In this document: in pieces, positions 1 through 57,815 of the stretch | Position numbering within the stretch: position 1 is the stretch's first letter | Layout: every line of letters starts with the position of its first letter | Origin: a bacterium | GTDB taxonomy: Bacteria > Verrucomicrobiota > Verrucomicrobiia > Chthoniobacterales > JAFAMB01 | Assembly: GCA_046727495.1 (NCBI GenBank) | Contig: JBKPCS010000077.1 | Coordinates: 1-57,815 of the forward strand | Reading direction: 5' to 3' | DNA length: 57,815 nt | The notes under the pieces: model-generated | Told to the model about the DNA's origin: nothing | Database searches by the model: none | The model's input: the letters and a program-made list of their open reading frames with translations, nothing else | Program-made: the position numbers and the translations under genes

Positions 1-76
1 CTTCAGTTCCTTCTGGCCTTGCTTGATTGCTTGCGCTTTTACACCTATTCTCGATTTGTTCTTTATTATTCATAGA

Positions 77-117
77 GAGCCGACAGTTTAGCAGCGAGTG
101 CTGCTTGCTGTCGGCTC
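77..117. other. GC-rich stem-loop (possible terminator or regulatory hairpin)
   Basis: GAGCCGACAG (77-86) pairs with CTGTCGGCTC (108-117), with an inner AGCAGC-GAGT-GCTGCT stem; no clear U-tract. Confidence 0.45.
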
Positions 118-124
118 ATGTCAT

Positions 125-211
125 CTAAAGCCCTGGGCTAGAATCCTTTGCTCCTTCGGAGCTAGGCCACAAAGTGGCCAGATATGTTAGCCCAGGGCTT
201 TAGCCCTGGGT
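125..211. repeat. REP-like multi-hairpin element (CCCAGGGC-TTTA-GCCCTGGG type)
   Basis: Perfect 16-bp inverted repeat CTAAAGCCCTGGGCTA (125-140) / TAGCCCAGGGCTTTAG (188-203) enclosing the small hairpins GCTCC-TTC-GGAGC and GGCCAC-AAA-GTGGCC. Confidence 0.7.
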
Positions 212-312
212 TATGCCATGCAACTGGCAAAGCCGGTCTGAAAGACCGGCAGACCTCGCCGCGTGTTCAACCCCAAAGGTAGACAGCGCGTCAAACGACC
301 CAAACGCCAACC

Positions 313-528
313 CTATTGATCGGAAAACGAACGCAAGAATTCTTCGATGATTTTTGCCTGATCTCGCGCGTTGCGCTCAATGGCTTCTAAACCCTGCGCC
401 AATGATTCTTTTGACGGATTCGAATTCCGCAACACGTGGGTCCAGCCCAAAATTGTATTAAGCGGTGTGCGCAGATCGTGGCAGATCCGGCGAAGCCGGT
501 CTGTGTCGAGTTGTTCCAGCCTTTCCAT
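313..528 (-). CDS. Stand-alone histidine kinase dimerization/phospho-acceptor (HisKA/DHp) mini-protein
   Basis: 71 aa; H-box CHDLRTPLNTILGW followed by IERNARDQAKIIEEFL; GGAAAGGA RBS-like motif upstream; no ATPase domain. Confidence 0.75.
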   Translation of the reverse strand: MERLEQLDTDRLRRICHDLRTPLNTILGWTHVLRNSNPSKESLAQGLEAIERNARDQAKIIEEFLRSFSDQ

Positions 529-588
529 AGGCGTTTCATCCTTTCCGCTTTAGAACGTCCCTTAAATCAAGACTCAAAACTCAAGATT

Positions 589-1227
589 TCAAAACGAGAT
601 ACCGGCATTTTCAGACACGCCAATTTGCGGCACGAGCTTCGGTGGGCGCCGGCCGCGGCGTATCGCACCGGCGATCGGTACGTGTGTCAGGACTTGATTG
701 GCAATTGCGCTCCGGAGCAAAAGCCCGCCACGGCTCATGTCTCCGCGGCCAACGAACTCAACCGGAAACTGAAGGTTATCTCCAAAAATCGGCAAAAGGT
801 GATCGACATATTTGCCAGTCGCGATGCTACCGAGAAGAACGACGGAACCGGAATGCGTATGAGACAGTGTTGTCGCGTCGCGAATCAAAGGCTCACTGTA
901 GCGCTTATCGGAAGCATCAATGGGCACGCCGCAAAATCCTAGAAGATCATTCACAGTTATCCGTTGGTCGGCCGGCATCAGGCCGCGATTTGTGGTAATC
1001 ACGAACACCGGCCGGTTAACTGGATTAGTAAAGGTGCGGGCATACGACAATTTTCCGCGGAAATAGAGTCCACTCATGAATGCGAATGCTTCGGCCAGTG
1101 AAACGCCATCGCGCCTTAAGCGTCGCGCCAGTTCGAAGGAGGCATTCGAGTCCAGAAGCATTTGAGCCCGTTTTCCTGCGACGTTAGCGGGAGAGAGTAG
1201 AAAGATTCTATGCTCAGAATTTCCCAT
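589..1227 (-). CDS. Conserved hypothetical protein, possibly YaaA/DUF6884-like fold
   Basis: Well-formed ORF (start taken at ATG 1227); motifs IFLLSPAN, FMSGLYFRGK and VITTNRGLMPADQRI resemble the YaaA-type pattern (by eye). Confidence 0.65.
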   Translation of the reverse strand: MGNSEHRIFLLSPANVAGKRAQMLLDSNASFELARRLRRDGVSLAEAFAFMSGLYFRGKLSYARTFTNPVNRPVFVITTNRGLMPADQRITVNDLLGFCGVPIDASDKRYSEPLIRDATTLSHTHSGSVVLLGSIATGKYVDHLLPIFGDNLQFPVEFVGRGDMSRGGLLLRSAIANQVLTHVPIAGAIRRGRRPPKLVPQIGVSENAGISF

Positions 1228-1473
1228 CTTTGAAGGAGTAATGAGAGTTCTGTTCAATGATGGCGCCACCGCGCATTTACCCGGCTCTTGAACTTAATCC
1301 TCTGATTTGCTATGCTTTTTCTTGAGAAAATTTCAACCGGAAACAGCCGGTTGCCCTCTCAGCTGCGAGTATTCGTACAGCAAATTTATAGTCTGCGCGG
1401 ACGTGGGCCAAGTGCCCCGAGGTCTAAAACTGCTACGTCCAACCGAGGCGACCGCCGGGCTGCCCTGACCAGC

Positions 1474-3366
1474 ATGACTAATCCTTCTCCGCTCCATGAG
1501 GAAAGTTTTCAGCAGGTCGTTTCCAATGTGGAAGATCATGCGATCTTTCTGTTAACTCCTGAAGGATATATCACCAGCTGGAACACGGGAGCTGCGCGAA
1601 TTCTCGGCTATCAGCCCGGTGAGATTATTGGAAAGAATTTTGCAGTCTTTTATTCGCGGGAAGACGTCGAGAGAGGGGCGCCGATACAAGATCTTGATCT
1701 TGCCCAAGCGCGAGTAAGTCACGTTGAGGAAGGCTGGAGGGTCAGAAGCGATGGATCCAAGTTTTGGGCGCACACCGAGCTGACAGCGATCCACGAAAAG
1801 CAGAACCAGTTGCGTGGTTTTTTGCAGGTGACGCAGGACTTGACCGAGCGGCAGGAAGCTAGAGCTGGTTTACGCCAGAGCGAAGATCGATTCAGACGAT
1901 TGGTCGAAGGAGTACAGGAATACGCAATCTTCATGCTCGATCCAAAAGGAAACGTTGCGACCTGGAATCGCGGTGCGCAGCGGATGAAAGGTTACCAGGC
2001 AGAAGAGATTATCGGCAGACATTTTTCGTGCTTCTACACGCCGGAAGCGTTGGAAGAGCGACTGCCTGAGCGAAATCTGCGCGTGGCCACCCGAAAACGC
2101 CAGTTTGAGGGAGAAGGCTGGAGAGTCCGGCGGGATGGCAGGCGGTTTTGGGCCAGCGTTTTGATCACTGCACTATTTGACGAGAACGGCGCATTGGAAG
2201 GTTTTGCCAAGGTCACGCGAGATTTGTCGGAAAAGAGGCAAATTGAGGCTCTCGCCCAGGCAGATCAGCACAAGGACGAATTTTTGGCGGTGCTAGCGCA
2301 CGAGCTGAGAAACCCATTGGCTCCAATCAGCAATGCACTTTATTTGACCGACCAGCCGAACGTTGCGCCTGGTGAGCTGGCGCGAGCAATGGAAGGGGCT
2401 AGACGCCAAGCTCGTCAAATGGCGCGCCTTCTCGATGATTTGCTTGATTTGACGCGCATTGGGAGAGGTCTGTTGGACTTGAACAAAGAGCGGATCGATG
2501 TGCGATCGATCATGACAAGCTGCGTCGAATCGATTCGGCGATTGGCCGGGGAGCGGCGTCAGGAATTGACCATAGAGCTTTTGCCCGACCCGGTCTGGGT
2601 CGAAGCAGATGCGGTCCGCCTCGAGCAGGTCGTGACGAATCTTCTGACAAACGCAATAAGCTACACTGACGATGGTGGACAAATTCGGGTCGTGCTGGAG
2701 CGCGAGCGCGATGAAGTAGTTATTCGAGTAATTGATACAGGAATCGGTATCGAGCGGGACGAGCTGGCCCGCATTTTCACTCTGTTCGTGCGGGGCCGGC
2801 CGCGCCACGGCTATCCGGTGGCCGGTACGGGAATTGGCCTAGCTCTGGTAAAAAGGTTGGTTGAGGCTCACGGAGGTAAAGTATCGGCGGTAAGCGAAGG
2901 CCTCGGCAAAGGAAGCGAGTTCATCGTCCGGCTCCCAGCACCCGATTCCAAAGTAGCCGCAGGGTCGTTGCTAAAAGACAAGGCTTCAGCTTCCTCTTCC
3001 GCAATTTCTCGGCGGGTGCTGGTGGTCGACGACAATCAGGATTTGGCGGAGAGTCTGGCACTCGTGCTCAAAACAGCAGGGCATGAAGTCCGGGTAGCGA
3101 AGGCGCCTGGTGAAGTTTTCAAAATAATGCCCGCATTTTCGCCCGAGGTGGTCATTCTCGACATCGGTTTGCCAGAAATGGACGGTTACGAGCTCTGCCG
3201 GCGCATGCGCGAACAATTCGACCTGACAGGCGTAACGCTCATCGCGCTGACCGGATGGGGTCAGATGCAAGACCTGCAAATGTCGAAGAGAGCAGGTTTC
3301 CAACACCATCTAGTGAAGCCGGTTGATCCAGGTTACCTCATTAGTTTGCTAGGGAAGGGCCGATAG
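1474..3366 (+). CDS. PAS-PAS hybrid sensor histidine kinase/response regulator
   Basis: Two PAS repeats (AIFLL/AIFMLD..G....WN.GA), H-box LAHELRNPL, N-box NLLTNA, G boxes DTGIGI and GTGIGL, receiver (VVDDN, ILDIGLPEMDG, KP); start ATG 1474 chosen. Confidence 0.95.
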   Translation: MTNPSPLHEESFQQVVSNVEDHAIFLLTPEGYITSWNTGAARILGYQPGEIIGKNFAVFYSREDVERGAPIQDLDLAQARVSHVEEGWRVRSDGSKFWAHTELTAIHEKQNQLRGFLQVTQDLTERQEARAGLRQSEDRFRRLVEGVQEYAIFMLDPKGNVATWNRGAQRMKGYQAEEIIGRHFSCFYTPEALEERLPERNLRVATRKRQFEGEGWRVRRDGRRFWASVLITALFDENGALEGFAKVTRDLSEKRQIEALAQADQHKDEFLAVLAHELRNPLAPISNALYLTDQPNVAPGELARAMEGARRQARQMARLLDDLLDLTRIGRGLLDLNKERIDVRSIMTSCVESIRRLAGERRQELTIELLPDPVWVEADAVRLEQVVTNLLTNAISYTDDGGQIRVVLERERDEVVIRVIDTGIGIERDELARIFTLFVRGRPRHGYPVAGTGIGLALVKRLVEAHGGKVSAVSEGLGKGSEFIVRLPAPDSKVAAGSLLKDKASASSSAISRRVLVVDDNQDLAESLALVLKTAGHEVRVAKAPGEVFKIMPAFSPEVVILDIGLPEMDGYELCRRMREQFDLTGVTLIALTGWGQMQDLQMSKRAGFQHHLVKPVDPGYLISLLGKGR

Positions 3367-3666
3367 AGAAGCGTGCCGGCGGGCATGAGCAAGGAGGGGA
3401 CGAAAAGTCCTTATGAAAATACGTCGTCTGCGCGGCCGTTAAAGGAGTCCTCGGGTGTCATTGGCGGCGAACAAAGTGGCTGAATAGGGGAGGGCGCCCA
3501 CACTCGCTTAACGATTAGGAAAGGATGAAGCTGCAAGAAACTCCGAATGAAGAAGGTGAAGCGGATCACAAGCTGAACAGTATTGCTGAGCGGCACGTTA
3601 ACATTGCTGCGGCACACGTTTGACAGCAGGTCTGTTTTGATCCGCCAAAGTACATGGACTGAAAGC

Positions 3667-3780
3667 ATGAGCTTAGATGTGTCCAAAGACATCGACTTAG
3701 ACACTGTCCCGGAAGCCGAACCGGAAGAGCCGGCAACGCCCGCTCCGAAAGAAGGAGAAGGCATTATTGAGGAGCCTTAG
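3667..3780 (+). CDS. Small acidic, proline-rich protein (37 aa), hypothetical
   Basis: ATG 3667 in frame with ORF 3583..3780: MSLDVSKDIDLDTVPEAEPEEPATPAPKEGEGIIEEP; protein-like composition in an otherwise empty spacer. Confidence 0.35.
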   Translation: MSLDVSKDIDLDTVPEAEPEEPATPAPKEGEGIIEEP

Positions 3781-3973
3781 GTGCCCCGGAGCTTATGGAC
3801 AATTGGACTCTAGGGCGAGTGCCCTACAGCACACAACGGGTCCGTCCCTTCTCAAAGGACAATCCATCGGCACGGCGGCCAGAGAAGGGTTGAGCGACGA
3901 CGGTAGACGGCCAAGAGGCGCGCTTTTTAAGCGCGCCTACAGTGCGTGTCGGGCGTGCGAGTTGCCAGCCTCT

Positions 3974-5077
3974 CTACTGACCGTTCCCTTGTACCAGATC
4001 GTGTGGGTCTACGGTCAACGTTCCAAAAAGACCGTCGGCTTCATCGTTGATCCCTGCTGTAAAATAGAGCGTATTACCGGTGCCAGACTTCGATCCGGCG
4101 TCGCCGCTGGCGAATGAAAGCGCCCAAAGCCCGTCAATCCGAATCGGATTGCCTTTAGGGTCCAGCATTTTGCCTGCAAAACGGCCATTAGCTGGATTGA
4201 AAACGAGAATTTCGCCACTGCCGAATTGTCCGCTGAGCAGCCTGTGACTCAATCCACCAAAGTCGCTGGGTGCCAGCGCGATTCCCCAGGGCGAGTTAAA
4301 CCAAGGGCCGTACTGTAGGAACTGCACCGGAACCCCTTTTGTGTCGAATGCCACAACGAAACCGAACCCCGCACCTGCGACGTCATCGTGCTTTGCCTGG
4401 TCTTGTTTTGCGAAAGTCACGTAAAGGTTGCCGCCCACGTTCAGGATATTGAACGGCGCAAATCCCAGGTTTCCGACGAATTCCAAAAAGGCGCCAGAAG
4501 CCGTCGGAATCGGCGTAAAATTGGTGTCAAACTTCAATATCTTCGCTTGCCGGAAATCTGCGACATACAGGAAGCGCTTACCGTCATCTACCGCGATAGC
4601 TGCACCCTTGAATACAGACTTGGTCGAGTTGCGCACTTTTGCGATAGCTGCGTTCGGATTGACCTTCGGGTTCCATCCCGAGATGGTGCCATCCTCGTTC
4701 ACGAACAGGAACATGGCAGGATTTCCTTTCGTTATTTCAAAGTCCGATGTTCCATTGAAAACGGCACCTGTCGGAGTACCCGTGGGTGATTGTGCAGGAT
4801 CAGAGGGAATCGTTACCTGTAGCGGTTGAACCGCTCCTGTTCCGTCGTACAGCGTCGCAAAGCCGGTACCGTTATCTGAAACCCACCAGAAACTTGTGGA
4901 ACTCCGCGCTAGCCCCCATGGATTCTTGAGACGGATATCTGGAGGGTTCTTTGCCATCCCAGGCAGATCCGACACCAGATTCGTTTTTATATAGTGTTGT
5001 GCAACCAGTACAGCCGGACTGAACGCAACGATCAGAGTGAGTGTCGTGCGCCAAAAGAAACGCTGGAAAGTTTTCAT
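3974..5077 (-). CDS. TIGR03118 family secreted protein (probable beta-propeller)
   Basis: GGAGGAG RBS before ATG 5077; signal peptide; motifs TNLVSD, NPWGLA, WVSDNGTG, PTGAVFN, EDGTISGWNP, FNSPWGIALAP, IDGLWAL, LYFTAG. Confidence 0.9.
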   Translation of the reverse strand: MKTFQRFFWRTTLTLIVAFSPAVLVAQHYIKTNLVSDLPGMAKNPPDIRLKNPWGLARSSTSFWWVSDNGTGFATLYDGTGAVQPLQVTIPSDPAQSPTGTPTGAVFNGTSDFEITKGNPAMFLFVNEDGTISGWNPKVNPNAAIAKVRNSTKSVFKGAAIAVDDGKRFLYVADFRQAKILKFDTNFTPIPTASGAFLEFVGNLGFAPFNILNVGGNLYVTFAKQDQAKHDDVAGAGFGFVVAFDTKGVPVQFLQYGPWFNSPWGIALAPSDFGGLSHRLLSGQFGSGEILVFNPANGRFAGKMLDPKGNPIRIDGLWALSFASGDAGSKSGTGNTLYFTAGINDEADGLFGTLTVDPHDLVQGNGQ

Positions 5078-5269
5078 GTTTTGCTCCTCCGGAAGACCCA
5101 TGATTTTAGGACCCCGGAAGAACAGGAAAAATACGCACTTCTGCGTACGGCTAGTGGAACAGATTTTGCGTATTCTGTTTTGGAACACATGATAGCCCTA
5201 CCTCTCCCTGGCTCGCCTGGCGAAATCTTCGGCTCGGTTGCTGTGCTCCGAGACTAGGGCGGAAGCTTT

Positions 5270-5333
5270 CGATTCGGTATTCGGACAACGGTGGACCGAA
5301 GACGGGCAACAGCCCCGAAAGCATTCGGGGCTG
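5270..5333 (-). repeat. GCCCCGAA-loop-TTCGGGGC hairpin plus degenerate heptamer run after the priA stop
   Basis: CAGCCCCGAA-AGCA-TTCGGGGCTG at 5310-5333; the same hairpin occurs at 8221, 19058 and 32375. Confidence 0.7.
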
Positions 5334-5342
5334 AAAGCGCTG

Positions 5343-7559
5343 CTACATCAACTGTTGGGGATCGACATCCACCGTCACGATAACTTCCTCCGGGAATGTT
5401 AATTTATCGAGGATCGCCCGGATCGTCTTACTGAGACGGCGGATCGCTTTCGTCCGCATCAGAATCTGGTACCGATAGTAGCCCTTTGAACGCTCGATCG
5501 GCGCTGGCACCACCGGATGCAGCGTGGTCGATGAATCCAATTGTTCGCTGATCCTGCGGTGAAGCGTTTCGCCGCTGAATTCGGCGCGCCGTTGATGCTC
5601 GGAGCGAATGTGAATCATCAAGAGATGACAAAATGGAGGGTACCCGCACCGTTCTCGAAAATCGTTTTCCTGTTCCCAGAATCCTTCAAAATTGTGATGG
5701 CGGGCAAACTGGATCGACGGACTAAATGGAGTCGCACTCTGAACATAAACTTCGCCTGCCATATCGCCGCGACCAGCGCGTCCAGCCACCTGTGTCAGTA
5801 ATTGGAACGTTCTTTCACCGGCCCGGAAATCCGGCATGTGCAAAGCGACATCGGCATTGATAATTCCAACTAGTGTGACGTTGGGAAAATCCAGTCCTTT
5901 CGCTATCATCTGTGTGCCGATAAGGATATCGATCTTGCCGGTGCGGAACGCTTGCAGCGTGTGCCGGTAAGCGTCCTTTCGGGACATGGAGTCAGCGTCC
6001 ATCCGCGCTACTGCGGCTTTTGGAAACAACTTCTGGACGATGCCTTCGACCTTTTGAGTTCCGTAACCGGCATACCGGATCGACGGGTCTCCGCATTTGG
6101 GACATTTCCGGGGCGCAACGGCGACATGACCACAGAGGTGACATTTCAGCCGATCTTCCTGAAGATGAAACGTCAATGCCACCGTGCAGTTTGGGCACTC
6201 GCACACATGGCCGCACTGGTTGCAAACCAGAGACGTTGAATAGCCGCGGCGATTGAGAAAAAGTATTGTTTGTTCTTTTTTCGCGAGACGATCTTCGATA
6301 GCGGTTCCCAGACCTTGAGAGATCACCGGCAATTGCTTTTGCTTCAGATATTCCTGACGCATGTCGACAACCCGAATGAGGGGAAGCTGCCGGTCGTCAA
6401 TGCGAGCTGTCAATCTTACCAGGCGATATTTGCCGATCTTTGCGTTGTGATAGCTCTCCAGTGACGGTGTCGCGCTTCCCAGCACAACCGCACATTGTTC
6501 GAACTGCGCGCGAACAACTGCCAGGTCGCGAGCGTTATAGCGTGGCGCTTCTTCTTGTTTATAAGAAGTCTCGTGTTCTTCATCGACTACGATTAAACCG
6601 AGCTGATCGATCGGCGCGAACACTGCGCTTCGGGCGCCAATGGCGATCTGGGCGCGCCCGCTGCGGAGCTTGTGCCATTCGTCATGTCGTTCACCGGCCG
6701 ACAGATGGCTATGAACCACGGCGATCCGGTCAACCGGGAAACGCATTTTGAACCGTTCAACGGTCTGCGGAGTCAGTGAGATTTCCGGAACCAGCACCAG
6801 AGCGCCCAGTCCACGATTCAAGCATTCCTGGATCGCCTGCAGATAAATTTCTGTTTTCCCGCTACCGGTAATTCCGTGAATCAAGATTGGTTGGCTGCTC
6901 CGCTTCTGAATTGACTCGATCACAACACCAAGCGCCGCCGTTTGTTCAGGATTCAGAATAAGCGGCCCACTGGCAATGAACTGCTCCTTCGCATACGGAT
7001 CGCGATCGAGGTTCTCCAGCTGCATCCAGAGCAGTCCTCGATCGACCAGCTGTTGGATCGTTCGGTCAGTAGTCATTGCTTTTAGCTGAAGCTCTTTCCA
7101 GCGGACCGGGCCGGCCAATTCGATCACGTGGCGGAGTACGTCGGCCTGGCGCGGAGCTTTCTTGGCTAGCGTCGCGAGCTCCGTTTCATCAATTGGACGT
7201 TGCAACGAAAGAACACGTTCTCGTTTGAATCCCAGCTGAGCTTTGCGAATCACCTGGGGCAGCACCGATCTGATCGATGTTTCGATCGGGCAACAATAAT
7301 ACTCCGCCATCCAGCGAGCTAATTTGAGAAGACGATCATTTAGAATCGGCGTTTCGGAAACCAGTTCCAAAATCGACTTTGGATTTGGCACCGATGGCGT
7401 GTCGACGACGGCGACAACTGTTGCTAGTATTTCGCGTGAACGCAGCGGAACTTTTACTCGAGAGCCGATGTGAACGTTGTTGGTCCACGGCTCGGGAACG
7501 GCATAATCTAGCTCTTTATCTGTGGGGTCATCCGTGATGACCCGAACGTACTGCTGCAT
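5343..7559 (-). CDS. priA: Primosomal protein N' (replication restart helicase)
   Basis: GITGSGKTE Walker A, LVPEISLTPQ, VDEEHE, SATPSLES, LNRRGY, four CxxC pairs, GTQMIAKGLDFP, QVAGRAGR, DVDP end. Confidence 0.98.
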   Translation of the reverse strand: MQQYVRVITDDPTDKELDYAVPEPWTNNVHIGSRVKVPLRSREILATVVAVVDTPSVPNPKSILELVSETPILNDRLLKLARWMAEYYCCPIETSIRSVLPQVIRKAQLGFKRERVLSLQRPIDETELATLAKKAPRQADVLRHVIELAGPVRWKELQLKAMTTDRTIQQLVDRGLLWMQLENLDRDPYAKEQFIASGPLILNPEQTAALGVVIESIQKRSSQPILIHGITGSGKTEIYLQAIQECLNRGLGALVLVPEISLTPQTVERFKMRFPVDRIAVVHSHLSAGERHDEWHKLRSGRAQIAIGARSAVFAPIDQLGLIVVDEEHETSYKQEEAPRYNARDLAVVRAQFEQCAVVLGSATPSLESYHNAKIGKYRLVRLTARIDDRQLPLIRVVDMRQEYLKQKQLPVISQGLGTAIEDRLAKKEQTILFLNRRGYSTSLVCNQCGHVCECPNCTVALTFHLQEDRLKCHLCGHVAVAPRKCPKCGDPSIRYAGYGTQKVEGIVQKLFPKAAVARMDADSMSRKDAYRHTLQAFRTGKIDILIGTQMIAKGLDFPNVTLVGIINADVALHMPDFRAGERTFQLLTQVAGRAGRGDMAGEVYVQSATPFSPSIQFARHHNFEGFWEQENDFRERCGYPPFCHLLMIHIRSEHQRRAEFSGETLHRRISEQLDSSTTLHPVVPAPIERSKGYYRYQILMRTKAIRRLSKTIRAILDKLTFPEEVIVTVDVDPQQLM

Positions 7560-7574
7560 TTTTGCCGTAGTCTA

Positions 7575-8222
7575 ATGGGTTTGGAGCAAAGTCGAAAGTG
7601 GAAGAGATGGGGCTGGTTTTTGGTGAAGCTGGCCTTCGTTATTGTGGCGTCGGGCGCGACAGCTATCTGCTACCTGATAGTGCGATCACAGGATCCGTTG
7701 TACGTCCTTCGCGAACTTAAGAATTGGGCGGACTATCGACGGTTTGACGCGCTGATTGCCAATGTTGGGAAACAATACAATGTCGACCCGCGCCTGATCA
7801 AAGCCGTCGTGTGGAGAGAGAGCCGGTTCCAAGCTGACATGGTTGGGCGTCACGGCGAACGCGGTCTCATGCAGGTCTCCGAAGTCGCCGCGCGCGATTG
7901 GGCCATCGCTAAAGGGGTTCCGAATCCGTCGCCGGAACAATTGCTTCAGCCTGAACTGAACTTGGAGGTTGGCAGCTGGTACCTGGGCAAAGCTGTACAA
8001 CGTTGGAATAGCCAGGATGATCCGGTGCCCTTCGCTTTAGCCGAATATAATGCCGGCAAAAGCCGGGTAGATCGCTGGATCCGGTTGGCGGCCCAGAAAT
8101 CGAATGGGCAACCCGTAACGTCGGCAAGGTTCCAGGACGCGATCGATTTTCGTTCGACCGCCCGTTACGTCCGCACGATCCTGGCCCGGTACGATTTCTA
8201 CAAACGAAGAGGCCCGTTGTAG
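7575..8222 (+). CDS. Membrane-anchored lytic transglycosylase (SLT domain)
   Basis: N-terminal TM segment; AVVWRESRF, GLMQV, NLEVGSWYL, ALAEYNAG, TARYV. Confidence 0.92.
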   Translation: MGLEQSRKWKRWGWFLVKLAFVIVASGATAICYLIVRSQDPLYVLRELKNWADYRRFDALIANVGKQYNVDPRLIKAVVWRESRFQADMVGRHGERGLMQVSEVAARDWAIAKGVPNPSPEQLLQPELNLEVGSWYLGKAVQRWNSQDDPVPFALAEYNAGKSRVDRWIRLAAQKSNGQPVTSARFQDAIDFRSTARYVRTILARYDFYKRRGPL

Positions 8223-8352
8223 CCCCGAAAGGCTTCGGGGCTGTTATCGGTTATCGGTTTTCCGTTTTCGGTTTTCAGTTCTGGCCCCGGACCACGCATG
8301 AGCGGAGCCCCACCAACCGAAAACTGAAAACCGAAAACTGAAAACCGATAAC
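8221..8352. repeat. Composite element: GCCCCGAA hairpin plus inverted arms of degenerate (GTTTTCG)n heptamers
   Basis: Hairpin overlaps the slt stop; left arm GTTATCG GTTATCG GTTTTCC GTTTTCG GTTTTCA (8243-8280); right arm AACCGAAAACTGAAAACCGAAAACTGAAAACCGATAAC (8315-8352). Confidence 0.85.
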
Positions 8353-8366
8353 TAACGCCGAAGGCC

Positions 8367-9227
8367 CTATCGCAGCGCCCATACCGTCCGAATAACCTGG
8401 CTGGCCGCATGAACATCGTGGACCCGAAAAATGTTCGCTCCCCGCCGCATGCCGGCGACGATGCAGGCGACGGTTCCGGCATCCCGATCGTTTGGATCCG
8501 GCAAGCCCAGAACCTCTCCGATTACAGTTTTGCGCGAGACTGGCAATAGTATTGGCCGTTCGAAGGAGTGCAACCGGTCCAGGTTTCGATAGATACGCAG
8601 GTTGTCGCTCTTTTGTTTGGCGAAATCGATTCCAGGGTCGAGAACAATTGCTTCCCGGGGAACTCCGGCGGCTTCCGCTTGAGCTATCTTCTCGCTGAAA
8701 AACGTTTCCAGCGTGTGAAAGATGTCGGCGTAATATTTGTCCGTATTTTTTTGTTTCGGTGAACCGACCGAGTGCATGATGACAAGCGCAGCTCCATGTT
8801 TAGCTGCGGCCACTGCAGTCTCATCGGAGGGGAGCGCGCTCATGTCGTTCAGGAAATCGGCTCCAGCGGCCAGCAAGGTTTCGGCAACCCTTGGCCGCCA
8901 TGTGTTAACGGAGAGCAACGGTGGGTATACTTGCTCCTGGTCGATAGGCTGAACACCAGACAAACATTCGGAAAAGCGTTCAACAAATGGAAGGGTCCGC
9001 TCGATCTCTTCCGTTTCAGTGATCGGCAGCCGATTGGTGCGAGCGCTTTCGCCTCCGACGTCGATGATATCTGCTCCAGCCGCTAGCTGGTTTCGCGCCC
9101 GAACAATTGCTTCATCGATGTTTAACGTTCCGTCGTTGGAAAAGGAATCGTGGTTGATGTTCACAATTCCCATGATCAAGGGGCGTCGGGGAAATGTGAT
9201 AATCCTGTGTCGTGCGCGCAGCTTCAC
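8367..9227 (-). CDS. folP: Dihydropteroate synthase
   Basis: IMGIVNINHDSFS, IDVGGESAR, LDPGIDFAK, SRKTVIG, IFRVHDV; start overlaps the stop of the upstream gene. Confidence 0.95.
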   Translation of the reverse strand: MKLRARHRIITFPRRPLIMGIVNINHDSFSNDGTLNIDEAIVRARNQLAAGADIIDVGGESARTNRLPITETEEIERTLPFVERFSECLSGVQPIDQEQVYPPLLSVNTWRPRVAETLLAAGADFLNDMSALPSDETAVAAAKHGAALVIMHSVGSPKQKNTDKYYADIFHTLETFFSEKIAQAEAAGVPREAIVLDPGIDFAKQKSDNLRIYRNLDRLHSFERPILLPVSRKTVIGEVLGLPDPNDRDAGTVACIVAGMRRGANIFRVHDVHAASQVIRTVWALR

Positions 9228-10006
9228 AGGGCAACTTCGATTCGTTTCCGCCTTTCAAAGCGGGCGGTTGTGGTGTAGCCGGCTGCTCGCGCTAGCTCAC
9301 GCGCGGACTCAAATTCATAACCCACTTCATCCGGCGCATGCGCATCGGAGTTGATCAGCATGGCGACGCCGGCCTCGTGCGCGAGCCGGATGAATTCGAG
9401 CTCCGGATAAATTTCGCCTGCCGGTTTTCGCAGGCCAGCGGTGTTGATTTCAAAGGCTACCTCGCGCTTTGCCATGGCTCTCACCGCCGGTTCGTAGTAC
9501 CGCCTTAAATCGCCATTCGGTCGGTAGCCAAACTTCTTGGGAAGATCTGGATGCGCCACGAAATCGAAGAGGCCACTCTCGATGCAACGAACATACTGTT
9601 TCCAGTACAAGTCCCAGATATCGTCGACGCTGTTCGTTGAGAACCGCGAAAGATGCTTAGGATTATCGACATCCCAGCCGGGAGCGATGTAGTGAACGCT
9701 GCCGATCAAGTAATCCCAATCAGCCTTTCCGGCCAGCTCTTCAATCCACTGTTCCTTTCCCTCGATATAGTCGCATTCAAGCCCGAGCCGGACGGTGATG
9801 CCTTTCGATCGGACCCGATCCACCATCGCAATGTATCGCGGCAACTGTTCAATCGACATGCGCCAGTCATCGAACGGTTCGGGCATCGGGTTATGATCAG
9901 CAAATCCGATCTCGTCCAGACCGATTCGTTGTGCCGCGGCGACGTACTCCTCGGGCTCGCCGGTCGCGTGACGGCATAGGGGCGTGTGGATGTGGTAATC
10001 CCTCAT
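9224..10006 (-). CDS. hisJ: Histidinol-phosphatase, HisJ family (PHP domain)
   Basis: DYHIHT..C.HA, GFADH, GLECDY, IGSVHY, AHPDL, EINTAGLRK, SDAHAP. Confidence 0.88.
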   Translation of the reverse strand: MRDYHIHTPLCRHATGEPEEYVAAAQRIGLDEIGFADHNPMPEPFDDWRMSIEQLPRYIAMVDRVRSKGITVRLGLECDYIEGKEQWIEELAGKADWDYLIGSVHYIAPGWDVDNPKHLSRFSTNSVDDIWDLYWKQYVRCIESGLFDFVAHPDLPKKFGYRPNGDLRRYYEPAVRAMAKREVAFEINTAGLRKPAGEIYPELEFIRLAHEAGVAMLINSDAHAPDEVGYEFESARELARAAGYTTTARFERRKRIEVAL

Positions 10007-10009
10007 GGT

Positions 10010-10153
10010 CTACCGTCAACCGTCGACCGTCGACCGTCCACCGTTTGCTGTTTTGTCGTCGCGCCCTGGGAACGGGTCTGCTGTCCGAGATCTTGAAGCC
10101 GCGCACGAGCTGGTGAGAGGCGAGAAGTGAGAGGTGAGGGGTGAGATGTGAGA
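10010..10153. repeat. Two different heptamer tandem runs, (CCGTCGA)n and (GTGAGAG)n
   Basis: CCGTCAA CCGTCGA CCGTCGA CCGTCCA at ~10013-10043; GTGAGAG GCGAGAA GTGAGAG GTGAGGG GTGAGAT GTGAGAA from 10113. Confidence 0.8.
10059..10116 (+). pseudogene. Relic 3' end of a lost M61 peptidase paralog
   Basis: 10078-10113 encodes LLSEILKPRTSW versus LLSEILKPRTN* at the C-terminus of the gene 10582..12459; TCGCGCCCT is shared upstream. Confidence 0.7.
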
Positions 10154-10350
10154 AATGCAATCCCCCGGATTGACCGTGGGTCGACCGTGCAAAGCGTGCA
10201 ACGGCGGAAAGGGGTACGGACGAATAGCGTAAGTTTACTCTGTCATCTGCACGTCCTAAACAAATCCTTGCATCGAAGTTCAATGTCAGCACTACAAAGA
10301 GGCGCTGCCGCAACTACAACAAAGGATTTCGGAGCGGTTCCACGGTGTTA

Positions 10351-10520
10351 TTTCGCCCGGAGGACGCGGAGGAAAGAAAAATCTAAATCCGAAACTCTGC
10401 GTTCCTCAGCGACCTCTGCGTGAAAAATTCTCGCGGAACTGTGCGAAGTTGTATGTCAGGAGGACACAGTTTTTCAAAGCGATTCCTTCTCAGCGATCTT
10501 TTCGACCTCCTTGTTAAAAT
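10351..10520. repeat. Nonamer-repeat stem-loop elements
   Basis: CGGAGGACGCGGAGG arm paired with CTCTGCGTTCCTCAGCGACCTCTGCGTG; second degenerate copy TTCTCAGCGATCTTTTCGACCTCCTTGTT; same style at 38904, 42410, 53264 and 54405. Confidence 0.65.
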
Positions 10521-10581
10521 CTTAGAGGCGTGCCGCCTCAACTGCGCTTGCGACGAGAATCCCTCCAGGCTACATGCGAAA

Positions 10582-12459
10582 ATGCGAAAATTCTTTGTGG
10601 TATTTCTTCTGTTCCCCGCGCTTTCTTCGCTTGCCGACGTGGACCTTGGAAAACCAATTACGCTCCAGGCGGATGCAAACCAGATTTCACGAAAAATCGT
10701 TCACGCTCATCTAGTGATACCGGTGAAACCAGGACCGCTGACACTATTCTATCCCAAATGGATTCCCGGCGAGCATGCGCCAACCGGACCAATTCAGGGT
10801 CTGGTTGATTTGCAGCTTTCTGCGAACGGCCAACGCGTTCCCTGGCGGAGAGACCTGGTAGACCTTTACACGATTCGCTGCGAGGTCCCAGCAGGCACGG
10901 CGAATCTGGATATCGATCTGAACTACTTGATTCCAGTTGACGTGGAAGGCTACTCAAGTGCGGCGGCGGCATCCGCCATGCTTGGGATCCTCAATTGGAA
11001 TCAGGTTATCCTTTATCCTTCGGGCACCGAACCGGACCACTTGACTTATCAAGCGAGTTTGAAGGTCCCCCAGGGATGGCGTTTCGGTACGGCACTGCCA
11101 ATTGCCAGTAAGGGAGATACCGTTCAATTCAAGCCGGTCTCATTGACTACTCTGGTGGATTCGCCGGTTGTGATGGGACTCTATTACCGGAATATCCCGT
11201 TAACCGAAGAATCGGACGGCCCGAGCAGCGAAATGGACATCGTAGCCGACTCGGCGGCCGGACTGGAATTGCCCGACAAAAAAATCGCTCAGTACCGGCA
11301 ACTCATTACGCAGGCAAAACAGCTCTTCGGCGCAACCCATTACCAGCATTACCACTTTCTCTGCACGTTGAGCGACTCGACGTTTCATGATGGGATCGAA
11401 CATCACGAATCGAGTCTGGACACAATGCCGGAGAATGGGTTTACCGACAAAGACGAGCTGGCAACGGCACAAGACTTGTTGCCCCATGAATATGTCCATT
11501 CCTGGAACGGCAAATATCGGCGTCCGGCAGATCTGGCGACGCCCGATTTTCAGCAGCCGATGAAAGATGATCTCCTCTGGGTTTACGAAGGGCTCACCGA
11601 ATATCTGGGCAGCTTTGTCCTGACTGCGCGGTCAGGGTTGCGCGACAAGGAAATGAGCCGGGATTACCTTGCCGGAATCGCCGCCCAGTTGGATCAGGAG
11701 AGCGGCCGTACCTGGCGGCCTCTGCAGGACACGGCGGACAACGCCTCGTTCCTTTATGATTCGCCCAAACAATGGCGTGACCGCCGGCGTTACGTTGATT
11801 TCTATCCCGAAGGCGTCCTCCTTTGGCTGGAGGCCGATGCCCTTATCCGGGAAAAGACCAATGGTGCAAACTCACTCGACAATTTTTGTCACGCTTTCCA
11901 CGGAGGCGAGAACAGCGGTCCGATGTTGAAAACCTACGTCGTAGACGACGTGATCAACACTTTGAACGACGTTGTGCCTAACGACTGGCACAACTTCTGG
12001 ACCGAGCGGCTCAACTCGGTTTCTCCCCGGGCGCCGATGAAAGGGATCGAATCGACCGGCTGGCGAGTTGTCTACAACGATCAACCAAATCGTGTTCTGG
12101 AGACCATGGCTAAATCGGAGAAGGTCACCGATGAGTGGTTTTCGTTAGGACTCCTGATCGGGGACGACTCCTCGATCGTCGATGTCCGGGGAAATTCTGC
12201 GGCAGACGCGGCCAAACTTGCGCCCGGCATGAAAATCATCGCCGTGAATTCCCGTTCTTATTCTGCGGACCGATTGAAAGAAGCAATCGGCGAAGCAGCG
12301 AAAGGATCAAAGCCGCCGGTCGAATTGTTAGTTAACAACGCGGACTATTTTCAGACGTTCAAACTCGACTACCACGACGGCCCGCGCTACCCGCACCTGG
12401 AACGCGATCCATCGCGCCCTGATCTGTTGTCAGAGATCCTGAAGCCGAGAACGAACTAG
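10582..12459 (+). CDS. M61 family glycyl aminopeptidase with PDZ domain, secreted
   Basis: Signal peptide from ATG 10582; PKWIPGEH, LVDSP, GIEHHES, HEYVHSWNGK (HExxH), LWVYEGLTEY; C-terminal PDZ (SAADAAKL..GMKIIAVN). Confidence 0.93.
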   Translation: MRKFFVVFLLFPALSSLADVDLGKPITLQADANQISRKIVHAHLVIPVKPGPLTLFYPKWIPGEHAPTGPIQGLVDLQLSANGQRVPWRRDLVDLYTIRCEVPAGTANLDIDLNYLIPVDVEGYSSAAAASAMLGILNWNQVILYPSGTEPDHLTYQASLKVPQGWRFGTALPIASKGDTVQFKPVSLTTLVDSPVVMGLYYRNIPLTEESDGPSSEMDIVADSAAGLELPDKKIAQYRQLITQAKQLFGATHYQHYHFLCTLSDSTFHDGIEHHESSLDTMPENGFTDKDELATAQDLLPHEYVHSWNGKYRRPADLATPDFQQPMKDDLLWVYEGLTEYLGSFVLTARSGLRDKEMSRDYLAGIAAQLDQESGRTWRPLQDTADNASFLYDSPKQWRDRRRYVDFYPEGVLLWLEADALIREKTNGANSLDNFCHAFHGGENSGPMLKTYVVDDVINTLNDVVPNDWHNFWTERLNSVSPRAPMKGIESTGWRVVYNDQPNRVLETMAKSEKVTDEWFSLGLLIGDDSSIVDVRGNSAADAAKLAPGMKIIAVNSRSYSADRLKEAIGEAAKGSKPPVELLVNNADYFQTFKLDYHDGPRYPHLERDPSRPDLLSEILKPRTN

Positions 12460-12859
12460 CTGGAGTTGCTCCTAAGGCGCTACGCCAATTTTAAGGCAGG
12501 CACCCGACTACTTAACGTAACAGGCAGCGCGGCTTACCCCTTTTTGGGCATTCCCTCCGAGAACGAAACACGTTAGGACAGCTTTGGTATATTGGTTAGT
12601 GGCTTACGAGAGCGCCGACATCCACTATGTCGATGTGCTGGGGATTTCTTTGCTGTTTCTTGTACTTGCAATAATCGATAGTCTTACCGATTCGAAAATC
12701 TACTTCCTTGGCTGGAAGCTTAGTTACCGAGCGCGGATAAAGCGATTCCAGCACTCGATGAAGTGATCCGTAGGCTCGATGTGAAAGTCCGTGGCAACTG
12801 GAAATGGCAGAACGTGCGCGTTCCTTGAAAAGAAAGCTGCTGACAAGTCCCGACGACGC

Positions 12860-14497
12860 TCAAAGCCAGCTTGAAGCTTGGGAAAACGAGTCGGCGAAGA
12901 ATCTCGGCCTGGAAAAGTTCCGATGATCCGATCCGAGCCTGGAGCGAGAGGAGCCAGTCAGGATGGATCCTACCGTCATTACGAGCGCAATGATCACCGG
13001 GACCAGCAGGTTTAAGGCATACCGGTCCATATAATACACGCAAATCATGTTTGCGACCCACATCGCAAGGCCTAGCAACAGGGTTATAACAATCACGATA
13101 AAGTCGGAGAGCGCCATCTGCCCCAAAGCAAAACCGATGATCGCTACGAAAGAAACCACCGTGTAAGAAAGCCAGAGCGGCATCGCTTGCCAGAGGCCCA
13201 GATATGGATCCAAGATCGCTGTCGCGTATACCTGATTCGCATCGTCTGCTCTTAATCTGGTGTATCCCTTCAGATATTTCCAAAGATCAGGGCGACGGAC
13301 CATGTCTTCTGCAGTCCAAAGATGGGAATAGAAGGGCGAAAGTGCGACTTTCTGTTGGTTCGTTGACAGCCCGGTCCACACATCGTTGCCGATCACGGCC
13401 AGAAGGGTGGGATGAAACGTTCCCAGATAAGCAAGTGATTCGACAAGAATCAATCTGTCGCTCTTCTCTAGCGCCTCGGCATTAGGCACCCCGCTTTCGC
13501 GAAGTGCTGACGTGAGCTCTTCTCCTGTTCCTTTTGGACCCAGCCCTATTGATGCCTGAAGCTCAATCGCTTCGCGCACAAAAGGATCATTCTGCCTGCT
13601 GGCCAATTGCTGCGCTAGGCTAGTCCTCTGTTCCGGTGAAAGCTCTTTCAGAAATGAAGACACTCGATCGCTAAGAGTCCGGCCTATAGTGGGACGATAT
13701 TTCTGTCCGATAGATGCCATCAGTGCTCGCGGGATAATCAGGTTTAGCGCCACGATGAATACTCCGATAGAACACGCAATAATGACCGAACGCCAATTGT
13801 GTCTCCTTGCCGATTTTAGCGGATGATTGATTAGAGCTAGCAGTACCATGATCGTGGGTAACCAGATAATCAGGAGCACATTCAAATGCCGGCTTCCAAT
13901 TGCAAAGAATAGACCGGCGGCGTAAATGATCCACGCCGGTACCAGAGGTTGTTTAACAAGGCTTATTCCAGCGGCGAAAACTGTAATGAGTGCAATTGTG
14001 CTCCAAGATTCCGAACCGCAGGTCTGCGCCTGCGCGTACAGGCCGCCCATTGATGCAAAGATTGAAGCGCACAGGATGGATCTTGTTCTGCTGGAGCCAG
14101 CGATCGTTGTAACCACGTAGGCCAGAGACACAATCAGACCAACGTGCTGCAACACAACCAAGAGGTAGAGCCCCAAGTCGGTGGGCGTCTGCTGGGAGAG
14201 TAAGTTGTGATGAAAACTGTGCCCGCTAATCGCCGAAGCTAAATTGAAAGGGATCCGCGAAAGAAAGCAGTAGATCGGGGGATATTGAAGAATATTTACC
14301 GCGTCGGCCCGGGCAGCCAGTTGCCAGAAAGCGTCGATGTCCTTCCACAGCGGTGGATACCGGTAGATTAAATAAAGCGAGGGAACCACCAAAATGGCTA
14401 TCCACCATCGCTGCCCGAAGTACTCGAGGAGAGTTCGTTGCAGACTTGAGGTGTTGCCGGCTTCTTGGGTTGAGAAAGAGGTTTGAGAGCAGCGCAA
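12860..14497 (-). CDS. Polytopic membrane protein, putative GT-C glycosyltransferase (paralog of 36106..37761)
   Basis: Many TM segments, PPLWKDID acidic motif after TM1, large periplasmic loop; AGGAG before the TTG start. Confidence 0.75.
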   Translation of the reverse strand: MRCSQTSFSTQEAGNTSSLQRTLLEYFGQRWWIAILVVPSLYLIYRYPPLWKDIDAFWQLAARADAVNILQYPPIYCFLSRIPFNLASAISGHSFHHNLLSQQTPTDLGLYLLVVLQHVGLIVSLAYVVTTIAGSSRTRSILCASIFASMGGLYAQAQTCGSESWSTIALITVFAAGISLVKQPLVPAWIIYAAGLFFAIGSRHLNVLLIIWLPTIMVLLALINHPLKSARRHNWRSVIIACSIGVFIVALNLIIPRALMASIGQKYRPTIGRTLSDRVSSFLKELSPEQRTSLAQQLASRQNDPFVREAIELQASIGLGPKGTGEELTSALRESGVPNAEALEKSDRLILVESLAYLGTFHPTLLAVIGNDVWTGLSTNQQKVALSPFYSHLWTAEDMVRRPDLWKYLKGYTRLRADDANQVYATAILDPYLGLWQAMPLWLSYTVVSFVAIIGFALGQMALSDFIVIVITLLLGLAMWVANMICVYYMDRYALNLLVPVIIALVMTVGSILTGSSRSRLGSDHRNFSRPRFFADSFSQASSWL

Positions 14498-14881
14498 AAT
14501 GATTAACTCCTTGGAGAGGCCACGATTCTAAGCAAAGGCAAGTCGCCGCCAAATATTTTTTGCTAAGTACTTTAGCGGAACCAGCTTGGATCTTATCCGG
14601 ATAAACGCCAGCTTTTTTGGTCCGGCGAAGTATCTAGACGTGGCGATAGCGTTCGGATTTCGGGTCAAACCGATCCACGGTTAGTGGCCGCGTGGGAATA
14701 GAAAAATGAAGCGCTTTGGGCACTGGTTTGACGGTGAGATTCACCAGGCGCCATTCTGAGACCGTAAGGCGACTTGTCAATTGCGGCGGCCGACGCGGGA
14801 GTTTGCGCAAGACGTTGAATATATTCTTCCCGGTTGTTTTGGTCGGAAGTACTGTTTTTGTGGTGATAAGAACCGAAGCTT

Positions 14882-15211
14882 ATGGCGAGAGATCCTGGTT
14901 TAGAGGAGGTGCTTAATGAAGAGCTGGGTTCGGTTCCAGGAATAACAGCAAAGGCGATGTTCGGAGGATGGGCATGGCTTCTGAATGACAATCTTCTCTG
15001 CGGTGCACGCCCGGACGGCATGCTGCTAAGGGTCGGAAAAGCAAATGAAGTCTGGGCGCTGAAATTAGCCGGAGTTGTCCCGATGATATCTCGCGGCCGG
15101 CGAATGAGCGGCTGGGTGAGAGCTGCTCTGGAAGCTTACGGTGACGACGCGGTCCGCCGGAAATTGTTAGATGCGGCGTTGAAGTTCACCGGATCGCTTC
15201 CGCGAAAGTGA
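14882..15211 (+). CDS. TfoX/Sxy N-terminal domain protein
   Basis: KAMFGG..WLLNDNLLCG...GMLLRVG, GRRMSGWVR, C-terminal A..F..SLP. Confidence 0.85.
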   Translation: MARDPGLEEVLNEELGSVPGITAKAMFGGWAWLLNDNLLCGARPDGMLLRVGKANEVWALKLAGVVPMISRGRRMSGWVRAALEAYGDDAVRRKLLDAALKFTGSLPRK

Positions 15212-15215
15212 GTGC

Positions 15216-16103
15216 CTATCTCCTGCCTCCCCACAAATAAAGATGAGCTAAAATCGGGACCAGCGGTCCTATCAGCGCCAGCAGCACGATCATCCACGCG
15301 ATGGGACGCGCGAAGTTTAGGCTGTATCCGAGGCCGAACCGTTTCTCAACTAACACGGCAGGGTCATCTCGGTTGAAGTACAGGATGCCCAGCTTCCAGT
15401 AGCGATCTGGAGTACGATCTCCTATCGGTACGGTAGAACTGGTTAATCGTGACCCATCCGCGGTCGCCATCCGGCTGCCGCCCTGTCCGAGGCGTGCAAG
15501 CGCAATTATTGCCCGCCAGAGCAAAAATAAAAACCAACGGAAGCAGAACAACAGCTGTTAAATGGTCACGATGTGGGACTAGCACGATCCAAGAGGCTTC
15601 TAAGGTGATATAGTACTCAGTCACCACGAGTATGGCTGAAACCGTCCTCCGGAACTTCAATTCACACGCGCGCTCAGAACCGGCGGCATGAATCGGCCGC
15701 GTCCAGTGCAGCAGACCGTAAAGAATGACGGTGAGTGCCGCCAAAATTCCGGCGGTACTAACGAAATAGATGCTTAAACTGTGAAAAGGCAAAATGGTTG
15801 ACTGCTCTCCGCCCCCGTGGCTGGCAATAGGCGCGGGTGCATTCGTCGGGTGAATCCACAGAAAACCGGCGCAGGCGGCAAGCAAAATGACACGACGAGC
15901 GCCACCGCGGAAACAAGTATCAGCTCGATCCGGTAACGGTGGAGAATCGACTTACCTTTGGGTTCATCCCGAAACCCGGGAGCCACCGTTACGGCAAAGT
16001 AAAGATCGTGTCGGGTCAGGCGAGGCATGAACCAAAGAATGAAGCCGTAGAGAATAGCGATGCCGCCGATGGTGATGGCGATAATGAGGTGGGTCGTTGT
16101 CAT
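15216..16103 (-). pseudogene. DUF1648/DUF5808 membrane protein broken by two frameshifts
   Basis: N-terminus (LYFAVTVAPGFRD) in ORF 15774..16103, middle TMs in 15364..15885, and the DUF5808 motif YWKLGILYFNRDDPAVLVEKRFGLGYSLNF in 15216..15551. Confidence 0.8.
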
Positions 16104-16483
16104 ATCTTCTCTTGGAGTTTTCTGGCGGTTTCGATCATTTCTCTGGCCAACGAACTCGGTGCGAGCCCCTCTGCAAGCCCCTTGGCAACAAGCTCTCGTA
16201 ATGGACTGGTAAACCGCTCCATTGTATCAGGTCCGGCTTGGGGCCGATCGCGTTCACGGACGATTGCACCGCGATGTCGCTTCAACTCTAGCCAGCCTTC
16301 GTTGGCCAACTGACGATAAGCTTCGGCGACCGTGTTGTGGTGAACGCCGAGGTTGATCGCCAGGGTTCGGACCGTCGGTAGCTTGGCGCCAGGACTGAAT
16401 TTCCCGGACACCAGCTCGGTCCGAAGACCGTTCGCGATCTGTTCATAGATCGGAAGACGCGACGCTAAATCGATCCGCAGCAT
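16100..16483 (-). CDS. GntR family regulator, YtrA subfamily
   Basis: PIYEQI, LPTVRTLA, VHHNTVAEAYRQL..EG, short C-terminal domain; ATGA overlap with the downstream gene. Confidence 0.93.
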   Translation of the reverse strand: MLRIDLASRLPIYEQIANGLRTELVSGKFSPGAKLPTVRTLAINLGVHHNTVAEAYRQLANEGWLELKRHRGAIVRERDRPQAGPDTMERFTSPLRELVAKGLAEGLAPSSLAREMIETARKLQEKI

Positions 16484-16506
16484 AGAAAGCGATCACCTTG
16501 CGGCCA

Positions 16507-16531
16507 ATTTGTACATCATCAATGTACAAAT
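16507..16531. promoter_or_regulatory. Palindromic operator, probably for the YtrA-type GntR
   Basis: Perfect ATTTGTACAT-N5-ATGTACAAAT 24 nt upstream of the GntR start. Confidence 0.75.
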
Positions 16532-16704
16532 GTCAAACGCCGGCTCTGCTGTTAGATCAGGTAGACGATTGAAAGAATGGCAAGAGCCCTGCGAATCGAT
16601 ATCGCTGACGCCGTAGAATCCACTAACCTGAGGTGTCCTCGAAATTGCGGACAGATCAACCCTAAGAATCGAGGACGAGGACGAGAACGAGGAGGATTAG
16701 CGCG

Positions 16705-17352
16705 CTATCGTGAGACCTCTGCGTGAGAGCTTTTGCCGTTTCTCAGCATGATCCCATCGAGGATGATCTTGGTCATTGCGAGATAATCTTGGGCGAGGTC
16801 GACTAATGATTTGTCCGCGTAGTCGCGTACCATTAGACCTTCGAGCAGGCTGGTCAGAGAAACGGCTACTGCGCGTTTGTTGATATCGCCCCTGAATTCG
16901 TTGGCTCTGATTCCGCGTTCGAGAATCTCTTCGAGATACTCGTTGTGACTCCGGTAATTGTTGGCCAGGATCCGTTTTACTGTTTCTTTCAATCTGGGAG
17001 AAGAACTCAGTGCAAGAAACTGAAACCAGAGCCCGAACATTTTCCGATGCCGAAAAGCGTCTGCTAACAAATCGCCGCAAACCTGGTCGAGCAATTTTCG
17101 CGGACTCAAATCGCCTGCTTCAGCGATGAGCTTTTTCTGCAGCTCCAGTGTTTGCAGGGCGTAATGCTCGTACATGACAACCATCAACTCTTCTTTGCTC
17201 TTGAAATAAAGGTAGCTGGTGCCTTTGCCGAGGTTCGCCTCCTTTGCCACATCGTCCATCGTGCAGAGGTTGAGGCCTTTTTTGATGAAGGCCGACATCG
17301 CGGCTTTCATCAGGCGAATCTTCATTCCGTGTTCGTCCCTTTTCCGAGGCAT
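16705..17352 (-). CDS. TetR/AcrR family transcriptional regulator
   Basis: HTH: AF..KG....TMDDVAKEANLGKGTSYLYFKSKEEL; C-terminal GI..NEFR. Confidence 0.93.
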   Translation of the reverse strand: MPRKRDEHGMKIRLMKAAMSAFIKKGLNLCTMDDVAKEANLGKGTSYLYFKSKEELMVVMYEHYALQTLELQKKLIAEAGDLSPRKLLDQVCGDLLADAFRHRKMFGLWFQFLALSSSPRLKETVKRILANNYRSHNEYLEEILERGIRANEFRGDINKRAVAVSLTSLLEGLMVRDYADKSLVDLAQDYLAMTKIILDGIMLRNGKSSHAEVSR

Positions 17353-17596
17353 AGGGGAGAATGTTGAGTGCGAGTGTAAGTGTGAGTGCTAGTTGGCGGT
17401 GACAGAGGAGAGGAATCGTACTCGCCCTCGTCCTCGTGCTCGACATGTTTTTCCAGGCGAGAGAATCATCGGGAGTCGAGTGTCCCCGGCCGGTCCTCGT
17501 CGCGGGGCCGCAATCGAGAACGAGGACAAGTTAGCGGATGAAACCGCTGATGGCATTGTTGGCATTGACGGCGCTGTTGGCATTCCAATTTCCTAT

Positions 17597-17627
17597 TTGA
17601 CATGGCTGACCAGTCGGTCATTAATAG
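17597..17627 (+). promoter_or_regulatory. Putative hpnH promoter with a TetR-type operator
   Basis: TTGACA (17597-17602), then TGACC-AGTC-GGTCA palindrome (17607-17620) in the spacer and an AT-rich ATTAAT, just before ATG 17641. Confidence 0.6.
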
Positions 17628-17640
17628 CTCAAATCGGCCT

Positions 17641-18660
17641 ATGGTACCACTCAGTCAAATGTTTACGGTTGCCACTTACGTCATGGGGCAAAAACTCCGT
17701 GGTCGGAAGCGGTATCCATTGGTTCTGATGCTTGAACCGCTCTTTCGTTGCAACCTGGCATGCGCAGGTTGCGGCAAGATCCAGTATCCGGAGCATATCC
17801 TGAGCCGGCGATTGACTCCGGAGCAGTGCTGGGCTGCCGCCGAAGAGTGTGGTGCACCGATGGTTTCGATTCCGGGCGGGGAACCGCTGATCCATCCTGA
17901 GATCGGCGAGATCGTGGCTGGGTTGGTTGAACGGAAGAAATATATTTATCTCTGCACGAACGCGCTTCTGTTGAAGCGCAAACTGGATCTGTTCAAGCCC
18001 TCGCAGTATTTGACCTTTTCGGTTCACCTCGACGGTCTGCAAGAGGAACATGACGAAGCGGTATGCCGCGACGGTACGTACAAAACGGCAGTCGAGGGGA
18101 TTAAAGAAGCGCTTAAACGCGGGTTTCGTGTGACCACCAACACGACGTTGTTTGAAGGCGCGAATCCGGAACGAGTCCGAGAATTTTTCAATGAAGCAAT
18201 GGCGCTGGGTGTTGAGGGGATGATGTTGTCTCCTGGATACAGCTACCAAAAAGCACCCGATCAAGAGCATTTTCTGGCGAAAAAGCGTAGTACCGAGCTG
18301 TTCAAACAGATCCTGGGCAATGCTGACAAAAGCTGGCGATTCAACTTGTCTCCGTTGTTTCTAAAGTTTCTCCAGGGCGAAATCGACTACGATTGCACCC
18401 CTTGGGGTATGCCGACCTACAATATCTTCGGGTGGCAAAAACCGTGTTACCTGCTCCAGGATGGCTACGCCAAGAGTTTTGCGGAGCTGATGGAGCTCAC
18501 TGCATGGGAAAAGTACGGTCCGAAGAGTGGTAACTCGAAGTGCAGCAACTGTATGGTGCATTCAGGGTACGAGGCGACCGCAGTGGACGACACTTTTGGC
18601 TCGTTGGAAGGATTTTTCCGGACTGTTCGCGCAACCCTGGCACCTAACCGCCCTCTGTAA
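17641..18660 (+). CDS. hpnH: Adenosyl-hopene transferase HpnH (radical SAM)
   Basis: YPLVLMLEPLFRCNLACAGCGKI (CxxxCxxC), SIPGGEPL, YLCTNA, FSVHLDG, CTPWGMPT, C.NCMVHSGYE. Confidence 0.96.
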   Translation: MVPLSQMFTVATYVMGQKLRGRKRYPLVLMLEPLFRCNLACAGCGKIQYPEHILSRRLTPEQCWAAAEECGAPMVSIPGGEPLIHPEIGEIVAGLVERKKYIYLCTNALLLKRKLDLFKPSQYLTFSVHLDGLQEEHDEAVCRDGTYKTAVEGIKEALKRGFRVTTNTTLFEGANPERVREFFNEAMALGVEGMMLSPGYSYQKAPDQEHFLAKKRSTELFKQILGNADKSWRFNLSPLFLKFLQGEIDYDCTPWGMPTYNIFGWQKPCYLLQDGYAKSFAELMELTAWEKYGPKSGNSKCSNCMVHSGYEATAVDDTFGSLEGFFRTVRATLAPNRPL

Positions 18661-19058
18661 TGCCTACGTTTGAAAAAACCGAACCGGCGGCACCGCAGGA
18701 AGAAACGCTTCAAGGCCGCGAGTTTGTTCTGTCAACTGATGAAGAACGGAACGCTGCGTTTGAACAAGCATTCGATTACCGCGGTGATGTGACCCTGGAA
18801 CTGCGTTCCGGGGAAAGAATCGAAGGTTACCTGTTCAATCGTGAACCCACAGGGAATCCACCGTCCGTTTCACTTCTCCTAAAAGGCTCGGATCAGCCGC
18901 GACTGGTCGCCTACAACGAGATCGCGAAACTAGTGTTCAGCGGCAAAGACGCTGCCGATGGCAAATCGTATGAGGCTTGGAAAGCTAAAAAGAAAGCTGA
19001 ACGCGACGCCGAGGCCAAGCGGATCGAGGAGAAAATGAAAGCTGACGGCTACCTTTAG
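18660..19058 (+). CDS. Hypothetical protein coupled to hpnH (possible Sm/LSm-like barrel)
   Basis: TAATG stop/start overlap; AFDYRGDVTLELRSGERIEGYLFN, GKDAADGKSYEAW, charged helical tail. Confidence 0.8.
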   Translation: MPTFEKTEPAAPQEETLQGREFVLSTDEERNAAFEQAFDYRGDVTLELRSGERIEGYLFNREPTGNPPSVSLLLKGSDQPRLVAYNEIAKLVFSGKDAADGKSYEAWKAKKKAERDAEAKRIEEKMKADGYL

Positions 19059-19276
19059 CCCCGAAAGCTTTCGGGGCAGTTATCGGTTAACGGTTTTCGG
19101 TTAGATCATTCCGCGCCCTGCGTGCTGGGAAACCCAAGACCGAACTCAGGCACTCGAGCCGATTCGGTTCTCGGGAAGCTCTCGGATAGCAACGGTGTTG
19201 CTTCCAGCTAGGGTCTTGTGCCGCTGAGGGGCTACCGAACAGAAAACTGAAAACCGAAAACCGATAACCGAAAACC
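19058..19276. repeat. Composite GCCCCGAAAGCTTTCGGGGC plus inverted heptamer arms
   Basis: Perfect palindrome 19058-19077 fused to the stop codon; GTTATCGGTTAACGGTTTTCGG left arm; (AACCGAA/AACTGAA)n right arm 19234-19276. Confidence 0.85.
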
Positions 19277-19294
19277 AAGCGCGCTAAAGGCGCG

Positions 19295-20158
19295 CTAATC
19301 CCCGCCCCAGCGGCGTTTAAGCATTTCTTTGGCTGCGTCACGCCGGATTTCGAGTTCGTCTTGGAGCTGTTCGATCTGCTTGATCTGGGCGCGTAACTGT
19401 TCCTTGGCCCAGCCTTCCGCGCGATCTTTACGATCTTCCAGAGCGTCTTTCTCGCGGTCGAGCGCCTGCTTTTTGGCCTCCCATTCCCGGTCGAACGCGT
19501 CGAATGCTGCTTCGCGAGAGCGCTTAAAAGCGCCATCATCACTAAAGGCGTTGCGCGAGGCGAATCCGGTCTGAGCGAAAGCTCGCTGCAGGAATCCGGG
19601 CTGATTGAATGCGACGGTACGGACCGGAGAAGAAGCGAATTGATTTCGCGGCGATGCCCAGTAGGCGCGCCCGAGCTGTGGATGTCCGTAAACATGCACC
19701 GGTGTGCCGATCGCGACTGCCTGGAAGAATGCAGTTGCATACTGTTGCGGCATGCGAACGCATCCATGTGAATCCGGGTGGCCCGGAAGGTACCCGGAAT
19801 GCATCCCTATCGCAGGCTGAAACTGCATGTAATAACGCATCGGCGCGTTCACAAATTCGAGTCCCGGAGGAACGGCCATATCTTTGTCGGCATCGGGAAT
19901 GACAATCTGCTTCGTCATCGGGTTCCCGATAAAACCGTAAAAGCTCGATGAATGGTTGATGTCTTTATCGGTGATTTTGAACGTTCCAGTCGGCGTTTCG
20001 TGTCCCGGGCGCCCGGAGCAAACCGGGGATTGCAGTACGACTCGGCCCCGATCGATGAGGTAGGCGGTCTGATTGGTGAGATCGATCTCAATTCGCTGTT
20101 GGGCCAACGCACTGGAAAGGAACAACAACGGCAACAAACAAATGTACGCGGCTTTCAT
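19295..20158 (-). CDS. L,D-transpeptidase (YkuD) with C-terminal coiled coil
   Basis: Signal peptide; SGRPGHETPTGTF, HSGYLPGHPDSHGCVRM catalytic motif; charged helical tail. Confidence 0.9.
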   Translation of the reverse strand: MKAAYICLLPLLFLSSALAQQRIEIDLTNQTAYLIDRGRVVLQSPVCSGRPGHETPTGTFKITDKDINHSSSFYGFIGNPMTKQIVIPDADKDMAVPPGLEFVNAPMRYYMQFQPAIGMHSGYLPGHPDSHGCVRMPQQYATAFFQAVAIGTPVHVYGHPQLGRAYWASPRNQFASSPVRTVAFNQPGFLQRAFAQTGFASRNAFSDDGAFKRSREAAFDAFDREWEAKKQALDREKDALEDRKDRAEGWAKEQLRAQIKQIEQLQDELEIRRDAAKEMLKRRWGGD

Positions 20159-20408
20159 CCTACGCTTTTACCCCGGCGGCCTACCCATAACGCATTTTCT
20201 ATGGTTGGTCGAGGAATTAACGCTGTCAGCCGCCTTCGCTAAGGCTGCGGAGGACAGGCCGCCGGCATCGCCGCAACGACGGGAGTGAACACCGGATTGG
20301 GACGCCTGGAACGGCCCTGCGGGCGATGAAAATGCCCTTATTTGATCTTGTCTGGCTAAATTTTGGACCAGGTGCGCCGAATTCAGATGGGGGGAGACAC
20401 GTCGAAAC

Positions 20409-20545
20409 GAGTGTGAATCTGAGTGTGAGTGCGAGTGCGAGTCAGAATGGAGGTTCGAGTGCGGGTAAGCTTGGCCGTATCGTTTTTCTGACACGCAGTG
20501 AATTTGCGTCTTTTTATACTCGCACTAGCACCCACACTCACGCCC
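20409..20545. repeat. Hexamer (GAGTGC/GAGTGT)n inverted-arm element
   Basis: GAGTGTGAATCTGAGTGTGAGTGCGAGTGCGAGT ... ACTCGCACTAGCACCCACACTCAC; same family at 17367, 22792, 29758, 43729 and 43899. Confidence 0.75.
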
Positions 20546-20613
20546 CGTTAGCGTCTTGCGCTTCTGGAGGCATGATGTAAGAGTTGCGCTCCAGGGCTCG
20601 TTGGCAAAACGAT

Positions 20614-21138
20614 ATGGAACTTCAAAAGCGTGTAATCAGTGAGGACTCGGCTGCTTTAGCCGCAGATGACCAGGATCAGGAGCTATTGGATGCAGCGATT
20701 CAAGCGCTGGAACGCGTATACGCTCCCGAACGGCACACCGTTGGCTGTGCACTGCGCACAGTGAGCGGAAAGATCTATGTCGGAGTAAATATCAAAGCTT
20801 GCGGCTATGGTCCATGCGCCGAAACGATCGCAATCGGCAATGCCTTTACGGTTGGCGATCATCAATTGAGCGCAATCGTTGCCGTGAAACGCTCGGACGA
20901 CGGAAAGGGCTACAAGATCGTTTCTCCGTGCGGTAACTGCCGGCAGTTGATTGTCGACTACGCGCCTGATACCGCAATTATCTATGCAGATGGAACTGAG
21001 GTTCGCAAAGCGCGAGCCGTAACATTGCTTCCAGGGCATTTCCAGACCCGGTTAACCGAGCGGGCTCTGCTCCACCTGAACGGAAATGGAAAGAGCAATG
21101 GCCATGCAGTGCGGAAGCCAGGAGAGCGGAAATCGTAG
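20614..21138 (+). CDS. Cytidine deaminase family protein (homotetrameric CDA / blasticidin-S-deaminase-like)
   Basis: HTVGCAL...G.IY.GVN, GPCAETIAIG, VSPCGNCRQLI, LLP. Confidence 0.88.
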   Translation: MELQKRVISEDSAALAADDQDQELLDAAIQALERVYAPERHTVGCALRTVSGKIYVGVNIKACGYGPCAETIAIGNAFTVGDHQLSAIVAVKRSDDGKGYKIVSPCGNCRQLIVDYAPDTAIIYADGTEVRKARAVTLLPGHFQTRLTERALLHLNGNGKSNGHAVRKPGERKS

Positions 21139-21256
21139 GAGGCAGCAGACAGAATACAGGAGACAGGAGGTTGCGGAACGCCCGCCCTCCAATTCTGACT
21201 TCTTTCGGACGCCGTTGGCATTGATGGGATTGTAAGAATCGTGCAGACTGGCGAGG

Positions 21257-21616
21257 ATGCAGTGTAAAACGATAGCAGCCTGCCTGCTCGTCTCGCTTTT
21301 TTTCTTAAGTGGCTGCGCTTTACACCGGCGCCAGACCCAATCTACCGCGCCGGGGTATCCGCCGGTCTCGCAAAGTTCTGTTCAATTCTTCATGCGAAGG
21401 CCGCAGGGACAGTTCATCAAAATTGGAACAATTGCTGTTCAGCAAGACGCTGCTATGCCGATTGAGCCGGTGTTGAAGAGCGTACGGGCAAGCGCTGCGG
21501 AAAGCGGGGCAAATATTGTGGTACAGCTCGGTGATCAGTCTCGCTTCGCGATTAATGGCAAATTTCAACCTATCAATCTGCGGCTGATCAGCTTTCTGCT
21601 GTTGCGGCGTTATTGA
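21257..21616 (+). CDS. Small lipoprotein, hypothetical
   Basis: Lipobox LSGC after a hydrophobic stretch; R..AA..GAN.VV pattern. Confidence 0.7.
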   Translation: MQCKTIAACLLVSLFFLSGCALHRRQTQSTAPGYPPVSQSSVQFFMRRPQGQFIKIGTIAVQQDAAMPIEPVLKSVRASAAESGANIVVQLGDQSRFAINGKFQPINLRLISFLLLRRY

Positions 21617-21618
21617 TG

Positions 21619-21659
21619 GGCGCTGTAGGGCGGCAGAGGCCTGCCGCCCCTACAGCGCC
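21619..21659. repeat. GTAG-type REP palindrome
   Basis: GGCGCTGTAGGGCGGCAG-AGG-CCTGCCGCCCCTACAGCGCC; further copies at 45330-45408 and 24743-24766. Confidence 0.8.
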
Positions 21660-21714
21660 GCCTCAAGCGGCTCCACAATTTCTTTCTGGTGGTCGCAACG
21701 GAAATCGAATAAAT

Positions 21715-21726
21715 GTGATCGTTCAC
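21715..21726. promoter_or_regulatory. Possible LacI-family operator upstream of the sugar ABC operon
   Basis: GTGATCGTTCAC: imperfect palindrome with central CG, ~85 nt upstream of the SBP start. Confidence 0.35.
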
Positions 21727-21811
21727 GGCTACGCCGATCAATTGTCGTGCTAGATCGGCTGAGCTATCATTGTTGAATTAAAAGAACCCGTCGAATAAAC
21801 CCCAGAATAAG

Positions 21812-22786
21812 ATGAAAAAACAGTTCCTCCACGGCGGCCTGACGCTCGTCCTGGCTGCTGGAATTATTGGTACGGCTTGCGCACAAGAGTTGCCAAAACT
21901 AAAAGAAAAGAAGAGTTACAAGGTCGGCTTTTCACAAACCGAATCAAATAACCCCTGGCGTCTGGCCGAGACTGAAAGTGTCAAATCAGAGGCAGCAAAA
22001 CGAGGCTACCAATTCGTTTACACCGATGCAGCGGGCTCAGCCGCTAAACAGGTAGCCGACGTAAACAGTATGATTGCCCAAGGTGTCGATATCATCTTTC
22101 TCGCTCCCCGCGAAGAAAAACCGTTGGTCCCTGCGGTGATGGCGGCCAAGAAAGCCGGGATTACCGTCATCTGTCTTGATCGGCGCGTCGACGAAACAGT
22201 AGCCAAACCTGGTCGTGATTATTTGACCTTTATTGGCTCCGACTTCATTGACGAAGGAAAGCGTGCCGCCGAGTGGCTGGCGAAAAAAACAAACGGCAAG
22301 GCGACGATCATTGAGCTGCAAGGGACAACTGGGTCTTCGCCGGCACACGATCGCCAAGCCGGTTTCATGGAGGCTTTGAAGAAGTATCCCGACATGAAGG
22401 TGGTAGCTTCGCAAAGCGGCGATTTTGCCCGGGACAAAGGACGCCAGGTTGCGGAGACGTTGTTACAAGCGCATCCAGACGTTACAGCGATCTACGCGCA
22501 TAACGATGAAATGGCTTTAGGCGCGATTGCCGCGCTGGAAGCGGCCGGTAAAAAGCCAGGCAAAGATGTTATCGTTGTCAGCATTGACGGCGAAAAAGAT
22601 GGTTTGCAAGCGATCGTGGATGGAAAGCTGAATTGCACAGTTGAGTGCAATCCGCGCCTCGGGCCGAAAGGATTTGATGCAATGGAGGCTCACGCGAAAG
22701 GCAAGAAGATCGACAAATGGATCAAGAGCGACGACCGGCTCTTCGATGATAGCAACGCGAAAGACCACGTCGCCGAGGCATATTAG
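21812..22786 (+). CDS. ytfQ: Sugar ABC transporter substrate-binding protein (galactofuranose YtfQ-like)
   Basis: Signal peptide; VGFSQTESNNPWRLAET, IGSDF..EGKRAA, LQGTTGSSPA.DR, AHNDEMALGAI, VECNPRLGP. Confidence 0.88.
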   Translation: MKKQFLHGGLTLVLAAGIIGTACAQELPKLKEKKSYKVGFSQTESNNPWRLAETESVKSEAAKRGYQFVYTDAAGSAAKQVADVNSMIAQGVDIIFLAPREEKPLVPAVMAAKKAGITVICLDRRVDETVAKPGRDYLTFIGSDFIDEGKRAAEWLAKKTNGKATIIELQGTTGSSPAHDRQAGFMEALKKYPDMKVVASQSGDFARDKGRQVAETLLQAHPDVTAIYAHNDEMALGAIAALEAAGKKPGKDVIVVSIDGEKDGLQAIVDGKLNCTVECNPRLGPKGFDAMEAHAKGKKIDKWIKSDDRLFDDSNAKDHVAEAY

Positions 22787-22819
22787 CGACTGGTAGTGTG
22801 AGTGTTAGTGTTAATGCGA

Positions 22820-22846
22820 GAGCGGGGAGTTTTCGTCTCCCCGCTC
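22820..22846 (+). terminator. Intercistronic hairpin after the SBP gene
   Basis: GAGCGGGGAG-loop-CTCCCCGCTC 10-bp stem, weak U-tract. Confidence 0.55.
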
Positions 22847-22964
22847 CGTTATTCGTGATCCCTGATCCGCAAATCGTCAGCTGTAGCGTCAGATTTACGC
22901 TAGGGTATGTTTCGGGCTTTTGGGATTACGGATTGCGGACTACGGTTTAGGGCTTAGCGAATCG

Positions 22965-25712
22965 ATGACGCCGATGGCCCCCACTAGCACTAGCGCCAAC
23001 ACTAGCACTCTCCCCGCGCCTCTCCTCCGGATGCACGGCATCGACAAAAGCTTTAATAGCATCCCGGCCCTAATTGGCGCCTCTCTCGAGGTTGAGGCCG
23101 GGGAAGTACATGCCTTGATCGGTCAAAACGGAGCGGGCAAATCCACCCTGATCAAAATTCTGACCGGTTACTATTCCAAAGACGCTGGAGAAATAGTGTT
23201 CAACGGCGCTCCGTTCTATGCGAGCTCGCCCAAGGCTGCGCAGGAAGGCGGCATCAGCACGATCTATCAAGAGATCAATCTCATCCCGTACCGGTCGGTG
23301 GCTGAGAACATATTTCTGAGCCGCGAACGGCGACGATTTGGGTTTCTCGATTGGGCGCGGATGCATCGCGAAGCGGAAGAGTTGTTAAGCCACTTCCGAA
23401 TCAAGGTGGATGTACGGCAATCACTGTCCCAATGCAGCACGGCGATCCAGCAGATGGTGGCAATCGCGAGAGCGGCTAGTTTCGATTCGAAGCTGGTGAT
23501 TATGGATGAACCGACATCGTCGTTGGATGATCACGAGGTCGCCGTGCTTTTTCAGGTAATCCGCCAACTTAAGGCGTCGGGTGTCTCTGTAATTTTCGTG
23601 AGTCACAAACTCGATGAGCTCTACGCTGTTTGTGATCGCGTCACCGTGATGCGTGATGGAAGAACGGTTGTGACTGGATCGCTGACTAGCTTGTCAAAGT
23701 TGTCTCTGGTGACAACAATGATTGGGCGGGAACTGGAATCAGCCACCAGTCATCAAACAGCTTTTGCTGAAGTGGGGAGCGCGAAAAACCGCATCGCGGA
23801 TAATTCGCTACTCTCTGTTCGGAATCTGTCGCTTGGACGACGGGTCAGTGACGCGAACCTCGAAGTGCGTGCGGGTGAAATTGTCGGTCTGGCCGGATTG
23901 CTCGGTTCTGGACGAAGTGAAATAGCCCGAGCGGTTTTTGGTGCCGATCGGCTAGATAAAGGCGCAATGGAGTTTAACGGGGCCTCATTCACTCCAAAAG
24001 CGCCAGCTAGCGCGATCGGCGCTGGAATTGGCTATTGTTCTGAGGATCGAAAATTTGACGGGATCGTTCCGGACCTGTCTGTGCGCGAGAACTTGACTCT
24101 TGCGTTGCTGCCCCTTTTAGCAAGAACCGGCATAGTAGATGAGAACGAACAGGCGAAAGTTGTAGAAAAGTTCGTCCAGCGGCTCGGCATCAAATGCGCG
24201 AGCGTCGATCAGCCGATCCGTGAATTGTCGGGAGGCAACCAGCAGAAGGTCTTGTTGGCGCGCTGGCTCTGTCTGAATCCACGACTGTTGATTCTGGATG
24301 AACCGACTCGCGGGATTGACGTCGGCGCAAAGGCCGAGATTCAAAGTCTTATCGCCCAGCTTGCGATAGATGGTCTCGGCGTCCTGATGATCTCCTCAGA
24401 AATGGAGGAAGTCGTAGAGGGGTCAGATCGAGTTTTTGTCCTGCGTGAGGGCCGCACGGTCGCGGAATTCTCGGGCGACCAGATTGATGAAGAATCGATC
24501 GTGGCTGTCATGGCCGATGGCACGGCGGCACTTCAGGCGCGGGTGCCTGCTGCGCCGGCTTCTACAAACGGATCTCTTCCGGAGAGCGACGCTTCCGGCT
24601 TGGCTAAAGACAACGGCCAGATCCAATCACTTTCGCCGCCGGATCAAGCAACCGCAGCGGTGATCCCGCCATTGCGGGAGCCTTTAGATCAAGCAGCGGT
24701 GGTGACGGAGCACCGCCCTCCGGTTAGAACCCCTGGGGTTTCGGCGGCAGGGCCTGCCGCCCTACATCGATTCAGGAGGCTGCTAGCCAAGAACGGGACT
24801 CTGGTTGCCTTGTTGCTGTTGATCGTTTTTAACCTTATCTGGACGCCGCATTTTCTGAGCTGGCAGACTCTGAACGTTAACCTGACTCAGGTTTGCAACA
24901 TTGTGATCGTCGGCGTTGGGATGACGCTTGTGATCGGTACGGGTGGCATTGATCTATCTGTCGGCTCGTTGATGGCGATCGCGGGCGCGCTGGCGCCGCT
25001 GATTTTCTTGAATAAATCGATCCCACCCGGCTGGGGCGTGCCGCTAGCATTTGTCTTGCCGGTTCTTGTCTCGGGGCTCTTTGGATCTTTTAACGGATGG
25101 CTTGTGACCCGGTTCCGGATTCAGCCGATCGTGGCAACGCTCATCCTTTTTATTGCCGGCCGTGGGATTGCTCAGGTGGTAACGAATGGAAATCTCCAGC
25201 CGTTCAGTATGCCGGCTTTTCAGGTGATTGGACTGGCGCGTCCCTTCGGAATTCCTCTGCAGGCGATACTGATGCTGTTGATTGTTGCGGTGGCCGTCTG
25301 GACTCTTCGATTCACAGTATTCGGTCGGCAACTGGTGGCGGTGGGCGGGAACGAAGAAGCGGCCCGGCTCTCCGGAGTCCCGGTCAGTCGCGTAAAGTTA
25401 GCAGTCTATCTGATCAGCGGCCTCTGTTCCGGGCTGGCCGGTCTGATTGTAATCGCGATCAATTCATCCTCCGATGCGAACCTTGTCGGCCTGGGCATGG
25501 AGCTCGACGCGATCGCGGCAGTGGCGGTCGGTGGGACACCGCTGACCGGGGGGCGCGCCTCGGTGGTAGGTACATTGATCGGCGCACTAATTATCCAGCT
25601 GGTTCGCTACACGCTCCTGGCAAACGGAGTTCCCGACGCCGCAGCCCTGGTAGTGAAAGCCGCAATCATCATCGGCGCCGTGTTCATTCAACAGAAAGGA
25701 GCCGCCCGCTAA
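22965..25712 (+). CDS. Fused sugar ABC ATPase (two NBDs, YtfR-like) and permease (YtfT-like)
   Basis: GQNGAGKST, IMDEPT, GLLGSGRSE, LSGGNQQKV, ILDEPTRGIDVGAK; ~90-aa Pro/Ala linker; permease GGIDLSVG, GGNEEAARLSG, ELDAIAAVAVGGT in a single frame. Confidence 0.9.
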   Translation: MTPMAPTSTSANTSTLPAPLLRMHGIDKSFNSIPALIGASLEVEAGEVHALIGQNGAGKSTLIKILTGYYSKDAGEIVFNGAPFYASSPKAAQEGGISTIYQEINLIPYRSVAENIFLSRERRRFGFLDWARMHREAEELLSHFRIKVDVRQSLSQCSTAIQQMVAIARAASFDSKLVIMDEPTSSLDDHEVAVLFQVIRQLKASGVSVIFVSHKLDELYAVCDRVTVMRDGRTVVTGSLTSLSKLSLVTTMIGRELESATSHQTAFAEVGSAKNRIADNSLLSVRNLSLGRRVSDANLEVRAGEIVGLAGLLGSGRSEIARAVFGADRLDKGAMEFNGASFTPKAPASAIGAGIGYCSEDRKFDGIVPDLSVRENLTLALLPLLARTGIVDENEQAKVVEKFVQRLGIKCASVDQPIRELSGGNQQKVLLARWLCLNPRLLILDEPTRGIDVGAKAEIQSLIAQLAIDGLGVLMISSEMEEVVEGSDRVFVLREGRTVAEFSGDQIDEESIVAVMADGTAALQARVPAAPASTNGSLPESDASGLAKDNGQIQSLSPPDQATAAVIPPLREPLDQAAVVTEHRPPVRTPGVSAAGPAALHRFRRLLAKNGTLVALLLLIVFNLIWTPHFLSWQTLNVNLTQVCNIVIVGVGMTLVIGTGGIDLSVGSLMAIAGALAPLIFLNKSIPPGWGVPLAFVLPVLVSGLFGSFNGWLVTRFRIQPIVATLILFIAGRGIAQVVTNGNLQPFSMPAFQVIGLARPFGIPLQAILMLLIVAVAVWTLRFTVFGRQLVAVGGNEEAARLSGVPVSRVKLAVYLISGLCSGLAGLIVIAINSSSDANLVGLGMELDAIAAVAVGGTPLTGGRASVVGTLIGALIIQLVRYTLLANGVPDAAALVVKAAIIIGAVFIQQKGAAR

Positions 25713-25776
25713 CAACATTGGTCCCATTGGTCGTATACGTCCCATAAGTCCTATCCGCCCCATCCTCCCATCTCCC

Positions 25777-26760
25777 ATGAGCAAAGCGCAAAAAGATCCG
25801 ACCAGGATCGTTCGATTGATCAGCCAAAACAGTGTGCTGATCGCGCTCGTTCTGCTGATTGTGTTCGGTAATTTACGCTACGAAAACTTTCTTGGGACTT
25901 ACAATGTTCTCACATTCCTGCGCTACAACTCAATGTTTGCGCTGGTATCACTCGGGATGTGCTTTGTGATCATGAGTGGTGGCATCGATCTCTCAGTGGG
26001 CACGACCGCAGCCTTGGGAAGCGTCGTTTCGGCGCTTCTTAGTCCGTTCGGTGTGTGGGCTGGGCTAGCCGGCGGTGTTGGTGCGGGGGCCGTTATGGGA
26101 TTCCTGAACGGAACTATCATTACTCGGCTGAGAATTCCGCCCTTCATTTCGTCTCTTGCAATCATGCTGGCGGCGCAAGGTACTGCCTTGTTGTTATCGC
26201 ATAATCAGTCGGTCGCTGTTTCGTACGACACCGATTTTACTGTTATCGGTCAGGGCGATTTTCTCGGCTTCCCGATTCCGGCTTGGATTGCAGCCGTTGC
26301 CTATCTCATTGGTGCGATCTGCCTGAACTTGACCGCTTCTGGTAGATACGTTCTGGCGATCGGGGGAAACGAAGAGGCTGCGCGGCTGATGGGCCTGGGA
26401 GTAGATCGGAGCAAGTTCTTTCTTTATCTCATCAGCGGTGCGTTGTCTGGTTTGGCTGGAGTCATTCTTGCGGCCCAGTTCGGAGCGGGACAACCAGTCG
26501 AAGGGGTCGGCTGGGAATTGTTTGCCATTGCATCGGTCGTAGTCGGAGGAACACTCCTGACTGGCGGTCAAGGCTCGGTTCTCACGACGCTTGCCGGTGT
26601 TCTGCTGCTCGGCCTGATCTTCAATATCCTGAATTTCGAGAACGGGCTTGGCTGGATCAGTCTCTCAGCCTACTGGCAATCGGTTATTCGAGGCGTTTTC
26701 CTGATGATAGTCGTGATTTTTCAGTCCCGACTAATGGTGAGAAAGAGAGCGTCTTTCTAG
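25777..26760 (+). CDS. yjfF: Sugar ABC transporter permease (YjfF-like)
   Basis: SGGIDLSVG, AIGGNEEAARLMGL, GWELFAIASVVVGGTLLTGGQG. Confidence 0.88.
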   Translation: MSKAQKDPTRIVRLISQNSVLIALVLLIVFGNLRYENFLGTYNVLTFLRYNSMFALVSLGMCFVIMSGGIDLSVGTTAALGSVVSALLSPFGVWAGLAGGVGAGAVMGFLNGTIITRLRIPPFISSLAIMLAAQGTALLLSHNQSVAVSYDTDFTVIGQGDFLGFPIPAWIAAVAYLIGAICLNLTASGRYVLAIGGNEEAARLMGLGVDRSKFFLYLISGALSGLAGVILAAQFGAGQPVEGVGWELFAIASVVVGGTLLTGGQGSVLTTLAGVLLLGLIFNILNFENGLGWISLSAYWQSVIRGVFLMIVVIFQSRLMVRKRASF

Positions 26761-26880
26761 CACAACTCTGTTCAGGTCGCTTCTGGGAAGTTGGGACCCG
26801 GAACGTGAAACGCGAAACGCCATTGAAGGGTTGCTATTTGGGCAGCGACCGGGCTTCATGCTGGTGGTCTTACACGATTA

Positions 26881-27132
26881 CGCGAAAGCGGCTCCAAATC
26901 GTGGCTCCACGAGGATGATCTCGCAGCACTAAAGCGAAACCTTTTTGTGCGGGGCAGCTTCGTCAAGAGCTGGGGCTGCCAGACCGGCGAGAGCATGAGT
27001 GAAAAATTCTGGTATGCGACAGGCACCAGAATGATCGGAGCAATCGGGCGAACGGATTATGCGAATCGCGACGATGCAGTCAACGGCATCGTGCCGATTC
27101 TCAGTTCACCCGGCGGTAGATGGGTTGAATAA
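26881..27132 (+). pseudogene. 3' remnant of a hypothetical protein gene
   Basis: Frame reads SGSKSWLHEDDL..LFVRGSFVKSWGCQTGESMS..GAIGRTDY; upstream frame is degraded with a stop at 26824; no convincing start. Confidence 0.55.
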
Positions 27133-27183
27133 ACGCCGTGATCGCCGAGAACGCCGTCAGCGCCGAACGCCGAACGCCAAACG

Positions 27184-27504
27184 CTACTGCTTAGCCACGT
27201 CCAAGAGCTTCTGCGCGCACTTGGTGATGAAGTCCTGAAACTTCGGTTTCTCGTCGTCTTTGAGTTTTCCGGTGAGCTCACCAGCTTGGGTCTGCAATTC
27301 CATGGATTTCTGCTGCAGTGCCTGCAGCTTGGAATTATCACCGGCTTTCATCGCTTTGTATGCCGCTGTGTAATCATCGATAAACTGGGCATACGACTTT
27401 ACAAATGTATTTACATCCGGCTCGGCGAATGTAGGAAGGTCGTCAGCGAAAATCTGGGACGCAAATCCCAGCGTTAAGATGAGGATAGCGGCAAATTTCT
27501 TCAC
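27184..27504 (-). CDS. Small secreted helical protein, hypothetical
   Basis: Signal peptide MKKFAAILILTLGFASQIFA; amphipathic helical mature part. Confidence 0.8.
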   Translation of the reverse strand: MKKFAAILILTLGFASQIFADDLPTFAEPDVNTFVKSYAQFIDDYTAAYKAMKAGDNSKLQALQQKSMELQTQAGELTGKLKDDEKPKFQDFITKCAQKLLDVAKQ

Positions 27505-27803
27505 GGTAGTTCGACATTATCGACATTTTGGGGCCTACCACCTGCTGATGGAAAACTGCATGGAATGGACGACTTCGGCGAGCCAACGCATGAGCAGCAG
27601 GAACAATGTGAGCAGTACGGCGGCTGCCCCTAGGCCAAGGGCGGATACGCCTACCGTGTTGTAATCTTTGCTTTGAGGCGGTCTACTTCCTTCTTGGGCC
27701 ATTTGATTCTTGGATTTGCGTTTAAGCGGTCCACCTTACATCGGGGTTTCCGGCTTAGCAATCTTGCAAATTTCAACAATTCAGAAGAGCCTGCTAAGTA
27801 GCC

Positions 27804-28832
27804 ATGCACCTCGGCTCACTCAAACCAGATTCCGCGGACGCTGCGTCTAACCTCGCTTCCTGGATTCTTGCGGGGCTTGCACTCTTTTTGGTGCTTTATC
27901 TGCATCTCTTCCCGGCGCTGGCCGCCGGTTGTCTAGTGTACCAGCTTGTTCAGCTAGCGGTTCCGCTCATCCAGCGACGTCTGTCGGGTCCGCGATCGCG
28001 CTTGGTCGCGGTAGGTGGTCTGGCGATCGTTACTGTTGGGATCGTTACTCTCGCGATATTTGGAATCGTCGCTTTTCTTAAGAGTGAAACCGGAAACCTG
28101 GAGGTCCTTTTCCAAAAGCTGGAGCACATTCTCATCGAGGCTCGCACCAAGGTGCCAGCCTCCGCGGCGGATTATTTGCCCGGTAATGTTGACGATCTAA
28201 AAGCGATGGCGTCGGACTGGGTTGGCGAACACTCAAAAGAAGTCCAGATGCTGGGCAAAGAAGCGATGCGTGTGTTTGTGCGAATGCTGATCGGGATGGT
28301 GATCGGTGCGCTGATCTCGCTGCATGAAGGCGGACCGGCCTTCTTCGCCACGCCGTTTATTGCGGCGCTGACAAACCGCGCCACTCGATTCGGAGCGGCC
28401 TTCCGAAACATTGTTTTTGCGCAGATCAGGATCTCCGCGGTCAACACCGTTCTAACTGCGATCTTTCTTTTGGTCATTTGCCCTCTCTTCGGGGTCCAAT
28501 TGCCATTAGCCAAGACGTTGATCGCCGTCACATTTCTGGCCGGTCTGCTGCCAATTATCGGCAACCTGATTTCAAATACCGTAATCGTGACCGTCGCTCT
28601 TTCAGTATCGCTGACCGCCGCGGTTGGTGCGCTCCTATTCCTGATCTTGATCCACAAGCTGGAATATTTTCTAAACGCCAAGATTGTCGGTTCCAGGATC
28701 CATGCACACGCCTGGGAGCTCTTGTTGGCGATGATTACGCTGGAAGCCGCATTCGGCGTCGCCGGCCTCATCGCTGCTCCAATCTACTACGCGTACATCA
28801 AGAGCGAACTCGCTGACGCGAAGCTGATATGA
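27804..28832 (+). CDS. AI-2E family transporter
   Basis: TM-rich; AQIRISAVN, GLLPIIGNLI, KLEYFLNAKIVG, FGVAGLIAAP. Confidence 0.88.
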   Translation: MHLGSLKPDSADAASNLASWILAGLALFLVLYLHLFPALAAGCLVYQLVQLAVPLIQRRLSGPRSRLVAVGGLAIVTVGIVTLAIFGIVAFLKSETGNLEVLFQKLEHILIEARTKVPASAADYLPGNVDDLKAMASDWVGEHSKEVQMLGKEAMRVFVRMLIGMVIGALISLHEGGPAFFATPFIAALTNRATRFGAAFRNIVFAQIRISAVNTVLTAIFLLVICPLFGVQLPLAKTLIAVTFLAGLLPIIGNLISNTVIVTVALSVSLTAAVGALLFLILIHKLEYFLNAKIVGSRIHAHAWELLLAMITLEAAFGVAGLIAAPIYYAYIKSELADAKLI

Positions 28833-28911
28833 AGGAGACAGGAGACAGAATACAGGAGACAGGAGATGGGCCGGGAACCTCTTGTATTCTGTATTCTGTC
28901 GCCTGTATTCT
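28833..28911. repeat. Heptamer (GGAGACA/GAATACA)n inverted-arm element
   Basis: GGAGACAGGAGACAGAATACAGGAGACAGGAG ... TATTCTGTATTCTGTCGCCTGTATTCT; near-identical left arm at ~21137-21170. Confidence 0.8.
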
Positions 28912-28916
28912 TGACC

Positions 28917-29684
28917 ATGTCTCGGCTTGTTTTAGTCACCGGAGCGGCAGGAGGCGTGGGGAGTAGCATCGTCGCAAAGTTTTGCGCGCTTGGTGACACG
29001 GTGTTAGCGAATGACGTTTCTGACGAGCGGCTGACGAAACTGGATCGGGTTGATGGTCGCGTTATCAAGGTCGTCGCGGATATCACTGACGGTGCTGGCT
29101 TTCGCGAAGCGGTGACGAACGCTGCTCAGGGGCTCGGCCCAGTAGATGTCGTCGTGGCCAACGCGGGCGGTGCGTCGTCGCCGACTCTGCGGAAAACAAC
29201 CATCGATTCCTGGCGGCGGGACATCGAGCTCAACCTCCACGGTACGATGCACACGGTTGAAGCGGTTCGCGAAGGGATGATGACAAAACGCAAAGGTGCC
29301 ATCGTTGCGATCAGCTCAGTTAACGCCTTGCTGACGCTGGGCCATCCGGCCTACAGCGCAGCAAAAGCAGGTTTAATCAGCTATGTCAAAGCATTGGCTA
29401 CCGAACTAGGCAAATACGGTATCCGGGCCAACGCGATTCTTCCCGGAACAGTACGAACTCCTATTTGGCAACAGAGAGTTGAAAAGAATCCGACCATTTT
29501 CGAGCAGCTGCGTAAATGGTATCCGCTTGGCCGGGTCGTTGAGCCGGAGGATGTTGCTGAAGCGGTGATTTTTCTGGCCTCCGACGCGGCGAAGGCAATT
29601 ACCGGAGTGGCTCTGCCAGTCGATTGTGGGTTAACGGCCGGTAATCTGCCATTGGCATCAGAGCTAACCGTCGAGGAGTGGTAG
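28917..29684 (+). CDS. Short-chain dehydrogenase/reductase (SDR)
   Basis: TGAAGGVG, NAG, SS, YSAAK, NAILPG. Confidence 0.93.
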   Translation: MSRLVLVTGAAGGVGSSIVAKFCALGDTVLANDVSDERLTKLDRVDGRVIKVVADITDGAGFREAVTNAAQGLGPVDVVVANAGGASSPTLRKTTIDSWRRDIELNLHGTMHTVEAVREGMMTKRKGAIVAISSVNALLTLGHPAYSAAKAGLISYVKALATELGKYGIRANAILPGTVRTPIWQQRVEKNPTIFEQLRKWYPLGRVVEPEDVAEAVIFLASDAAKAITGVALPVDCGLTAGNLPLASELTVEEW

Positions 29685-29774
29685 GGAAGAGGGTCCGGCT
29701 TCCGGCTTTCTGCCTCCGCCAAGGCTACGGCGGGCAAGCCGGGTTCTGGGAGAGGCGCCCACTCGCACTCGCAT

Positions 29775-30959
29775 TCACACTCGCGAGAGCGCAGGCCCGA
29801 TCCTTTCGAAATCATGTTTCCGGAGCAGACCCCAATTGTAGAATGCAAAATCTCGGATACCGAGCTGCGAGATGCCTTGAACTGCTTCAGCGAGCTCTTG
29901 GCCATCTGCAAGGTCGGGAGTGCCGGGCCGAAGAATGGCGCGAATCTTTGTGGGGTCGTTCCCGGAGCGATGGAGTGTATCCCACGCATCGGCGATCGCT
30001 CGTTGCGCAGTCGGTTCATAGAAAGGGACCTCGAGATAGTCCACGATTTCTGTCAGCGCCCTGATGTCACTTCCTTCAATCCAGGTGGAGGCAGTCGGCC
30101 GCTGGATTGTCGGTATAATGGCGAGTTTTCCTGATACGCCCGCACGGATTTGTTTCACCAGTTCCGAAACCCTCCGGCTTCGCCATTTGAGATATGCAGA
30201 GAGTTCTTCGTCGCTCAGAATATCCGCTGCGGTCCATACAGCTGCGACGTCAGCGGAGACATCGACCGGTGATCGTAAGTAGTTATCGACCTTGCTCACC
30301 ACGCTTTTCCGCAGCGCGTGACTGTCAATGCCGGCCTCACGTTTCGATTCGTTCAGGCAATGATCGCAAAAGCATAATGCGAGCAGAACACCCATCCAGG
30401 AACTGATTTTCGTTTGGGCGAACTCGTGGTGATATCCATGCGTGTACGGCAAAAATCCGATCGTTTCGAGAACGATGCTCGCGACCGGTAGCGATCTCGA
30501 TAGATCTTGAACCAGCGCTAAACCGAACTCAGCAACTTCCGGGTTAACCGGGCACAAGCTATACGGATATCGATCGCCCCATGCGTTCCGTACTGTGGCA
30601 TCCGGGTAAGCGTTGCCGAGGCGCGAATTGTGAAAAACAACAGTCCAAGCATGTACGCCCAGCCGGTCTGCTTGTACCAGCTCAGCTGCGACTTGCCTTA
30701 ACTTCTCGTCCGGATGTGGAACCGGTTTGATTCTGCCATAGCGCTTTAAGCTCGGCTCAAAGTAGACCGTTCCGTCCTCTGGGAAATAGACACGGCTGGA
30801 ACCGCCCCTGGTACGCAGAAACTTTCCGGCATGATAACTGACGGCGATAGTGACTTCGGTCAACCGCTGGGAAGCGAGGACATCGGCAAACTTTGTCGGC
30901 CCGCTTTCCATCACATCCCACGGGTACGCGTACACGCTGCGGTAAGGAGCAGAAGGCAT
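29775..30959 (-). CDS. Hypothetical TIM-barrel protein (glycoside-hydrolase-like)
   Basis: YAYPWDV, SYHAG, VYFPEDG, HAWTVVFHNSRLG, LCPVNPEV, CFCDHC, FYNWGL; divergent from the sugar ABC genes. Confidence 0.7.
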   Translation of the reverse strand: MPSAPYRSVYAYPWDVMESGPTKFADVLASQRLTEVTIAVSYHAGKFLRTRGGSSRVYFPEDGTVYFEPSLKRYGRIKPVPHPDEKLRQVAAELVQADRLGVHAWTVVFHNSRLGNAYPDATVRNAWGDRYPYSLCPVNPEVAEFGLALVQDLSRSLPVASIVLETIGFLPYTHGYHHEFAQTKISSWMGVLLALCFCDHCLNESKREAGIDSHALRKSVVSKVDNYLRSPVDVSADVAAVWTAADILSDEELSAYLKWRSRRVSELVKQIRAGVSGKLAIIPTIQRPTASTWIEGSDIRALTEIVDYLEVPFYEPTAQRAIADAWDTLHRSGNDPTKIRAILRPGTPDLADGQELAEAVQGISQLGIRDFAFYNWGLLRKHDFERIGPALSRV

Positions 30960-31138
30960 CGATCGGGATTGTAGGGTGGTGGCTGCCTGCTCAGCAAGCT
31001 TGGCTCTACCGTTTTGGCGAGCCTATCCCCGGAACATGGACCCGAAACCCGGAACCCTAACGCCTGTAGACATCCGACATTGTTTCTTGCTAGCCTGTAG
31101 TCGGCGTTTTGCCACAGGACTTTCAAACCTCTAATTCA

Positions 31139-32374
31139 ATGATGAAAATGTTCTCCTCGAAGCAGTTTTCTGTCGTCGCCGGCTGGGTTGGTTTGTTGTT
31201 GATGACCGCGGTGTTCGCAGTCAATGCCGAAACCGTGCGTGTCACCATTCCTTTCTATAGCAAGGAGACGGAACCGTATTTCAAGAAGATGGCCAGCGAG
31301 TTCAAGCAAAAGAACCCGGACATCGATGTTCAGATCGAAATCGTCAATTGGGACAACCTGCTGCAGAAACTCACCACCGATATCGCGGCGAACGCTAACG
31401 CAGATGTTTCGATTATCGGCACCCGCTGGCTGGCCGATTTTCAAAAGCAGGATCTGGTTGAGCCGCTTGATGGATATATGGACGCGGCGTTCAAAGATCG
31501 ATTTATCAAATCGCTATTTGACTATGCCACCATTGGAGGGAAAACCAACGGCTTGCCAATTGCCGCTTCGGCGCGCGCTCTTTATTTTAACAAACAGTTG
31601 TTCACGAAAGCGGGGTTCCCGGACGGCCCCAAAACGTGGACAGATGTCGAGCAAGCGGCGAAAAAAATCAAAGATGCTGGTTCGTACGGATTCGGATTAC
31701 AAGGGAAGGAAATCGAAACGGACACTTTTTGGTATTATGCTTTGTGGTCGTTTGGCGGCGACATCGTCAAAGACTGCAAAGCGGTTTTCGATTCTGGCGC
31801 CGGCGTTAAGGCGGTGGAAGAATACAAGAAACTCATCGACGAAGGCTTGACGCAACCTGGTGTGACTTCTTACAGCCGCGAGGATGTCCAGAACTTGTTT
31901 AAGCAGGGCAGAGTAGGGACGGTTATTACCGCGCCATTCCTGATCAACCAGCTGAAATCGGATGCTCCCGATCTGGAGTACGGCATCACCGCGATTCCGT
32001 CGGACAAAGGAGACCTGTCAATGGCGGTGACGGATACGATCGTGATTTTCAAGAACTCGAAAGTGAAAAAATCGGCCTGGAAATTTCTGGATTTCCTTTT
32101 CACCAAAGAGCCCCGAATCGCTTTTACCAAAGGGGAAGGGTTCTTGCCTACGACTAAGGGGGAAGCGGAGGATCCTTACTTTACGCAAAACGAGCGCCTG
32201 CAGATTTTCGTGAAGCTCTTGGAGAAAGCGAAGTTTACACCATTGGTAAGCGGCTATGATGCGATGAGCGACGCGGTGGTTCGAGCGCTGCAGAGCGTTT
32301 ATTTAGGGAAAGCGAAGCCAGCCGATGCTCTAAAACAGGCGGCTCAAGAAGCAAACGCGGCTATCTGCAAATGA
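31139..32374 (+). CDS. Carbohydrate ABC transporter substrate-binding protein (CUT1)
   Basis: Signal peptide; F...NPDIDV, GLP....RALYFNK.LF, PKTW. Confidence 0.9.
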   Translation: MMKMFSSKQFSVVAGWVGLLLMTAVFAVNAETVRVTIPFYSKETEPYFKKMASEFKQKNPDIDVQIEIVNWDNLLQKLTTDIAANANADVSIIGTRWLADFQKQDLVEPLDGYMDAAFKDRFIKSLFDYATIGGKTNGLPIAASARALYFNKQLFTKAGFPDGPKTWTDVEQAAKKIKDAGSYGFGLQGKEIETDTFWYYALWSFGGDIVKDCKAVFDSGAGVKAVEEYKKLIDEGLTQPGVTSYSREDVQNLFKQGRVGTVITAPFLINQLKSDAPDLEYGITAIPSDKGDLSMAVTDTIVIFKNSKVKKSAWKFLDFLFTKEPRIAFTKGEGFLPTTKGEAEDPYFTQNERLQIFVKLLEKAKFTPLVSGYDAMSDAVVRALQSVYLGKAKPADALKQAAQEANAAICK

Positions 32375-32545
32375 CCCCGAAAGCTTTCGGGGCCCGTTAT
32401 CCGTCCACCGTCAACAGTCCGCCGTCCACCGTTACCGATGTCTGACAACGCTCACCAACGGAAGGCGGAAGACGGTAGACAAAAGACGGAAGACAGGGGA
32501 CGAAGGACGGAAAACGGTCGACGGAAGACGGTAGACGGTAAACGG
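32375..32545. repeat. CCCCGAAAGCTTTCGGGG plus inverted heptamer arms enclosing the permease start codon
   Basis: Left arm (CCGTCCA)n 32401-32437; ATG 32438; right arm (GACGGAA/GACGGTA)n ~32458-32545 is translated. Confidence 0.8.
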
Positions 32546-33421
32546 GCGCCCGCAGACGGGCGCCTTCTTCCCTACCTCCTCATTGCCCCCGCATTTCTCC
32601 TCGCTTTATTCATCGTCAGTTACCCGTTTATCGACATCTTAAGGACCGCGACTCATGAAGTCACCCGTTTCGGGATTCTGGTCCGTGCGAACGGAGTCGA
32701 CAACTTCCTTAAGGTCTTTGCCGATCCTCTCTTCAAGGCGTCTCTCTACCGAACCTTGTCATGGACAGGCTTGGTCGTCGGCGGCACCGTTCTAATTTCA
32801 TTGCCGGTTGCGATTCTTTTGAATCTGCCGTTTCACGGGCGGGCGATTGCCCGAGCGATCATCATGCTGCCTTGGGCAGTTTCTCTCACAATGTCGGCGG
32901 TGGTTTGGCGTTGGGCGTTCAATGCGGAATACGGAATGGTGAACGCATCTTTACAGCGGCTCGGGATGATCTCCGGTCCAATAGCCTGGTTAGCCTCGGC
33001 TGAGCTCGCATTTCCAATTGAGATAGCAGTAGGCATCCTCGTCTCGATCCCGTTTACTACCACCGTCTTTCTGGGCGGGCTCTCTTCCTTGCCCCAGGAT
33101 ATTTACGAGGCAGCTCGGCTTGAAGGTGCATCAACGATGCAGCAGTTCTGGCATCTGACGTTTCCTTTAGTCAGGCCGTTCATCAACATCGCGATCGTTC
33201 TGAACGTGATTTATGTGTTCAACTCGTTTCCAATCATCTGGGTGTTGACCGAGGGTGGCCCGGCTGATAGCACGCACATCCTGGTGACGTATCTGTACAA
33301 GCTGGCATTTCGCCTCGGCCGAATCGGTGAGGCGGCCGCGGTTTCCACCGTAATGCTGCTGATGTTGTTCGTGTTCACAGCCATTTATCTGCGTCTTCAA
33401 GGGAAGGAGAAGAAAGTATGA
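32438..33421 (+). CDS. Carbohydrate ABC transporter permease (MalF-like)
   Basis: G.DNF..VF.DP, LPWA, EAA loop [17 protein letters not shown]. Confidence 0.93.
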
Positions 33422-34242
33422 GCAAACGCCGGAGCCTGCTTATCTGGCTTGTTCTATCTCCCTTGCTGGGGATCATCCTCTTCCCTTTTGCGGTGATGCT
33501 GTTCACCGCCTTGAAACCACGCGCCGAGGTCTTCAGTTATCCTCCACGCTGGCTGCCGAGCGAACTGCATTGGCAAAATTTTGCGGAGATGTGGCAGGCG
33601 GCTGATTTCGGGACCGCCCTCTGGAACAGCACGCTGATAAGCCTGGGTTCAACCCTCCTTGTACTGATCCTGAGCGTGCCGGCTGCGTACGCAATGGCGC
33701 GAACAAATTTTGCGGCTAAGCAGCCGTTTCGCCAATTCCTTTTGGCGACGCAAATGCTTTCACCAATCCTGGTCGTCCTGGGTATTTTCCATCTGGTTGT
33801 TTTGATCGGATTGGTCGACAACAAGTTCGCTCTCGTCTTGATCTATGCTGCGTTCAATATCGCGTTTGCCGTCTGGATGCTGCAAAGCTATTTCGCGTCG
33901 ATTCCGGTAGAGTTGGAAGAAGCGGCTTTGATTGATGGGTGCACTCGCTGGCGCGCCATCGTCAGCATTTTTGTGCCGCTGGCTGCACCGGCCATGGTGG
34001 TAACTGCAATTTTCACGTTCATCAATTCTTGGAACGAGTTTGTCGTTGCCCTCACCCTGCTCCGTTCTCAAAACAATTTTACGTTGCCGCTTCGCATCTT
34101 TTCGCTGGTCGGCGGGCGTTATACGGTTGAATGGAACCAGGTAATGGCGGCGACACTGCTGGCCACGCTGCCAGTAGCGATCGTGTTCTCCTGGCTCCAG
34201 CGATACCTGGTCCGGGGTTTAACCGTTGGCGCCGTTAAATAG
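33418..34242 (+). CDS. Carbohydrate ABC transporter permease (MalG-like)
   Basis: [33 protein letters not shown]. Confidence 0.93.
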
Positions 34243-34361
34243 CAAGCTTTCAGCTTGCTGTTTCCGGTTTTCAGTTTTCGGTCTACGGTCTTCGGTTGGA
34301 AGATCATTATCCCATGGCTCTCGGCGTAAAACTGCTCGCGAGCACACAAGAATAGGCCCCG

Positions 34362-35078
34362 TTGCGTTCTGTGACTTCGCTCTCTAGCATCCGCACTTTG
34401 CTCAAGGCCGCAGCTAGACCTAAGGATGTGGCGATCCTCCAGCGGTTCTTCAAAACCGGTAAAGGCGAATACGGTGAAGGAGATGTATTCATTGGCGTTA
34501 AGGTGCCGGACATTCGAAAGGTCGTCGCGCAGAGTGACGGTCTGACGTTTGATAAAGTCGTCCTATCGTTGCACTCGAAGATCCACGAAGAACGTCTTCT
34601 GGCGCTGTTGATCATGGTTCGCCGATATCAACGTGCTAAGGATGACAAAACCAAGAAGGAGATCGTCGACGTGTACCTGCGTGAGCGGGCATTCATCAAC
34701 AACTGGGATCTGGTTGACGGCTCTGCCAGGGATATTCTTGGTCCCTGGTTGATCTCACGGTCACGCGCCATTCTAACGAGGCTCGCTAAGTCCAGAAGCA
34801 TGTGGGATCGGCGGATCGCTGTACTCACGACGTTCGCGTTCATACGCCAAAACGATTTTTCAACCACACTCGAACTCGCGGAACGTCTCATCAACGATCC
34901 GCACGACCTGATTCACAAAGCGATCGGTTGGATGTTAAGGGAGATCGGCAATCGCGACCAGGCCACCCTCGTTGCATTTCCGGAAAGACATTCCGAATCA
35001 ATGCCGGGAACAATGTTCCGATATGCGACCAAAAAACTGTCGCAGGCGCAGCGGGCGCGATTCAGGCGAGGGGCTTAG
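34362..35078 (+). CDS. alkD: DNA alkylation repair protein (AlkD family)
   Basis: FFKTGKGEYGEGDVFIGV.VP, INNWDLVD, HDLIHKAIGWMLRE; start uncertain (TTG). Confidence 0.88.
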   Translation: MRSVTSLSSIRTLLKAAARPKDVAILQRFFKTGKGEYGEGDVFIGVKVPDIRKVVAQSDGLTFDKVVLSLHSKIHEERLLALLIMVRRYQRAKDDKTKKEIVDVYLRERAFINNWDLVDGSARDILGPWLISRSRAILTRLAKSRSMWDRRIAVLTTFAFIRQNDFSTTLELAERLINDPHDLIHKAIGWMLREIGNRDQATLVAFPERHSESMPGTMFRYATKKLSQAQRARFRRGA

Positions 35079-35155
35079 ACCTCGCTGGAGGGTGGTCCGG
35101 CGGCTGCCGGATCGCCGCCGTTTTTCGAGCTATCGATTTCTATTGGATTGAAGAT

Positions 35156-35863
35156 TTAGGCGTGACCCCGCTTAGCGACTTGATCGTACTCATCGTGTCG
35201 ACGCCACCACACGTACGGCTCCGACTGCGGCCATCCCTCCGGGGAGTCTTCCCAATTCTCCTGTCGACCAAGCGGCGTCAGATCGAGGAAGGTCCAGAAA
35301 CTGCCCAGCGTTTCGTCGCCACGTCCAGTCGTAAAGTAGGTGCGAAAGACTCTGCCCTCATCGCGCAAGAAGACGCTCGTGCCGGACGTTTCACCTTCGG
35401 CAGTCGACACGCCGAAGTCTACATTGAAGTCGCTCTCAGATGAGGAGAACCACGGGAGGTTCCAACCCATGCGTTTCTTATACGCGAGAATTTTCGATAG
35501 GGGCGCCAGCGAGATCATGGCGAAGGAGGTGTCGCGCGCGTACAGATGGCTTAAGTTGCCCACGTTGTCGGCGTACCAGGAACAGCCCACGCAGCCGGCC
35601 TCAGGCCAGCCTCCAACGCTTGGGGCGAACATGAAGTGATACACGATGAGCTGACGACGTCCTTCGAATAAATCGACCAGGGTCACTTTTCCTTCAGTGC
35701 CGTCGAATAGATACGGGTTGGTGATCTCCACCATGGGCAATCGGCGCCGCTCTGCCGCGAGTGCATCGCTCGCCCGCGTATGCGCCTTTTCACTCACCAA
35801 CAGACGGTCACGAGCGGCTTGCCATTCAGTCGGTGACACGATGGGAGGCAGTTTGTTCTTCAT
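35156..35863 (-). CDS. DUF899 family thioredoxin-like protein
   Basis: RRRLPMV, LFEGRRQLIVYHFMF, CVGCS, LDLTPLGRQE.WEDSPEGWPQ. Confidence 0.93.
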   Translation of the reverse strand: MKNKLPPIVSPTEWQAARDRLLVSEKAHTRASDALAAERRRLPMVEITNPYLFDGTEGKVTLVDLFEGRRQLIVYHFMFAPSVGGWPEAGCVGCSWYADNVGNLSHLYARDTSFAMISLAPLSKILAYKKRMGWNLPWFSSSESDFNVDFGVSTAEGETSGTSVFLRDEGRVFRTYFTTGRGDETLGSFWTFLDLTPLGRQENWEDSPEGWPQSEPYVWWRRHDEYDQVAKRGHA

Positions 35864-36105
35864 ATAACTTGTCCTGAGTTGAATTTGAGGATTGGGTTCT
35901 TCTTGCGCCTAAAGTCTTCTTGACCACCAACGCGGCGGTTCTGCCAGCGAAAGTCATGCTTGCGAGCAAGTTGGCCGTTGTTTAGTCCTTCATCACGGAT
36001 ACGACGAAGCAATCACTCCTTTCAGGACAATCAGAGGCAAAAAGTATAGGGTTTCACGCGACCCGGCTGTTGCCGCCGTTGTGGAGTTATCGAGTGCTGG
36101 ATTAT

Positions 36106-37761
36106 TCAACGACGGCGGTGACGGAGCACCGCCCTCCAGGTAGCCTGCACTTGCAACAGAGCGCTGATTTGCAGGAGCGAATAAGTGGGTAAAAAGAAAC
36201 GGGCTGCCGCAAATGAGGTTGCGCAGGTCGCAAGTGAAATCAGGATCGCAGTTGCGAGTGATGCCATGGAGTAAGAAACAACGGTTAATCCGTTCGCAGT
36301 CCGCAAGGCAAACGCCGCAAGCACAATCGTGATGGTTGCGAACCAAACCATTGGGACGCCGTTGAAAACGTGAAAATAAGGCTGCCTCTTCCAGATCTGT
36401 TCAAAATAACCCTCGGGATGCTGAAACGAGGCCAGCGGCTTCAGACGGGCGTACCTTGGAAAGTCGATTTGAGTACGCAGCCAGTCTGTTAAGATGAATG
36501 GAGGATTCGCCAAGTCGGCCTGTGAATAGGACCAGATGTTGGAGAAATCGGTCCACACGGCCTTCAGATAGTGCGGTTCGAGTGATAACAAAACGTATCG
36601 TGCAATCCGATTGAGTTTGAGATCGATTTGATTGGTCCGGACCTTGGCGTCATTGACACCGGATCTGACGAGAATGTCATCGATAGAGTAGAACAAAAAC
36701 ATGTCAGTCCATTTGTCGCCGTTGCTAAGAGAGCGATTCAGTTGCTCAAGCGCTTCGGCGATGACCGGATCTCTTAGGTCCTTACTCATTTTTTCCAAGA
36801 TGGCGGTCCGTTCACTGACTGAAAGCGATTGGAGGTAACTAAGCCGCCACTCAAATGTCTCGCCGAGCGTAGATCGGTATGGAACCCGGAACAGCAAGCA
36901 CATGGTCTGTTGAATCAAGATCGAACCGACAATCGCGAGAATACCGATGCCGGTGAAGACTAAGAACTTCCGACCGTAGCTGTTGCCGGTTGGATTGCTG
37001 GCGGTCTTGCGTCCACGCCAGAGCAGTACGGAGCCCCACAAAACCAATGCTGATATCGGCAGAGTCGCCGCAAAAATATTATTGATCTGCCTGGTCAATG
37101 TGGCCGCGAGCAGAACCGCAAAGAAGATCCAGACATGGCTTCGTTTCGGAGCATTCGACCCGGATCCGGGCGTTTCAATCGCAATCGGCTGCGTGTCGCG
37201 CCGGTCCAAACATTTCCATCCAAGCGCTACGATCAGTATCACAAGCGGATTACTGAACGCTTCGCTTCCAACACAGTTAGCGAAGATGTACAGCCACGGC
37301 GTCAGCGCAAAAACCAGAGCGAACAGAAGCCGGAACAGGAATCTGTCTGTTAAGGAGCAGATCAGATACCAAAGTGCAAACACCAGGAAGAGGTGTTGCA
37401 CGACAATCAACGCATAAATCCCTACGTCGCTCAGAGCCGGTGTGCCGAGTGAAAGATAGGGCAAGCCCTTTCCCTGCAAGAGGTTGCCGACAATCCCTGC
37501 GACAATGACAATGAGCCGCCCAAAAAAACAATAGCCCGGCAGCCAATGAATGATGCCTTTCGGTGCGAACGTCGAAGAAATCTGATTGAACCCGTCCGAA
37601 TCACGCCAAAGCGGCGGCACCGTCAGAAGAACGTAGATCGATGGAACTACCAGAATCAGCGGAACAAGCCAATCATCTAGGCCGATACGCCGACGCGCCG
37701 GTTCGCCGGCAGCTTGCCCTTGGTCTGTCTTGAAAATCGGATTAGCTTTCTGTCGCTCCAT
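36106..37761 (-). CDS. Polytopic membrane protein, putative GT-C glycosyltransferase (paralog of 12860..14497)
   Basis: PPLWRDSD after TM1, many TMs, large loop; start uncertain. Confidence 0.75.
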   Translation of the reverse strand: MERQKANPIFKTDQGQAAGEPARRRIGLDDWLVPLILVVPSIYVLLTVPPLWRDSDGFNQISSTFAPKGIIHWLPGYCFFGRLIVIVAGIVGNLLQGKGLPYLSLGTPALSDVGIYALIVVQHLFLVFALWYLICSLTDRFLFRLLFALVFALTPWLYIFANCVGSEAFSNPLVILIVALGWKCLDRRDTQPIAIETPGSGSNAPKRSHVWIFFAVLLAATLTRQINNIFAATLPISALVLWGSVLLWRGRKTASNPTGNSYGRKFLVFTGIGILAIVGSILIQQTMCLLFRVPYRSTLGETFEWRLSYLQSLSVSERTAILEKMSKDLRDPVIAEALEQLNRSLSNGDKWTDMFLFYSIDDILVRSGVNDAKVRTNQIDLKLNRIARYVLLSLEPHYLKAVWTDFSNIWSYSQADLANPPFILTDWLRTQIDFPRYARLKPLASFQHPEGYFEQIWKRQPYFHVFNGVPMVWFATITIVLAAFALRTANGLTVVSYSMASLATAILISLATCATSFAAARFFLPTYSLLQISALLQVQATWRAVLRHRRR

Positions 37762-38818
37762 GCGAATCGAAGAACTACAAACTCCGTTACCGGTGATCGA
37801 TTACGAGATCGTGCGGCGAAACATTCGGCGGCTTCAAGATTATTGCGACCAACATCGAATTAAACTCCGACCGCACATTAAGACCCATAAGCTCCCTTTC
37901 TTCGCGCATGAACAGTGTCGAGCGGGGGCGATCGGAATCACGGTTCAAAAATTGGGCGAAGCGGAGGCAATGGCGCAGGCCGGGATGACGGACATTCTCG
38001 TCACCTACAATATCGTGGGAGTAGAAAAGGCGGAGCGCTTGGCGAACCTAACCCATTTCGCGCGGGTCAGCGTGGCGATCGACAATAAAGTGGCCCTGGA
38101 GACTGTTGCGGCTGCGGCGAAACGAGCTGCAGCGCCGATTGGCGTCTTGATCGAATTTGAGTCTGGCGGCGGGCGTCAAGGGGTCCAAACACCAGAAGAA
38201 GCATTAGAGCTCTCTAAGGGCATCATTCGCCGGTCCCGTCTGCAATTCAAAGGATTGATGACCTATCCAACCAGCAACGGGACCGGCGATTTTCTGAAAG
38301 AAGCGTTGCCCCTATTCGAAAAAGCGCACATTCCGGTCGAGGTGATTTCTTGTGGAGGTACTCCGACGGCGATGAAAAGTCATTCACTGGCCCCTTTAAC
38401 CGAGCTTCGCGTGGGAACCTATATTTACAACGACCGGATGATGATGGCTGCAGGCGCAGCATCGTTGAGCGACTGCGCTTTTACTATAAACGCGACCGTC
38501 GTTAGCCGGCCAACCAAGGACCGCGCAATTCTTGATTCGGGTAGCAAGACGCTATCGAGCGATTTGATGCCCACTGGCCAAGGCGAGGGATACGGATTTC
38601 TGCCGGACTATCCTGCTGCGGTCGTCGCGAGCCTCAAAGAAGAACACGGAATCCTGGATCTAACGAAGTGCGCAAAACGCCCTGAAATCGGCGAGCGGGT
38701 TCGCCTTATTCCAAATCATGTCTGCGTCGTAACCAATCTTCACAATGAGGTTCACCTGCATCGCGATGGAGAAGTCCTGGCGACATTGCCTGTGCTGCTG
38801 CGAGGGATGACCGTGTAG
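37760..38818 (+). CDS. D-TA/DSD1 family PLP-dependent enzyme (alanine-racemase fold aldolase/dehydratase)
   Basis: L.TP, LRPHIKTHK, QKLGEAE, GGTPT, ELRVGTY, DSGSKTL, EEHG, IPNHVC. Confidence 0.9.
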   Translation: MRIEELQTPLPVIDYEIVRRNIRRLQDYCDQHRIKLRPHIKTHKLPFFAHEQCRAGAIGITVQKLGEAEAMAQAGMTDILVTYNIVGVEKAERLANLTHFARVSVAIDNKVALETVAAAAKRAAAPIGVLIEFESGGGRQGVQTPEEALELSKGIIRRSRLQFKGLMTYPTSNGTGDFLKEALPLFEKAHIPVEVISCGGTPTAMKSHSLAPLTELRVGTYIYNDRMMMAAGAASLSDCAFTINATVVSRPTKDRAILDSGSKTLSSDLMPTGQGEGYGFLPDYPAAVVASLKEEHGILDLTKCAKRPEIGERVRLIPNHVCVVTNLHNEVHLHRDGEVLATLPVLLRGMTV

Positions 38819-39165
38819 AGGGACGCCGTCATCCTCTTTCGCTAAAGCTACGGCGGACAGATCGCCGCCGATGCCAACAACGCAGTGAAGACCGAAGAAG
38901 TTCAAACAGAACGTCGCAAAGGACGCGAAGACAGAATTTAGGGATGGTGATTTGCTGAGCCTAACCGCAACCAAATTCAGTCTTTTCTTCGTGTTCTTTG
39001 CGTCCTTTCTGTTTAATTTCTTCTTCCTTCCCGGAACCCGGAACTCGAAACCCGGAGCCCGGAGCCCCAACCCCACAATTCCGCTGCAATCCGTTAGATC
39101 CTGCACTAATATTTTCGGATCTCCAGGTACCCCCCTCTTGCAGCAATCAAAGGAGATTCCAATCG

Positions 39166-40260
39166 ATGAGCACTATCTTGGATGTTTTGCCGAAGACCAT
39201 GCCGGCGGTTATGTGTCATGGTCCGAAAGATTATCGGATGGAAGAGAGACAGGTTCCCAAACCTGGACCGGGCGAGGTGCTTATTCGGGTAAGAAGCACC
39301 GGGATTTGCGCGAGTGACATTAAATGTTATACCGGCGCAGCCCATTTCTGGGGTGACGAACATCACAAAGGTTATTGCCAGGCTCCAATAACCCCTGGAC
39401 ACGAATTTGTTGGGGCAGTCGTGGGCCTGGGTGAGGGCGCGGCGGAGCGGTACGGATTGAAGATCGGTGATCATGCGATCAGCGAGCAGATTGTTCCTTG
39501 TTGGAAATGTAAGTACTGCAAGATGGGCGCATATTGGATGTGCTCCGTTCACGACATCTATGGATTTAGAAAACGGGCCTTCGGCGCGTGGGCGGAGTAC
39601 ATGGTTTTTCCGGCCGGGGCGCTTAACTACAAAGTACCCAAAACAATTCCGCTACATCACGCCGTTTTCATTGAACCACTGGCCTGTTCGCTTCATGCCG
39701 TTGAGCGAGCCAATATCCAATATCAGGATACGGTAGTGATTGCCGGATGCGGGCCGCTGGGCCTGGGCATGGTTGCTGGCGCGAGGGCGAAAAGTCCGGA
39801 ACGGATCATTGCGTTGGATCTAAGTGATCAACGGCTAGAAGTCGCAAAAAGAACCGGAGCCGACATCGGTATTAATCCGAAGAAGGAAGATGCGGTGCAA
39901 AGGGTACTGGATATGACAGAAGGATATGGGTGCGACGTTTATATTGAAGCCACTGGACACCCGAGCGCAGTGGAACAGGGTCTGATGATGATTCGCAAAC
40001 TGGGTACGTTCGTAGAATTCAGCGTTATGCGCGAGAAGGTGACAGTCGATTGGACCATCATTGGGAATTCCAAGGAACTGAACATCCATGGGTCACATCT
40101 CGGGCCGCGTTGCTATCCGGTCGCAATCCGTATGATCGAGGAGGGAGATCTTCCCATGGAGGAAATTGTCACACACCGTCTGCCCCTGAGCGGCTATCAA
40201 CAAGGGATTGATATGGTGCTCTCCGGTTTGACGTCGGTTAAGGTGACTTTGGAGCCCTAG
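39166..40260 (+). CDS. Zn-dependent polyol dehydrogenase (erythritol/L-threitol dehydrogenase-like)
   Basis: AGGAG RBS; GICASD, GHEF, C..C..C.......C, G.GPLG, VDWTIIG..KEL...GSHL. Confidence 0.85.
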   Translation: MSTILDVLPKTMPAVMCHGPKDYRMEERQVPKPGPGEVLIRVRSTGICASDIKCYTGAAHFWGDEHHKGYCQAPITPGHEFVGAVVGLGEGAAERYGLKIGDHAISEQIVPCWKCKYCKMGAYWMCSVHDIYGFRKRAFGAWAEYMVFPAGALNYKVPKTIPLHHAVFIEPLACSLHAVERANIQYQDTVVIAGCGPLGLGMVAGARAKSPERIIALDLSDQRLEVAKRTGADIGINPKKEDAVQRVLDMTEGYGCDVYIEATGHPSAVEQGLMMIRKLGTFVEFSVMREKVTVDWTIIGNSKELNIHGSHLGPRCYPVAIRMIEEGDLPMEEIVTHRLPLSGYQQGIDMVLSGLTSVKVTLEP

Positions 40261-40311
40261 CCCCTGGAACGCACTTTCAAGCCGGCCATTTTGGATCTAA
40301 GCTGTTAATCT

Positions 40312-41355
40312 ATGGAAGCGTTAGTACTGGAACGCAAAGGTGAGCTGTCGCTGCGCGATATCGACCTGCCGGTGAAAGTCGGACCCCATGACGTGAAGAT
40401 TGGCATTCACACCGTGGGCATCTGCGCCAGTGATGTCCACTATTACGAATATGGCGCCATCGGCCCATTTGTGGTCAAAGAGCCGATGGTGTTAGGTCAC
40501 GAAGCCGCCGGCACGGTGGTAGAAGTTGGTGCACAGGTAAAGCACCTGAAAGCGGGAGACCGTGTCTGCATGGAGCCGGGTATCCCGGACCCAAATAGCC
40601 GTGCGAGCCGCCTTGGCATTTACAACCTCGATCCGGCCGTAAGGTTCTGGGCGACCCCGCCCGTGCACGGAGTTTTGACTCCCTACGTGGTGCATCCGGC
40701 CGCCTACACCTTCAAGTTACCCCAGAACGTCAGTTTCGCAGAAGGAGCCATGGTCGAACCGCTGGCCGTTGGAATGCACGCGGCACTAAAGGCAAAGATC
40801 AAACCCGGAGATTTGGCCGTGGTCATGGGTGCTGGGCCGATCGGGATGGTGACCGCGCTGGCTGCCCTTGCGGGCGGGTGCAGTCAAGTGGTCCTAACGG
40901 ACGTTCAGCAGCCCAAATTGGACTTGGCGGCCGACCTCGGCCCGATCCGCCCGGTAAACGTTGCGAAGGAAAATTTGCGGCAGGTCGTCGATGGACTTAC
41001 CGAAGGCTGGGGCGCCGATTTGATTTTTGAAGCCAGCGGAGCGCCCGCCGCCATTCAGAAAGTGCATGAGCCTCTATGCCCGGGAGGCAGAATCGTATTG
41101 GTCGGGATGCCGGTCGGGCCTGTGCCACTGGACACTGTTTCACTGCAGGCCAAAGAAGCCTCGATCGAAACTGTGTTTCGTTACGCGCACGTTTACCCGC
41201 GCGCTCTGGCCCTCATGGGCTCGGGCAAAATCAACTTGAAACCGCTGATTAACCGAACATTTGAGTTCCGGGAGAGCGTCGACGCCTTCAATTTCGCGCT
41301 CAAAATGCCGGCCGACTGCGTGAAGGCGCAAATCCACGTTGGCGCAAAGGCTTGA
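40312..41355 (+). CDS. Zn-dependent polyol dehydrogenase (xylitol dehydrogenase / D-xylulose reductase-like)
   Basis: [40 protein letters not shown]; lacks the structural Zn Cys cluster. Confidence 0.88.
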
Positions 41356-41511
41356 CAGCGCCGAGAACGCCGAACGCCAACCGATCATTCGTTGCCACGG
41401 AAGACCTATCTTGAGTCAAGTCTCTTCTTCTGTCGTTTGGAATGGCCAGCGTCTGGAATACTTCTCTGATCTGACGGCTATCCGTTGTCGGCGGTGTCGG
41501 CGCTGACGGCG

Positions 41512-42393
41512 TTACTTATTTGCGGGACCGAACTGTGTCACGGCTTGTCGAAGACGTTTGGCTAGTGATACCGGCTTCTTATCGCTCCGGATAATCAGTA
41601 CCGGACGATCTGCGCGGTTGATGATCTTCCGTGTTACATTCCCGATGACGTAGTCCCGCCACGGATCAGGGACTGGATAAGAGCCAGCGACGATAAGGTC
41701 GCAGTCCGATTCACTGGCTTCTTTCAGTATTTCATTGATCACAATCCCGTGCCGGATCCGGATGTCAGCCTCGGCGCCCGATTGCTCAATCACCGATTTT
41801 GCGTGCTTCAGGTTTTTGCTCAGAGCGCAATTCGAATTCAACAACGCGCGGATATCTTCCTCCAGGCTGACCAGCCTTGCGTGCATGGCGGGTGGCTCGG
41901 CCAGAATGTTGAGAATGGTCACGCTTGCCCCGCACGCCCGAGCTAGCGGCCCGGTGAACTTGACCGCATTGTCTATATAGGTACCTCCACCGCTACAGAG
42001 GAGAATACGTTTTATTTCCGGACGAAATTCCGGCACCATCAGCAGTGGGGGAGAGATTGCCTCGCTGATCGAATAAATCTTGGCCGAGCGCAGGTAAAAC
42101 CCGTGTCCCGCCCTTCGTTCTACGCCAGTGACAACGATGTCGTATTGATCCTGTTTTGTCTGGCTTACGATTTCGGCCAACGGTTCGCCATACTTCATGA
42201 TCAGCTCGGTGCTGATATCTTTTTGTTCAAGCGAGCGCTGCCCTTGTTGCAGAGGCTTCGGGACTGCTTCGGTCTGTTCTTCTGCCAGACCAAGAATTGT
42301 TATTCCGGCACCGGTGGCCTTGGCGAGAATCCCGGCAAAGTCGAGCTCCTTCCACGCCCGAATTGAGCCGTCGCTGCAAACTAAGATCTTCAT
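41512..42393 (-). CDS. Universal stress protein (tandem USP domains)
   Basis: MKILVCSDGS, G.P..EI, DLIVAGS, GNVT.KI....RPVLII. Confidence 0.9.
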   Translation of the reverse strand: MKILVCSDGSIRAWKELDFAGILAKATGAGITILGLAEEQTEAVPKPLQQGQRSLEQKDISTELIMKYGEPLAEIVSQTKQDQYDIVVTGVERRAGHGFYLRSAKIYSISEAISPPLLMVPEFRPEIKRILLCSGGGTYIDNAVKFTGPLARACGASVTILNILAEPPAMHARLVSLEEDIRALLNSNCALSKNLKHAKSVIEQSGAEADIRIRHGIVINEILKEASESDCDLIVAGSYPVPDPWRDYVIGNVTRKIINRADRPVLIIRSDKKPVSLAKRLRQAVTQFGPANK

Positions 42394-42532
42394 AGATCAC
42401 CACATTTGGCACCGCAGATTCCGCAGGCGCGCAGGCTCTGATCGAGTCTTCGTTGAATCTGAGTCCAAGGAAAACCCTCTGAGAATCTGCCGAATCTGCG
42501 AAATCTGTGGTTTCAACTCTTCGATTTGGGCC

Positions 42533-43453
42533 CTAATGATGATTGCCTGTGATCAGCTTGTAAGCAATTGCGATCGCGCCCAACATCGGCAACGGCGCGA
42601 AAGCCAGCCGAATCCTCGGTCCGGAGAAATATTGGGTCATGTTAGCGCCGATTTGGGCGCCAACCGCAGCTCCAGTCTGCATCATCAAGGCGACAAGGAT
42701 ATCGACATTGCCCTGCATGGCGTGCCGGACGGTGCCATATCCAGCAGAGATGATGATTTCGAACAGATCGGTGCCGACGGCGATATGCGTTGGAATGCCG
42801 AGGAGATATACCATGGACGGCATTCGGATGTAGCCTGCGCCTCCGCCCAAAAATCCACTGAAGATTCCCCCTATGAACGAGACAATAAGAATCGCCCAAA
42901 TAGATATCGATTCGACTCCTGAGTGTGGAAGGCCCATGCATGGGGGGATTCTGAGGCTGTGAGTAAACTTTGCAATGGAGTCGAAAACCGTCGCATCCTG
43001 TTTTGGTCCCGGTTTTCCAACGTCGCTCTTTGAATCTTTCCACGCTCTTAACGTGAGCCAGCTTTCAAAAGCACTGAAAAGCGCGATAGAACTAAAAACG
43101 ACGATCGAAACAACGCCCACCACAAGGTCGACGTGCGCGGTCTTTTTCAAGAACTCGATCGCCTGAACTCCGGTTTCGGAGCCGACAATCGTTCCAACAA
43201 CCATCACCGCGGCCAATCGGAGGTCGATATTACCGAGAGCTCGATGCGTTCGTGCGGCGACGATCGATTTGCCAACAATGTGTGCAAGGTCGGTGCCGAC
43301 CACGAAATGCATCGGCATCCCCGTTACAAAGAGCGCGGGGCCAGTGAGAAAACTACCGCCGACACCGAAAAAGCCTCCGAGGCAGCCGATTATGAAGCCG
43401 ACACAGATCAGGTAGACTGGGTCAAGGTGAAGACCTGAAATCGGAAAGAACAT
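42533..43453 (-). CDS. Sulfite exporter TauE/SafE family protein
   Basis: GGFFGVGG, VGTDL, SGFLGGGAG...P, AVGTDLF, GAQIGA repeat motifs. Confidence 0.9.
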   Translation of the reverse strand: MFFPISGLHLDPVYLICVGFIIGCLGGFFGVGGSFLTGPALFVTGMPMHFVVGTDLAHIVGKSIVAARTHRALGNIDLRLAAVMVVGTIVGSETGVQAIEFLKKTAHVDLVVGVVSIVVFSSIALFSAFESWLTLRAWKDSKSDVGKPGPKQDATVFDSIAKFTHSLRIPPCMGLPHSGVESISIWAILIVSFIGGIFSGFLGGGAGYIRMPSMVYLLGIPTHIAVGTDLFEIIISAGYGTVRHAMQGNVDILVALMMQTGAAVGAQIGANMTQYFSGPRIRLAFAPLPMLGAIAIAYKLITGNHH

Positions 43454-43479
43454 TCGGGCGCGAGTGCTGGTTTATAGGG

Positions 43480-43722
43480 CTAGCGTTTCCGCAGGCGGAG
43501 GAAGGTAGCGAGGATATTTGTGACAAACTCGAGCCCGACGGCTTGTGCGATCATCAGCAGAATGGCGACGACGGCGTAAAGATCTCGACGGTAGAGAAAG
43601 AGGCCTTTCAGCCAATCTCCGAGAAAACGGAGGACGAGAAAAAAATAGACCGCGATCAGGGCGGCGTAGATCAACAGCTCTACCGCAAATCCGATAAGCG
43701 TACGTTTTGAGGGCGCTGACAT
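43480..43722 (-). CDS. Small two-TM membrane protein co-transcribed with tauE-usp
   Basis: 80 aa with two hydrophobic helices; GGAG-free short leader; 26 nt upstream of tauE. Confidence 0.75.
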   Translation of the reverse strand: MSAPSKRTLIGFAVELLIYAALIAVYFFLVLRFLGDWLKGLFLYRRDLYAVVAILLMIAQAVGLEFVTNILATFLRLRKR

Positions 43723-43916
43723 GGAGATGAGTGTGAGTGTGGGTGTGAGTGCGAGTTTCGCTTGATCCTATGTCATTTTTACACTCAGACTCATTGAGCC
43801 TACCAGACTGCTAGTGTTTCGGCGAGTCCTAAGGACGAGTTGATCGGCGCCGCCCTCTCGATCTGGAAGGCCGACGCTGTTTCCTGTATTCTGCCCGACA
43901 CTCACACTCGCACTCG

Positions 43917-45335
43917 ATGAAATGGAGCCTGCTCTACCTCATTTCTGAATGGGTGATTAGGCTGGGAATGCTGGTTTACGTACCGCAACGGCGACCGCCG
44001 GCAGCGGCGCGTACCTGGCTCCTGTTTATCTTTCTCCTCCCTTGGCCGGGTTTGCTGCTGTACATTCTCTTTGGGCGAATTTATTTACCTGCGCGCCGCA
44101 AAGCGCTCCAGGAACGCGCTTCCAGATTTATTCGGCAAGCGCAGGCTCAGATCGGCTCGCGGATTACGTCGGAGCCACGGTTGCCTGCTAACCTTGCGCC
44201 GATTCCTGAAATTGCCAGGCGCTTGGGCGACTTTGCCCCCTTTGGCGGGAACGCTATTGAAGTCTTAACTGATTATGCGGGGGCGATCGATCGATTGATT
44301 GCCGATATCGACTCAGCTCAACACCACGTTCATCTGCTCTTCTATATCTATGAACCCGATCAAACCGGGGAACGCGTCACCCAAGCGCTCATTGGCGTTG
44401 CGGCCCGTGGGGTTCAATGCCGGGTCTTGTTGGACGCGTTTGGCGCGAAACGCGGCTTGCGCCGACTTGGGCCGGCCATGCGCGCAGCCGGAATCGAAAC
44501 AGTCGCAGTTCTGCCCGTCGGATTGTTTCGGCGAAAAGCGGCGCGATTTGATCTTCGAAACCATCGTAAAATCGTTGTTATCGACGGTCACATCGGGTAC
44601 GTCGGCTCGCAAAACATCGTAAACCCGGGATTTGTGAGAGATCACCCCAATGAAGAGTTGGTGGTTCGATTAACTGGGCCGGCAGTTGCCCAGTTGCAAG
44701 CCGTGCTCCTGGCGGATCGCTACTTTGAGACGGAGGACGTGCTGGAATCACCACATCTGTTTCCGAAACCTGTACCGGTTGGGAACTCAGAGGTACAGCT
44801 TGTGCCGAGCGGGCCAGGCTACGGACGCGAGAACGGCCGTGATCTCATTATTTCGCTGCTATACGGAGCCCGGGAAAGAATCACGATAACTACTCCCTAC
44901 TTTGTCCCCGACGAACCTTTCTTGCAGGCGATCCGCGCTGCCCGCCTGAACCGAGGGGTAGCAGTTCATTTGATCCTTTCATTACACGCGAACCAATTGA
45001 TTACACAACAAGCTCAACGCTCTTACTTTGATGACCTGTTGGATGCGGGGGTGAAGATCCATTTATACAAACCGCGGTTCTTACATGCGAAATACCTTAC
45101 GATCGATCGAGACTTGGCGATGGTTGGGTCGACCAATATGGATATTCGTTCCTTTGCCCTGAATGCGGAGATCAGTTTGCTGATTTATGACAGGGAAGTG
45201 ATTGAAAAAATCTGCGCGCTTCAGGAGGAGTGTATCGAGCGCTCGGTCCCGGTTCTGCCGGAGGAATGGGAGCGACGATCGCTTATTGCCAGGGTGATAC
45301 AGAACACCGCGCGGTTAATGGATTCGTTCCTGTAG
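43917..45335 (+). CDS. cls: Cardiolipin synthase
   Basis: Two N-terminal TMs; two HKD motifs RNHRKIVVIDG and LHAKYLTID; TPYFVPD, GSTNMDIRSF.LN.E. Confidence 0.95.
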   Translation: MKWSLLYLISEWVIRLGMLVYVPQRRPPAAARTWLLFIFLLPWPGLLLYILFGRIYLPARRKALQERASRFIRQAQAQIGSRITSEPRLPANLAPIPEIARRLGDFAPFGGNAIEVLTDYAGAIDRLIADIDSAQHHVHLLFYIYEPDQTGERVTQALIGVAARGVQCRVLLDAFGAKRGLRRLGPAMRAAGIETVAVLPVGLFRRKAARFDLRNHRKIVVIDGHIGYVGSQNIVNPGFVRDHPNEELVVRLTGPAVAQLQAVLLADRYFETEDVLESPHLFPKPVPVGNSEVQLVPSGPGYGRENGRDLIISLLYGARERITITTPYFVPDEPFLQAIRAARLNRGVAVHLILSLHANQLITQQAQRSYFDDLLDAGVKIHLYKPRFLHAKYLTIDRDLAMVGSTNMDIRSFALNAEISLLIYDREVIEKICALQEECIERSVPVLPEEWERRSLIARVIQNTARLMDSFL

Positions 45336-45408
45336 GGCGGCAGAGGCCTGCCGCCAGGGGCTGCGGCGTCCCTGGGCAAGGGCGACAGGGTCTGCCGCCC
45401 TACAGCGC
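45330..45408. repeat. GTAG-type REP doublet supplying the cls stop codon
   Basis: CTGTAGGGCGGCAGAGGCCTGCCGCC ... GGCGACAGGGTCTGCCGCCCTACAG; the TAG of GTAG is the cls stop (45333-45335). Confidence 0.8.
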
Positions 45409-45473
45409 TGCCGTTGTGGCAATACCCTCGGGTTGGACCATCGCCGACGATCGGTCGGCTTCAGCCCCTCCTC

Positions 45474-46088
45474 CAAATTTGGCCAGACACTAAAGTACCG
45501 ATTGCCGAGACTGCCGAAACGCTGGCTGAGTTGCAACGAGAAGGCAAGATCTTGCAAATCGGTGTAAGCAACTTTTCGCCTGAGCAGATGGCCGTCTGGC
45601 AAAAGAACGCTCCACTGCACAGCGTCCAGCCTCCGTATAATATCTTCGAGCGCGAGATCGAAAAGGTCGTCTTACCCTATGCTCAAAACCATGGACTCAT
45701 GGTCCTGGCCTACGGCTCGCTCTGTCGGGGGTTACTTTCCGGCAAGATGACGGCCAGTCGCGAATTCCAGGGCGACGATCTGCGCCGAATCGATCCAAAG
45801 TTTCAGGAACCTCGGTTGTCGCAATATTTGGCCGCCGTCGACAAACTCGCACAGCTTGCCAGGGAACGGCATGGAAAAAGCATTTTAGCGTTCGCAGTTC
45901 GATGGGTACTCGACCGAGGAGATCGGATAGCTGCTCTTTGGGGCGCCCGGTCACCGGCGCAGTTGGATCCGTGCCAAGAGGCTTTTGGCTGGAGACTTTC
46001 CGACGACGATTACGCTGCCGTCGATCAGATTCTGGCTGAGACAATCAAAGATCCAGCCGGCCCGGAATTCATGGCGCCACCTGAGTAA
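45474..46088 (+). pseudogene. 5'-truncated aldo/keto reductase
   Basis: Begins at QIWPD (normally Q.HWPD) then EGKILQIGVSNFS, QPPYNIFER, GLLSGK, GARSPAQL; the N-terminal catalytic D/Y/K region is missing and REP DNA lies upstream. Confidence 0.8.
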
Positions 46089-46100
46089 CGGAAGCAGGAT

Positions 46101-46268
46101 ATGGCTTTCGAACCGCAAAATGATCTTGAACGCGTTTTGGTCCGCCCAGCGACTTGTGGAGAACTCGAGCGTCCGTCGCATAGCGAGACAGTTTGCAGGG
46201 CACCCAGGCCAATCGAGGACGAGGACGAGGAGGAGGGACGAGTCCCATCCGTCCTATTGGTCCCATAA
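46101..46268 (+). pseudogene. Possible 5' remnant of an SseB-like gene running into repeats
   Basis: AGGA RBS plus MAFEPQNDLERVLVR, then the frame runs into (GAGGAC)n and (GTCCCATAA)n repeats. Confidence 0.35.
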
Positions 46269-46350
46269 GTCCTATCGGTCCTATTCGCCCTATCCGTCTT
46301 ATAAGGATGCTTGAGTCCGTCAGCGCTTGAGTGCTACCCTCTCCGCCTGA

Positions 46351-47292
46351 ATGTTTGGTCCGTTCGACAAGGCGGAAGAATCAGAAGTTTCTTCCTGGGC
46401 TGGAAAAGTAGCTGCGCGTCTCTGGATGTTGCAGACAAGCTTTGCTGATGATTCTCCAGAAACTCGTCACGAATATCTTGTTGAGGAAATTGAACGTTCG
46501 CTGAAGGAAGTCGCTGAAAGTCGCCGTGAAGAATATCTGGCCGCTTTGATGGACAGGTTCCCTGGACCGGAACGATTTGAATTTGCCTCTGCGGCTGTTC
46601 CAACGGCACAGGTCGAGGCGCCGAAAAAAAGTCCGTTACAGCTTGCGCAGGAGCTGATCGCCCAAATTCCGCAGTTGCCAAGTGAGACTCGTGTCGCAAT
46701 CGCGCAAAGACTCCAAGCTGCCGGTTTGCTTATACCGCAGAGCAAAGGCATCGAGTTACCGGCTGAATTGATTGGTAAAATTGGCCTGACACCGGAGGAA
46801 CCGATCGATGAGGAACGGCTCGCCAAAGTTTTCGCGGCACTGTTTGAGACGGTCGTAATGATCGACCATCTGATCTGGAGCGTTTGGAAAAATGTCGCTC
46901 CGAAATCAGCGCTTCGCCGAGACACTGACACAGCCAATCTGCGGAGGATTGTCGGCCGCTGTCTCGCCGGTGATCGCGAGGTTGCGACCCTCCAAGTGAC
47001 ACAAATCCTCGAAAAGACACGCCAGCTGACGGCGGGTCTGCTCTCCGCGATTGGTCCCGCGGGAGAGACCTACGCTCGACAACATTTGGAGAAGTTTTCG
47101 CCCGAAAGAATCCGCACGTCGGTCGAATCGAAATCAGGCGGATTCCTGGGGAACATCGAGCAAAAATGCTGGAGACGTTATCTGGAGCTGGCCGGCGATC
47201 TCAGCGGGCCAGTAGTCGAAAAGCAGATGGTGGACGCCATCGTTTCTTACACTGAAGCATTATTTTTTCGGCCGGAAACACGTGGACATTGA
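46351..47292 (+). CDS. T6SS-associated protein resembling the TagH/Fha C-terminal domain, without FHA domain
   Basis: First gene of the tss cluster; C-terminal GLLSAI...LEKFSPERIR...GGFLG....KCWRRYLEL...Y pattern; all-helical, no signal peptide. Confidence 0.6.
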   Translation: MFGPFDKAEESEVSSWAGKVAARLWMLQTSFADDSPETRHEYLVEEIERSLKEVAESRREEYLAALMDRFPGPERFEFASAAVPTAQVEAPKKSPLQLAQELIAQIPQLPSETRVAIAQRLQAAGLLIPQSKGIELPAELIGKIGLTPEEPIDEERLAKVFAALFETVVMIDHLIWSVWKNVAPKSALRRDTDTANLRRIVGRCLAGDREVATLQVTQILEKTRQLTAGLLSAIGPAGETYARQHLEKFSPERIRTSVESKSGGFLGNIEQKCWRRYLELAGDLSGPVVEKQMVDAIVSYTEALFFRPETRGH

Positions 47293-47332
47293 AATGGACA
47301 CTGACGGTCCGAGATATAGAAGTTGATGGCTT

Positions 47333-48694
47333 ATGCAAGTTCACTGGCACGAAGGTTTATTCCTCCTTCCTCATCATCTGCAGCGATTGCAACAAGGCGC
47401 AAATGAAAGCTTGATCGCAGAACGCGACCGCACCTGGGCTTACAGCTATGGTGTGATCGACGCCCGGCTTTCGCAAGATGATCTCGAGAACATGAGGTTA
47501 CGGTTCGATCGTCTTCATGCGATTTTGCCTAACGGCCAGGAGGTCAGATTCCCTCAGGACGCAGAGCTGCCGGCGATCGACATTAAACAGGCGTTCGAAT
47601 CGCGTGGAAGCTTCAAGGTTTACTTGGCAGTTCCGCTTTGGTTCAGCGCTCGGGCGAATAGTGTAAATCCTGGCGAGACGGTGGATGCTCGCGCCAAGAT
47701 TCTGTATCGGGTCGTGGAGACAGAAGTCGCCGACGAAAATACAGGCGAAAATGTGAAGCCGGTTCTACAGCGGCGGATCAGCGCCCGGCTACTGTTGGAG
47801 GGCGAGGACGCCAGCGATCTTGACACGATGCCTCTCTTGCGGGTTACCCGCGCGGCGGGAGAAGAAGCCGGTTTGCCGAGGCGGGACCCGGAGTTTGTAG
47901 GCCCTTGCCTGATCGTCAATGGATCGGCCGCTTTGCGCGAGCTGATTCGCGACTTGACCAACCAGGTCCTCGGTAGCCGCTCCGAGTTGGTGATCCAGGT
48001 TAATCGAGGCGGATTCAGCATCGATACGATGCGCGGTATCCAGTTTGAACAGGTTATGCGGCTCAGAACTCTCAACCGATACGGAGCAAGGCTTGAGTCT
48101 TTGATTGAAACCAACAATTTGGCTCCTTTTACCGTCTATTTGGAGCTGCGTGAACTACTGGGCGAGTTGGCAGCGCTTCATCCCGACCGCGATATGTTCG
48201 AATGCCTGCCGTATGATCATGACAACCCGTATCCTTGTTTCGCCGAACTCGCTGGGAAGCTGCGTCAGACGTTGAAGGGCGCTGTCGCGCCAAGCTTCCT
48301 GAAAGCCCCGTTTGTTTTCGCCGACGACAGTTATCGTACGACTTTGACGGACGAGCACTTCCTTCGTCCGAGCGATTATTTCCTGGGCATCAAGACCAAA
48401 GACGATCCGCGCTCTTTGGCTGCATATGTTGAAGACGCGGACAAATTCAAGCTGATGCCTCCGAGCCTCGCCGGGCGTGCGATCCGGGGCGTTTTGGTCA
48501 AAGAAGAGCGGTTTCCACCGTTAGAGCTGCCGGCCGAATCTAACCTATATTATTTTCGGTTGCTGCGTGGAGACAGTGCCCGGACCTGGCAACAGATTCA
48601 GAACGAAAAGGGCGCAGTGATTCGATATACAGGTCGGGAGAGACCTGACTACGAGATTACTTTGTACATGACGTTGCCGAGGGGAGAGTCATGA
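47333..48694 (+). CDS. tssK: T6SS baseplate subunit TssK
   Basis: VHWHEGLFLLPHHLQ, YG, P...YLEL..L.GEL, YDHDN...CF..L. Confidence 0.93.
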   Translation: MQVHWHEGLFLLPHHLQRLQQGANESLIAERDRTWAYSYGVIDARLSQDDLENMRLRFDRLHAILPNGQEVRFPQDAELPAIDIKQAFESRGSFKVYLAVPLWFSARANSVNPGETVDARAKILYRVVETEVADENTGENVKPVLQRRISARLLLEGEDASDLDTMPLLRVTRAAGEEAGLPRRDPEFVGPCLIVNGSAALRELIRDLTNQVLGSRSELVIQVNRGGFSIDTMRGIQFEQVMRLRTLNRYGARLESLIETNNLAPFTVYLELRELLGELAALHPDRDMFECLPYDHDNPYPCFAELAGKLRQTLKGAVAPSFLKAPFVFADDSYRTTLTDEHFLRPSDYFLGIKTKDDPRSLAAYVEDADKFKLMPPSLAGRAIRGVLVKEERFPPLELPAESNLYYFRLLRGDSARTWQQIQNEKGAVIRYTGRERPDYEITLYMTLPRGES

Positions 48695-49383
48695 CGCTTC
48701 TTGAGCTTTGCGATCCGTTGTTTAAGAAAATCTGTCTCCTGAATCGTTTGGGACGGAAAGGCGCTGGCCCGAACAGTTACGAACAACTCAAGCTGGAGAT
48801 TCAGGATCTATTCAAGAAGATTGGACAGACCGCCGACAAAGAACCGCTGTTGCGCGCTCAGTGGCGGAAACTCGAGCTCCCGTTAATCTTCTTTGCCGAT
48901 TCGATGATCGCCGAGAGCCGGATTCCGGTCGCCGAGCAATGGCACAAGAACCGGTTGGCGTACGATCAAAAAGAGCTGGCTGGAGACGAGAAGTTTTTCG
49001 ATCTGCTCGATGAGACGCTCAATGACCCGAGCGATGAAGCAACTGAACGGCTTCAAGTTTTTTACACCTGTATCGGGCTTGGCTTTATGGGCTGGTACGC
49101 GACACAGCCCGAGTATCTGCGTGGCAAGATGATTGACATCAGCCATCGGATTCAGAACGCGATGGAAACGGATCGGAAGGCGCGTCTGTGCCCTGAAGCT
49201 TATCAGTACCTGGATATGAGGGACCTGGTGCAGCCTCCTGGTTCGAAGGTAGGCGCAATAGCAGTTATCTTTGCCGGACTCTGCTTAATCGTGTTTGCGG
49301 TTGAGATTTACCTTTTTCGAGCAGCATCCATTTCACTCACAGACTCTTTGAGCGCGATTTCTCAGCAGGAGGTAGGGAAATGA
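48691..49383 (+). CDS. tssL: T6SS membrane subunit TssL (DotU family), no OmpA domain
   Basis: FAD.MI....W....[24 protein letters not shown]-terminal TM; ATGA overlap with tssK. Confidence 0.92.
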
Positions 49384-49388
49384 GAAAG

Positions 49389-49549
49389 GTTCCGGGTTCC
49401 GAGTTCCGAGTTTCGGGTTCCGAGCTTTCTCCTGTCCGGACGTATTTTTCGTTCCTGGCGATCGGCGGTTTTCTCGTCCAGCCAACGCAGGCGTGTCGCA
49501 ACGGGTCATTGCGCGGAACTCGGAACTCGGAACCCGGAAGCCGGAACCG
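49389..49549. repeat. Heptamer (GTTCCGA)n inverted-arm element inside the T6SS operon
   Basis: GTTCCGG GTTCCGA GTTCCGA GTTTCGG GTTCCGA ... CGGAACT CGGAACT CGGAACC CGGAAGC CGGAACC; related runs at 26790, 31031, 39031 and 53405. Confidence 0.8.
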
Positions 49550-49558
49550 AGCATCGGT

Positions 49559-52500
49559 ATGAAGGAACTAGGGTATCTCTTCAGCGCGTTCGCTAACCTT
49601 GCGACTTGGGTCAAGGTTGTCATCCTTATTCTACTCGCCACGACGATCATCGGCGCTGCAGCGTTTTTTGGGCCTCACGTCGCTTTGATCGTGGCGATCG
49701 GTTTGCTGTTATTGGCGCTGCTATTTGGGCTGTACCTCCTCGTTGTCTATTGGGTACGCAGGCGAAAAGCAGCGGAAATGCGCGGCGAAATTGCGACCAC
49801 TGCCGCTCATCGGGGGATCACAGATGCGGCCGCGCGCGGCAGAATGGAAGATCTTCGCCGGAATTTTTCTCAAGGGATCTTGAAGTTCGAAGCTGCAGGC
49901 AAAGATTTCTATGGGCTCCCCTGGTACGTGATCGCTGGTGAGCCCGGTTCGGGAAAAACCGAGGCGATCCGACGCTCGCAAGCAGGGTTCCCGCCAGGTT
50001 TGCAAGACGAGTTTCAAGGTGTGGGCGGAACCATCAACATGAATTGGTGGTTCACCAATTACGCTGTCATTCTCGATACGGCGGGCCGGCTGATCTTCGA
50101 AGAGGTCGAGCCCGGTGTGACAAGCGAATGGCGCGAGTTCCTGGGTCTTTTAAAGAAGTATCGGCCGAACTGCCCGGTGAACGGTCTCATGCTGACGATT
50201 CCGGTCGAAAGCCTTGTACGGGATTCGGTCGAGGTGATGGAGCAGAAGGCGGGCAAACTCGCGCGTCAGTTGGATGTCATTCAGAAAGAACTAGACATCC
50301 GGTTCCCGGTGTTTGTGCTCTTGACCAAGTGCGATTTGATTAATGGATTTCGAGAGTTCTTTGATGATCTTGATGATCCGCGCGCTCAGCAACAGATGTT
50401 GGGTTGGTCTAATCCGGCGCCGCTTGACGCACCGTTAAGACCGGAGTTGCTCGATACTCACCTGCGGGCCGTTAGTAAACGGCTGGAGAAACGGCGGCTC
50501 GGTTTGCTTTTGGATCCGGTGGCGGTCGACGGTTCGCATCGACGAGCGGACGAAGTCGATCGTCTGTATGAGTTTCCAACCAGTCTTGCTGCTCTGGCGC
50601 CTCGGCTGAAGCGTTATTTGGAAATCATCTTTGTTGCCGGAGAATGGAGCGCTCGCCCGCCATTTTTGCGAGGCATATATTTTACATCTTCATTGCGGGA
50701 AGGTTCCGAGCTCGATTCTGACTTAGCCGAGGCGATGGGGCTGGCAGTCGATCAATTGCCGGCCGGGCGCGCCTGGGAAAAAGACCGCCCGTTTTTCTTG
50801 CGCGATCTCTTTCTCGACAAGGTGTTCAGGGAAGATGGTCTGGTTACCCGAGCGACCAATACGAATCAGCTTTTGCTCCGACGAAAGCTTTTGCTGTTTG
50901 GCGCTGGTATCGCAGGCCTGGTTGCCTTGTTGGTTTCCGGGCTAATGGGTTATCGATCACTTCAGAGCGGTGTTCTTGCTCAGGATGGTTTTTGGACTCG
51001 CGCCACCGAAGGCTGGAGAGGTAAGACCTGGCAGCCAATTGTGACCCCGGATCCGGGCGGAACCTTATTATACAAGTACCGGGGCGATGAACCGGTAGGG
51101 TACGGGCTCACTGAAGAAACGAAAGCGGAGTTTCATTACGGATATCTAACTCTGGAGCAGTACCAGATCGCTCTGCGGCAGCTTGCAGCCGATCCGCTGC
51201 ACGTACCATGGATATTTGGGTTGTTTGCGCGCTCGGGCGGCGACCCTGATCGGGACCGGGAACAAGCTCAGCGGGTGATGTTCGAGGATAGCGTGGTGAA
51301 ACCGGTGCTCGATTCGACTCGGAAAAAAATGAGCGAACGGGAACCGGAATTTCCGGCGCAGGGTAAAGCGGATCCGCGGCTGGCTGAAAAAGTGAGCACG
51401 CTCGAGGCCAAAGCTTTGGTGGAGCTGATTCGGATCGAGATTGGATTGGTCCGGCGCAAAGAGGCAAATCCCAGCACTTTTCTTGGGCCAACGCTAGAAT
51501 ACGTGGCTGATAAACAGGATCCATCTCGCCTGGTTGAGGTGATGAACTGGACTTATACGGTCAATCCTGACGGCAAAAACAAATGGCCGCCTGACTGGGC
51601 CGGCGGAGGTAACTCTCTTGCTCAAAACGTCCCAATCAAGAACGGGTTGGATCGCCTGATCGCAGATACCAGTCAACGTGTTCAAACTGCGGAGAGCAAC
51701 CTTCGTCAGCTGCTCGATCTGGCAGATAAAGCGCGTCAATACCAAACGACAGAGATCGAACTTTCGACCAAAGCGAACATTAAGGATGACCCGAGCACCA
51801 GCGATCGGGAAGTTGCCGCGATGTTCGACAAGCTGCGAGCGGACAAGGCAACCCTTGAACAGAAAATTGGAGCGGTACGACAGGCGCGCATGTTTGAGGA
51901 TGGACCCGACACTTTGGTTTCAGCTTATCAAAAGCAGACGAGCGCCAACGACACACGGCTTGGGCAGGTAGAGACGATACTGGCGGATATCGAGAAGGTG
52001 GTTCCGACCTTCGATCCAACCAAACCAACCACAAAAATCTTTGAAACAATCAAGGAATCGAATCCGAAACTAGCTCTCCTGAAAGAGATCAAGGCAAAAC
52101 TCCTCCCAGTCGCGCAACAACTCAAGATGCGTGTTCAGACCATTGTGACTCCTCAGCAAGCCGAGGAATTCAAAGCGTTGGATGATGCTGTTTTGACGAC
52201 GGGGCAGGACAAACGTCCAGTTTATCTTCAGCGTTGGGATCTTTATCAAGAATGTCAGGCGACCGCTTCCCAATCGCGATTGGATTCACGGGTAGGACAG
52301 AAATGGACGCCACTGACCCAGTTGGGATCGGTGCTGGAATCGACGCAAGCAAGGGTCGAAGGCTATCGAGGCAAGCTCAAGGAACCGTTTGTCACAACCT
52401 GTAACTATTTACTTCGACGGGCAGAAGATACCCACCGGGAGGCGGTAGGAGTCGATTATTTGAAAAACGCCAAATTGCTGCTGCGAACCAGGTTGCGGTT

Positions 52501-53251
52501 CCCGTTACTGTGGCCGCCGACTGCTGATAATCAGTCGATGAGCGTAGACCAAGTGCGGGATGCCAAGGGGTTGATCGCTGCCATCCGTCGCGACGTTCAA
52601 TCCGACGCGGTTGCCAAACTGGCACCGGCCACCCGTCAGGCGCTAACGGAATTTTCAAAAGGACTAAACAACGTCGACGCTCTTTGTGATGCCTTGATGA
52701 GACCAGATGGTATGGCTTCGACCGCCACGGTTACCCTGATGAATGGCCAGGCCCAAAAACAGTTGTCTGGACCAGATCTCGCACCGCTGCCAACACCGCC
52801 TCCCGTGCCGACTCCCCCGAAGCGGTCGATCCTCAGCCAGCTGTTCGTAGGGGATAAACCTGCGCCTACGCCGATTCCGACTCCTCCTTACAATATACGG
52901 AACTGGAATTCGGTACAGATGAGTGGCTCGCATGTAGTACCGGTTGATACGCCGTCCGACGTGTTGCTTGGAAAGGTCCGACTAAGCGAAAATTTTCGAT
53001 TCGCACTTTATCACACGCCAACAGGGGGCGGCGGAGGAGAGTCGGTAAACCTTGGTGCGAACTGGTCGGCCCTGCGATTGCTCGGGCGCGGCGCTAAGCC
53101 AGTTGATGCTGGTCAGCTATGGCGAGTTGCGCTAAAACCTGGCGAGCCGACGGCTGTGTGGCTGCAAGTCAGCTTCGAACGCCCTTTACCGGCTCTCGAC
53201 GCATGGCCGACAATCGACAGCCTTGGTTTACGAGATGTCGTGGGACCATGA
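49559..53251 (+). CDS. tssM: T6SS membrane core TssM (IcmF)
   Basis: Two N-terminal TMs; [65 protein letters not shown]; TM; long periplasmic domain ending NWSALRLL. Confidence 0.93.
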
Positions 53252-53432
53252 ACGACAAAAGATCTCACGCAGAAGTCGCAGAGGAAGGCAGAGGACTGAG
53301 ATCTATTGTCATTTCCTCCGCGCTTCTCTGCGGCCTTTGCGCGAAGCAAATTGAGGTTTTCCGTGGGACCCGAGACCCGGCCTGTCCGGCGAAGCCATGG
53401 CGAAGTCGAAAACTCGGAAGCCGGAACCTGGA

Positions 53433-54347
53433 ATGACTCGTTTCCAACGGACATTTCTGCGCGATCCGATTGGTGAGAAAGTCTATGCTGCGGCCTTTGG
53501 GAAACATCCGGCCTGGGACGACCACATCGACGATATTGGCCTGGTCACAGAGACCATGGTGCTGGCGAAGCAGTTGCTTTATTCCCAAGGGATCGCTAGC
53601 CAGCTAGCCAGTGGGGCATGGGACCAGATCGAGCGCGCTGGACAATCTCTGGAGTTTGACCATCGCTTCGTTTGGGCGCGGAAAGAGCAGGCGCTAGTTG
53701 GCGCCATTCATGCCTCCAGCGACGGAAAAGGAAGAGCCCGTTTCCCAATGGTCGTTTCTATCCAAGCTCCGGTTAATGGTTTAAGGGCCGTTCAGATTTA
53801 TCTTCCTCAGGCTGAGAAGCTGGGAACTCGGTGCAAGGCCGCGCTCACACGCGATGAATTTCGAGCTGCAGTTGACCTTGCCAATAAGGAACTGAATGCT
53901 TTTCGACTACTCTCGGAAACTCAACCAGGGGTTGCTCATCCCGAGGTCGGCAGTAATCCGACTGTCATCGAGTTGGCCGCCCATCTTCTGGAAGCCTCGA
54001 GGGATTCCCGTGCCAGCCGGTTTCGCTTGCCTGCTGTATCGCCGAGAGTCCGGGACAATCTCGAATTTTGGGTTGGATACCTGGGACTTCATGTGCAACC
54101 AGCGCAACCTTTTATTCTGGTTGCTGCCGCCGGAGCATTACCAATCGACCTTCGTATTGGCGAACCAGAATCAAACGACTGGTTCTGTCTTCGCGCCAAC
54201 GAGGGAGCATTTCCGATCACAAAACCGAAAGAAGCTGCCTCCCAGCGGCGTGAGCAGCAGGTAAAAGAGTATCTTGAGTGGTTCAGATTGGGTAGCGGCC
54301 CGCGACCAGCCAACCGTAGCGGGTGGAGAAGATTGTTCGGGCTGTAG
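53433..54347 (+). CDS. TagF-like T6SS accessory protein
   Basis: FGKHPAWDDH, G....SSDGKGR.RFP matches the TagF FGK.P..GDF / S.D.VGR.FP pattern; directly after tssM. Confidence 0.75.
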   Translation: MTRFQRTFLRDPIGEKVYAAAFGKHPAWDDHIDDIGLVTETMVLAKQLLYSQGIASQLASGAWDQIERAGQSLEFDHRFVWARKEQALVGAIHASSDGKGRARFPMVVSIQAPVNGLRAVQIYLPQAEKLGTRCKAALTRDEFRAAVDLANKELNAFRLLSETQPGVAHPEVGSNPTVIELAAHLLEASRDSRASRFRLPAVSPRVRDNLEFWVGYLGLHVQPAQPFILVAAAGALPIDLRIGEPESNDWFCLRANEGAFPITKPKEAASQRREQQVKEYLEWFRLGSGPRPANRSGWRRLFGL

Positions 54348-54689
54348 CAGGGGAAACGCCGTCACCGCCGTCATCGCCGTCAACGCCGAGAGCTGACAGA
54401 AAGAGATACGAACAGAAGAGCACGAAGGAAAACAAAAAAAGTGAGCGGTTTCTTGGTCTTTGCGACTTTCCGCCTTCTTGGTAGCTCCGTCGCGACAAGT
54501 TCCTGCTCGATCTCTAGCCCAGAACACGAGGCCCGAAACCAAGGATACCCATGGCCTTTCGCTGCCGGCGATGTCGACGATGACGGCGCTGTCGGCGTTC
54601 CCAGTCTACTACCATCGTGTACTACCCATCTGGCATGAAGCTGGTCATTATACCGTGAAACTGATAGGCTCGGTTCCTGTATATTCTAT

Positions 54690-55685
54690 ATGTTGACGGT
54701 TGAAGACCTGATCGCGCCATTATCTCCGGAGAAGCCATGTGGAGAGGATCTCTCCTACGATCACGCCTTGCAGGAACTGGAGACGATGATTCAAGGGAAG
54801 CCCGAGACCCAGTTTTCGGAAGCTGAGGAAGCGAACTGGCGCGAAGTCCGCGAGCGTTGCCTGGAACTATTCGCTCGGACAAAGGATCTACGGGTCGCAA
54901 TTGACCTGACACTCGCATGGCTTCAGGAACAAGGGTTTCTCGGTTTAGCTTCCGGACTCCGCCTCGTGCACGGCCTTTTGGCGCAGTACTGGGAACCGCT
55001 TTATCCGTTGCTCGACCCGGAGACCGGGAACGACCCTTTAGAACGGATGAATCTGTTGTCTGCTTTTGTGGCCCCGGAAGGAACCTTTGGCGACCCCATG
55101 CAATTCTTGCGACGGATAAGACGAGCGCCCCTTTGTCATTCCAAACGATTGGGCAGATTTTCGCTCTATCAGGTTCAAGCCGCCAGCGGTAAGTCAGATG
55201 CCCCGGCTGACGGCAGCGTTCCGGATACTGGTACGATCGACGCGGGGTTCCGTGATTCGGATCCAGCCTATTTGACGCAAGTGGATGACGCCATCGGTGT
55301 ATCCATTGCTGAAGTCAATGGGATGGCAGAGTTCCTGGACCGTACGGTTGGAGTCACCAAAACGTTCAGCTTCGAACCACTGAAAGCCGTTTTGTTGGAT
55401 GCGCGTAAACACCTCCGGCAATACTTATCTACACCCGGCGGCGAGGAAGCAATGGAAAAGCAGGAAGCGACTACAACCGCCGCAGCGACGACTCCAGGAA
55501 CGATTCAGTCCAGGAGCGATGTGGTTCGGTCCCTCGAGGCTATTTGCGCATACTACGAACGTTCCGAGCCCTCCAGCCCTGTGTTGCCTCTTTTGCGCCG
55601 GACGCAGCAACTGGTGGGCAAGAGCTTCAACGAGATCCTTCAAGAATTAGCGCCTGAAACGGTCGCTCAGGTAAAACTGTTATAA
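54690..55685 (+). CDS. tssA: T6SS protein TssA (ImpA N-terminal domain, short type)
   Basis: PLSPEKPCGEDLSYD, NWREV...L..RTKDLRV, GL..V..LL..YWEPLYP, I.SR.DV...L..IC.YY...EPSSPV. Confidence 0.93.
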   Translation: MLTVEDLIAPLSPEKPCGEDLSYDHALQELETMIQGKPETQFSEAEEANWREVRERCLELFARTKDLRVAIDLTLAWLQEQGFLGLASGLRLVHGLLAQYWEPLYPLLDPETGNDPLERMNLLSAFVAPEGTFGDPMQFLRRIRRAPLCHSKRLGRFSLYQVQAASGKSDAPADGSVPDTGTIDAGFRDSDPAYLTQVDDAIGVSIAEVNGMAEFLDRTVGVTKTFSFEPLKAVLLDARKHLRQYLSTPGGEEAMEKQEATTTAAATTPGTIQSRSDVVRSLEAICAYYERSEPSSPVLPLLRRTQQLVGKSFNEILQELAPETVAQVKLL

Positions 55686-55782
55686 TACCATGGCGAGCGT
55701 ATCCCAATTTCTCCTTGCTTTAAAACAGCGGGCAACCGCACAATAAACGTTCCACAGAACAATCAAACCCTGGGTTCTTATT

Positions 55783-56307
55783 ATGGCAGCTGGCGATAGT
55801 CAAAAATTCATCGGACGAAACCGTCCTCCTCGCGTTCAAATCGAATATGATGTGGAGGTTTACGGTTCGGAAAAGAAAGTACAACTACCCTTTGTAGCCG
55901 GGGTAATGGCGGATCTGTCGGGCAAGCCTACGGAACCTTTGCCGTCGCTGGAAGAAAGGAAATTCCTCGAAATCGATATAGATAATTTCGATGAGCGGAT
56001 GAAAGCCATCAAACCACGCGTGGCGTTTCAGGTGCCAAATACTTTGACCGGGGAAGGCAACGTGCCGGTCGAAATGACTTTTGAAAAAATGGATGATTTT
56101 TCACCTGCAGCCGTCGCTAAGAGCGTCGAGCCGCTTAACAAGCTACTGACAGCTCGGCAGCAGTTAGGTAATTTGATTGCATACATGGATGGTAAATCCG
56201 GCGCGGAGGATGTCCTGCAAAAGCTGTTAGCCGATCCAGCCTTGCTTCAGGCAGTCGCCAATACGCCCAGACCTGCTGAGGAAGAAAAACCGGCAGCTGG
56301 CGCGTAA
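55783..56307 (+). CDS. tssB: T6SS contractile sheath small subunit TssB
   Basis: QKFIGRNRPPRVQIEYDVE, LPFVAGVMADLSG, IDIDNFD, MDDFSPAAV, LLTARQQL. Confidence 0.97.
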   Translation: MAAGDSQKFIGRNRPPRVQIEYDVEVYGSEKKVQLPFVAGVMADLSGKPTEPLPSLEERKFLEIDIDNFDERMKAIKPRVAFQVPNTLTGEGNVPVEMTFEKMDDFSPAAVAKSVEPLNKLLTARQQLGNLIAYMDGKSGAEDVLQKLLADPALLQAVANTPRPAEEEKPAAGA

Positions 56308-56345
56308 TGAACTGAATGATTGGTAGTTCTTAACTTCATATTGCT

Positions 56346-57815
56346 ATGGCTGAGAAGAATCCCGCTAGAACTGAAGCAGCTTCTGTCGCGACAGAAGCGC
56401 AACCAGCAGAGCTTAGTGAGTTTGATGCTTTGCTGACTAAGGAGTTCAAACCGAAAACAACCCAGGCACAGGAGGCGATCCAATCTGCGGTCCGGACCCT
56501 TGCGGCGCAAGCTCTGCAAGGCGCGCAGCTGATATCGCCTGATGTGTTGCGGACAGTAGAAGCGATGATCACCGAGCTTGATCGCAAGCTGTCCGAGCAG
56601 ATCAACCTGATTATTCATCACGAAGATTTCAAGGCTCTGGAAGGCGCGTGGCGCGGCTTGCACCACTTGGTAACGAATACGGAGGTCGACGAGCATCTTA
56701 AGATTCGCTTCCTTAATATTTCCAAGAAAGAGATCGGGCGAGCGATTCGCAGCTTCAAAGGGGTCGCCTGGGATCAGAGTCCGTTGTTCAAGAAACTGTA
56801 TGAAGAGGAATTTGGAACGCCTGGCGGTTCGCCATACGGAGTTTTGATCGGCGACTATCACTTCGATCATTCCGCGCCCGACGTTGAAATCTTGAACGGC
56901 ATGGGCCAGATCGCTGCTGCAGCGCATGCGCCATTCATCGCCGGTGCAGCTCCAACTTTGATGAACATGGAGTCATGGCAGGAACTGAGCAATCCGCGCG
57001 ATCTCACTAAAATCTTCCAGACTCCTGAGTACGCTCCGTGGCGGTCACTCAGGGCTGCGGAAAACTCGCGCTACATCGGATTGGCCATGCCGCGGTTCTT
57101 ATCGCGGCTGCCTTACGATCCGAAGAATAATCCGATCGACGAGTTCGCGTTCGAGGAAGACACGGCGAGCGGTGATCACTCCAAATATGTGTGGTCGAAT
57201 TCCGCCTACGCCATGGGAACGAATATTACGCGAGCGTTTAAGCTTTACGGCTGGTGTTCCCGCATTCGCGGCGTGGAGAGCGGCGGCATGCTGGACAGTC
57301 TACCTTGTCATACATTCCCGACCGACGACGGCGGCATCGATATGAAATGTCCGACCGAGATCGCGATCACTGACCGGCGCGAGGCTGAATTAGCCAAGGC
57401 AGGGATGATGCCCTTGTCGCACTGGAAAAACACGGATTATGCCGTTTTTATCGGTGCACAGTCACTGCAGAAACCGACTGAGTATGAAGATCCCGATGCG
57501 ACAGCCAACGCGAATCTCGCGGCGAGGCTGCCTTACCTTTTTGCGGTTTGCCGATTCGCCCACTATCTGAAGTGTATCGTTCGTGATAAAATCGGCACCT
57601 TCAAAGAGCGGGAAGACATGGAGCGGTGGTTAAACCAGTGGATTACCCAATACGTTACCGCTGATCCGACCGCCAGCGACAAAGTAAAGTCGGAATTTCC
57701 ATTGGCCGCGGCTGAGGTAACTGTTGAGAGCGTGGAGGGTAATCCGGGATGGTACACGTCAAAGTTTTTCCTCCGGCCGCATTTCCAGTTGGAGGGACTG
57801 ACCGCGTCGTTACGG
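56346..57815 (+). CDS. tssC: T6SS contractile sheath large subunit TssC (3' end outside the window)
   Basis: Open frame from ATG 56346: LDRKLSEQIN.IIHH.DF..LEGAWRGL, LFKKLYEEEFGTPGG.PYG, AAHAPF, PRFLSRLPY, CPTEIAITDRREAEL, LPYLF...RFAHYLK, LRPHFQLEG. Confidence 0.97.
   Translation, partial: MAEKNPARTEAASVATEAQPAELSEFDALLTKEFKPKTTQAQEAIQSAVRTLAAQALQGAQLISPDVLRTVEAMITELDRKLSEQINLIIHHEDFKALEGAWRGLHHLVTNTEVDEHLKIRFLNISKKEIGRAIRSFKGVAWDQSPLFKKLYEEEFGTPGGSPYGVLIGDYHFDHSAPDVEILNGMGQIAAAAHAPFIAGAAPTLMNMESWQELSNPRDLTKIFQTPEYAPWRSLRAAENSRYIGLAMPRFLSRLPYDPKNNPIDEFAFEEDTASGDHSKYVWSNSAYAMGTNITRAFKLYGWCSRIRGVESGGMLDSLPCHTFPTDDGGIDMKCPTEIAITDRREAELAKAGMMPLSHWKNTDYAVFIGAQSLQKPTEYEDPDATANANLAARLPYLFAVCRFAHYLKCIVRDKIGTFKEREDMERWLNQWITQYVTADPTASDKVKSEFPLAAAEVTVESVEGNPGWYTSKFFLRPHFQLEGLTASLR

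What the first reader, a model, noticed from the sequence alone, without database searches (positions are those of the whole stretch)
5270..32545. Stop-codon-anchored composite element: GCCCCGAAAGCTTTCGGGGC cap plus heptamer arms (4 copies)
Seen: the same ~20-nt hairpin at 5310, 8221, 19058 and 32375. It begins at or overlaps a stop codon in three copies and lies ~10 nt after the priA stop in the fourth. It lacks a U-tract and is followed directly by a degenerate heptamer run. In at least three copies an inverted heptamer run closes a long stem around a unique spacer. The heptamer unit differs between copies (GTTTTCG versus CCGTCCA) while the cap is conserved. Inference: a modular non-autonomous element or RNA-processing/termination module with a fixed recognition cap and interchangeable repeat stems.
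Basis: partly seen in the sequence, partly recalled or inferred. Interest (0 to 1): 0.7.

Follow-up and report, generated by a model that had tools for sequence, protein, structure and literature searches.

The report
Roaming palindrome overwrites hairpin tips
The four 'caps' are scattered copies of an 18-letter DNA palindrome that stands in place of the tips of other short hairpin repeats and of the anticodon arm of spare tRNA copies beside a tiny nuclease gene, which likely spreads it; they are not the fixed end of one stop-codon element.

Summary
The 18-nt cap has 57 near-exact copies in this genome (0 in a 2-Mb control). It sits beside only 20 of 540 intergenic heptamer arrays. It also occurs in at least two unrelated hairpin-repeat families that have capless siblings. 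Orthologous sites at priA and at 32375 show the same stop-hairpin-heptamer element with 5 or 15 host letters where the window has the cap: a replacement with variable joints, not an insertion. Closeness to stop codons comes mostly from the host repeat. The same palindrome replaces the anticodon arm of a partial tRNA copy behind an 80-90-aa GIY-YIG nuclease gene, here (contig C197) and in many Verrucomicrobiota-class genomes. Palindrome type follows the nuclease tree. Flanks of scattered caps match the donor's tRNA flanks for about 4 nt each side. Likely mechanism (inferred): nuclease-triggered, microhomology-guided patching of hairpins. Closest known: Ssn/NTS, but the SRM motif test fails. This scan has found the tRNA-GIY-YIG cassette on other DNA (11 notes) and the heptamer hairpins in this genome; my paper searches found no description of it.

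The parts
5313..5330 (-). Cap copy 1 (asymmetric loop form), 12 nt after the priA stop; stands where close relatives have 5 letters of the host hairpin's 3' arm
5331..5345 (-). priA stop codon and the retained left half and loop of the host GC-rich hairpin
5282..5312 (-). Short GTYNNCN heptamer arm after cap 1; no partner arm found
8223..8240 (+). Cap copy 2 directly after the stop of the lytic transglycosylase gene; shared with L043 and G001, other close relatives carry unrelated repeats
8243..8352 (.). Inverted heptamer arms 8243-8280 and 8315-8352 with a 34-nt spacer
19059..19076 (+). Cap copy 3 (perfect palindrome) directly after the stop of ORF 18660-19058
19079..19275 (.). Inverted heptamer arms 19079-19102 and 19245-19275 with a spacer of about 145 nt
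32375..32392 (+). Cap copy 4 directly after the stop of a sugar ABC transporter binding-protein gene; replaces a whole 15-nt host hairpin seen in run X4
32396..32550 (.). Inverted heptamer arms (about 32396-32432 and 32507-32550) around a unique spacer
34240..34298 (+). Capless sibling inside the window: stop codon, intact small hairpin with the same loop, then a heptamer arm of the same family

Best explanation
The four caps are dispersed copies of the 18-bp palindrome that replaces the anticodon arm of a partial tRNA copy behind a small GIY-YIG nuclease gene; in this window they stand in place of 5 to 15 letters of a stop-linked hairpin-plus-heptamer repeat, and the nuclease likely started their spread by nicking hairpin-forming single-stranded DNA that would then be repaired from a capped copy through 2-4 matching letters on each side. 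Shown: sequence identity with the cassette palindrome, presence in unrelated host hairpins, replacement with variable joints, flank likeness to the donor's tRNA flanks, and the link of palindrome type to nuclease clade. Inferred: that the nuclease acts on these sites, the microhomology repair step, and that further spread inside the heptamer family goes by ordinary gene conversion. The stop-codon position is inherited from the host repeat. This genome's own nuclease copy is probably dead, so the 57 copies are likely relics.
For: 57 copies with at most 2 mismatches, 56 outside modelled genes, 0 in a 2-Mb Markov control. Capped and capless members of two unrelated hairpin families: 8 capped and 3 capless of 11 true members among 15 rows, 5 letters replaced; 3 capped and 12 capless of 15 rows, 4 letters replaced. 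priA orthologs L040, L041 and L042 have the host element without the cap. At 32375 a contig of run X4 has an intact 15-nt host hairpin, G002 has a cap joined 11 nt further out, X6 has half a cap. The genome's only small GIY-YIG gene lies between tRNA-Lys(TTT) and a capped tRNA-Lys copy. Of 38 homolog loci 32 have a tRNA within 400 nt and 18 the cap. Palindrome type clusters on the nuclease tree, 0 of 500 shuffles as low; 18 cap-type proteins plus one without capped copy form a 98/91 group. Among 124 loci from other genomes, 7 of 12 tRNA-like cap contexts have the nuclease within 300 nt against 1 of 112 others. Flanks of the 57 caps match the donor's 4+4 letters at 4.42 of 8 against 2.59 at random intergenic sites, and the match ends at 4 nt.
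Against: No biochemical or RNA data. Co-occurrence is weak: in 31 family genomes the exact 16-mer was found in 5 of 7 with the nuclease and 8 of 24 without it; G001 and G002 (61% and 69% complete) have caps but no nuclease hit. The flank test was devised after I had seen the flank consensus, host families are not independent, and the orientation bias falls from P=0.035 (17:6) to P=0.12 (14:6) after collapsing like flanks. In other genomes the flank match is weaker, 3.61 against 2.57. Direction of change at 32375 is not fixed: the capless X4 contig (204 nt, depth 3.3) is the closest relative, so it may have lost the cap by conversion. The window's own nuclease has Ser for the Tyr kept in 35 of 37 homologs, its donor cap holds a second nested cap, and its tRNA is inverted.
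Confidence: 0.6

Rival explanations
1. The palindrome comes from the cassette, but it spreads without the nuclease: host repair or gene conversion copies it between hairpin repeats that share short matches, and the cassette is only one more host.
For: Variable joints and partial caps; caps concentrate in one repeat family whose long arms allow conversion (18 of 198 against 2 of 342); caps occur in genomes with no nuclease hit; the local nuclease looks inactive.
Against: Palindrome type follows the nuclease tree and always sits at the same place in the tRNA copy. The same 18-mer recurs in unrelated contexts across many phyla, which is hard to explain without a specific factor.
Confidence: 0.22
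2. One reading: cap, arms and spacer are one composite non-autonomous element or RNA module whose cap is the fixed recognition end, anchored on stop codons.
For: 18 of 57 caps lie in the order stop-cap-arm; at the transglycosylase gene cap and arm are shared by this genome, G001 and L043.
Against: 228 capless against 22 capped arms of the same family; the share near a stop does not differ clearly (95 of 228 against 13 of 22, P=0.12). Orthologous elements lack the cap. Caps occur in unrelated hosts.
Confidence: 0.06
3. The caps near stop codons are kept by selection as REP-like RNA hairpins that stabilise the mRNA or stall ribosomes, whatever their origin. This can be true beside the best explanation.
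For: Caps avoid gene starts (2 of 57 within 25 nt); 7 of 30 armless caps are still near a stop (P=0.03); REPs within 15 nt of a stop are reported to stall ribosomes (passage of PMC5082802).
Against: Sites turn over between close relatives: 1 of 57 related loci has the cap at the transglycosylase stop. Loop orientation relative to the gene is mixed. There is no U-tract.
Confidence: 0.08
4. The cap is a REP moved by a RAYT (Y1 HUH) transposase.
For: Short, extragenic, palindromic, often at stop codons, as described for GTAG REPs (passages of PMC3733652); the genome has Y1 transposase genes.
Against: None of the three Y1 loci has a cap within 500 nt. GTAG stands at 2 of 114 cap flanks. Host letters are lost at each site.
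Confidence: 0.04

Closest known systems
Ssn single-strand nucleases with NTS/SRM hairpin repeats (Chenal et al. 2025, PMC11893778; abstract, passages and Discussion read)
   Same: Single-domain GIY-YIG gene under 100 aa beside a short palindromic repeat that is also scattered through the genome; each nuclease type goes with its own repeat.
   Different: The cap does not fit the SRM consensus (0 of 57 caps, 0 of 37 cassette loci). The proteins lie on a long branch apart from four NTS-flanked GIY-YIG proteins. The paper's main text never mentions tRNA. Replacement of host hairpin tips is not described in the parts I read.
Phage T4 SegB, free-standing GIY-YIG homing endonuclease in a tRNA cluster (PMC2330249; abstract read)
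   Same: GIY-YIG gene that lives beside tRNA genes and targets a tRNA motif.
   Different: SegB recognises a 27-bp site at the T-loop motif and homes between phages. The abstract reports no duplicated, palindrome-plugged tRNA copy and no dispersed repeat. No relative of the cassette protein was found in viral contigs with this single query.
GTAG/CGTC-tagged REPs and REPINs (PMC3733652, PMC3116915; abstracts and passages read)
   Same: Small extragenic palindromes, often at or overlapping stop codons; some REPs sit inside other small palindromes.
   Different: No tag, no RAYT association, mostly single copies, and host letters are replaced.
Intergenic heptamer repeats with inverted pairs of Xanthomonas, Nostoc and Beggiatoaceae (PMC4692102 passages; PMC4679880 abstract)
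   Same: The arms: intergenic, 7-nt period, often within 50 nt of a stop, often as inverted pairs.
   Different: This covers the host repeat only; several unit families coexist here, and the parts I read describe no cap.

Membership tests
Ssn/NTS-SRM | Single-domain GIY-YIG protein shorter than 150 aa | tested here: met
   86 aa, PF01541 over the cut-off; weak match to UPF0213 structure 1YWL
Ssn/NTS-SRM | Gene flanked by a hairpin repeat that is also dispersed in the genome | tested here: met
Ssn/NTS-SRM | Repeat fits the SRM consensus of the paper | tested here: not met
   0 of 57 caps and 0 of 37 cassette loci
Ssn/NTS-SRM | Protein belongs to the cd10448 clade | tested here: inconclusive
   CDD is not on hand. 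As a stand-in, four NTS-flanked GIY-YIG proteins form their own 100/100 branch with a long stem; their placing among cassette rows is unresolved
Ssn/NTS-SRM | Sequence-specific cleavage of single-stranded DNA next to the repeat | not testable with these tools
   needs purified protein
GTAG/CGTC REP-RAYT | Unpaired GTAG or CGTC tag at one end | tested here: not met
   GTAG at 2 of 114 flanks; CGTC not among the 30 tetramers listed
GTAG/CGTC REP-RAYT | Repeat flanks a RAYT gene | tested here: not met
   no cap within 500 nt of the three Y1 loci; genome 87% complete
GTAG/CGTC REP-RAYT | Extragenic palindrome, enriched downstream of genes | tested here: met
MITE | Fixed ends with a target-site duplication at insertion | tested here: not met
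   4-15 host letters lost, joints vary
Free-standing homing endonuclease (SegB type) | GIY-YIG gene beside tRNA genes | tested here: met
   32 of 38 loci
Free-standing homing endonuclease (SegB type) | Cuts nuclease-free alleles and is inherited preferentially | not testable with these tools
   needs crosses or cleavage assays
Intrinsic terminator | U-tract after the hairpin | tested here: not met
   at most 4 T in the next 8 nt in 25 of 25 caps near a stop
Intergenic heptamer inverted repeats (arms only) | Period-7 arrays enriched between genes, often as inverted pairs | tested here: met
   591 arrays, 540 intergenic, 108 inverted pairs

The most novel reading that the evidence does not exclude
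An 85-residue nuclease and an 18-bp palindrome form a self-propagating 'overwrite' system: with no transposase, integrase or reverse transcriptase, the nuclease frees or primes a roughly 26-nt capped tRNA fragment that replaces the tip of almost any DNA hairpin with 2-4 matching letters on each side. It would be among the smallest mobile DNA units, and a natural short-oligo editing mechanism.
Probability: 0.3. Interest if true: 0.85.

Novelty: new variant of a known kind. Interest (0 to 1): 0.55.

Why it matters
If the nuclease drives it, this explains how identical 16-20-bp palindromes turn up in unrelated repeats, tRNA copies and genes across many bacterial phyla without a transposase. It gives a directly testable enzyme-substrate pair: a cap-type GIY-YIG protein, its palindrome and three natural target hairpins with known before and after states. 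It would widen the Ssn concept from a nuclease that cuts beside its repeat to one that spreads its repeat by replacement.

Tried and rejected
Rfam: no match in the window. No tRNA in the window. Four-helix-bundle (PF05635) genes as the partner: 9 loci shown, most within inverted short-unit arms, none with a cap within 500 nt. RAYT/Y1 partner: no cap nearby. Reverse transcriptase: none found in this 87%-complete assembly. A strict sense orientation of the asymmetric loop to the upstream gene, my first impression, did not hold (12 sense, 6 antisense among asymmetric caps near stops). DNA search of the 18000-20200 region in the two same-genus genomes found only repeat matches, so there is no orthologous comparison for cap 3. 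No RNA holder listed. An automatic capless-sibling search with 7+6 flank letters was mostly noise. Cassette protein in viral contigs: no hit. NCBIfam: no family. The Atlas gives only unnamed GIY-YIG clusters, commonest Verrucomicrobiota. Paper searches for the palindrome's letters (0 papers), for GIY-YIG with tRNA-like or palindrome terms and for heptamer or four-helix terms listed nothing that describes this cassette; I judged those by listing and abstract start. The paper on Nostoc small dispersed repeats (Elhai et al. 2008) is not held, so that comparison stays open. Supplements of the Ssn paper were not read and may list such loci.
Full report
Observation. The 20-mer occurs four times in the window with 0-2 mismatches; 0.02 copies are expected by chance. 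The 18-nt core begins right after the stop codon at 8223, 19059 and 32375 and lies 12 nt after the priA stop. Three copies are followed by inverted heptamer arms around a unique spacer; for the priA copy no partner arm was found. There is no U-tract and no Rfam match. The window is contig C77 of a 3.93-Mb, 87%-complete assembly. Gene positions used below come from my own hexamer-model gene calls (3,624 genes).

Genome-wide picture. There are 57 caps within 2 mismatches of three consensus forms (70 within 3; I dropped the 13 with 3 mismatches, a level that the control also reaches). A 2-Mb Markov control has none within 2. 56 of 57 lie outside modelled genes. 25 of 57 lie within 25 nt after a stop (10.4% expected) and 2 of 57 near a start. 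Heptamer arrays are far more common: 591 period-7 arrays, 540 intergenic, 108 inverted pairs. 20 of 57 caps touch such an array (7.3% expected), but only 20 of 540 arrays have a cap: 18 of 198 in the GTYNNCN family and 2 of 342 in the other families. With a looser arm pattern, 18 caps show the order stop-cap-arm, 9 have an arm only, 7 a stop only and 23 neither. Capless arms of this family are near a stop in 95 of 228 cases and capped ones in 13 of 22 (P=0.12).

The cap replaces host letters. Searching for siblings of cap contexts gave three host families. (1) Stop codon, small GC-rich hairpin with a five-letter loop, heptamer arm: capless members are common, one lies in the window at 34240-34298, and capped members keep the left half and loop while 5-8 letters of the right half are gone. 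(2) A roughly 120-nt palindromic repeat: 8 capped and 3 capless members among 15 rows (4 rows were chance matches), 5 letters replaced, cap in both orientations. (3) A repeat ending in a GTAG-like tag: 3 capped and 12 capless of 15 rows, 4 letters replaced. Orthologous sites agree. At priA, L040 and L041 (98.8% identical over the last 80 aa) and L042 (91%) carry the family-1 element with 5 host letters where the window has 18; the more distant priA rows have unrelated sequence. At 32375 a 204-nt contig of run X4 (depth 3.3) has an intact 15-nt host hairpin with the same arm behind it, the strain in X6 has half a cap, and G002 has a cap variant joined 11 nt after the stop with the left half of the hairpin kept. 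At 8223 the cap is shared with L043 and G001, while 56 of 57 related loci lack it and X6 has 94 other letters there. The direction of change at 32375 is not proven.

Source of the cap. In same-family genomes the exact cap sits in tRNA-Lys-like copies in place of the 15 inner letters of the anticodon arm. This genome's only small GIY-YIG gene (C197, 86 aa) lies between tRNA-Lys(TTT) on the opposite strand and a partial tRNA-Lys copy plugged by a cap that holds a second cap. Homologs were found in 7 of 31 family genomes and 30 of 401 class genomes. Of the 38 loci fetched (two are the same place), 32 have a tRNA within 400 nt (Lys, CAT-anticodon, Arg) and 18 carry the cap behind the gene. By type, 19 of 37 have this palindrome, 13 another one at the same position, and 5 were not classed; the types cluster on the protein tree (0 of 500 shuffles as low). 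In a second tree without four broken or distant rows, 18 cap-type proteins and one without a capped copy form a 98/91 group. Titles were shown for 80 and include Verrucomicrobiota, Bacteroidota, Nitrospirota, Armatimonadota, Planctomycetota, Patescibacteria, Terriglobales and Bdellovibrionales, with cultured isolates among them. 12 of the 124 are tRNA-like contexts, 7 of them with the nuclease inside the 300-nt flank, against 1 of the other 112. Many other contexts look by eye like further hairpin repeats; their empty forms I know only from memory and did not test.

Link between scattered caps and donor. The four letters on each side of the 57 caps match the tRNA letters flanking the donor cap at 4.42 of 8 (better orientation) against 2.59 for random intergenic sites, and the likeness stops at the fourth letter. 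In 113 non-tRNA sites from other genomes it is 3.61 against 2.57. Among 33 caps with an asymmetric loop, one donor orientation wins 17:6 (P=0.035), but 14:6 (P=0.12) after collapsing like flanks. I set up this test after seeing the flank consensus, so it is supportive, not independent.

Mechanism (inferred). SsnA, a 94-aa GIY-YIG protein, binds its hairpin repeat in single-stranded DNA and cuts a few letters beside it (PMC11893778, passages and Discussion). By analogy, the cassette nuclease likely nicks at its palindrome or at hairpin tips, and repair from a capped copy through 2-4 matching letters on each side overwrites 4-15 host letters. At a tRNA gene this would leave the plugged copy; elsewhere it leaves lone caps, which survive where hairpins are abundant and dispensable, as in the stop-linked heptamer repeats. 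Conversion among the long arms can then move caps further. Against an active process today: the local nuclease has Ser for the Tyr kept in 35 of 37 homologs (that this Tyr is catalytic is recalled knowledge). Co-occurrence is weak: exact 16-mer in 5 of 7 genomes with and 8 of 24 without a nuclease hit, and no hit in the incomplete G001 and G002.

Comparison. It works most like Ssn/NTS but fails the SRM test (0 of 57, 0 of 37) and lies apart from four NTS-flanked GIY-YIG proteins found among 135 NTS loci, so I do not file it as Ssn. It is not a GTAG/CGTC REP, a MITE or a terminator. SegB (abstract) shares the tRNA neighbourhood only. The arms are the known kind of intergenic heptamer repeat. 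Paper searches listed no description of the plugged-tRNA cassette or of hairpin-tip replacement; subscription papers and the Ssn supplements were not seen. Earlier notes of this scan report the cassette in other genomes (11 findings), similar roaming palindromes and the heptamer hairpins of this genome. I reached the cassette from the sequence before reading the cassette notes, which then gave me the Ssn and SegB papers.

Verdict. A real feature; a new variant of a known kind; interest 0.55. What this window adds is before-and-after states that show replacement with variable joints, and flank evidence tying lone caps to the tRNA-borne donor.

Noticed in passing
G000 C156:18520-18885, C47:16130-16503, C164:18733-19101, C88, C223, C94, C193, C174 (L001-L010): Four-helix-bundle (PF05635, 23S rRNA intervening-sequence family) genes sit inside inverted short-unit arms, each copy with a different unit; several copies are broken. 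The empty arm pairs may be related to these cassettes.
   Followed up: partly
G000 C197:15630-15680 (L225); also L229, L232: A second cap-like palindrome is nested in the loop of the donor cap; similar nesting occurs in two other genomes.
   Followed up: partly
G000 C197:16025-16098: The tRNA-Lys(TTT) is inverted relative to the nuclease gene; in all other loci with a tRNA it is on the same strand.
   Followed up: no
G010 and G018: These same-family genomes have their own expanded one-mismatch variants of the palindrome (88 and 73 copies), including a tandem array with 23-nt period at G018:C340:8751-8906.
   Followed up: no
L155:301-318: The cap sits in a stretch that looks like the 3' domains of a group II intron (label recalled, not tested), beside another short palindrome.
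   Followed up: no
L114, L223: In a Flavobacterium isolate the cap ends tandem units of about 450 nt that by eye hold a small GIY-YIG-like ORF, too distant for the tblastn cut-off used.
   Followed up: no
window 5260-5271: A 12-nt stretch resembling the cap's core lies about 45 nt beyond cap 1 and can pair with it.
   Followed up: no
window 12460-14880: A contig of run X2 joins 12459 to 14881 with one letter between, so this 2.4-kb segment is absent in that strain.
   Followed up: no
window 8238-49556: The window has 20 period-7 arrays in all, most without a cap.
   Followed up: partly
window 49493-53251: Large ORF with a below-cut-off match to type VI secretion TssM.
   Followed up: no
G000 C94:65865-66074 and C194:11301-11501: Two elements carry a cap at both ends.
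   Followed up: no

Follow-up and report, generated by a model that had tools for sequence, protein, structure and literature searches.

Probable in-frame uptake of small palindromic repeats by the predicted disordered linker of a fused sugar ABC ATPase-permease gene

The linker between the ATPase and permease halves of a fused sugar-transporter gene holds in-frame pieces of three, probably four, of the small palindromic repeats of its genome. On the reading that we prefer, to which we give a probability of about 0.8, the fusion is old and family-wide, and its linker, predicted to lack order, has since taken up the repeats in frame, most likely as tolerated passengers. The uptake would have been passive, filtered for reading frame, absence of stop codons and a roughly constant length.

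The window (the whole stretch of DNA analysed, 57,815 nucleotides) comes from a soil bacterium with a genome of 3.93 Mb, in an assembly that is 87% complete. Close homologues of the gene carry the database labels Verrucomicrobia or Chthoniobacterales. Within the window, the sugar-importer operon comprises a binding protein, a long fused ORF and a second permease:

21812-22786, plus strand: periplasmic sugar-binding protein, YtfQ-like (264.2 bits, cut-off 510)
22965-25712, plus strand: fused sugar ABC ATPase-permease gene, presumably of CUT2 type, 915 aa (ORF, domain and model searches)
23022-24515, plus strand: tandem ATPase with a pair of nucleotide-binding domains, matched best by the NCBIfam model YtfR at 582.8 bits (cut-off 850)
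24882-25679, plus strand: permease domain BPD_transp_2
25777-26760, plus strand: second, unfused permease of the same transporter

The fused ORF is free of stops from TTG 22920 or ATG 22965 to 25712 (the ATG at 22965 was chosen as the start, as in homologue P0001) and contains two ABC_tran stretches followed by BPD_transp_2. YtfQ and YtfR are the top NCBIfam models for the binding protein and the ATPase. With a Peripla_BP_4 binding protein, a tandem ATPase and BPD_transp_2 permeases, the operon is that of an RbsA/YtfR-type importer for carbohydrate uptake, a type that we take to be CUT2. The order of binding protein, tandem ATPase and two permeases is that of the YtfQ-YtfR-YtfT-YjfF galactofuranose importer of E. 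coli and of RbsABC. Unlike in the E. coli Ytf importer, the ATPase and the first permease are fused here, and all four NCBIfam equivalog cut-offs are missed (YtfT reaches 185.1 bits against 535 and YjfF 185.5 against 363, in addition to the two scores listed above). The preliminary description had placed ytfR-like and ytfT-like genes in one ORF; the fusion and the likeness both hold, but at scores below the equivalog level. An internal permease start behind the AGGAGG at 24774 was considered and rejected, as no suitably spaced start codon follows it in the window. A search of five relatives at E 1e-80 turned up no orthologue of the sigma-54 regulator, and Rfam gives no match within 22700-26000.

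Within the gene, the repeats lie in the stretch that joins the two halves, where the following features can be distinguished:

24522-24752, plus strand: linker, predicted disordered, residues 520-596 of 915 (AlphaFold2 pLDDT below 50, no secondary structure)
24581-24593, minus strand: first piece of the left arm of an inverted A doublet, decayed here and intact in congeners L002 and L118
24594-24629, plus strand: D-like in-frame insert of 36 nt that splits the left A arm (24.0 bits in sister species L117, 8.8 bits here)
24630-24641, minus strand: second piece of the left A arm
24659-24680, plus strand: hairpin matching the inner hairpin of family C
24697-24721, plus strand: motif A, right arm of the GGAG-headed doublet, translated as AVVTEHRPP
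24722-24742, plus strand: species-specific spacer ending in GGGT plus a few bases
24743-24766, minus strand: motif B, a GTAG REP, translated as SAAGPAALH and derived in this species

Repeat-like sequence accounts for 132 of the 245 nt between 24522 and 24766, or about 54%, a larger share than the preliminary description had given when it suggested that REPs insert in frame into flexible linkers, a suggestion that is supported. Its motif A is confirmed as differing from 36113-36137 at 1 of 25 positions, its additional linker hairpin turns out to match family C, and both peptides that it named are indeed read in frame. Motif B lies where it was said to lie; its supposed exact reverse complements at 21623 and 45331, in contrast, are longer-loop variants, the first of which begins at 21624. 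A short direct duplication (24642-24662 and 24687-24701) flanks the C-like hairpin. The spacer in front of B is likely the remnant of a B doublet spacer, and 18 of the 31 exact B copies in the genome have similar GGGT-type sequence just upstream.

As had been supposed, A and B recur throughout the genome. Degenerate patterns find 98 merged copies of B, 22 of A and 18 of the C hairpin, with none of the three in the reversed genome; B alone has 31 exact copies, against 0 in the reversed control. B has the 20-40 nt stem-loop and unpaired head of a GTAG REP: an 8-bp stem encloses a 3-nt loop, and on the minus strand GTAG stands immediately 5′ of the stem. Family A, with a similar outer stem, is a relative of B headed by GGAG (31 copies by weight matrix at 20 bits, control 0). 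Its head reads GGAG in nearly all copies instead of the canonical GTAG, so that A, while working as a GTAG REP does, forms a variant family. C is a third family, which also flanks a Y1 transposase gene on contig C94, and D is a fourth, with 70 copies, 5 of them nested in other repeats. Copies elsewhere in the window are:

21624-21648, plus strand: B-family copy, longer-loop variant, between an ORF ending at 21616 and the binding-protein gene
36113-36137, plus strand: A copy that falls within the final codons of a gene on the minus strand (own gene caller)
45331-45404, strand not assigned: B-family inverted doublet

Placement relative to genes was judged with our own hexamer gene caller (3,720 genes, 82% coding) rather than a standard annotator. 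By these calls, the 98 B copies divide into 79 intergenic, 13 over a gene edge, 5 at gene ends and 1 internal, and 65 of them stand in pairs, which include 27 inverted pairs; the linker copy is a singlet. By the same caller, copies internal to genes number 1 of 98 for B, 3 of 22 for A and 1 of 18 for the C hairpin; the single B, the single C and one of the three A copies are those of the linker. Among the 197 copies of A, B and C, neighbours of different families within 300 nt occur only in this linker, a clustering that random tolerance does not obviously predict. The idea that A is especially prone to enter genes was not supported as a general rule: the internal share here is 4 of 31 for A against 1 of 98 for B (Fisher p 0.012), yet in relative G012, with 137 A matches, only 1 of the 30 exact copies that were examined falls deep within a long open frame. 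Relatives G001 and G002 also carry B copies, 12 and 25, away from the linker site.

Related linkers allow these layers to be placed in order. An inverted A doublet of 84 nt (25+34+25) stands complete and in frame in congeners L002 and L118, where its arms score 25.6-32.3 bits against at most 8.0 in 14 linkers from outside the genus. This genome has five intergenic inverted A doublets of 74-84 nt, two of them 84 nt long. In linker L003 one A arm is good and the other decayed, and a peptide related to the right arm is present in 13 of 15 proteins of the genus clade. The comparison places the entry of the A doublet, in frame, early in the genus clade. The point of gain is uncertain, because P0015 lacks A and yet nests among A-bearing proteins, at a weak support of 86 in a quick tree. 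The left arm is split by exactly 36 nt both in the window and in L117, the sister species (94.5% nucleotide identity). When one excision is allowed, the left arm scores 33.2 bits in L117 and 25.1 bits in the window, against 1.8-19.7 in 10 control linkers. The label D rests on L117, since the 8.8 bits of the window's insert do not exceed the null maximum of 9.3 from 300 coding windows.

The perfect C hairpin and B are confined to this species. Three adjacent bases distinguish the C-like hairpin from its counterpart in L117 and perfect the palindrome; because of this, it may be either a C-derived piece or a product of template-switch repair. L117 has no intact right A arm, a loss that would most simply be explained by a 36-nt deletion. 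The ancestral sequence at the B site is common to L117, L002, L003 and L118, and about 47 of its bases 3′ of the right A arm are replaced here by 41, B and the likely spacer remnant included. In L117 the site agrees with the final stretch of B at 11 of 15 positions, and the alignments suggest that B did not insert cleanly but replaced DNA that already matched it in part. An older REP of another family as the source of the ancestral sequence was considered and rejected, since that sequence has a single copy in each of G001 and G002 and none in G000, G005 or G022.

A chain of simple steps would account for this arrangement. The fusion may have arisen through a frame-joining indel at the overlapping stop and start of ancestral split genes. 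A and B would then have been spread by REP-associated tyrosine transposases (RAYTs), and the survivors would be only those events that kept the frame and added no stop, with changes of 84, 36 and net -6 nt. The entry of B would be a swap of about 47 ancestral bases at a site partly matching the 3′ end of B. Selection would act on the open frame and, roughly, on linker length, but not on the sequence of the repeats. So read, the gene offers a well-dated example of small selfish palindromes turning over a disordered protein linker while the gene stays unbroken.

The same layers could be read more actively, with the linker as a hotspot in which unrelated repeats target each other: D would enter the A loop and B would overwrite the DNA after the A head in a conversion-like manner, mobile DNA would repeatedly rewrite the linker while its length hardly changed, and the hairpin ahead of the first membrane helix would have been recruited for translational or mRNA control. 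We regard this account as unlikely. Likewise improbable is the proposal that the hairpins are kept for a job at the level of RNA or DNA, such as slowing of the ribosome, or protection or processing of the mRNA, ahead of the first membrane segment, so that the ATPase domains would be folded by the time of membrane insertion. The position of B, directly upstream of and adjoining a predicted helix that leads into the permease, would suit such a role, as would the meeting of three families in this linker. The fold z-score of the linker is -2.2 in the window and -2.2 to -2.6 across the window, L002 and L118, but such strong hairpins are not widespread, with z at -0.6 in L117, at -0.5 in L003 and above -2 in 11 of 12 linkers from outside the genus. 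The repeat cores are unchanged in the strain of run X5 (0 changes in 70 nt, against 13 in the other 201 nt), which would favour an RNA-level role over pure tolerance; the Fisher p of 0.024 is inflated, given that a match in this genome was what defined the cores. Against conservation of the hairpins stand the A arms, decayed or split in several lineages, and the repeat at the permease end, which varies among lineages. Tolerance is favoured by a dN/dS of 0.40-0.75 in the linker, where the domains reach 0.07-0.10 (four pairs, which are not independent); such a ratio is what a translated, weakly constrained sequence should show.

Passive uptake into an existing linker presupposes that the fusion came first. 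The junction is crossed without a stop in 10 of 60 relatives, of which 2 are congeners and 8 are spread over six other genera (one match ends at a contig edge), and the best 88 database homologues are full-length fusions of 862-925 aa at a coverage of at least 94%. A quick tree calculated without the linker separates 34 fused proteins from 3 unfused ATPases (SH-aLRT 99). The peptide motifs of A, B, C and D are absent from all 76 fused homologues that lie outside the genus clade. Six linkers of other genera, L007 included, match no repeat family in their own genomes, and for five of them the best non-self match there is at E 0.005 or weaker; as a congeneric control, the L002 linker matches many A copies in its own genome, down to E 3e-7. 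Relative G012 serves as a natural control, with the fused gene and 137 A matches in its genome and no A in its linker. At 80 distant loci, 69 pairs are split, 1 is fused and 10 give no clear call. For 63 of the 69 split orthologues, the closest candidate start of the permease is at most 20 nt from the ATPase stop or overlaps with it, which leaves little or no intergenic spacer DNA to exapt. These sequence comparisons show that the fusion is old, family-wide and earlier than the repeats, and argue that the repeats did not create it.

The alternative put forward in the preliminary description, that read-through of intergenic repeat DNA between an ATPase and a permease gene made the linker, and hence that the repeats created the fusion, is highly improbable in this light. 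It might draw on the repeat-like half of the linker and on the distance between fixed anchors, which is longer in fused than in split pairs (medians of 612 nt for fused genes and 475 nt for split ones), and very old repeats that are no longer recognisable may be present. However, the fusion is common to genera whose linkers carry none of these repeats, and most split pairs, as noted, overlap or abut. Moreover, the anchor distance is similar with and without repeats (582-648 nt in A-bearing fusions, a median of 616 nt in repeat-free fusions outside the genus), which indicates that the repeats replaced linker rather than supplying it. A repeat-filled linker should not, then, be read as the cause of a gene fusion. 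The orthologue comparison that had been proposed as a check finds the fusion kept, and the repeats absent from linkers, outside the genus clade.

The open frame itself has independent support. A 4-kb contig from run X5 (depth 39.5) covers 24400-24950 unbroken, with 24 substitutions and no gaps; 22 of the substitutions are listed, none of which makes a stop, and the other 2 fall outside that list. The stop or frameshift between the domains that would speak against the ORF, a check named in the preliminary description, is thus not seen in this contig. Runs X1-X4 and X6-X8 cover the linker region partly or not at all, and no RNA run is among the 20 listed. The repeat peptides recur in four further 915-aa members of the protein cluster (P0122, P0130, P0131 and P0134); a fifth member, P0129, gave no anchor for the comparison. 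A metagenome scan by sequence pattern found nothing, and a scan by protein returned 8 loci, sister L117 among them. That the resemblances or the fused ORF are chance matches or a repeat-caused assembly artefact is the least credible rival: taken by itself, the window's D match does not leave the null range, and repair may account for the C match, but the exact B copies with their empty control, the gap-free contig and the four additional proteins refute it for A, B and the ORF, and it remains only for the labels C and D.

With passive uptake as the preferred reading, the question arises of what moved the repeats. No RAYT or Y1 gene flanked by A or B was found at the 3 Y1 loci of this 87% complete genome; a RAYT is accordingly the putative mobilising enzyme of A and B. 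Flanks of type B are likewise missing from 31 Y1 loci in nine relatives, whose genomes are incomplete. In relative G007, a RAYT-like gene on contig C56 lies between two A variants and reaches 78.6 bits on NF047646 (cut-off 80); congener G001 has a homologue of it (77.6 bits) that lacks A flanks.

Intragenic REPs are already published for this phylum. In the available text of one survey, the verrucomicrobium Opitutus terrae has the largest number of intragenic GTAG REPs, and two repeat families share one protein region in listed proteins such as Oter_1797 (residues 606-612 and 628-651); the authors propose that intragenic REPs are perhaps neutral, being sited in flexible linkers or loops (Di Nocera, De Gregorio and Rocco, 2013, PMC3733652). 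As far as that text goes, the present case resembles those of Opitutus in phylum, by homologue labels, and in having GTAG-headed stem-loops or doublets in frame within proteins. It differs in its three to four nested or replacing events, dated with sister genomes, and in its host, the linker of a gene fusion. The word GGAG is absent from the main text of PMC3733652, and A or B may match a family drawn in its figures or supplements. Our literature search returned no paper on GGAG together with REP and RAYT and none on REPs in Chthoniobacterales, and the available text of PMC3924187 holds nothing relevant on fused sugar-ABC ATPase-permeases. What stands out is the datable nesting of the layers and the apparent arrival of a REP by replacement.

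Two further kinds of element invite comparison, again within the available texts. Rickettsia palindromic elements (RPE), of 105-146 bp and often intragenic, are translated in frame and were neutral or slightly harmful where tested, in gmk (Delihas, 2008, PMC2229807; Delihas, 2011, PMC3184786). The repeats described here are likewise palindromic selfish DNA translated in frame, but at 22-84 nt and with rare intragenic copies (for B, the single internal one) they fall outside the RPE definition. For REPINs, the inverted doublet is the usual unit and a singlet is a doublet remnant (Bertels and Rainey, 2011, PMC3116915), and the biochemistry of TnpA-REP, in which the transposase binds and cleaves a REP in single-stranded form, has been described (PMC8266576). 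The prevalence of pairs, many of them inverted, among the B copies and the RAYT-like gene with A-type flanks in a related genus fit this pattern. In contrast to REPINs, the linker copies are coding, and B apparently replaced sequence instead of inserting cleanly, a mode of arrival that bears on how REPs spread.

Several genes of the host genome carry repeat-like sequences within their reading frames. In a sigma-54 regulator (L035), a strong copy of family A, the GGAG-headed palindromic repeat, lies at positions 3273-3297 of contig C65 (38.8 bits); it sits in frame in the stretch that separates the AAA+ lid from the Fis-type HTH, and is read in the same frame as the A copy in the transporter linker, the tether, predicted to be disordered, of the fused sugar-ABC ATPase-permease. 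No orthologue for comparison was found in five relatives (E 1e-80). In GrpE (L036, C107:37197-37221), an A-like sequence of 28 bits falls in the N-terminal region, before the Pfam domain, and is also found in the congener G002. A GyrB loop (L162, C94:74585-74632) holds a weak A-like doublet of 48 nt (16 and 20 bits), of which two congeners have a shorter version; the doublet peptide is absent from four genomes of other genera. A copy of family B, the GTAG REP, is likewise translated in the NAD-dependent DNA ligase (L164, C113:5857-5947), within the C-terminal tail, past the BRCT domain.

L157 (C56:9820-10083 of G007, a genome from a related genus) is a candidate for the transposase locus of family A: its RAYT-like gene has GGAG-headed repeats on either side. 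Family C (approximately 65-69 copies genome-wide) flanks a 149-aa Y1 transposase gene in inverted orientation, at L032 (C94:96700-97150 of the host genome) and at L133 (C156 of G002). This C-flanked transposase matches the IS200 model (score 59, cut-off 55) and not the RAYT model. Another Y1 transposase gene of the host (L033, C63:6475-6915) is split over two reading frames, apparently by a frameshift, and its flanks are without A, B or C repeats.

Family D has 70 copies in the host genome. Four of the 70 lie inside loops of B and one inside a loop of A, and many are located among short-word arrays. In the window, words of 6-9 nt form arrays between genes, frequently as inverted pairs.

Examples of family D
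window, 20230
window, 29710
window, 38833
contig C234
contig C39
contig C198
contig C26

Intergenic arrays of 6-9-nt words in the window
8220-8355
25712-25769
28823-28912
32401-32558
49388-49553

Fusions of ATPase and permease seem to be recurrent. Among 70 resolved loci, one (L076), an alphaproteobacterial orthologue, is also fused, with a short junction. Fused paralogues in this family, at 33-35% identity, have long open frames.

Further ATPase-permease fusion loci
L076, alphaproteobacterial orthologue
G009, contig C2 (relative)
G017, contig C6 (relative)
G026, contig C409 (relative)
G027, contig C246 (relative)
G002, contig C39 (congener)
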